A stretch of DNA of 22,961 nucleotides, from NCBI GenBank assembly GCA_036507075.1, contig DASXQR010000121.1, forward strand, positions 1 to 22,961, read 5' to 3'. Positions 1-22,961 of the stretch are shown one piece after another. The notes below the pieces were generated by a model. That model was not told where the DNA came from, ran no database searches, and was given only the letters and a program-made list of their open reading frames with translations. The DNA is from Acidobacteriota bacterium (lineage in GTDB: Bacteria; Acidobacteriota; UBA6911; JACQSX01). Every line of letters starts with the position of its first letter. Positions within the stretch are counted from its first letter, which is position 1. A program made the position numbers and the translations under genes.

Positions 1-66
1 TTTCCGCTGCGCAAATCTGAAACACTTATCGACTCCAACCCACGCAAAAATAACTTCGGGGGGATC

Positions 67-1716
67 ATGAAAGCACCCGCGGCTCGAGTCTTCCTGCGTA
101 AAGCAGCGCCGGCCGTTGTCTTACTTTCCATTCTGATTTTCGTCCAGCAGGCGCGAACCGCCGCACCTGATGTCTTTGCCATCCGCAACGCGCGGATATT
201 CCCGGTTTCCTCGCCGCCCATTCAGCGAGGAAACATTGTCATCCGCGATGGAATCATCGAAGCTGTCGGCGCGGACGTCAAGATACCTCTGGACGCCTGG
301 CTGATTGATGGAAGTAATCTTTTCGTTTATCCGGGATTGATCGACGGCTCTTCGGATACGGGAATCACGCCACAAACGTCTGCTCCCACCGGCACTGAAG
401 CGCGCACCGTTCCCGCATTGCCCCGGAGCGGACAGGAGATTGCGCGGCCTGCAGAAGTTTCCAACATGAATACATTCGTGCGGGCCGCCGATCTGTTGTC
501 GCCGGGCAGCAGGAAAGTGGAGGACGCGCGCGCGGCTGGAATCACAACCGTGCTCGCGGTCCCCGCACGCGGCATCTTTTCGGGCCAAAGCGCCCTGATC
601 AATCTCAACGGCGAAAAGGATTCCATGGTGGTGCGCTCACCGGTGGCCATGCACGTGCGCTTCCAATCTGAAGGCAGAGAGTATCCGCGCTCGCTGATGG
701 GCGTGATCGCCTACATCCGTCAGGCGGTGCTTGACGCGCGGCGCTACCAACAATCCTGGGATGTATACAACCACAACCTGCGCGCCTTCAAACGGCCCGA
801 AACCAACCGCGGCCTGGAGGGTCTGCTCCCGGTCGTGGAGAACAAAATACCGATCGTGCTGCCGGCCAATACTGATGTTGAAATCGTGCGCGCCCTGCAA
901 CTGGGAGATGAGATCGGAGCGCGTTACATCATCAGCGGCGCTGCCGAAGCCTGGAAGGTCGCGGATCGGCTGAAATCCAAGCGTGTGCCGCTCCTGGTTT
1001 CGTTGAAGTTCCCGGAGAAGGAGAAGGACGTGCATCCCGAATACGAGGAACCGCTGCTGGAGCTGCAGCGGCGCGCGGAGGCGCCCAAAAACGCAGCCAG
1101 ACTGCATCAGAGCGGGATCGGTTTTGCGTTTTCCGCTGAAGGTCTGACCAACCCCAGAGACTTTCTGAAGAATGCTTCACGTGCAATCAAAGGAGGCTTG
1201 CCGCCCGAGGCCGCTCTGCGCGCGCTGACATCTACGCCGGCCGAGATTTTCGGCGTGTCCGAACAACTGGGCAGTCTGGAAAAAGGAAAGATTGGTAATC
1301 TGGTCGTCACCGATGGAGATCTGTTCGCAGATCGAACCAAAATCCGCTACGTTTTTGTCGATGGCAAGAAATTCGAGCCTCCCGCGGAAGAAAGCAAGCC
1401 GACCGAACCGGCCGCCATCAATGTGGCCGGCAAGTGGCGTGTTTCGATGGAAGCTCCTCAGGGGACGACGGAAGCCACCTTCGATTTCACGCAGACAGAG
1501 AACGAACTGCAGGGATCGATCACTTCATCCATGGGAAGCACCGCGGTTTACGATGGCGTCGTTTCAGGAAAAGAATTCCGATTCAAAGCGCAGTGGCAGG
1601 CGGGCGAAAGGCAAATGGTTGTGTCCTACAGCGGGACGGTGGAAGGGAACACCATCAAAGGCAGGGCTTCGATGATGCGGGGTGAAGTGACATTCAACGG
1701 AACGCGGGTTCCGTGA
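67..1716 (+). CDS. Exported amidohydrolase-fold protein, probably non-catalytic, with a C-terminal beta-rich domain
   Basis: Signal peptide; AIRNARIF...GNIVIRDGIIEAVG, YPGLID, AGITTV and GSLEKGKIGNLVV motifs. The HxH metal motif is replaced by DGSSD. An extra ~100 aa beta-strand domain (VAGKWRVSM...FNGTR) follows. Confidence 0.85.
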   Translation: MKAPAARVFLRKAAPAVVLLSILIFVQQARTAAPDVFAIRNARIFPVSSPPIQRGNIVIRDGIIEAVGADVKIPLDAWLIDGSNLFVYPGLIDGSSDTGITPQTSAPTGTEARTVPALPRSGQEIARPAEVSNMNTFVRAADLLSPGSRKVEDARAAGITTVLAVPARGIFSGQSALINLNGEKDSMVVRSPVAMHVRFQSEGREYPRSLMGVIAYIRQAVLDARRYQQSWDVYNHNLRAFKRPETNRGLEGLLPVVENKIPIVLPANTDVEIVRALQLGDEIGARYIISGAAEAWKVADRLKSKRVPLLVSLKFPEKEKDVHPEYEEPLLELQRRAEAPKNAARLHQSGIGFAFSAEGLTNPRDFLKNASRAIKGGLPPEAALRALTSTPAEIFGVSEQLGSLEKGKIGNLVVTDGDLFADRTKIRYVFVDGKKFEPPAEESKPTEPAAINVAGKWRVSMEAPQGTTEATFDFTQTENELQGSITSSMGSTAVYDGVVSGKEFRFKAQWQAGERQMVVSYSGTVEGNTIKGRASMMRGEVTFNGTRVP

Positions 1717-1731
1717 GCCAAGGAGATCACG

Positions 1732-3189
1732 GTGAGCAACAGGAAAACGAACAGATTTGGGCAGCGGCGCGGCGCGGGCAAATTCCGGGGAGCAGGCACC
1801 AGCGGATCGCACATGAGCGTGGCGATGCTGCTGTTGTCCCTTTACGGGACAGGCTTGCTGATCGGCGCCGAAAAACCAAAGACGACATTGATCCGGAACG
1901 CGACCATTCTGACTGTGACAAACGGGACAATCCAAAACGGCTCGATACTGATCGATAACGGGAAAATCGCCGAGGTTGGAAAGACCGTCTCGGCGCCACC
2001 CGGAGCCGACATCATCGATGCCAGTGGTATGTTTGTGATGCCCGGGATCATCGACTGCCATTCTCATATCGCAGTCGATGGAAGCGTCAACGAGGGAACG
2101 CTTTCGGTGACTTCCATGGTCGGCATCCAGGACGCCCTGGATCCTCAGGATATCGAGATTTACCGCGACCTGGCCGGCGGGGTGACAACCGCCAATGTCC
2201 TGCATGGAAGCGCTAACGCCATCGGAGGCAAGAACGCGGTCATCAAGCTTCGCTGGGGCAGCGACGCTCAGGCACTCCTCTTTGAAGGGGCCATGCCCGG
2301 GATCAAATTCGCCCTGGGAGAAAATCCGAAGCGCTCCAATTCATCGGCACCTCCCGGATCGGATCGCCGCTATCCGGCCACGCGAATGGGTGTTGAAGAT
2401 GTGATTCGAGACGCCTTCACGCGGGCTCGCGATTACATTCGCACCTGGGACGATTACAACAAGAAGGTGAAGGACGGCGCTCCGGCAGCGCCCCCGCGAC
2501 GCGATCTCGAGCTGGAGGCGCTTGCCGAGGTGCTTCGAGGGGAGCGGCTCGTCCATTCACACTGCTATAGAGCCGACGAGATCCTGATGTTGATTCGCCT
2601 GGCGGACGAATTCGGGTTTAAGATCGCGACCTTCCAGCACGTGCTCGAGGGTTACAAGGTCGCCAGGGAAATCGCCGCCCATGGAGCGGGTGCTTCAACC
2701 TTTTCCGACTGGTGGGCTTACAAAGTTGAGGCGTACGATGCCATCCCTCACAACGCCGCCATCATGACGCGCAAAGGAGTGGTTGTTTCCATCAACTCGG
2801 ACAGCGCCGAGGAGGCGCGGCATCTGAATCAGGAAGCTGCCAAGTGCATTAAGTACGGCGGACTGAGCGAAACGGAAGCATTGAAACTGGTTACTTTGAA
2901 TCCCGCGCGCCAGTTGCGCATCGACAACCGTGTGGGCTCGATCGAAGCAGGCAAGGACGCCGATCTGGTCATCTACAATCACCATCCCTTCAGCACCAGC
3001 GCGCTTCCACAAAAGGTGCTGATCGACGGCGTTGTGTACTTCGACAGGCAGAAGGACCGCGATCACCAAAAGGAGATTACCGAAGCCAAGAAGAAATTAA
3101 GGGAGGAAGAAGAAAGGCTGTCACGGCCTCCCCGGAAAGAAGCGCCCCGCGAAGGCCTTCCTGAGAAACCGGCGGAGGTATGGCAATGA
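1732..3189 (+). CDS. Exported metal-dependent amidohydrolase (catalytic-type)
   Basis: GTG start 6 nt after AGGAG (1721-1725). Motifs PGIIDCHSH, IKFALGENPK, VHSHCY, TFQH, SINSD and GSIEAGKDADLV give a full set of candidate metal ligands. Confidence 0.9.
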   Translation: MSNRKTNRFGQRRGAGKFRGAGTSGSHMSVAMLLLSLYGTGLLIGAEKPKTTLIRNATILTVTNGTIQNGSILIDNGKIAEVGKTVSAPPGADIIDASGMFVMPGIIDCHSHIAVDGSVNEGTLSVTSMVGIQDALDPQDIEIYRDLAGGVTTANVLHGSANAIGGKNAVIKLRWGSDAQALLFEGAMPGIKFALGENPKRSNSSAPPGSDRRYPATRMGVEDVIRDAFTRARDYIRTWDDYNKKVKDGAPAAPPRRDLELEALAEVLRGERLVHSHCYRADEILMLIRLADEFGFKIATFQHVLEGYKVAREIAAHGAGASTFSDWWAYKVEAYDAIPHNAAIMTRKGVVVSINSDSAEEARHLNQEAAKCIKYGGLSETEALKLVTLNPARQLRIDNRVGSIEAGKDADLVIYNHHPFSTSALPQKVLIDGVVYFDRQKDRDHQKEITEAKKKLREEEERLSRPPRKEAPREGLPEKPAEVWQ

Positions 3190-4478
3190 AGCTGCGAATC
3201 GCGCTCCTGATGCTTCTTTTCATGATGGAGGTCTTGCGCGGGCAAGGCGACAATTACGTCATCCGCAACGCCCGCATCTTCACGGTGAGCGGTCCGGTCA
3301 TCGAAAACGGCACTGTGGTGATCGAGAACGGCAGGATAACTTCGGTAGGAGCGCGCGTTGTGGCGCCTTCGGGAGCGAAAATCATCGAGGGCCGCGGTCT
3401 GAATGTTTATCCGGGGATAATCGATGCCAATACCACGATGGGCCTGACCGAGATCAGCTCTGTTGCTGCCACTGTTGACACAACCGAACTGGGAGATTCC
3501 AACCAGGCTCTTCGCGCCTATGATGCGATCCACCCCGAAAGCGAACACATTCCCGTGACGCGAGCCAATGGCATAACCACCGTCCTTTCCCATCCAAGCG
3601 GCGGGATGTTGGCCGGGCAGGCCACTATCTTCAACCTGGACGGCTGGACGATGGAAGACATGGTGGTCAAAAAATCCGCGGGCCTGGCGCTCAATCTTCC
3701 AACTTCCGTGGGTGGCAGACAGTTTGACCGGACCACATTTTCCGTAACGCAGCGCAAATACTCGGATGCAAAAAAGGATCTTGAAGCCAAGATCCAGCAG
3801 TTGACCGACATTCTCAACCAGGGCCGGCGCTACATGCAGGCTAAGGAGGCCGCCCAGAGAGACCCCAGTCTTCCTGCCGCCAGGCCCGATCCTAAGATGG
3901 AAACCCTGATTCCATTGCTGAAAGGCGAGATGCCGCTGCTGTCGTTTGAAAACAACCGATTGGACATCAAGCAGGCAGTCGAATTCGCTGAAAAGCAGAA
4001 GTTGAAGATCATCATCATGGGCGGCTCCGAGGCGGGAAAGATTACAGACTATCTGAAACAAAAGAACGTGCCGGTCATTTATGGGCCCCTGCTGGCGCTT
4101 CCCGGCGAGCGGGACGACCCTTATGATCTGGCATATTCCACTCCGGCGATGCTGTCGAAGGCCGGTGTGAAGTTTGCCATTGCTTCGGCCGATACCTCCG
4201 ATTCCCGTAATCTGCCCTATGACGCCGGCAACGCGGTTGGCAGCGGGCTAAGCGAAGAAGAAGCGTTGAAAGCAATCACTCTCTATCCGGCGCAGATTCT
4301 TGGAATCGACGACCAGCTTGGAAGCATCGATAAAGGAAAGATTGCCAACCTGGTGGTCACATCCGGGAATCTTCTCGAGATTCCTACGGAAGTAAAATAC
4401 GTCTTCATCCAGGGACGGCCGGTGAATCTTGAGAATAGACAAACTCGTTTGTATCAAAAGTACCTTAACCGGCCGTAA
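3186..4478 (+). CDS. Exported amidohydrolase-fold protein, probably non-catalytic
   Basis: ATG at 3186 overlaps the upstream TGA (ATGA) and follows GGAGG at 3174-3178. Signal peptide; [10 protein letters not shown] (no HxH), NGITTV and [13 protein letters not shown]. Confidence 0.85.
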
Positions 4479-4486
4479 TTTAAGTC

Positions 4487-4699
4487 GAAGGTCTGAAAGT
4501 CGAAGATCTCAACGCCGTCGGAACCGCGCCCGCAAGCCTGGATTATTCGAAAAAACTTAACCACCAAGACCGCCAAGAGCGCCCCGACCTTTGCGCGGTT
4601 CTTAGCGCTCTTGGCGGTCTTTGCGGTGAAATTGTTCGAATAGTCCAGGCTCACGGGCGCGGTCCCGATGGTATTGAGATCTTCAAACTTTCGACCTTC
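4487..4699. repeat. Long imperfect palindrome with a 9-mer-repeat core and 7-mer-like ends
   Basis: 4502-4551 pairs with 4635-4684 (43/50). Core is ACCACCAAGACCGCCAAGAGCGC / GCGCTCTTGGCGGTCTTTGCGGT. Confidence 0.9.
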
Positions 4700-5067
4700 T
4701 TTAGCCGCCGGATGATTTCACCGTTCGCTTCCGGAAATTCCTGGGGATTCATCTCAGAGGGCAGCAGCCATGCATGTTCCTGATCGGCAGCCAGCGCGCC
4801 TTCCGCATGGGCGGTATAAAAGAACCGAATCTCGACCGTTCGATCGGCGTATGGATACACCATTGTTCCTATCTCTTCCAGGTCTGCGGCTGCCAGGCCG
4901 GTCTCCTCGAGCAGCTCCCGGCGGGCGCATCGAGCCCAGGCTTCCTCCCGTCTTTTTTTGCCGCCTGGGAATTCCCACAAACCGGACAGGTGGCCGCCGG
5001 CCGGGCGTCTCAGCACCAGAAATTTTCCATTCCGTTCCAGCAGGACTACAGAGACTTGGATTCTCAC
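4651..5067 (-). CDS. NUDIX hydrolase, MutT/NudG-like (deoxy)nucleoside triphosphate pyrophosphohydrolase
   Basis: Nudix box WEFPGGKKRREEAWARCARRELLEETGL, plus YPYADRTVEIRFF and FPEAN. Start placed at GTG 5067 (138 aa, typical MutT size) because the longer ORF-track N-terminus runs through a repeat. Confidence 0.85.
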   Translation of the reverse strand: MRIQVSVVLLERNGKFLVLRRPAGGHLSGLWEFPGGKKRREEAWARCARRELLEETGLAAADLEEIGTMVYPYADRTVEIRFFYTAHAEGALAADQEHAWLLPSEMNPQEFPEANGEIIRRLKKVESLKISIPSGPRP

Positions 5068-5113
5068 TGCATCAATACCGTAGAGACGCGACATGCCGCG
5101 TTTGGCGCACGCG

Positions 5114-5273
5114 TGGCGCCCACGCCGGGCTTGTCCCGGCGTAGCGGAGGATTTTTCACTAGAACGAAACCCCACCGGCGCTTCAGCCGGTGTTGGGTGA
5201 AGGATTCTTGGGGACACGTCCTAGTGAAGAATCGTTCTCACCACCGGGGCAAGCCCGGTGGCGTGGGGCGCCA
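5114..5273. repeat. REPIN-like palindrome containing three GC-rich hairpins
   Basis: Inverted hairpins CCGGGCTTGTCCCGG and CCACCGGGGCAAGCCCGGTGG, inner stem GATTTTTCACTAGAACG / CGTCCTAGTGAAGAATC, and central hairpin CACCGGC-GCTTCA-GCCGGTG. Confidence 0.8.
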
Positions 5274-5372
5274 GCAATTCACATGTTACAGTCCGCCTAG
5301 CCGCAAAATTCAGAACATTTGATAAGCTATAGCAAAAGAATTCCACTTCCAAAAACTTATTGAGGGAGGAGT

Positions 5373-6134
5373 ATGGACACAGAATCAGCGACTGCTGCAT
5401 TACCTCACAGTCCGGCGCAGCCCATGGGACTGGGCGCGCGCCTGGTCAACATTTTCATCAACCCGGCCGCAGTATTCGAGTCGATCAGAATCAAACCTGC
5501 CTGGGCGAGTGTGGTGCTGATTCTCTCGTTGTTCAGTGCTGCCTCTACCTTCGTTGTGATGCAGCGCATCGGCCCGGAAAACGTCGCACTGCAGCAGATG
5601 AAAAACAGTCCGATGCTGGCCGAGCAATCAGATTCGGAGCTTCAGGAGAAGGCTTCACAGCAGGCTAAATTCACCCTATGGATAGTGCTTGTGTCTGCCC
5701 TGGTTGGATTGTGGATCATCATTCCGGCGATTGCAGGACTGCTTTACCTGCTTGCCGTGATGTTTGGTTCTGACGTCCCCTACAAGAGTTATCTCGCGCT
5801 TACCGCGCACACATTCTGGATGTATTCCCTCGCCACTTCGATTGTGACCTGGTGTGTGGTGTTTCTAACCAGCGACCCGTCCACGATCGACATCCAGAAT
5901 GCAGTACAGGCCAATCTGGGAGTTCTGGTAAGCAGGCAGGAACATCCCGCGCTTCATTCACTGGCCTCTTCCATGGATCTTTTTTCCTTCTGGCATCTGG
6001 CCATTATCGGCCTGGGAATACTGATTCTCACAAACAGACGGTGGGGATTCGCAAAGTCGGTGATGATTCCTGTGACACTGTGGTTAATTTACGTAGGAAT
6101 TAAGGTGGCGTTCGTGTTTGCGTTCTCTAAATAA
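5373..6134 (+). CDS. Yip1-family multi-pass membrane protein
   Basis: GGGAGGAG RBS. N-terminal RLVNIFINPAAVFESIRIKPAW, about five hydrophobic segments and SMDLFSFW near the C-terminus fit bacterial YIP1 proteins. Confidence 0.8.
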   Translation: MDTESATAALPHSPAQPMGLGARLVNIFINPAAVFESIRIKPAWASVVLILSLFSAASTFVVMQRIGPENVALQQMKNSPMLAEQSDSELQEKASQQAKFTLWIVLVSALVGLWIIIPAIAGLLYLLAVMFGSDVPYKSYLALTAHTFWMYSLATSIVTWCVVFLTSDPSTIDIQNAVQANLGVLVSRQEHPALHSLASSMDLFSFWHLAIIGLGILILTNRRWGFAKSVMIPVTLWLIYVGIKVAFVFAFSK

Positions 6135-6136
6135 AA

Positions 6137-6283
6137 AAGTCGAAAATCGAAAGTCAAAGGCTTCACCGCAGAGTCGCAAAGAACGCCAAGTCGCGCTGAG
6201 ATTGTGATGAACTCTGCGGAAACTCGGCGGTTCTCTGCGGCTCTGCGGTGAAGCCTTCGAACTTCAGACCTTCGCTTTGACTT
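6137..6283. repeat. Nested palindrome: 7-mer-like outer arms (AAGTCGA type) around a 9-mer core
   Basis: AAGGCTTCACCGCAGAGTCGCAAAGAAC / GTTCTCTGCGGCTCTGCGGTGAAGCCTT, flanked by AAGTCGAAAATCGAAAGTC and CGAACTTCAGACCTTCGCTTTGACTT. Confidence 0.9.
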
Positions 6284-7376
6284 ACTGCGGCAGTATAACG
6301 ATCGGCAGGCTTGAGGTCTGGAACCCGCCCAGAGTCCGGACGCTGGTTGCGACCACCGGCACATCCGTTGACTGCACCTCAATAGAGCCGCTGAATCCGG
6401 CCGGGATAAACCCGACAAAAATTTCGCGAATGAACCGTGCCAGTTGAGTCCGCGGAGCCAGCGTGATGGACTGCGTCGTCAATGTTCCGCCAAGGGCATC
6501 ACGCAGCGTCATGCTCACTGTGGCGGTGGCTATCTCGCTGCAATTGGCAAAAGCGAGCGCCGTTTCAAAATTGTCCTTGAACTCGACCGGAACGAAGAAG
6601 TGGGTTGCAGGCGGAGCAGAACCTACGCCCGCTTCCGTGACAAAGGCCCCCGAAGAATTAAAGAACTGATACAGCGCCACACCGCCGATTCGGACCGCGG
6701 ATTTGACCCGCGCCCAGCCCGCCGCCAGTGTCGGCCGGGTGCCCGAAGTACTGATTGACAACTGAGAGTTTGGAGGAATGAAGAATTCGAAAGTAGCCGA
6801 AGGCCCGCCTCCCACAGTGGTTCCGATAGTTACCGGAAAAGGGTTCCCGTCAGTGGTGAAAAAGTCCACTGTCACCTGCGCCGCTGCGTTGTTCGGGTTC
6901 ACCAGAATAATGGTGGTTCGGAAAGACCCGCCGGGAATTTTACCCTCAGCAATCTGGGCAAAATAGAGATCGCCGGTAATAGTGAGTGTTGCCGTGTTTG
7001 TTGATACCCCTCCGCCAGGATTCAACAGGCTGATGGTTGCCGTGCCCACGTTTGCCACATCCGTCGCCAGAAGCTGGGCCCGCAGTTGGGTGCTGCTCAC
7101 GAACGTTGTCCCACGGTTCTGCCCATTGATTCTCACGACAGTGCCGTTGGCTCCCCCGGCGGGGGCTACAAAATTAGAGCCATTGACTACCAGTGTGAAA
7201 TTTGGGCCGCCTGCCGGCAAAGAGGTTGGATTAATGCTGGAAATGCTGGGAAGGGCTGTGGTCCCCTGCTGGAATTTAAAGAGGACTTCCGGTAGAGCGG
7301 ACGATGTTGCCGCCATTGCCACTCCGCTGAAAGCAAAGGCCTGACTCAGTAAACAAAATAATAGAATTTTTCTCAT
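6282..7376 (-). CDS. Secreted protein with an IPT/TIG domain and two tandem beta-sandwich domains
   Basis: Signal peptide MRKILLFCLLSQAFAFSGVAMA and GGAGAGG RBS. IPT-like PSISSINPTSLPAGGPNFTLVVNGSNF...TTFVSSTQLRA. Internal duplication LYFAQI...TTIILVNP / FFVPV...TALAFAN. Confidence 0.75.
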   Translation of the reverse strand: MRKILLFCLLSQAFAFSGVAMAATSSALPEVLFKFQQGTTALPSISSINPTSLPAGGPNFTLVVNGSNFVAPAGGANGTVVRINGQNRGTTFVSSTQLRAQLLATDVANVGTATISLLNPGGGVSTNTATLTITGDLYFAQIAEGKIPGGSFRTTIILVNPNNAAAQVTVDFFTTDGNPFPVTIGTTVGGGPSATFEFFIPPNSQLSISTSGTRPTLAAGWARVKSAVRIGGVALYQFFNSSGAFVTEAGVGSAPPATHFFVPVEFKDNFETALAFANCSEIATATVSMTLRDALGGTLTTQSITLAPRTQLARFIREIFVGFIPAGFSGSIEVQSTDVPVVATSVRTLGGFQTSSLPIVILPQ

Positions 7377-7464
7377 ACTGCCCTCTCCGATGAATTCCCC
7401 ATCCTCTGGTACGCCATGCCCGGCGCACCGAAGCTGATGTGTGTTGAATCAAGACACTAATTGA

Positions 7465-7492
7465 ATGATAGCGAGGAGGCGGCAAAAGGCAA
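7465..7492 (-). promoter_or_regulatory. Candidate sigma-70 promoter for the IPT-domain gene
   Basis: Minus strand TTGCCT-N16-TATCAT about 90 bp upstream of the start codon; motif match only. Confidence 0.35.
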
Positions 7493-7558
7493 ATCGGCGC
7501 GCACAAGTTGCGGGTTACGAATTATCAGCGGCAGGTTGCGCAGCAAGCTCGACCTCAA

Positions 7559-7723
7559 AATGCGGAATGCGGAATGCGGAATGCGGAATGCGGAATGCGG
7601 AATAAAAGCTGCCTGTCGTCCGTTGTCCGTTGTCCATTGTTCGCTAACTGATCACTTAGCGACGGACCACAGACGACGGGCCACGGACAATTATTCCGCA
7701 TTCCGCATTCCGAAATCCGCATT
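7559..7723. repeat. Nested palindrome of two different heptamer arrays
   Basis: (AATGCGG)x6 at 7559-7600 and about four ATTCCGC units at 7693-7720. Inside are TTGTCCG-type and CACGGAC-type arrays around TCGCTAA...TTAGCGA. Confidence 0.95.
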
Positions 7724-8800
7724 CTAGGAGCGGGTCGTTTGCGGCTCTGCAGCAGGCACGCTCTGCAGCGCCAGTTGGCCGCAGGCGGCGAAAATATCCA
7801 CGCCGCGCGGCTTGCGCACAAATGCCGAAACGCCTTTGGATTCCAAAGCTTTCTGGAATCGCTCCACATTTTGCCCGGCAGGGGTCTGATATCCGAGAGC
7901 GGGATTGTAGTTCCAGGCAATCAGGTTGACCTTGGCGCGCATGCCCGAAAGCAATTTTGCCAGGGCGCGCGCGTCCTCAAGTGAGTCATTGACCCCGGCC
8001 AGAAGCACATATTCAAATGTGATGCGGCGTCGGGAATCGAGTGGAAATTCACGGCAGGCTTGCAGCAAAGCCTCAATGTTCCACTTCCTGTTGATCGGCA
8101 TGATTTCGGACCGGACGCTGTCATTGGAGGCATTCAAGGAGATGGCAAGGTTGGGGATGATCGGCTGCCGGGCGAGTTTCCTGAGCCCGGAGACAACGCC
8201 GCTGGTCGAGACAGTGATTCGCCGCGGTGAGATCGCCATTCCTTCCGGATCGCACAGGATCTCGAGCGCGCGCATCACCTGCGTGAAGTTGTGGAGCGGC
8301 TCGCCCATACCCATCAACACGATGTTGAAAGACTGATCACGGATGACTCCGCTTGCCTGCGCATGCAGGGGTTGGCCGGCAATCTCGCCTGCAGTCATAT
8401 TGCGCCGCAGGCCCAAGGTCGCAGTGGCGCAGAAAGTGCACCCGACGGCGCACCCCACCTGGCTGGAAATGCAAAGGGTCTCGCGCCGTGTCTCCGGAAT
8501 AAAAACCGTCTCGATCCGCTCGCCGTCTTCCAGCTCGAGCAGCAGCTTGATTGTGCCATCCTTGGATTTCTGCTCGCAATGGAGCCTGGGAAGTTCGAGC
8601 CGGAAATTCTGCGCCAGCAGCACACGCAGCGGACGCGGGAAGTCGGTCATCTGCTCAAAATTGAGAATCTTTCGAGCATAGATCGAGTGATAAAGCTGCC
8701 GCCCGCGGTAGGCAGGTTCGCCGCGCCGCGAGAGAAGCTCAACCATTTCCGGGCGGGTCATCCCGATCAGGTTATTTTGTTCCGCTGCGTCGGGCGTCAT
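7724..8800 (-). CDS. rlmN: 23S rRNA m2A2503 / tRNA m2A37 methyltransferase RlmN (radical SAM)
   Basis: IETV, CISSQVGCAVGCTFCATA (CxxxCxxC), MGMGEP, TVSTSG, ISLNA, FEYVLL, GVND and AACGQL motifs. ATG at 8800 follows AGAAGGA. Confidence 0.95.
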   Translation of the reverse strand: MTPDAAEQNNLIGMTRPEMVELLSRRGEPAYRGRQLYHSIYARKILNFEQMTDFPRPLRVLLAQNFRLELPRLHCEQKSKDGTIKLLLELEDGERIETVFIPETRRETLCISSQVGCAVGCTFCATATLGLRRNMTAGEIAGQPLHAQASGVIRDQSFNIVLMGMGEPLHNFTQVMRALEILCDPEGMAISPRRITVSTSGVVSGLRKLARQPIIPNLAISLNASNDSVRSEIMPINRKWNIEALLQACREFPLDSRRRITFEYVLLAGVNDSLEDARALAKLLSGMRAKVNLIAWNYNPALGYQTPAGQNVERFQKALESKGVSAFVRKPRGVDIFAACGQLALQSVPAAEPQTTRS

Positions 8801-8857
8801 AGATCCTTCTATTCTACAGGCAATGAAGGGCGTCGTTGAATTTGAGAACAAATCGGA

Positions 8858-8936
8858 ACCGCGAAGGCGCCAAGGCGCGAAGAATCACCCTTCCCATTCT
8901 CCGATCTTAATGTTCGCGCTTTCGCGCCTTCGCGGT
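8858..8936. repeat. Palindrome with short tandem-repeat arms (ACCGCGAAG type)
   Basis: ACCGCGAAGGCGCCAAGGCGCGAA / TTCGCGCTTTCGCGCCTTCGCGGT. Confidence 0.9.
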
Positions 8937-9018
8937 AAAGCTTTGGACTCCCCCCAAACCCTGTTGCATGGCTCACCACGCTGTGTTATCAGTTAGGTGC
9001 TGAGGAGATGGGCGCTAA

Positions 9019-9804
9019 ATGGCGGTGACGGTCAATATCCTGGGCAGTGGAAGCTCCGGAAATGCCGCCGTTATCTCAAGCTCCCGAACCCGGCTGATGT
9101 TTGACATCGGCTTCAGCAAGAAAGAGATGCTGCAACGGTTGGAACAGGTGCGCATCTCTCCCCAATCCATCAAAGCAATCTTCGTTTCCCACGAACATCA
9201 CGATCACACCTGCGGGCTCAAGGGCTTTTCGAAAGAATTCCAGACGCCTGTTTTCATGACCGCGGGCACCCAGAGCGCTGCAGGATTGAAAAAGAACATC
9301 GGACCGCTGCAGAACATCTGCGCAGGCCACGCGGTCTGCTTCGAAGACTTCATAGTGACGCCCCTGGAAGTTCCCCACGACGCCCGGGAACCGGTGGCCT
9401 TTCTCATTCAGGTGGAAGGGATCAAGATTGCGCTGCTCACCGACCTGGGAGAAATCACCGCGGCCATCAGCCGTCAGCTCAGAGGATGCCACTGCCTGAT
9501 CCTGGAGTCCAATCACGATGTTGACATGCTGCGCGTGGGGCCATATCCCTGGATCATCAAACAACGCGTCATGAGCTGCCAGGGACACCTTTCTAACACG
9601 GCTGCAGCGAGCTTCCTGGCGAACGATTACGATGGAGAAGCCGAGTACATCGTACTGGCCCACATCAGCCAGATTAACAATCATCCCGAGATCGCGCTGC
9701 TTTCCGCCCGTGAGGCTCTGCACTCGCGCCGCCGGCGAAGACTTTTCGGTTCGCACTTGAGAATGGCCGGCCAGGACGTCCCTGCAGAATCGGTTGTCCT
9801 CTGA
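9019..9804 (+). CDS. MBL-fold metallo-hydrolase, YycJ/WalJ-like
   Basis: LGSGSSGN, SHEHHDH, PHDA, TDLG, ESNHD, GHLSN and LAHISQINN motifs; GAGGAG RBS. Confidence 0.9.
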   Translation: MAVTVNILGSGSSGNAAVISSSRTRLMFDIGFSKKEMLQRLEQVRISPQSIKAIFVSHEHHDHTCGLKGFSKEFQTPVFMTAGTQSAAGLKKNIGPLQNICAGHAVCFEDFIVTPLEVPHDAREPVAFLIQVEGIKIALLTDLGEITAAISRQLRGCHCLILESNHDVDMLRVGPYPWIIKQRVMSCQGHLSNTAAASFLANDYDGEAEYIVLAHISQINNHPEIALLSAREALHSRRRRRLFGSHLRMAGQDVPAESVVL

Positions 9805-11102
9805 TGATTCCTCGCTACACGCTCCCGGAGATGGAGCGAATCTGGACGGAAGAAAATAAGTTTCAGAAGTGGCTCGACGTGGAGATCGCCGTGTGCGAGG
9901 AGCTGGCGGCGCGCGGTCAAATCCCTCCCCAGGCCCTGGCGGAGATCAAACAGAAAGCGCGTTTCTCGGTGGCGCGCATCAAAGAGATTGAGCACGACGT
10001 GCGCCATGACGTAATCGCATTTCTGAGCGCCGTCTCCGAAAACGTGGGGGATGCTTCGCGCTATATTCATCTGGGCCTCACTTCAACCGATGTAGTCGAC
10101 ACGGCCCAGGCGCTGCAGTTCAAGGAGGCGTGCGATCTGATCCGAAAGGAAATCGATGCGCTCATGCAAACGCTTCGCACCCAGGCGGAGCGCTATCGCC
10201 GGACTCCCATGATTGGACGCACTCACGGGATGCACGCCGAACCCACCACGCTGGGGCTGAAGTTTGCGCTCTGGTACTCGGAAATGCAGCGCAACCTGCG
10301 CCGCTTAGAAGCGGCCGGCCGCGCGGTTTGCTGCGGGAAAATATCGGGCGCGGTGGGGACCTTCGCGCATCTTCCTCCCGATATCGAGGAGCGCGTGTGC
10401 GCGCGCCTGGGAATCGACTTTGCGCCTGTGAGCACGCAGACACTGCAGCGCGACCGCCACGCCGAATTCATCGCGACTCTGGCCATTCTGAGCTCCACGT
10501 ACGACAAAATCGCGACAGAAATTCGTCACCTGCAGCGCACTGAAGTCGCCGAGGCCGGCGAGCCTTTCGGTGATAAACAGATGGGCTCTTCGGCTATGCC
10601 GCACAAGAAAAATCCGGTGACATGTGAGCAGATTTGCGGACTGAGCCGCGTGCTGCGCGGTTTTGTGGTTCCGGCGCTGGAAAACGTGGCCCTGTGGCAC
10701 GAGCGCGACATTTCCCATTCTTCAGCAGAGCGCGTGATATTCCCCGATGCCACCATACTGGCGCAGTATCTGACCCGCCGGATGAACTGGGTGCTCTCGG
10801 GCTTGCGCGTCGATGAAGGCCGCATGCTGGAGAATCTGCGTATCTCCAAGGGAGCGATATTCTCGGGCCAGTTGCTGCTGGAACTGGCTCGCAAAGGAGT
10901 GCTGCGCGAGGATGCTTATCGCTGGGTGCAGCGCAACGCGCTGGAGGCGTCAGATCAGAAATTCGATTTCCGTGAGATGGTTTCGAAAGATTCGGAGATC
11001 TCCGCCCACCTGAGCCCGGAGGAAATCAAACGAATATTCGATCTGGACTTCTACTTTCGGAATGTGGATCGGATCTATGAAAGGCTATTTGGCGCCGGCT
11101 AA
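9804..11102 (+). CDS. purB: Adenylosuccinate lyase
   Basis: MIPRY start, RHDVIAF, IHLGLTSTDVVDT, GRTHGMHAEPTT, GSSAMPHKKNP and WHERDISHSS. TGATG overlap with the upstream gene. Confidence 0.97.
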   Translation: MIPRYTLPEMERIWTEENKFQKWLDVEIAVCEELAARGQIPPQALAEIKQKARFSVARIKEIEHDVRHDVIAFLSAVSENVGDASRYIHLGLTSTDVVDTAQALQFKEACDLIRKEIDALMQTLRTQAERYRRTPMIGRTHGMHAEPTTLGLKFALWYSEMQRNLRRLEAAGRAVCCGKISGAVGTFAHLPPDIEERVCARLGIDFAPVSTQTLQRDRHAEFIATLAILSSTYDKIATEIRHLQRTEVAEAGEPFGDKQMGSSAMPHKKNPVTCEQICGLSRVLRGFVVPALENVALWHERDISHSSAERVIFPDATILAQYLTRRMNWVLSGLRVDEGRMLENLRISKGAIFSGQLLLELARKGVLREDAYRWVQRNALEASDQKFDFREMVSKDSEISAHLSPEEIKRIFDLDFYFRNVDRIYERLFGAG

Positions 11103-11116
11103 TTATCACTCCAGAT

Positions 11117-11190
11117 GCTGTTTGTTGGCTTGGTGCCTTGGTGGTTCAAAAGCGATTTAACCACCAAGGCGCCAAGCCAGCTCAACGGCA
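11117..11190. repeat. Palindrome with AACCACCAAG-type arms in reversed (tail-out) arrangement
   Basis: TGGCTTGGTGCCTTGGTGGTT-N12-AACCACCAAGGCGCCAAGCCA, starting 14 bp after the purB stop. Confidence 0.9.
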
Positions 11191-11193
11191 CAT

Positions 11194-11241
11194 TAGCGAT
11201 GTCCTGGATTATTCCGGTAGCGATGCCCTGGATTATTCCGG
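11194..11241. repeat. 24-bp tandem duplication
   Basis: TAGCGATGTCCTGGATTATTCCGG followed by TAGCGATGCCCTGGATTATTCCGG (one mismatch). Confidence 0.95.
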
Positions 11242-11328
11242 CCTGCACTTGCAAACCTGCATTTTTCAGTCGCTCCCTTGCGCCGGCATGGACTGTTCGC
11301 TAACCTTTCTACAGGACCCGGCGTTCAT

Positions 11329-12393
11329 ATGGCTCAGTGCAATGGCTGTCTCCCTCGAATCTCCTCGCTGGCCACTGTCGTTCCCGAGCATCGGATTCCG
11401 CAGAAGCTGGTCAAAGAAATCTGCCGAAGCTATTTTCAGTCGCTCCCGAAGATCGACCTCTTTTTGCCCATTTTCGACCATGCAGAAGTTGAGTTCCGGC
11501 ACTTTTGTTTCCCGCCGGAATATTACTTGTCCCCGCGCGATTTTGAGACGCGCAATCGCGATTATCTGGAAAAAGCCATCGGCCTCTGCATGCAGGGCAT
11601 CCAGGGCGTGCTGAGAAACGAGCCGGTCAACTCGGTTGATCATGTTGTGTGCATCACCACTACGGGGGTTCAGACTCCGAGCCTCGAGGCGCATCTTTTT
11701 AACCGCGCAGGACTTCGTTCCGACATCCGGCGTTCGCCTGTGTTTGGCATCGGCTGCGCCGGGGGTGTCAATTCCATCGCCCTGGCGCGCGATTATGCGC
11801 TGGCCCATCCCGACTCGCGCACTCTGGTCATTTCTGTGGAATTGTGCGGGCAGACGTTCCAGAAGGGAGATTTCAGCGCCAAGAACATCGTCGCCACCTC
11901 GCTGTTTGGCGATGGTGTGGCCGTCCTCTTGATCGACGGAGCAGGCCGCGGCACGAGCGGCATGACCCTGCTTGGCAACCGCTCCGAGTTGATTCCCGAT
12001 TCGCTGGATGTGATGGGTTGGGAGGTGACGCAAAATGGGCTGGAGTTGGTCCTGTCGCAGAAGATCGATGACTACGTGCGCGATTATCTTCCTGCCATCG
12101 TGAAGCGTTTTCTGGACGATAACTCCGTCCGCTTTGAAGATATCGATTATTTCATCTTCCATCCAGGCGGTCCCAAGATCATGCGCGCCTACGAAGAAGT
12201 TTTCCCGCTGCCACCCGATGCGCTTCGATTCACGCGCCACATCCTGCGCTGCTATGGCAACATGTCATCAGCGTCCGTGTTGTTCATCCTGAAGGACGTC
12301 CTGGACCGGGCCCGGCCGGAACCGGGCCAGCTTGGGCTGATGGCCGCCATGGGTCCGGGTTTCGCGGCTGAACTGGCGCTGCTGCAATTCTGA
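11329..12393 (+). CDS. Type III polyketide synthase (chalcone-synthase-like; BpsA/SrsA/RppA family)
   Basis: Catalytic triad in GIGCAGG, FHPGGPKI and YGNMSS; also SVELC, LFGDG and GPGF. ATG at 11329 after ACAGGA is preferred to the TTG at 11278. Confidence 0.92.
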   Translation: MAQCNGCLPRISSLATVVPEHRIPQKLVKEICRSYFQSLPKIDLFLPIFDHAEVEFRHFCFPPEYYLSPRDFETRNRDYLEKAIGLCMQGIQGVLRNEPVNSVDHVVCITTTGVQTPSLEAHLFNRAGLRSDIRRSPVFGIGCAGGVNSIALARDYALAHPDSRTLVISVELCGQTFQKGDFSAKNIVATSLFGDGVAVLLIDGAGRGTSGMTLLGNRSELIPDSLDVMGWEVTQNGLELVLSQKIDDYVRDYLPAIVKRFLDDNSVRFEDIDYFIFHPGGPKIMRAYEEVFPLPPDALRFTRHILRCYGNMSSASVLFILKDVLDRARPEPGQLGLMAAMGPGFAAELALLQF

Positions 12394-12496
12394 AAGGCGC
12401 TAAAGACTGAACCGCCAAGAACGCCAAGAACGCTAAGATTTTTTTATGGAAATCTTGGCGTTCTTCGCGTTCTTGGCGGTTCAATCTTTCGCCTTT
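12393..12496. repeat. 9-mer-arm palindrome between convergent genes
   Basis: TGAACCGCCAAGAACGCCAAGAACGCTAAGATTT / AAATCTTGGCGTTCTTCGCGTTCTTGGCGGTTCA, extended by AAAGGCG...AAAGA / TCTTTCGCCTTT. Confidence 0.95.
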
Positions 12497-13302
12497 GGAC
12501 CGAAATGCTCCGATAAAGCATAGACCAGCGGCCCCATTTTTGGGTGGGAAGGGATGACGGCCGGAATAATGCCGAATTCTTTAAGCGTCGCCGTACAGGT
12601 AGGACCGACCGAAGCAACCACTACTTTCTCGCGCATCGCTCCGGCAAGCTGCCGTTCCTGGCCAAGGTCGGCAGCTATTTGGAAAAGATGTCGAATCTGA
12701 ATCTGATTGGTGAACGCGATGGCATCTACACGCCCGCCGACTACTTCATCGACCAGATTCCTGAGGGAAGTCAAGTCTTCGGGCAGCAGCCATTCATAAA
12801 GACAGATTTCCTCGACCAGAGATCCACTGCCCCGCAACGTGTCGGTCAACAGCGTATTGCGCTCGCCGTAGTGGATTACGGCGATCCTTTTACCCTCCGG
12901 ATGCAGAGCGGTCAGCGCTTCAACCAACTCGTGCGTGGTGTACGGCTCGCGCACAGCCGCCGAAATGGGAATGGCGTTTTGTTTCAGCACCGCCGTCGGT
13001 TTCGGCCCGCGACACACCGTGATTACGCCGCTCAGCAAAGCAATCAATTGTTCCCTTCGTTCAAGCCGCTCTGACTCGCGCAACAAGGCCTTGACGCCGA
13101 CTCCGGTTTGAAACACCACCATGTTCAGACGGCCCTGCTCGAGATGATCAATCAGCGCCTTGACTTGATCCGTGCAGTCGAGCGGAGATTCCCGGACTGC
13201 CGGGACACAGTACGGCGTGCCGCCTTGGCGCTGCACCAGCATGGCCAATTCGCTGCTCATGCGCGATTCCAACAACGCAATGCGCTTACCTTTCAGACTC
13301 AT
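12481..13302 (-). CDS. Uroporphyrinogen-III synthase (HemD)-family protein
   Basis: LKGKRIALLESR, FQTGVGV, CRGPKP, CLYEW, DAIAFTN, SVGPTC and PSHPKMGPLV match the two-lobed HemD fold. Confidence 0.85.
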   Translation of the reverse strand: MSLKGKRIALLESRMSSELAMLVQRQGGTPYCVPAVRESPLDCTDQVKALIDHLEQGRLNMVVFQTGVGVKALLRESERLERREQLIALLSGVITVCRGPKPTAVLKQNAIPISAAVREPYTTHELVEALTALHPEGKRIAVIHYGERNTLLTDTLRGSGSLVEEICLYEWLLPEDLTSLRNLVDEVVGGRVDAIAFTNQIQIRHLFQIAADLGQERQLAGAMREKVVVASVGPTCTATLKEFGIIPAVIPSHPKMGPLVYALSEHFGPKAKD

Positions 13303-13680
13303 GACTTTAGTAAGTCTGATAGAACCCCAGATGCCTTCTCATTGGCAAGAAATTTCGCGGGAAAAGAAAAAGAGCCGGAACCGCGAAGTCGCGAAATGTG
13401 CGATTACCTGTTTGGCGCATTCGCGATGAATTTTCAGGTGGACTACCAGTGCGAATAAACGAGCGGCAGGCGCGCCGGATTGACCGTGACGGCGGGAGGT
13501 CCGGAAAGTCCGTTCGCCTCGGCAGGAGGTTCGATGATTGCGCCTGCCCGGGAATCAGCTTCGGAACCGTCACAAAACAAATTTACCGGCGGCGCCCGCA
13601 AGCGGCTTTCAGAAGTTGTTCAGAATGTCAGCTCTGCAATGACATGTGGGAGCAGACCTCTTTAAAGCCGCCTAGCCTGA

Positions 13681-13696
13681 TGCAACACTCATTCCA
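13681..13696 (-). promoter_or_regulatory. Candidate sigma-54 (-24/-12) promoter
   Basis: Minus strand TGGAATGAGTGTTGCA: GG-N10-GC with TTGCA intact and two mismatches to TGGCACG-N4-TTGCW. Confidence 0.55.
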
Positions 13697-13972
13697 TACC
13701 GGGAAGGCCGTGGAGGGTGCGCGCTGAATTCTTAACAAATCCTTGCAAAGCCGTGACTTCCGGCGTGCACTGCGCGCTTGTAGGTATCGACGGGAAGATG
13801 AAGTGCGTCGACATGTTTGTCGCTTCCGTCCCGGCGGCTTACAAAAATGGAGGAAAACCGTAGGCGAGCAGGCGCCCGGACTATCGGGCAGTTGGCGGCC
13901 TAGTTTGTGCTACCCGCAAGGAAGGACTTCACCACAGGGGCTTAGCGCGGCGGAGCGGCAACCAAAAGTCAA

Positions 13973-14043
13973 GGAGAGACGGCCTGAGGGCCGTCTCTCT
14001 GCGGTGCCCTGCCAAGCTGAGACGGCCCTCAGGCTGTCTCTCC
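13973..14043. repeat. REP doublet (two inverted hairpin units)
   Basis: GGAGAGACGGCCTGAGGGCCGTCTC and its inverse GAGACGGCCCTCAGGCTGTCTCTCC (24/25), 21-bp spacer. Each unit is itself a hairpin. Confidence 0.9.
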
Positions 14044-14165
14044 GCTCCCGAATAATTTGCGCAGGCCGCGAAAATTCTCATGGTTAGTAACTCGACCACT
14101 ACCGGGTTTAACCAAAATTGACTTAGCCGGCCCGTCTGATGTATCTAGAGATAGCTGTTCCGTTA

Positions 14166-16001
14166 ATGAGGCGAGCCACGCATCGAATCCTGCTGTTTTT
14201 GGCGATAACAGGGCTTCTTCTGTGCACTGCTGCGTTCAGCAGCGATCCCTACTGCCCTGCCTACCCCGTTTCGCTTCGCCAGGTTGACAAAGAGAGCCGC
14301 CAGCAAGAGCGTCTCTTTCACCAGTTCTCGACCCTTAAGCATCGCCCGCTGGTGCGCGACGTTGCCGCCGCAAACTTCATTGACGACCACATCTTCGGCA
14401 AGATGCTGGCCGATGGTATTGAGCCGGCGCCACTTACCACGGATTCCGAGTTTCTGCGACGTGTCAGTATGGACTTGACGGGCCGCATCCCTGCGCCCGA
14501 GGCGGTGGAAGCCTTCGTACGGGATGCAAACCCGGACAAGAGAGCTGCGATGGTGGACGCTCTGGTCGGATCGGAAGCGTTTGTTGATCAGTGGACCTTC
14601 TTCTTCGCCAATCAGTTCGAGGTCGGCAGCACTTATTACAACTTCATAGGCATCCCGGGTCGCAATTTGTTTTACCGCTATTTGCGTGAATTTGTTGCGC
14701 TGGACAGACCCTACCGGGACGTTATGGCAGAGCTTGTTGCAGCGGCAGGGAATTCTCACAAATTCGGGCCGCCGAACTTCCTGATCCGCGGATTTCAGCA
14801 AGGCGATCCCATCCAGGACACATGGGACACGCTTACCGACCGGGTGACTCTGAAATTTCTCGGCGTCAAGACCGAATGTGTCTCCTGCCACAACGGCGCA
14901 GGGCATCTGGAAGCCATCAACTTGTATCTCTCCCGGCGCACGCGGGAAGAGTTCTGGAGACAGTCTGCTTTTTTCTCGCGGCTGAATCTGTGGCTCACGC
15001 CGGTGGACGTTTTCAGCCAGCAGTTTCGCGGATTCATTTGGGACCGGCTGACCGGCGGTTATCACGGAAGCGTAGACCCGAACAATCCCGGGCCGCGGCC
15101 GGCTCGCGAAGGAGGTCCCTTCGAGCCGGCTTACATGTTCACAGGCGAGCGCACCAGAAACGGCGAATGGCGCAAGGAGCTGGCCCGGATGTTGGGGTCC
15201 GATCGCCAGTTTGCGCGGGCCACGGTGAATTACATCTGGAGTCGTTTCTTTACTATCGGGATTGTGGATCCGCCGGACGGCTGGGACCTGGCAAGAATCG
15301 ATCCCAGGAATCCGCCTCCCCCGCCATGGACCCTGCAGCCGTCGCATCCGGAACTGCTGGAAGCGCTGGCCGATGAATTTATCCGCAGTAACTACAGCAT
15401 CCGGCGAATCATCGGTCTGATTGCCAAGTCCAATGCGTATCAGTTGTCCAGCCGCTATCCGGGCACATGGAAGCCGGAGTACGAGCGCTATTTTGCAAAG
15501 CATATTCCGCGCCGCATGACGGCCGAAGAGATTTACGACGCAGTCAGCATCGCGACGATGACGGAAACACCGATGGTGATCGAGGGTTTTGACCAGCCGC
15601 TCTATTACGCCAACCAGCTACCCGATCCGAGCGAGCCGCGTTACGACTACAACGTGTTTGACTTTCTGTTCAACTTTGGCCGCGGGGACTGGTTTCTACT
15701 GCAGCGCAACCCGAAAACCAGCGTTATTCAGTTGCTCTATCTCATGAATGACGGGAGGGTGAATTTCCGGCTGCTTGGGAATCGAAGCGGCAGCGGCAGC
15801 ACGCGGGTGGCAGTACTGGCTCAGTCGCTGCAGAATGACGACGAGGTAGTGCGCCAGCTTTTTCTGTCCACGCTCAGTCGCTATCCGAGCCAGGAAGAAT
15901 TGGCGACGGCTATGACCCGCAAGCGGGACGATCGTGAGCTGTGGCTCTCAGATCTGCAGTGGGCGCTTTTAAATAAGCTCGATTTTATTTTTAACTATTA
16001 A
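14166..16001 (+). CDS. DUF1549/DUF1553 (planctomycete PSCyt2/PSD1-type) exported protein with one CxxCH
   Basis: Signal peptide; NFIDDHI...DSEFLRRVSMDLTGRIP, CVSCH, FARATVNYIW, PSHPELLEALADEF, RRMTAEEIYD and C-terminal DLQWALLNKLDFIFNY. The start could be 14139. Confidence 0.88.
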   Translation: MRRATHRILLFLAITGLLLCTAAFSSDPYCPAYPVSLRQVDKESRQQERLFHQFSTLKHRPLVRDVAAANFIDDHIFGKMLADGIEPAPLTTDSEFLRRVSMDLTGRIPAPEAVEAFVRDANPDKRAAMVDALVGSEAFVDQWTFFFANQFEVGSTYYNFIGIPGRNLFYRYLREFVALDRPYRDVMAELVAAAGNSHKFGPPNFLIRGFQQGDPIQDTWDTLTDRVTLKFLGVKTECVSCHNGAGHLEAINLYLSRRTREEFWRQSAFFSRLNLWLTPVDVFSQQFRGFIWDRLTGGYHGSVDPNNPGPRPAREGGPFEPAYMFTGERTRNGEWRKELARMLGSDRQFARATVNYIWSRFFTIGIVDPPDGWDLARIDPRNPPPPPWTLQPSHPELLEALADEFIRSNYSIRRIIGLIAKSNAYQLSSRYPGTWKPEYERYFAKHIPRRMTAEEIYDAVSIATMTETPMVIEGFDQPLYYANQLPDPSEPRYDYNVFDFLFNFGRGDWFLLQRNPKTSVIQLLYLMNDGRVNFRLLGNRSGSGSTRVAVLAQSLQNDDEVVRQLFLSTLSRYPSQEELATAMTRKRDDRELWLSDLQWALLNKLDFIFNY

Positions 16002-16002
16002 A

Positions 16003-16236
16003 ACCCGGAGGTCAGAATCCGAGCCGCGCGCGTCAGCAAGCGGACCTTCAGCGGAGAGTGCCACGAAGCGACGAAGGCACGAAGAATCGCTGTTCATTCT
16101 GAAGTGACACTTCTCATAACTCGATTCGGGTTGTCTGAGAAGTGGCACCTCTAAATCAATAGTTATCCTTCGTGTCTTCGTGGCGAAACTACCCGCGGAG
16201 GGTCCGCTTGCTTACGCGCGCGGCTCGGACTTCGGG
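16003..16236. repeat. Multi-layer nested palindrome
   Basis: Outer arms 16018-16054 / 16193-16229; middle arms 16060-16094 / 16158-16184; inner arms 16101-16116 / 16136-16151. Confidence 0.92.
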
Positions 16237-16255
16237 CAGTGATAGAGGAGATGCA

Positions 16256-17590
16256 ATGAAGAACTGTGCCAGTTGCAACAAGATCACGCGCCGGCAATGG
16301 ATTTCAGGAATGACTGCCTGGGCGGCGCTGGCCGCGCTCACAAAGCGGGGCGATGCGCAGATTGCCTCTTCTCAGGTGAACGTTCAGGGTACCGCGCGGG
16401 CCTGCATCTTCATCAACCTGAGTGGCGCTCCAAGCCATCTGGACACATTCGATGTAAAGGACGCCCCTTGGAATCCTGCGGACGTAAATCTGAGACAGCA
16501 CGCGGGCGGCATTGTGCTCTCCAATACTCTGTTTCCTGAAATCTCCAAAATTGCAGGCGACCTGTGCCTGCTGCGCTCGGTGGTCAGTTGGGAAGCCGCT
16601 CACGAGCGGGGACAGTTCTATCTGCAGACAGCCCACCCGTCAAACCCCGCGTTCGTTACAGAAACCCCCCATATCGGCGCCGTAGTGGCGCTCGAGCGCG
16701 GCGGTTCCGGGCCCGTTCCACCCTTCTTAACCTTGAATGGGACCACGCGCCAGGGCGCCGGCTTTCTGGATGGAAGGGTCGCGCCGGTCTCGCCGCCTCT
16801 GAATCCGGGAGGATTGAGTAACTTCGAGCACCAGAATCTGAGCAAAATCCAGTTTGATGAGAAATATCGACTGCTCGAAGATCTCGACGCCGCGCTTCGG
16901 GCCGCCCCTTACGACAAGTCCATGGCGGATCATGTGGCGTTCTATCGATCGGCCAGGCAGCTCATGTACGATCCTTCCGTGTCGGCGGTGTTCAGATTTA
17001 CGGCCGATGAGGAACGACGTTACGGCGGCACTCAATTCGCCCGCGCCTGCATCGTGGCGCGCAACGCCGTGAAGGCGAAAAATGGAGCGGTCTTTATCAA
17101 CATCGATTATGGTGGATGGGATACACACCAGAACATGTTCGACCGTAAATACGCTCCCAATATGTATACGCTGTGCAACGAACTTGACCGGGGCGTGGGC
17201 GCGCTGGTGGAAGACCTGAAGCAGAGTGGAGATTTCAAGGAAACGCTGATCGTAATGATGGGTGAATTCGGACGTACGCCCGGACCGCTGAATGGCAGGG
17301 GAGGCCGGGATCACCACAAGAACGCTATGAGTGTCGCCATGCTGGGCGGCGGCGTCAAAGGTGCGACCATCATCGGGGCTACGGACGCAAACGGGGAACG
17401 CGTTGTCGAGCCGGGCTGGAAGGCACAGCGGCACATCGTGATGGAAGACATCGCCGCCACGCTTTATTCGGCACTGGGCATCAATTGGACAAAGAGTATT
17501 ACCGACACTCCCACCGGCCGCAGATTTGAGTATGTGCCGTTTTCGAACAACTACACCGCGATCGATGAAGTTTTCCAGGCTAACGCTTAG
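16256..17590 (+). CDS. DUF1501 family protein with a Tat signal
   Basis: GAGGAG RBS before ATG 16256. ITRRQWI twin-arginine motif; CIFINLSGAPSHLDTFD, GGWDTH, GEFGRTP, GRDHH, LGGGVKG and DIAATLYSALGI. Confidence 0.9.
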   Translation: MKNCASCNKITRRQWISGMTAWAALAALTKRGDAQIASSQVNVQGTARACIFINLSGAPSHLDTFDVKDAPWNPADVNLRQHAGGIVLSNTLFPEISKIAGDLCLLRSVVSWEAAHERGQFYLQTAHPSNPAFVTETPHIGAVVALERGGSGPVPPFLTLNGTTRQGAGFLDGRVAPVSPPLNPGGLSNFEHQNLSKIQFDEKYRLLEDLDAALRAAPYDKSMADHVAFYRSARQLMYDPSVSAVFRFTADEERRYGGTQFARACIVARNAVKAKNGAVFINIDYGGWDTHQNMFDRKYAPNMYTLCNELDRGVGALVEDLKQSGDFKETLIVMMGEFGRTPGPLNGRGGRDHHKNAMSVAMLGGGVKGATIIGATDANGERVVEPGWKAQRHIVMEDIAATLYSALGINWTKSITDTPTGRRFEYVPFSNNYTAIDEVFQANA

Positions 17591-17593
17591 ATT

Positions 17594-17837
17594 TCGGAAT
17601 GCGGAATGCGGAATGCGGAATAATCAGATTTGTCTGTGCGGCAAACGTGGTTGCGTTCAGGGGCGTGGACGGGGTTATGGACTTTTTGGTTGGGACTGAG
17701 CGGTGAGATGCCCGGGTCGAGCAGGACAAAATCGTAGTTATTCCGCATTCCCCATTCCGCATTCCGAATTCCGAATTCTGCATTCCCCATTCCGCATTCC
17801 GCATTCATCATTCCGCATTCATCATTCCGCATTCCGA
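17594..17837. repeat. Heptamer-arm palindrome; the right arm is 14 ATTCCGC-type units inside a CDS
   Basis: Four (G/T)CGGAAT units at 17594-17621 and 14 in-register ATTCnnn units at 17740-17837. The stem continues inward (AATCAGATTTGTC / GACAAAATCGTAGTT). Confidence 0.95.
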
Positions 17838-20603
17838 ATTTTTCTTTTCCTCAATCTCGCCGGTGGATATCTTCTCGCCCAGGGCCCCCCGAGCCGAATA
17901 TATGTCAGCTCCCCAGCCGCCCGATTGATTTCGGGCCAAAAAGTCCAGGTTTCCGCTGTCACAAGAGACGCCGCCGGCGCTGTGCGCACCGGTGACTCCT
18001 TCAACTGGACGAGCAGCGACAACAACATACTTTCGGTGGACTCCTTTGGCGTGGTGACAGGACGGCGGCTGGGAATGGCCAACGTAACAGCAATGCTGCA
18101 GTTGCCCAATGGGAGCCTGAGAGGAACCATTCGCCTGCAGGTCCTGCCTTCGAGGCTGCTTGTCACTCCCGCCGCCACGCAGGTCTTTGTGGGCGACACT
18201 TTGCAATATTCCGCCACGGCCCTTGATATCGACGGCGTCCCTATTCCCAACATTCGATTTCAATGGAGGGTGAATGGAGCCAATGGGTTTTTCACGCAGG
18301 CGGCTCGGATTGAAGATTCGGGGTTGATGAGCGCGCGCGCTCCTGCTGTCGTAACAGTTCGTGCGTCGTTCGGCTATCAATACTCATTCGGCCAGTTCGT
18401 CAATGAAGTCGCCGGCACGGCGACCGTCGAAATAAGAACACGGCCGGATTATCGGCTGCGGCGATTGCTTTCAACCGAAGAAGTCGCCACCAGTTTCCGC
18501 CTCAGGCTCTCAAACAGCTCTATCGCAGTCAATGAAAACGGCCAGATTGCATTCGTTGCCAACCTGGACGGCCTGGCGTCGGCTTTGCTGCTGTACGAGG
18601 CGGGCAAGTACCGCGTGCTGGGGTCCGGCGGTGTTCCCGGACCTACTGCCGGCACCACGATTGCTAATTTCGATTCGCCCGTAATTAACAGGAAGGGCGA
18701 GGTTCTTGCCAGAGCCAGTGTGAACCGCGGTCCCGGCGGCCTGTTACTTGCATCGGCAACAACTTCTTCCTTTGTGGTGCTCGACGGCCAGAGAGGAGCG
18801 GGGTTTCAGAACCTGTGGGGAGCCAGGCTGTCGCGAGACTGCTTCAATGACAAAGGAGAATTTCTATTCACGGCCAGTTTCCAGTATCCCGGTTCGGAAG
18901 AAAATCTCCCGGGGCTGTTCCGGTACTCCAATTCCAGGGTTGACCTGCTGTGGACGTCAACCATTCCGCTGCCGGGATTCTCATCCGCCGCCTGGATCGG
19001 CGACTTTGGGATTGATGGCAGTGGCGTGGGCTATTTTTCCGCTTTTACGGACAGCGCGGGCGGGGTGTTTCGCCAGCAGGGTTTCGACGCAGCGACGCGA
19101 GTGATCGGTACCGGAGACTCGCTGGCCGGTTCCCGTGTCCGCAGCATCCGCGGATTGGCCTTAGCCCCTTCCGGAGAGCTGGCCGTCGGCTTGGATTTAG
19201 AGAACAATGCCAGCTACATCGTAAGATACCCAAGAACGGGTGCGGCCGCTCCGGAAGTGATTTCTGTTCGAAATCAGTTCAATATTCTTTCCATCAACGC
19301 AGACGCGGGCCTGTTGTTCCGGGGAGACGGCGGGCGCGGATGGGGGTTGTACCGCTGGTCCAACGGTGTCGTCCTTCCCGTGCTCCTGGACGGAAAGCTG
19401 GCTCCTAACGGCGAGCCTCTTCGAAATATTTACGCCGCTTCGTTGCTTTCCTCGGGAACAGTGATCGCGGAGATGGAGACGTCGGAAAACCCGTTCGTCG
19501 TTGCCAGACTCGGCAGCTCAAAGAATGTTCTTTTCCAGGCCGGCGACTGGCTGGATGTTGCGGCAAATCTGGATGCTTTCAATCTTGCCGGAGCATCGAG
19601 CGACGGCACGCTTTATCTGTTGTCGACAAGCAGCGGCAGTCTGTTCGAAATGACGCGCTCGGGACTGGTGCCCAGGCTGATTACAGGCGATCGGCTTTCC
19701 CCCACCAACACTTTCCGTGGAACGAACTCAAATCAGTTCAAAGTAACTTCCGGAGGAGATCTGTACTTTACCTCAGAGAATTCGTTGTTCCGTTTGACCA
19801 GAGAGCGTATTGAAAGCGTTCTCTCTTTCGCGCTGGAGTCGGACGGGGCCTCCGTCTGGACCCCCTACTCGATCGCAGTCAATCAGGCTGGAACCATGGC
19901 ATGGCTCGCCGGCACCAATCTCGGGCAGGACCGCCTTTATCTTACGCGGGGAAACCGCCATACGCTGCTGGCGACGTTCGTGAACGGACTTGTGCTGGGC
20001 GGCGGGTCGCCGCAAATCGGTCCTCCCGGTCTAAAATTCCATCGGATTTCGGAAATTGCCCTCGATGAATCCGGCAGGGTGATGGCGCGTTTCGAGCGCG
20101 ACGACGGTTCTTCCGCGTTCTTCCTTTACACCGGTACCGCATGGCAATCAGCCAACCTGGCGGAAGGCGCATTGTTTGCCGGCCAACCCATTTATTGGGG
20201 AGGCAACCTGAAAGCTGTCGGCAACAGCTTCTACGCAGTCTTGAACTCCCGGTCCAATAGTTCAATGCTTGGCCGTTTTTCCGACCAGAAATGGGCGCCG
20301 ATCATCGAACCCGATGAAACTCTGCCCGATGGCAGCTCAGTAATGTCGGTTCAATCTTTTGACGTCAATCGCCGCGGCGAAGTGGCGGCGCTTGTCCATC
20401 TGGGATCGCTGCAGGCGCTGATTCTGCGTGCCGGCGAAACGACGCGCATGATTTACGCGAATAATCAAAGCACAGAATCCGGCGATCAGTTTTCTAATCA
20501 GATCTGGGACATTCTGCTGCTCGAAGATCGCCGCGTTTTCTTTACGGGCCTGAATCTGCAGGATCGCTATCTGCTGTACGGCGCGGAGCCGCTCTTTCCA
20601 TGA
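17703..20603 (+). CDS. Large secreted protein: two Ig-like (Big_2-type) domains plus NxxGxxAF tandem beta-repeats
   Basis: WTSSDNNILSVDSFGVVTG...G and YSATALDIDG...FQW Ig-like motifs. Repeats NENGQIAF, NRKGEVL, NDKGEFLF, NQAGTMAW and NRRGEVAA. Predicted cleavage at LLA-Q. Confidence 0.85.
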   Translation: MRCPGRAGQNRSYSAFPIPHSEFRILHSPFRIPHSSFRIHHSAFRIFLFLNLAGGYLLAQGPPSRIYVSSPAARLISGQKVQVSAVTRDAAGAVRTGDSFNWTSSDNNILSVDSFGVVTGRRLGMANVTAMLQLPNGSLRGTIRLQVLPSRLLVTPAATQVFVGDTLQYSATALDIDGVPIPNIRFQWRVNGANGFFTQAARIEDSGLMSARAPAVVTVRASFGYQYSFGQFVNEVAGTATVEIRTRPDYRLRRLLSTEEVATSFRLRLSNSSIAVNENGQIAFVANLDGLASALLLYEAGKYRVLGSGGVPGPTAGTTIANFDSPVINRKGEVLARASVNRGPGGLLLASATTSSFVVLDGQRGAGFQNLWGARLSRDCFNDKGEFLFTASFQYPGSEENLPGLFRYSNSRVDLLWTSTIPLPGFSSAAWIGDFGIDGSGVGYFSAFTDSAGGVFRQQGFDAATRVIGTGDSLAGSRVRSIRGLALAPSGELAVGLDLENNASYIVRYPRTGAAAPEVISVRNQFNILSINADAGLLFRGDGGRGWGLYRWSNGVVLPVLLDGKLAPNGEPLRNIYAASLLSSGTVIAEMETSENPFVVARLGSSKNVLFQAGDWLDVAANLDAFNLAGASSDGTLYLLSTSSGSLFEMTRSGLVPRLITGDRLSPTNTFRGTNSNQFKVTSGGDLYFTSENSLFRLTRERIESVLSFALESDGASVWTPYSIAVNQAGTMAWLAGTNLGQDRLYLTRGNRHTLLATFVNGLVLGGGSPQIGPPGLKFHRISEIALDESGRVMARFERDDGSSAFFLYTGTAWQSANLAEGALFAGQPIYWGGNLKAVGNSFYAVLNSRSNSSMLGRFSDQKWAPIIEPDETLPDGSSVMSVQSFDVNRRGEVAALVHLGSLQALILRAGETTRMIYANNQSTESGDQFSNQIWDILLLEDRRVFFTGLNLQDRYLLYGAEPLFP

Positions 20604-22961
20604 AAAGAAGGAACCGCAAAGAACGCCAAGAACGCCAAGGCTTCAATGGCTCTAGTCCAATTCACTTACGGCATATGGTTGAAGCGGTGAACCAAATCCA
20701 ACATGCAGGGCGATACCGCCTGACTAAATGTAATATTCTTGGCGTTCTTTGCGCTCTTTGCGGTTCACTTTGCGGTTCCGTTTTTGCGCAAAGTCCGCCC
20801 ATCGCGCAGATCGAAGTGACGGCCGCGCAGAACTATGTCGTGAGCGGAAGATTCCTCCAGCTTCAGGCGCGCGCATATTCCGCCGCAGGCTCCACTATCA
20901 ACAATTTCTCGGCCCAATGGAGATCGGCCAACCCGGAGATTGCCGAAATCAATAGCACCGGCATGGTCCGCGGACGCCTGCCCGGAACAACATCGATCGA
21001 GGCGATCGCCGCTGGTGTCAGCGGCAGACTTTCGCTGCGCATTTTTCCGGGCCACATCGAGGTCAAGCCGGACCGGCTCGACCTCCAGATTTATCGAAGC
21101 GCGGCGATAACGGCTCGAGCGCTCGACGCGGACGGCAATCCCCTGTCTTCCCGCTTTATCTGGTTCAGCGGCATCCCGGCAGTGGCGACCGTCGACGCCG
21201 CCGGCCTGGTGACCGCACGGGGAGAGGGCTCCACGACCATCACGGCGCGGCTGGATCTTCCCGAGGCTCCTTTCAACTTTGCGGCAACTGCGATAGTCAA
21301 TGTCCGCCGTCCCGGTTCGTTTGAACTTTCGCGCCTGATTTCCAACGAGCTGCAGAATCAGCCCGTCGTTTTGCGAGATATTACCGACGTCTCGCTGTCC
21401 AGCAAAGACCATCTGGCGTTCACCGGAATTCTTTCCAACGGTTCGCAGGGAGCTTTCCTGTGGGAGAAGGGGAACCTGAGAACGCTTGCCATTGCCGGCG
21501 AGTACCAGGAAGCCTTAGGTCAGATTATTGTCAATTTCGGTCCTGTCTCGGTCAACGCCAGAGGAGAAGTGCTGGTGACGGCTCTTTTGCCGGTGTGGCC
21601 GAATCAGGCGTTGCTTCTCTATCGTCCCGGATCCGCGGCGCCGGAGAACGTGACGATCGCAGGCGATTATGGCGGTCTTGGAATCGGGCCACGCTCGCTG
21701 AGCGATCGAGGCGAGATCGTCTTTCAAACCTGGAATTCTCAAGGGAACTACGTGCTGCTGCGGGGAGAGGATGGGCGGATCAAGACAGTGATTTCGGCCG
21801 GCCAGTCTTTACCCGATTTCGGCGCCGTGGAGTGGTTAGGGCCACCCTCGCTTACTCCTTCGGGAAGGGTGATATTCCCGGTCGGTGCTCCAAATAAAAA
21901 TGGGTACTATCTCTGGGACGGCAAAGAGAATCGAAGGATCTACATTACCGGACAAACCCTGGGAGGACGAGTCATAGGTTGGGGCGGCGAGCCAATGGAA
22001 GCTGCCGGGGGCGATCTTTTCGTTCAGTTGAACGTCGACGGCTCCAATCAGATTGTCAGGTATTCTGCCGGCATTCTGACTGCTGCTGTTTCAGACGGCC
22101 AGGCGTTTCCCGGAGTTGTCATCGGCAACCTGTGGTCCTTGTACGACGTGCGCGGGGGCGCGCTGCTTTTCGGAGCGGGCACTGATCAGGGGGGGCGATT
22201 GCTGAGGTTGGAACAAGGATTCGTGGACACGGCGGCGCGGTTTGGATCCGCTGCGGAACTGAATGAATGGACCCAGATCAACCAGGCTTTCATCGCCAGT
22301 GACGGCAGCGTGATTGTGCGCGGTTACCAGGGGAAAACGCCTTCGAAGGTCTCCAGGCTTTCCGGTTCCTTCTCAGAGAGGCTGCTTCAGAGCGGCACAA
22401 GCTTGAATATCGCCGCTTCCACTTCGCTGTTTTGGGCAAATCTGAGCGGCGGCGGCGACGTTGGAAATTTGACCTTCCTTGGCCCCGGAGGTCCGGTTCG
22501 AGTGGGCAAGAGCAGCGTGCAGCTTGGCGCGGGGCCCGGGGATCCTCTGCCCGGTGGAAATATTCTGACGCGAGTAAATAACGCGGGAGCCAACCGGAAC
22601 GGTGACTTCGCCATGGCGGTGGACACCCTTAACGGACAGTCCTTGTATCTGCTCAAGAACGGGCGGCTGAGCGTGGTTGCCGAGTCTAACGGCACGATAA
22701 AAACGGCCGGCGGTAATACCGTCAATGGTTTTTGCTGCGGACCGGTCGCCTTGAACAATCGCGGCCAGATTGCCTCGTTTGTCAATTTTGACCAGGGCAG
22801 CGGGATGGCGCTGATTACTCCCAACGAGAGTGTTGTGAAAGTCGTGTTCACTTGGGGTAGTCCGGCGCCCGGCGGCAGTACTTATAATTGGGTTCAAAAT
22901 CTCGCGTTGGACGAGAGCGGACGCATTCTGTTTGCGGCCAATCTGCAGGATGGAAGCAATG
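20600..22961 (+). CDS. Paralogue of the upstream Ig-like/NxxGxxAF protein, truncated by the window end
   Basis: ATG 20600 overlaps the upstream TGA (ATGA). Manual translation: MKRRNRKERQERQGF...ILGVLCALCGSLCGSVFA-QSPPIAQIEV...WRSANPEIAEINSTGMVRG...WFSGIPAVATVDAAGLVTARGEG...NARGEVL...NNRGQIAS. No stop was seen. An alternative ATG lies at 20675. Confidence 0.85.
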   Translation, partial: MKRRNRKERQERQGFNGSSPIHLRHMVEAVNQIQHAGRYRLTKCNILGVLCALCGSLCGSVFAQSPPIAQIEVTAAQNYVVSGRFLQLQARAYSAAGSTINNFSAQWRSANPEIAEINSTGMVRGRLPGTTSIEAIAAGVSGRLSLRIFPGHIEVKPDRLDLQIYRSAAITARALDADGNPLSSRFIWFSGIPAVATVDAAGLVTARGEGSTTITARLDLPEAPFNFAATAIVNVRRPGSFELSRLISNELQNQPVVLRDITDVSLSSKDHLAFTGILSNGSQGAFLWEKGNLRTLAIAGEYQEALGQIIVNFGPVSVNARGEVLVTALLPVWPNQALLLYRPGSAAPENVTIAGDYGGLGIGPRSLSDRGEIVFQTWNSQGNYVLLRGEDGRIKTVISAGQSLPDFGAVEWLGPPSLTPSGRVIFPVGAPNKNGYYLWDGKENRRIYITGQTLGGRVIGWGGEPMEAAGGDLFVQLNVDGSNQIVRYSAGILTAAVSDGQAFPGVVIGNLWSLYDVRGGALLFGAGTDQGGRLLRLEQGFVDTAARFGSAAELNEWTQINQAFIASDGSVIVRGYQGKTPSKVSRLSGSFSERLLQSGTSLNIAASTSLFWANLSGGGDVGNLTFLGPGGPVRVGKSSVQLGAGPGDPLPGGNILTRVNNAGANRNGDFAMAVDTLNGQSLYLLKNGRLSVVAESNGTIKTAGGNTVNGFCCGPVALNNRGQIASFVNFDQGSGMALITPNESVVKVVFTWGSPAPGGSTYNWVQNLALDESGRILFAANLQDGSN
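20611..20766. repeat. 9-mer-arm palindrome lying inside the 5' coding region
   Basis: GAACCGCAAAGAACGCCAAGAACGCCAAG / CTTGGCGTTCTTTGCGCTCTTTGCGGTTC (27/29); total length 156 bp. Confidence 0.95.

Follow-up and report, generated by a model that had tools for sequence, protein, structure and literature searches.

Palindromic elements in the window

The window, by which we mean the whole analyzed stretch of 22,961 nt (contig DASXQR010000121.1, from the genome denoted G000), carries long palindromes in the gaps between its genes. A preliminary description had listed at least 11 of these within 16 kb, and all 11 were found, with DNA folding z-scores of −3.8 to −21.5 relative to dinucleotide shuffles. 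An inverted-repeat scan returned 10 elements in the window, where ten shuffled versions gave 0; in two large contigs it returned 107, compared with 1 in the shuffled control. The motifs are not confined to the window: its elements each matched 46–251 genome loci, and G000 holds ∼1,750 elements (1749 in the gene-overlap count). The proposal that every intergenic gap is occupied held in the window, where all 11 gaps of >40 bp are filled and the overlaps and a 16-bp gap are not, but failed genome-wide, where 1400 of 2899 gaps of at least 100 bp are filled according to the crude custom gene caller on which our genome-wide gap counts rest. The proposed invasion of genes is mostly a capture of 3′ ends (the stop codon lies at least 12 nt inside an element in 83 of 3783 genes), whereas invasion of whole genes is rare (52 of 1749 elements lie wholly within genes called by this crude caller).

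Of the module types distinguished previously, types (a) and (b) have arms that are tandem arrays of 7–9-mers, and type (c) is REP-like. All elements below are unstranded unless a strand is given, and G001 to G005 denote other genomes. The first element (4482..4699) comprises three layers: (i) outer AAGTCGA-type 7-mer arms, whose unit flanks four-helix-bundle genes in G001:C266 and G003:C211; (ii) a REP-like arm with a CnGA foot (∼4519-4550 and 4636-4666); and (iii) inner 9-mer arms (4560-4583 and 4595-4627), which match the GxxExxY cassette G000:C83:12873. G003 has a GxxExxY cassette at this site. The last 16 codons and the stop of a NUDIX gene (4651..4699, minus strand) are read from the right arm of the element, and the C-terminus of its G001 ortholog is different. 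The site of the next element, a REP-like one with hairpin arms (5114..5273), is empty in G001. The third (6137..6284) has 7-mer outer arms around an inner 8-9-mer element (6162-6252), the arm type of which flanks GxxExxY genes in G003:C411 and G004:C221, and an AATGCGG-type element takes its place at the G001 junction. AATGCGG arrays also form the outer layer at 7559..7724, where the rlmN stop lies on the right edge in the window assembly; the unit of these arrays is also found flanking a four-helix-bundle gene in G001:C456, the inner TTGTCCG-type arrays (∼7612-7688) match the four-helix-bundle cassette G000:C88:58555, and the site is empty in both G001 and G002.

Between divergent genes, the element at 8857..8936 has 8-mer (ACCGCGAAG-type) arms, and a similar arm flanks the GxxExxY gene in G003:C369. 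The element listed as starting at 11117 begins, after correction, at ∼11126 (11126..11179), with tail-to-head (inward) 8-mer arms around a short A/T-rich spacer; the same arms are carried by the GxxExxY cassette G000:C37:29125. At 12393..12496, 9-mer arms lie between convergent stops and overlap the last hemD codons, one arm being identical (26/26) to an arm of the GxxExxY cassette in G000:C83. A twelfth, degenerate and weak element of the 8-mer type (13379..13428; z-score −1.0), the left part of which is matched by 14 loci, had been missed in the earlier list. The element placed at 13973 is the core (13973-14043), a doublet of hairpins, of a larger composite (13928..14088, plus strand), in which a young 148-nt module (13941-14088) comes after an 8-mer arm head (13928-13940). 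Of the 33 copies of this module at 88% identity or more, 22 are preceded by the same 8-mer head when a strict pattern is applied, and the core of the module resembles the arms of the promoter-bearing Y1-type remnants G000:C82:44491 and C17:50762. The composite at 16018..16229 consists of an 8-mer (GCCACGAAG) element (16060-16184) enclosed by REP-like arms that have a CnGA foot; the inner arm matches a broken GxxExxY gene (G000:C59:76931), and arms related to the outer ones enclose a local promoter variant in G005. No intact cognate gene was found for the 5114 or 16018 arms. In the last two elements, a unique spacer is bordered by AATGCGG arrays, one of ∼4 units and one of ∼14 (17589..17838), and a ∼98-nt spacer by 9-mer arms (20611..20766). 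The window itself holds no GxxExxY, four-helix-bundle, or Y1 transposase gene, and the spacers of its 11 elements contain no convincing gene remnant.

Repeat-armed cassette genes and their predicted promoters

In G000 and its relatives, three kinds of genes are flanked by same-type arms: GxxExxY nuclease genes by 8-9-mer arms, four-helix-bundle genes by 6-8-mer arms, and Y1 HUH transposase genes by REP-like arms (families PF13366, PF05635, and PF01797). The first two had been named as candidates beforehand, and the suggestion of several non-autonomous families was likewise borne out; cognate arms, in at least one layer, exist for 10 of the 11 window elements. For AATGCGG, the family with the most copies, this assembly contains no cognate gene. 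A strict rule tying 7-mers to four-helix-bundle genes was rejected, as 6- and 8-mer arms flank these genes too. The expectation of RAYT or IS200 TnpA genes between arms stood insofar as Y1 genes are flanked, but many of these hairpin-armed genes score as IS200-like TnpA rather than RAYT (among eight proteins scanned, five pass the IS200 cut-off, one the RAYT cut-off, and two neither). The D/E/K triad of GxxExxY is invariant in 61/61 sequences, and the protein is predicted to fold like a PD-(D/E)XK nuclease; a single-sequence model reached a pLDDT of 40 and an alignment-based model 89, the latter without a PDB match at E 0.001 or better, its best structural match being a weak one to Cas4 (E 0.0036). 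The four-helix-bundle proteins resemble Avd, an S23p-family ORF sits between inverted repeats in cassettes outside the window, and the genome has one reverse-transcriptase-like gene. Small GIY-YIG proteins were looked for with a rough pattern, and none turned up.

In small protein trees (26 and 15 rows, with 6/23 and 4/12 inner branches well supported), arm units tend to be common to related proteins. Each cassette gene is a diverged single copy, not a recent duplicate, and the gene sets vary among relatives, GxxExxY genes being absent from G002. Many cassettes are broken or shrunken; G000:C82:21435 is a four-helix-bundle cassette with an internal deletion that left arms, promoter, and gene ends in place, and a few remnants are further derivatives of this kind.

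The main fact added to the letters of the window is a predicted competence-type promoter inside the cassettes. The motif has a fixed spacing and occurs in G000 at 61 sites scoring at least 20 bits, versus 0 in the reversed genome, and 18 of the sites of at least 25 bits have a start codon exactly 5 nt past the −10 box. It precedes comEA, comEC, comF, comM, dprA, radC, a pilin gene, and recA, as well as ssb, recG, recQ, and pcrA, so that a single motif stands ahead of DNA-uptake and recombination genes, as in a competence regulon of the alternative-sigma type; none of 44 sigma-70 hits could be singled out as its sigma factor. The motif is present at 5/6 GxxExxY, 6/7 four-helix-bundle, and 10/12 Y1 loci of G000, and upstream of 14/17, 6/9, and 13/17 cassette genes in G001 and G003. 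With a matrix built from 12 host promoters only, 20 of 22 cassette promoters ranked within the top 52 of the genome.

High numbers of the exact motif were confined to this family. In G005, from another family, seven cassette genes and comM, comEA, and radC have in common a promoter variant with the same 17-nt spacing, in which GTA occurs in 9/10 promoters versus GTT in 97% of the G000 ones, suggesting from sequence comparison that cassette and competence promoters co-diverge. The variant pattern was not enriched over control across the G005 genome (19 vs 14) and was not seen at dprA, comF, or two of five Y1 genes there; of 15 held-out sites, one precedes a recognized transformation gene (yraN), one a weak Y1 match, and five lie inside repeat arms, the other eight lending no support. 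In five genomes outside this class, most cassette genes stand directly behind an arm with no promoter visible by eye, and competence control therefore appears to be lineage-limited.

Turnover, nesting, and arm homogenization

Comparison of orthologous loci, which had been proposed with the initial list, revealed both empty and differently filled sites. Among 194 junctions orthologous in two relatives, 85 are empty in both genomes compared, 73 are filled in one only, 28 carry different elements, and only 8 are alike. For G001 (89 junctions), 37 are empty in both, 15 are filled in G000 only, 8 in the relative only, 22 differently, and 7 similarly; the corresponding numbers for G002 (105 junctions) are 48, 47, 3, 6, and 1. 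Different families thus replace one another at a single junction. DUF1549-DUF1501 junctions were left out because their counterparts in relatives are paralogs at ∼40% identity. A metagenome search with RlmN yielded relatives at 49–55% identity only and was set aside.

The preliminary description had modules nesting at one another's symmetry centers and arms of one copy being homogenized locally, and both statements hold in part. Reciprocal nesting was seen, but nesting is not always central, since the 13941-14088 module is inserted at a fixed register in an 8-mer arm, off the symmetry center, and some composites are copied as a unit, such as that at 16018 (8 copies). Rare variants are mirrored in the other arm of the same copy, every event being counted from both arms, in 44/323 cases for AATGCGG arms (7.9 expected), 16/177 for 9-mers (5.0 expected), and 6/62 for the 16018 arm (1.3 expected), whereas no excess appeared in the 13973 core (2/92 vs 1.2 expected) or in the 5114 family (0/15). 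Arm homogenization is therefore real but partial, affecting a minority of variants. No target-site duplications were detected, direct repeats in the flanks equaling those of cross-copy controls (108, 139, and 45 pairs).

Origin of the palindromes

We consider it somewhat probable that the palindromes are mobile, gene-less relatives of repeat-armed one-gene cassettes, spread in trans on single-stranded DNA during competence. Gain, loss, and replacement occur at orthologous junctions, cassettes and empty elements have arms in common, and internally deleted cassettes keep the promoter, whose motif they share with DNA-uptake genes; because of this predicted shared promoter, the hairpins would likely spread while outside DNA is taken up. 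A competence sigma factor may read the motif, and the GxxExxY, four-helix-bundle, and Y1 HUH proteins are predicted to be made together with the uptake machinery. Each protein would then bind its own arm on single-stranded DNA, and a cut at the arm could be followed by HUH rejoining or by RecA/DprA-type templated repair from another copy, inserting further modules into arms and hairpin loops that are already there. Such cutting and rejoining or repair would account for nesting, swapped centers, partial arm mirroring, and the lack of target duplications. We know of no catalytic site in the four-helix-bundle protein, which would need host enzymes. Precedents for parts of this scheme exist (PMC11893778, PMC5581495, and PMC6006769).

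That the palindromes are assembly artifacts is scarcely credible. One perfect mirror, including the hslU end (G000:C179), ends exactly at a contig end and was for this reason dropped as a likely artifact, and with it the case for de novo inverted copying drawn from mirrored host coding DNA (35 perfect unique mirrors lie beside repeat DNA, of which 7 touch called genes, none convincingly). The window also differs from sequencing runs X1 and X2 at 7725-7738. However, single contigs span 6/11 elements in X1, possibly the source of the window DNA, and 4/11 in X2, several with few or no differences, and the same families recur in separately assembled relatives; where testable, the elements are not artifacts. 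Among the matches listed, contigs break inside the repeat at the remaining five elements, joints in these comparisons derive from other repeat copies, and no filled/empty polymorphism separates the window from X1 and X2 (runs X3–X5, with small shares only, were left out, and no RNA dataset was listed among the matching runs). It is also very improbable that the elements lack mobility and are simply terminators of the usual kind or arrays formed by local slippage and perfected through palindrome repair. They do follow stops and do show partial mirroring between arms, but of 1025 elements that follow a stop only 105 have a U-tract, terminator-like sites are not commoner than in shuffles (18 vs 20.6), near-identical composites recur at 33 loci, and the empty and differently filled junctions contradict conservation in place.

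Less easily dismissed, but still improbable, is that the elements act as RNA stem-loops that protect 3′ ends or are processed by RNase III, as in 23S intervening sequences, and owe their spread to host recombination or to a route through RNA, with the cassette genes as passengers. Element edges crowd at stop codons (580/1089 within 10 nt, vs 100/422 at starts), a Coxiella intervening sequence has heptamer repeats as well as terminal inverted repeats and is cleaved by RNase III (PMC4990558), and the Avd-like proteins and the reverse-transcriptase-like gene would fit. However, elements occupy 262/672 large divergent gaps, families replace one another at single junctions, arm units track protein clades, no Rfam match was found, and the internal promoter would go unexplained. 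Finally, the cassettes might encode single-strand nucleases or binding proteins that the host has domesticated to police DNA arriving during transformation, acting at the repeats as SsnA does at NTS, with repeat spread as a by-product; we regard this as unlikely. The co-diverging competence-type promoter, the diverged single-copy genes, the SsnA precedent (PMC11893778), and the bait idea for RAYT (PMC5581495) speak for policing, whereas many cassettes are decayed, gene sets differ among relatives, and tracking the host promoter would benefit a selfish element too.

Returning to mobile, gene-less relatives of cassettes, we tentatively suggest, with some reserve, that an undescribed class of non-HUH single-strand mobile elements has GxxExxY and four-helix-bundle proteins as its trans-acting factors, each protein reading its own tandem-repeat arm, and that three unrelated cassette families converged on and track the host competence promoter, natural transformation being the occasion on which empty hairpins, in their thousands, become inserted into each other. 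A literature search covering few subscription papers found none that joins these gene families, arms, and competence. The suggestion would give two very large orphan protein families (TIGR04256 and TIGR02436) a specific, testable substrate, their own arm, and would time repeat turnover in about half of the larger intergenic gaps to DNA uptake. If GxxExxY cuts single-stranded DNA at family-specific arms, it would add to Ssn another large set of nucleases that cut single strands at specific sites.

IS200/IS605 elements and MITEs have a Y1 transposase, hairpin ends, no target duplication, and internally deleted derivatives, all of which recur here, the deleted derivatives in a few cases; however, our Y1 genes are diverged single copies with long inverted arms on both sides, and two further gene families are built likewise. 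The absence of target-site duplications sets the elements apart from classical, DDE-mobilized MITEs, and intrinsic terminators, unlike them, are short stems with a U-tract, conserved in place. REPINs and the REP-RAYT and class 3 TnpA-Y1 systems involve non-autonomous extragenic hairpin doublets and a cognate gene that has the same repeats on its flanks; in Acidobacteria and Planctomycetes, Y1 genes of class 3 have flanking hairpins with a CnGA foot, and E. coli yafM is reported to be up with competence (PMC3116915, PMC5581495, PMC6006769). Multicopy extragenic inverted doublets of short palindromes are found here in type (c) only (the 13973 core and the 5114 and 16018 arms), and the CnGA foot recurs in the 16018 and 4519 arms. 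In contrast to REPINs, the arms of most of our elements are tandem 6-10-mers associated with non-HUH genes, nesting involves dozens of families, and a promoter common to three unrelated gene families lies inside the cassette.

The Ssn/NTS-SRM system (PMC11893778) also combines a small gene for a single-domain nuclease, set between repeats of its own, with hundreds of copies that lack the gene, and it too is linked to natural transformation, in our case through the predicted promoter, but Ssn is a GIY-YIG protein, whereas ours are PD-(D/E)XK, four-helix-bundle, or HUH proteins as judged from sequence, and our arms are tandem arrays. The 23S rRNA intervening sequences with S23p (PMC4990558) have in common with our elements the PF05635 family, terminal inverted repeats, and tandem heptamers; however, the window elements and inspected cassettes lie between protein genes rather than in the 23S rRNA gene, and our cassettes carry a promoter motif of their own and are accompanied by numerous empty copies. 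Opposite-strand hepta- and octanucleotide arrays in intergenic DNA are also known as paired tandem 7/8-mer sites in Geobacter metallireducens (PMC2700814), and paired opposite-strand intergenic TAACTGA arrays occur in Beggiatoaceae and cyanobacteria (PMC4679880). Both were read as regulator binding sites or RNA signals, and the accessible parts of these accounts draw no link to cassette genes or competence; the cassettes described here offer a possible origin for such 7-9-mer paired arrays, which have been noted in several bacteria.

Elements in the window, the host genome, and its relatives

All eleven palindromes claimed in the preliminary description were found in the window sequence, where their folding is far more stable than that of shuffled sequences (z = -3.8 to -21.5) and an inverted-repeat scan returned 10 elements, versus 0 in ten shuffled windows. 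The description had also placed them in every intergenic gap, and elements indeed occupy 11 of the 11 gaps longer than 40 bp; the bordering genes are amidohydrolase, NUDIX, Yip1, IPT-domain, rlmN, metallo-hydrolase/purB, type III PKS, hemD, DUF1549, and DUF1501 genes, and two large genes. For the host genome (G000; 6.1 Mb in 233 contigs), which is contained in soil metagenomes, a crude, purpose-made gene caller gave 1749 elements and 1400 occupied gaps among 2899 of at least 100 bp. These elements comprise about 26 tandem-unit clusters, at least two of which share one element in 169 of the 1749. Element edges cluster at stop codons, and U-tracts are present at few elements.

The gene order of the window is conserved in four relatives (G001-G004), and alignment of orthologous loci, as initially proposed, revealed empty, filled, and differently filled junctions. 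The NUDIX-yip1 junction lacks an element in G001, as does the IPT-rlmN junction in G001 and G002; the yip1-IPT junction of G001 contains a different, 7-mer-type element; at the junction after purB, G001 carries a 7-mer element and G003 nested 8-9-mers, with no element in G004; and an 8-mer element with a GxxExxY gene lies after the third amidohydrolase gene in G003. Among the orthologous junctions within about 0.4 Mb each of the G001 and G002 genomes (89 and 105, respectively), 85 were empty in both genomes compared, 73 were filled in one only, 28 held different elements, and 8 held similar ones. Elements number about 29 per 100 kb in G000, 21 in G001, and 2.5 in G002. Six elements are crossed by single contigs of sequencing run X1, and four by those of X2; the listed contigs for the remaining five break inside the repeat. 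Genome-wide spread and junction turnover, along with these crossing contigs, therefore dispose of the alternatives raised at the outset, namely confinement to the window, conservation in place, and assembly artifact.

At the right edge of the element starting at 7559 (window 7725-7738), X1 and X2 contigs both differ from the window by six letters and two gaps, a version that would abolish the rlmN stop there, and the rest of X1 is nearly identical to the window; the discrepancy stems from an assembly error or from allelic variation at the junction. RlmN ends 11-12 residues earlier in three of the four relatives. In yip1 (5510-5546), X2 carries 7 differences in 37 bp against a near-identical background, possibly a recombination tract. 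Upstream of the type III PKS gene (11194-11241), 24 bp are duplicated in tandem, and the unit includes a piece similar to the middle arm of the element at 4482. Three amidohydrolase paralogs span 67-4478, and a DUF1549/DUF1553-DUF1501 operon with two large Ig-like/DUF7453 genes, each junction containing an element, spans 14166-22961. The host genome also encodes a second purB-like gene (G000:C38:1312-2610; 52% identity) with one in-frame TGA.

Nesting, orientation, and mirroring of the arms

What the outer arm of the element at 16018 surrounds varies among short spacers, 8-mer elements, and 7-mer elements; the arm is itself found within 7-, 8-, 9-, and 10-mer palindromes; the composite present in the window recurs 8 times among 29 pairs, and some nests have therefore been copied whole. 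The 148-nt module at 13941 occurs in 33 near-identical copies. By a strict pattern, 22 of these directly follow the opening unit of an 8-mer arm. Since this flank varies little more than the module itself does, it could be either the target or a piece of the element. At 37 loci in G000, a small GCCGCAACC hairpin family nearly always comes directly after such an opening 8-mer unit, often with 6- or 7-mer arrays thereafter.

The ACCAC 8-mer family occurs head-to-tail, as around genes, 139 times, and tail-to-head 142 times, with an 11-15-nt spacer in 133; these spacers are 72% A/T and differ in 139 of 140 copies, and 139 of 140 tail-to-head pairs stand alone. No tail-to-head form of the 9-mer family was found. 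Such pairs may represent substrates with a fixed loop, or else remnants of end-to-end junctions. No target duplications were found at elements, and the inverted similarity of the flanks was above controls. The local arm homogenization proposed earlier held in part: rare variants are mirrored about 2- to 13-fold over expectation in most families. Mirrored cases are nonetheless a minority, and two families lack an excess. Assembler smoothing may contribute some of this mirroring.

Cassette genes and their predicted competence-type promoter

The suspicion that similar arms flank certain small genes was borne out in G000, where the same arms lie beside GxxExxY (6 matches), four-helix-bundle (9 at 7 loci), and Y1 transposase genes (12). 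None of these genes lies inside the window, and 10 of its 11 elements match, in at least one layer, a cassette (a single such gene between arms) of G000, G001, G003, or G004. The sequences retrieved contained no intact cognate gene for the 5114 element or for the CnGA-footed outer arm, a foot known from class 3 Y1 transposases (PMC6006769). In small trees with modest support and long branches, the arm unit is mostly common to sister proteins of different genomes. There are shrunken cassettes that retain arms, promoter, and gene ends, and no convincing gene remnants were found in the spacers of window elements. GxxExxY corresponds to PF13366, with D, E, and K invariant in 61 of 61 sequences, and its predicted structure (pLDDT 89) weakly resembles Cas4-like nucleases. 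The four-helix-bundle protein matches XCC0516, with an Avd match below cut-off; its family is present in 144 of the 251 genomes sampled from the phylum, a count that includes unpublished G148, which enters no other result. Of eight Y1 proteins scored, five came out as IS200-like and one as RAYT. Both element mobility and the pairing of arms with genes are very probable, more so than the route of mobilization proposed below.

Just within the left arm, cassette genes carry a two-block motif (TTCGCA, 17 nt, GTTATGT), with 61 sites of at least 20 bits in G000 versus 0 in the reversed genome; at 18 sites, a start codon lies 5 nt downstream, as expected of leaderless transcripts. Non-cassette sites precede comEA, comEC, comF, comM, dprA, radC, a pilin gene, recA, and ssb, as well as recG, recQ, pcrA, an ERCC4 nuclease gene, and unknown genes. 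Because the motif seeds came from cassettes, the matrix was rebuilt from 12 host promoters alone, and 20 of 22 cassette promoters fell within its top 52. The window has no good site, its best (16 bits) lying within an arm.

At L064 (G000:C28:572-2368), such a promoter lies in front of each of three genes, two of them paralogs for small coiled-coil proteins and one for an ERCC4 nuclease, with repeat arms close by; more unknown genes have one at C48:57222, C97:18644, and C192:97717 of G000. At L066 (G000:C17:70859-73700), an ECF sigma gene contains a site in its 3' end that is directed at the anti-sigma-like neighbor, and three further sites, including that of recG, lie within 10 kb. A reverse-transcriptase-like gene (G000:C146:65461-66630), which from its motif we take to be of group II intron type, adjoins a site upstream of an IrrE-like peptidase gene.

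Elsewhere, 67 sites were found in G001, 48 in G003, and 12 in G002, with background levels in the rest of 125 genomes of the class; G004 has 0 by the same pattern, with looser copies upstream of comM and comEA. The motif precedes 33 of 43 cassette genes in G001 and G003. In G005, from another family, a variant with the same spacing precedes seven cassette genes, comM, comEA, and radC; of its held-out sites, one is at a leaderless yraN and five are within repeat arms. YraN has a role in transformation (PMC13663708). Genome-wide, the G005 variant showed no enrichment over control (19 vs 14), and no motif was found upstream of its dprA and comF. By eye, a few cassette genes in G059, G158, and G172 have upstream regions similar to those of the local comEA or comM, and most cassette genes in G157, G172, G333, G158, and G179 have no visible promoter. 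The competence link is thus firm in the family of G000, likely across the order, and not general. At L262 and L263 (G001:C383 and G003:C73), a GxxExxY cassette that lacks a promoter of its own sits immediately 3' of dprA.

Proposed mobilization and relation to known systems

We lean toward the view that the elements are mobilized in trans on single-stranded DNA during competence, whereby a sigma factor would drive co-expression of cassette and competence genes, and cassette proteins would bind and cut the arms. The main rival, a domesticated Ssn-like filter acting on incoming DNA, is compatible with trans-mobilization; action of the elements at the RNA level is possible. REPIN/RAYT (PMC3116915, PMC5581495) and Ssn/NTS (PMC11893778) work in a manner like the window system. 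Its tandem-armed types belong to neither, nor to the rRNA intervening sequences (PMC4990558). In the literature searched, we found no paper uniting the cassette families, their arms, and competence. Paired arrays similar to those in the window are known from Geobacter (PMC2700814), for which supplementary alignments may list neighboring genes, and from Beggiatoaceae (PMC4679880).

Follow-up and report, generated by a model that had tools for sequence, protein, structure and literature searches.

A hairpin repeat element as the predicted signal peptide of a Big_2 protein gene in Acidobacteriota

The window analysed here, 22,961 nucleotides long, is the entire contig C121 of a 6.1-Mb genome (G000) of an Acidobacteriota bacterium that is present in soil metagenome runs; a GWxTD gene in the genome points to this phylum as well. 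A gene for a predicted secreted protein, cut by the contig end, begins with a MITE-like hairpin element that is open in frame (Table 1). The predicted signal peptide, K2 to F62, is almost wholly repeat-derived, the exceptions being the start codon and A63/Q64. Judged from the sequence and its homologues, the repeat probably now serves as the Sec signal of this gene.

Table 1. Features of the window that bear on the element and its host gene
Positions	Strand	Feature	Remarks
12399..12492	.	Intergenic short-spacer copy	9-mer arm family
17586..17842	.	Heptamer (ATTCCGC) hairpin element	Right arm in frame, forming the n-region of the upstream paralogue from GTG 17703
17703..20603	+	Upstream paralogue, 966 aa	Big_2 + DUF7453; conserved partner
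20578..20655	+	Putative remnant of the former start	ACG where homologues have ATG; frame stops at 20653
20600..22961	+	Predicted secreted-protein gene	2 x Big_2 + beta-propeller region; cut by the contig end, rest on G000:C85
20600..20602	+	Candidate start 1	ATG over the upstream stop; 63-aa signal, n-region charge +8
~20603..20785	.	MITE-like hairpin element, 9-mer family, 183 nt	Codons K2-F62; ends estimated from the terminus typical of the family
20603..20639	+	A-rich left terminus and arm	Encodes KRRNRKERQERQ if the start is ATG 20600
20640..20734	+	Spacer, common to 13 other copies (51-65% identity)	Encodes RYRLTK right before the h-region; contains the alternative starts
20675..20689	+	Candidate starts 2 and 3	ATG 20675 (38-aa signal), GTG 20687 (34-aa signal)
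20735..20766	+	T-rich right arm	Encodes ILGVLCALCG, the predicted h-region; 9-residue hydropathy 2.94
20767..20785	+	12-bp in-frame arm-end duplication and terminus	Encodes SLCGSVF (remaining h-region and c-region)
20786..20791	+	A63/Q64, predicted signal peptidase I site	Column as in homologues

The hairpin element and the predicted signal peptide

A preliminary description of this DNA had claimed that a 156-bp palindromic element is open from ATG 20600, with a charged left arm and a hydrophobic right arm. The frame is indeed stop-free across the element, the ATG overlaps the stop of the ORF 17703-20603 as ATGA, and the arm peptides are as described. The interval 20611-20766 is 156 nt and forms a long hairpin (-64 kcal/mol), but the element is larger. 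The family terminus extends ~10 nt past the GCGGT core, and the left end of sister copies is complementary to the outer of the two duplicated segments. Thus, this outer segment is likely to be the element end, and LCGSVF is repeat-derived as well. The arm-end duplication is real and is the single case among 251 arms. The claimed similarity to the intergenic copy at 12409-12482 also holds, over 25 nt at 96% and 31 nt at 90%. The spacer differs from its 13 sister spacers at 15 of the 55 columns conserved among them. Positions 20640-20710 share with these sisters the motifs AATGGATCT and ACAxTTCAAA (computed majority line), partly decayed in the window copy; the conserved motifs could be a promoter or binding site.

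Sec signals cleaved by signal peptidase I (Sec/SPI) follow the n/h/c model. The window gene shows a basic n-region (charge +8, +2 or +3 depending on the start), an uncharged hydrophobic core with a hydropathy of 2.94, and V61-F62-A63 as the V-x-A at -3/-1. It differs from a typical signal in its Cys/Gly-rich core (I46-C58 includes two Gly and one Ser), its coding by a repeat and, if translation starts at ATG 20600, its long n-region. Neither a Tat nor a lipoprotein signal was seen by inspection: MKRRN lacks FLK, and no Cys follows a lipobox. The signal was assigned by hydropathy and homologue alignment. Thirty-seven homologues were compared, namely 35 of the best 150 matches (those with a full-protein match and the N-terminus present) and two paralogue relatives; fragments without N-terminus, one fusion and Ig-repeat proteins were left out, and the homologue tree is a quick version.

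An N-terminal 9-residue hydrophobic stretch is present in 37/37 homologues (hydropathy 2.0-3.4). The column of A63/Q64 holds A, S or G at -1 in 35/37 and Q at +1 in 33/37, and the mature fold begins behind this conserved column. The median signal length of homologues is ~22 aa. The arm-derived stretch is the sole hydrophobic segment ahead of the mature domain; with the predicted signal and the family cleavage column, this supports the proposal that the repeat was exapted as a secretion signal.

Taking out 20611-20766 leaves MKRRLCGSVFAQ, whose best 9-residue hydropathy is 0.54, as had been anticipated. This bears on the idea that the hairpin is skipped or excised (by RNA splicing, a ribosome hop or precise DNA excision) and an ancestral signal restored. 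The long stable stem and the GxxExxY gene found between the same arms elsewhere would suit such an event. No host h-region lies on either side, though, so that removal gives no signal, and no element-skipping joint is present among the rows listed for four DNA runs. Skipping is therefore very improbable.

Much the same weight can be given to the view that the h-region is an ordinary signal resembling the repeat by chance, or that an assembly chimera is at hand. The sister protein P0004 does have LGILGV at the same place. Against this, the arms and spacer can be aligned over their full length to 13 other copies, repeat matches occur in just 5 of 5560 internal hydrophobic stretches, and the contigs of several runs agree. 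The element region in the contigs of X1 and X2, two runs that may be the source of the assembly, is identical to the window, and the X4 contig has a single synonymous change across 20564-20772. As far as the contigs tell, the element region is no assembly artefact. FFSRDSR and LGILGV of P0004 were considered as arm-derived, but neither has an exact 6-mer match; FFSRDSR is explained by the gene overlap, whereas LGILGV may still come from an arm. SPPDLGG of P0035 has a one-mismatch match only and was left uncounted.

The host gene is intact. From ATG 20600 no stop occurs up to the contig end, and joining C85 via a 141-nt overlap yields a product of 958 aa, with a mature frame of 895 aa; disruption beyond the window, considered in the preliminary description, is not observed. 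P0003, a database protein of 933 aa whose call begins at ATG 20675, has a continuation identical to the C85 join. Another contig, C84, was rejected as the continuation, since it gives 74 codons and enters the reverse strand of another gene. The last 141 nt of the window (22821-22961) are also the start of the C84 reverse strand, fused there to an unrelated gene; this is an assembly branch, possibly due to a chimeric or rearranged copy. In the P0003 model, two Big_2 domains are followed by a confidently predicted all-beta region (mean pLDDT 89). Residues 1-40 have a block-mean pLDDT below 50, and the confident fold begins just past the predicted cleavage site. Fold search with the all-beta region returned generic double beta-propellers only, at 10-13% identity, and the Atlas match for the protein was DUF7453 at 0.93. 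Directly upstream of both Big_2/propeller paralogues are DUF1549/DUF1553 and DUF1501 genes (14139-17590), and nested hairpins at 16018-16229 overlap the 5' end of the DUF1501 gene.

Start codon and history of the gene

There is about an even chance that translation starts at the coupled ATG 20600; otherwise, GTG 20687 or ATG 20675 is the start. The right arm is read from all three candidates, in agreement with the claim that it would still be used from ATG 20675. A start downstream of 20766 had been named as a possible objection; from the arm to Q64 there is no in-frame ATG, GTG or TTG, and translation from the next in-frame candidate, GTG 20816, would truncate the first of the predicted strands. 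The Shine-Dalgarno (SD) scores are -6.0 at 20600, -0.3 at 20675 and -3.7 at 20687; they were obtained with a generic anti-SD sequence since the 16S end of this genome was not found, and in this genome such scores are a poor means of telling starts from internal ATGs (medians -3.9 vs -3.2).

If translation begins within the spacer, at 20675 or 20687, and so takes in no more than the rest of the spacer and the right arm, the hairpin would be an RNA terminator or stabiliser between the paralogues. The exaptation would then be kept and the whole-element claim dropped. Granted the exaptation, this reading comes close to an even chance without reaching it. Signals of 34-38 aa are closer to the family norm, and both starts lie in a more open loop (unpaired 0.5 vs 0.34). 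The gene caller picked 20675, and this ATG appears to be derived from ACA, the codon at this position in 8 of 13 sister copies. Elsewhere in the genome, the genes on C7 and C177 must start within spacers. Conversely, ATG 20675 is almost without SD, ATG 20600 has the ATGA coupling, and in two other genes the frame runs unbroken through the entire element from a start coupled to a stop.

Judging from the homologous proteins, the gene probably once started elsewhere than at ATG 20600. A Y-x-A-E-P-like reading one base earlier is found at 22/35 homologue N-termini versus 114/1648 control N-termini. In P0004 (46% identical), the sole such reading is YGAEP, the C-terminal motif of the upstream paralogue. 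These readings suggest that the ancestral start lay within the last codons of the partner. P0054, a natural fusion of both protein types, supports their adjacency. At the position of this putative overlapping start, the codon is now ACG and the frame stops at 20653, so that the old start and signal appear lost. Full-length homologue DNA was not found in 60 relatives (Big_2-level matches only), in 136 class genomes, in contig scans, or in 400 phylum genomes by a weak scan that scored 2-3 candidates per genome.

The following history may be proposed. The element would have landed behind the upstream stop, between the old n- and h-regions of a gene that began ~25 nt inside its partner. The old h-region would have been deleted and the old start would have decayed to ACG. 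The 12-bp duplication may then have lengthened the new hydrophobic core, and the T-rich arm in frame would act as the Sec hydrophobic core, with predicted cleavage at A63/Q64.

For the upstream paralogue, the preliminary description had proposed a signal from a different repeat family. This stands in part: a heptamer arm is in the n-region, but the h- and c-regions resemble those of the 73% identical orthologue P0030. Repeat-derived n-regions are also present in homologues P0030, P0039 and P0048. Exact matches to repeats of G000 account for 29/776 signal 6-mers (23 of them from P0030) versus 13/30,728 mature 6-mers.

The repeat family and its recurrence at N-termini

The 9-mer family comprises 251 arms genome-wide, versus 0, 0 and 1 in three shuffles. 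They form 79 inverted arm pairs, and none in the opposite orientation is present within 300 nt. The repeat mask of the genome includes ~5,500 segments of several families. A first blastn search gave no relative of the spacer, and it was taken as unique; this was overturned by nhmmer, which revealed a spacer subfamily of 14 copies including the window copy, with a model made from four copies, the window copy among them. The common spacer, 51-65% identical, suggests that the unit spread whole and that the window copy is old. The element is MITE-like: it is short (183 nt), multi-copy (14-member subfamily, 79 pairs), bounded by terminal inverted repeats and without transposase. No target-site duplication was found in the 79 elements (shared flanking 4-, 5-, 6- and 7-mers 28/5/0/0 vs shuffled 30/8/2/0.7), with the limit that a 2-bp duplication would escape detection because the termini are fuzzy A/T tracts. 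Of the 79 elements, 59 lie behind a stop. Random placement in intergenic DNA would give 7%, but within the elements' own small gaps the expectation rises to as much as 59%, so stop targeting is unproven.

There is no conserved peptide ORF across copies. The left-arm frame is open in 3/13 copies, and 50/366 frames are open overall.

The GxxExxY gene (TIGR04256) at G000:C83:12770-13330 is the sole gene identified between 9-mer arms. Its protein is a candidate mobiliser of these arms; GxxExxY proteins are not known to have transposase activity. ORFs resembling four-helix bundles and RAYT were seen by eye between other arm families, not between 9-mer arms. In the window, more intergenic hairpins of several arm families, some nested, are at 4472-4699, 6149-6288, 7554-7726 and 8844-8950. 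Left arms end six genes, on C48, C60, C77, C100, C164 and C201 of G000, providing the last codons and the stop (tails like NREERQER). In-frame repeat insertions within coding cores (G000:C152, C75, C62, C39 and C151) amount to at least 49 rows, some of 100-200 nt; many of the rows are only 16-17 nt and are likely chance matches.

A genome-wide scan for repeat-derived N-termini, as had been suggested, was based on a heuristic gene model of our own, with its signal calls and repeat mask. N-terminal signal-like stretches overlap repeats in 51/1393 cases versus 5/5560 internal hydrophobic stretches. Approximately 24 of the 51, judged by eye, are without an own start and signal downstream, and the others are untranslated leaders or unclear. 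A repeat-for-signal swap has likely occurred in these ~24 genes. An additional 34 (uncurated) overlap repeats in the n-region only. Signal peptides are thus a recurrent niche for repeats in the genome, as the preliminary description supposed, and in relatives. In relatives, the signal core of a 67% identical sulfatase orthologue is partly made of an arm of this family, read in a different frame, and an RND orthologue has an element in the n-region. GWxTD homologues have mostly ordinary signals. Repeats also lengthen two or more proteins at the N-terminus that seem to be cytoplasmic, which suggests that the niche is partly plain tolerance.

Twenty-seven in-frame 9-mer right arms were compared, with one low-score row dropped and classes assigned by eye. 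Arms without a usable own start lead exported-type proteins in 6/6 cases, versus 5/21 of the others (p 0.0016). These six are a GWxTD protein, a sulfatase, an RND adaptor, a prepilin, the window gene and one whose 76% identical orthologue has a signal. The frame fits the role. Four arms without host h-region are in a hydrophobic frame (C121, C192, C4 and C7; one from the all-family scan), and three arms followed by a host h-region are in a charged frame (C200, C177 and C152; p 0.029). The whole element is open in 4/6 two-armed cases versus 31/148 null frames (p ~0.02 by hand), and three of these four begin at a stop-coupled start. Because the arms are complementary, an A-rich arm is charged and a T-rich arm encodes Leu, Val, Phe or Cys in two of three frames, and insertions in those frames can rescue exported proteins.

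It is unlikely, but has to be weighed, that the insertion killed the real signal and start, leaving a young pseudogene or a barely expressed gene whose signal-like reading is a by-product. The ancestral start appears dead. The palindrome fixes the arm orientation: the T-rich arm, hydrophobic in two of its three frames, always points toward the gene that follows, so an insertion that is neutral or harmful would look like exaptation. The left-arm frame of the window is also open in two sister copies without a same-strand gene behind, and its openness may be inherited rather than selected. A signal as long as 63 aa, or initiation at the foot of the hairpin, could be inefficient. At C4, an element cuts a signal off out of frame: at locus L024 (G000:C4 ~40200-40550, minus strand), the old signal (MKRMLKPILVFCLL...) is upstream in another frame. 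There, an element of the same subfamily lies ahead of the mature part, with a Phe-rich arm and a spacer that contains an ATG, and the 76% identical orthologue has a normal signal. The locus is either being rescued or has been inactivated.

On the other side, the window copy is old by its spacer divergence and the mature frame is still intact. A charged-frame arm directly against a mature exported domain was seen in 0/7 cases. The 12-bp duplication keeps the frame. A normal-length signal with a lone arm exists at C192, where only this arm is present inside a 22-aa signal. Function is favoured by the fit of frame to role, although the numbers are small, and by the survival of a long open frame next to an old element.

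Comparison with known systems and significance

The peptides of Rickettsia palindromic elements (RPEs) remain in the folded protein. REP/RAYT units, in which a short REP palindrome with a terminal tetranucleotide lies next to a RAYT gene, are a hairpin system of comparable kind. RPEs are ~150-bp dispersed palindromic elements read in frame within protein genes (Ogata et al. 2000, reviewed in PMC10969869), and they carry a conserved peptide ORF (PMC10969869). The window element and others resemble RPEs in sitting in frame in protein genes. They are unlike RPEs in having arms built of tandem 9-mers and no frame that is kept across copies, and the window element occupies the place of a signal peptide.

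The Yersinia RU-2/YPAL repeat forms part of one predicted signal, that of YPO1552, and enterobacterial RU-1f fusions are a related precedent (Delihas 2007, PMC2759123; Delihas 2008, PMC2229807). RU-2 and RU-1f involve a few loci and part of a signal. In the present genome, repeat sequence makes up almost the entire signal of the window gene, whose old start appears to have gone; more than one repeat family takes part, ~24 genes are concerned, and one locus shows an intermediate whose former signal is orphaned. As in REP/RAYT and the Ssn/SRM hairpin-nuclease pairs (PMC11893778), the hairpins number in the hundreds and, in a rare case, the arms enclose a small gene; its GxxExxY product is of a type other than RAYT and GIY-YIG. 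In the literature outside subscription papers and supplements, no paper on wholesale genome-wide signal replacement was found.

We tentatively propose, as a reading that falls just short of an even balance, that self-complementary tandem-repeat elements may act as signal-peptide cassettes. They would serially overwrite export signals behind stops in coupled operons across the secretome of the lineage, one arm serving as the charged n-region and its complement as the hydrophobic core, with selection keeping the frames that fit. Gene callers cut such genes, as in P0029, the database form of the paralogue, which starts past the signal, and exported proteins are therefore mislabelled. One genome would hold several stages, namely a whole element in frame, an orphaned old signal and a lone arm, and would illustrate a concrete route from non-coding mobile DNA to a protein-targeting signal in bacteria. 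This may help explain the fast divergence of signal peptides. If the cassette reading is true, mobile DNA, not point mutation, would be a main source of signal-peptide turnover in these bacteria.
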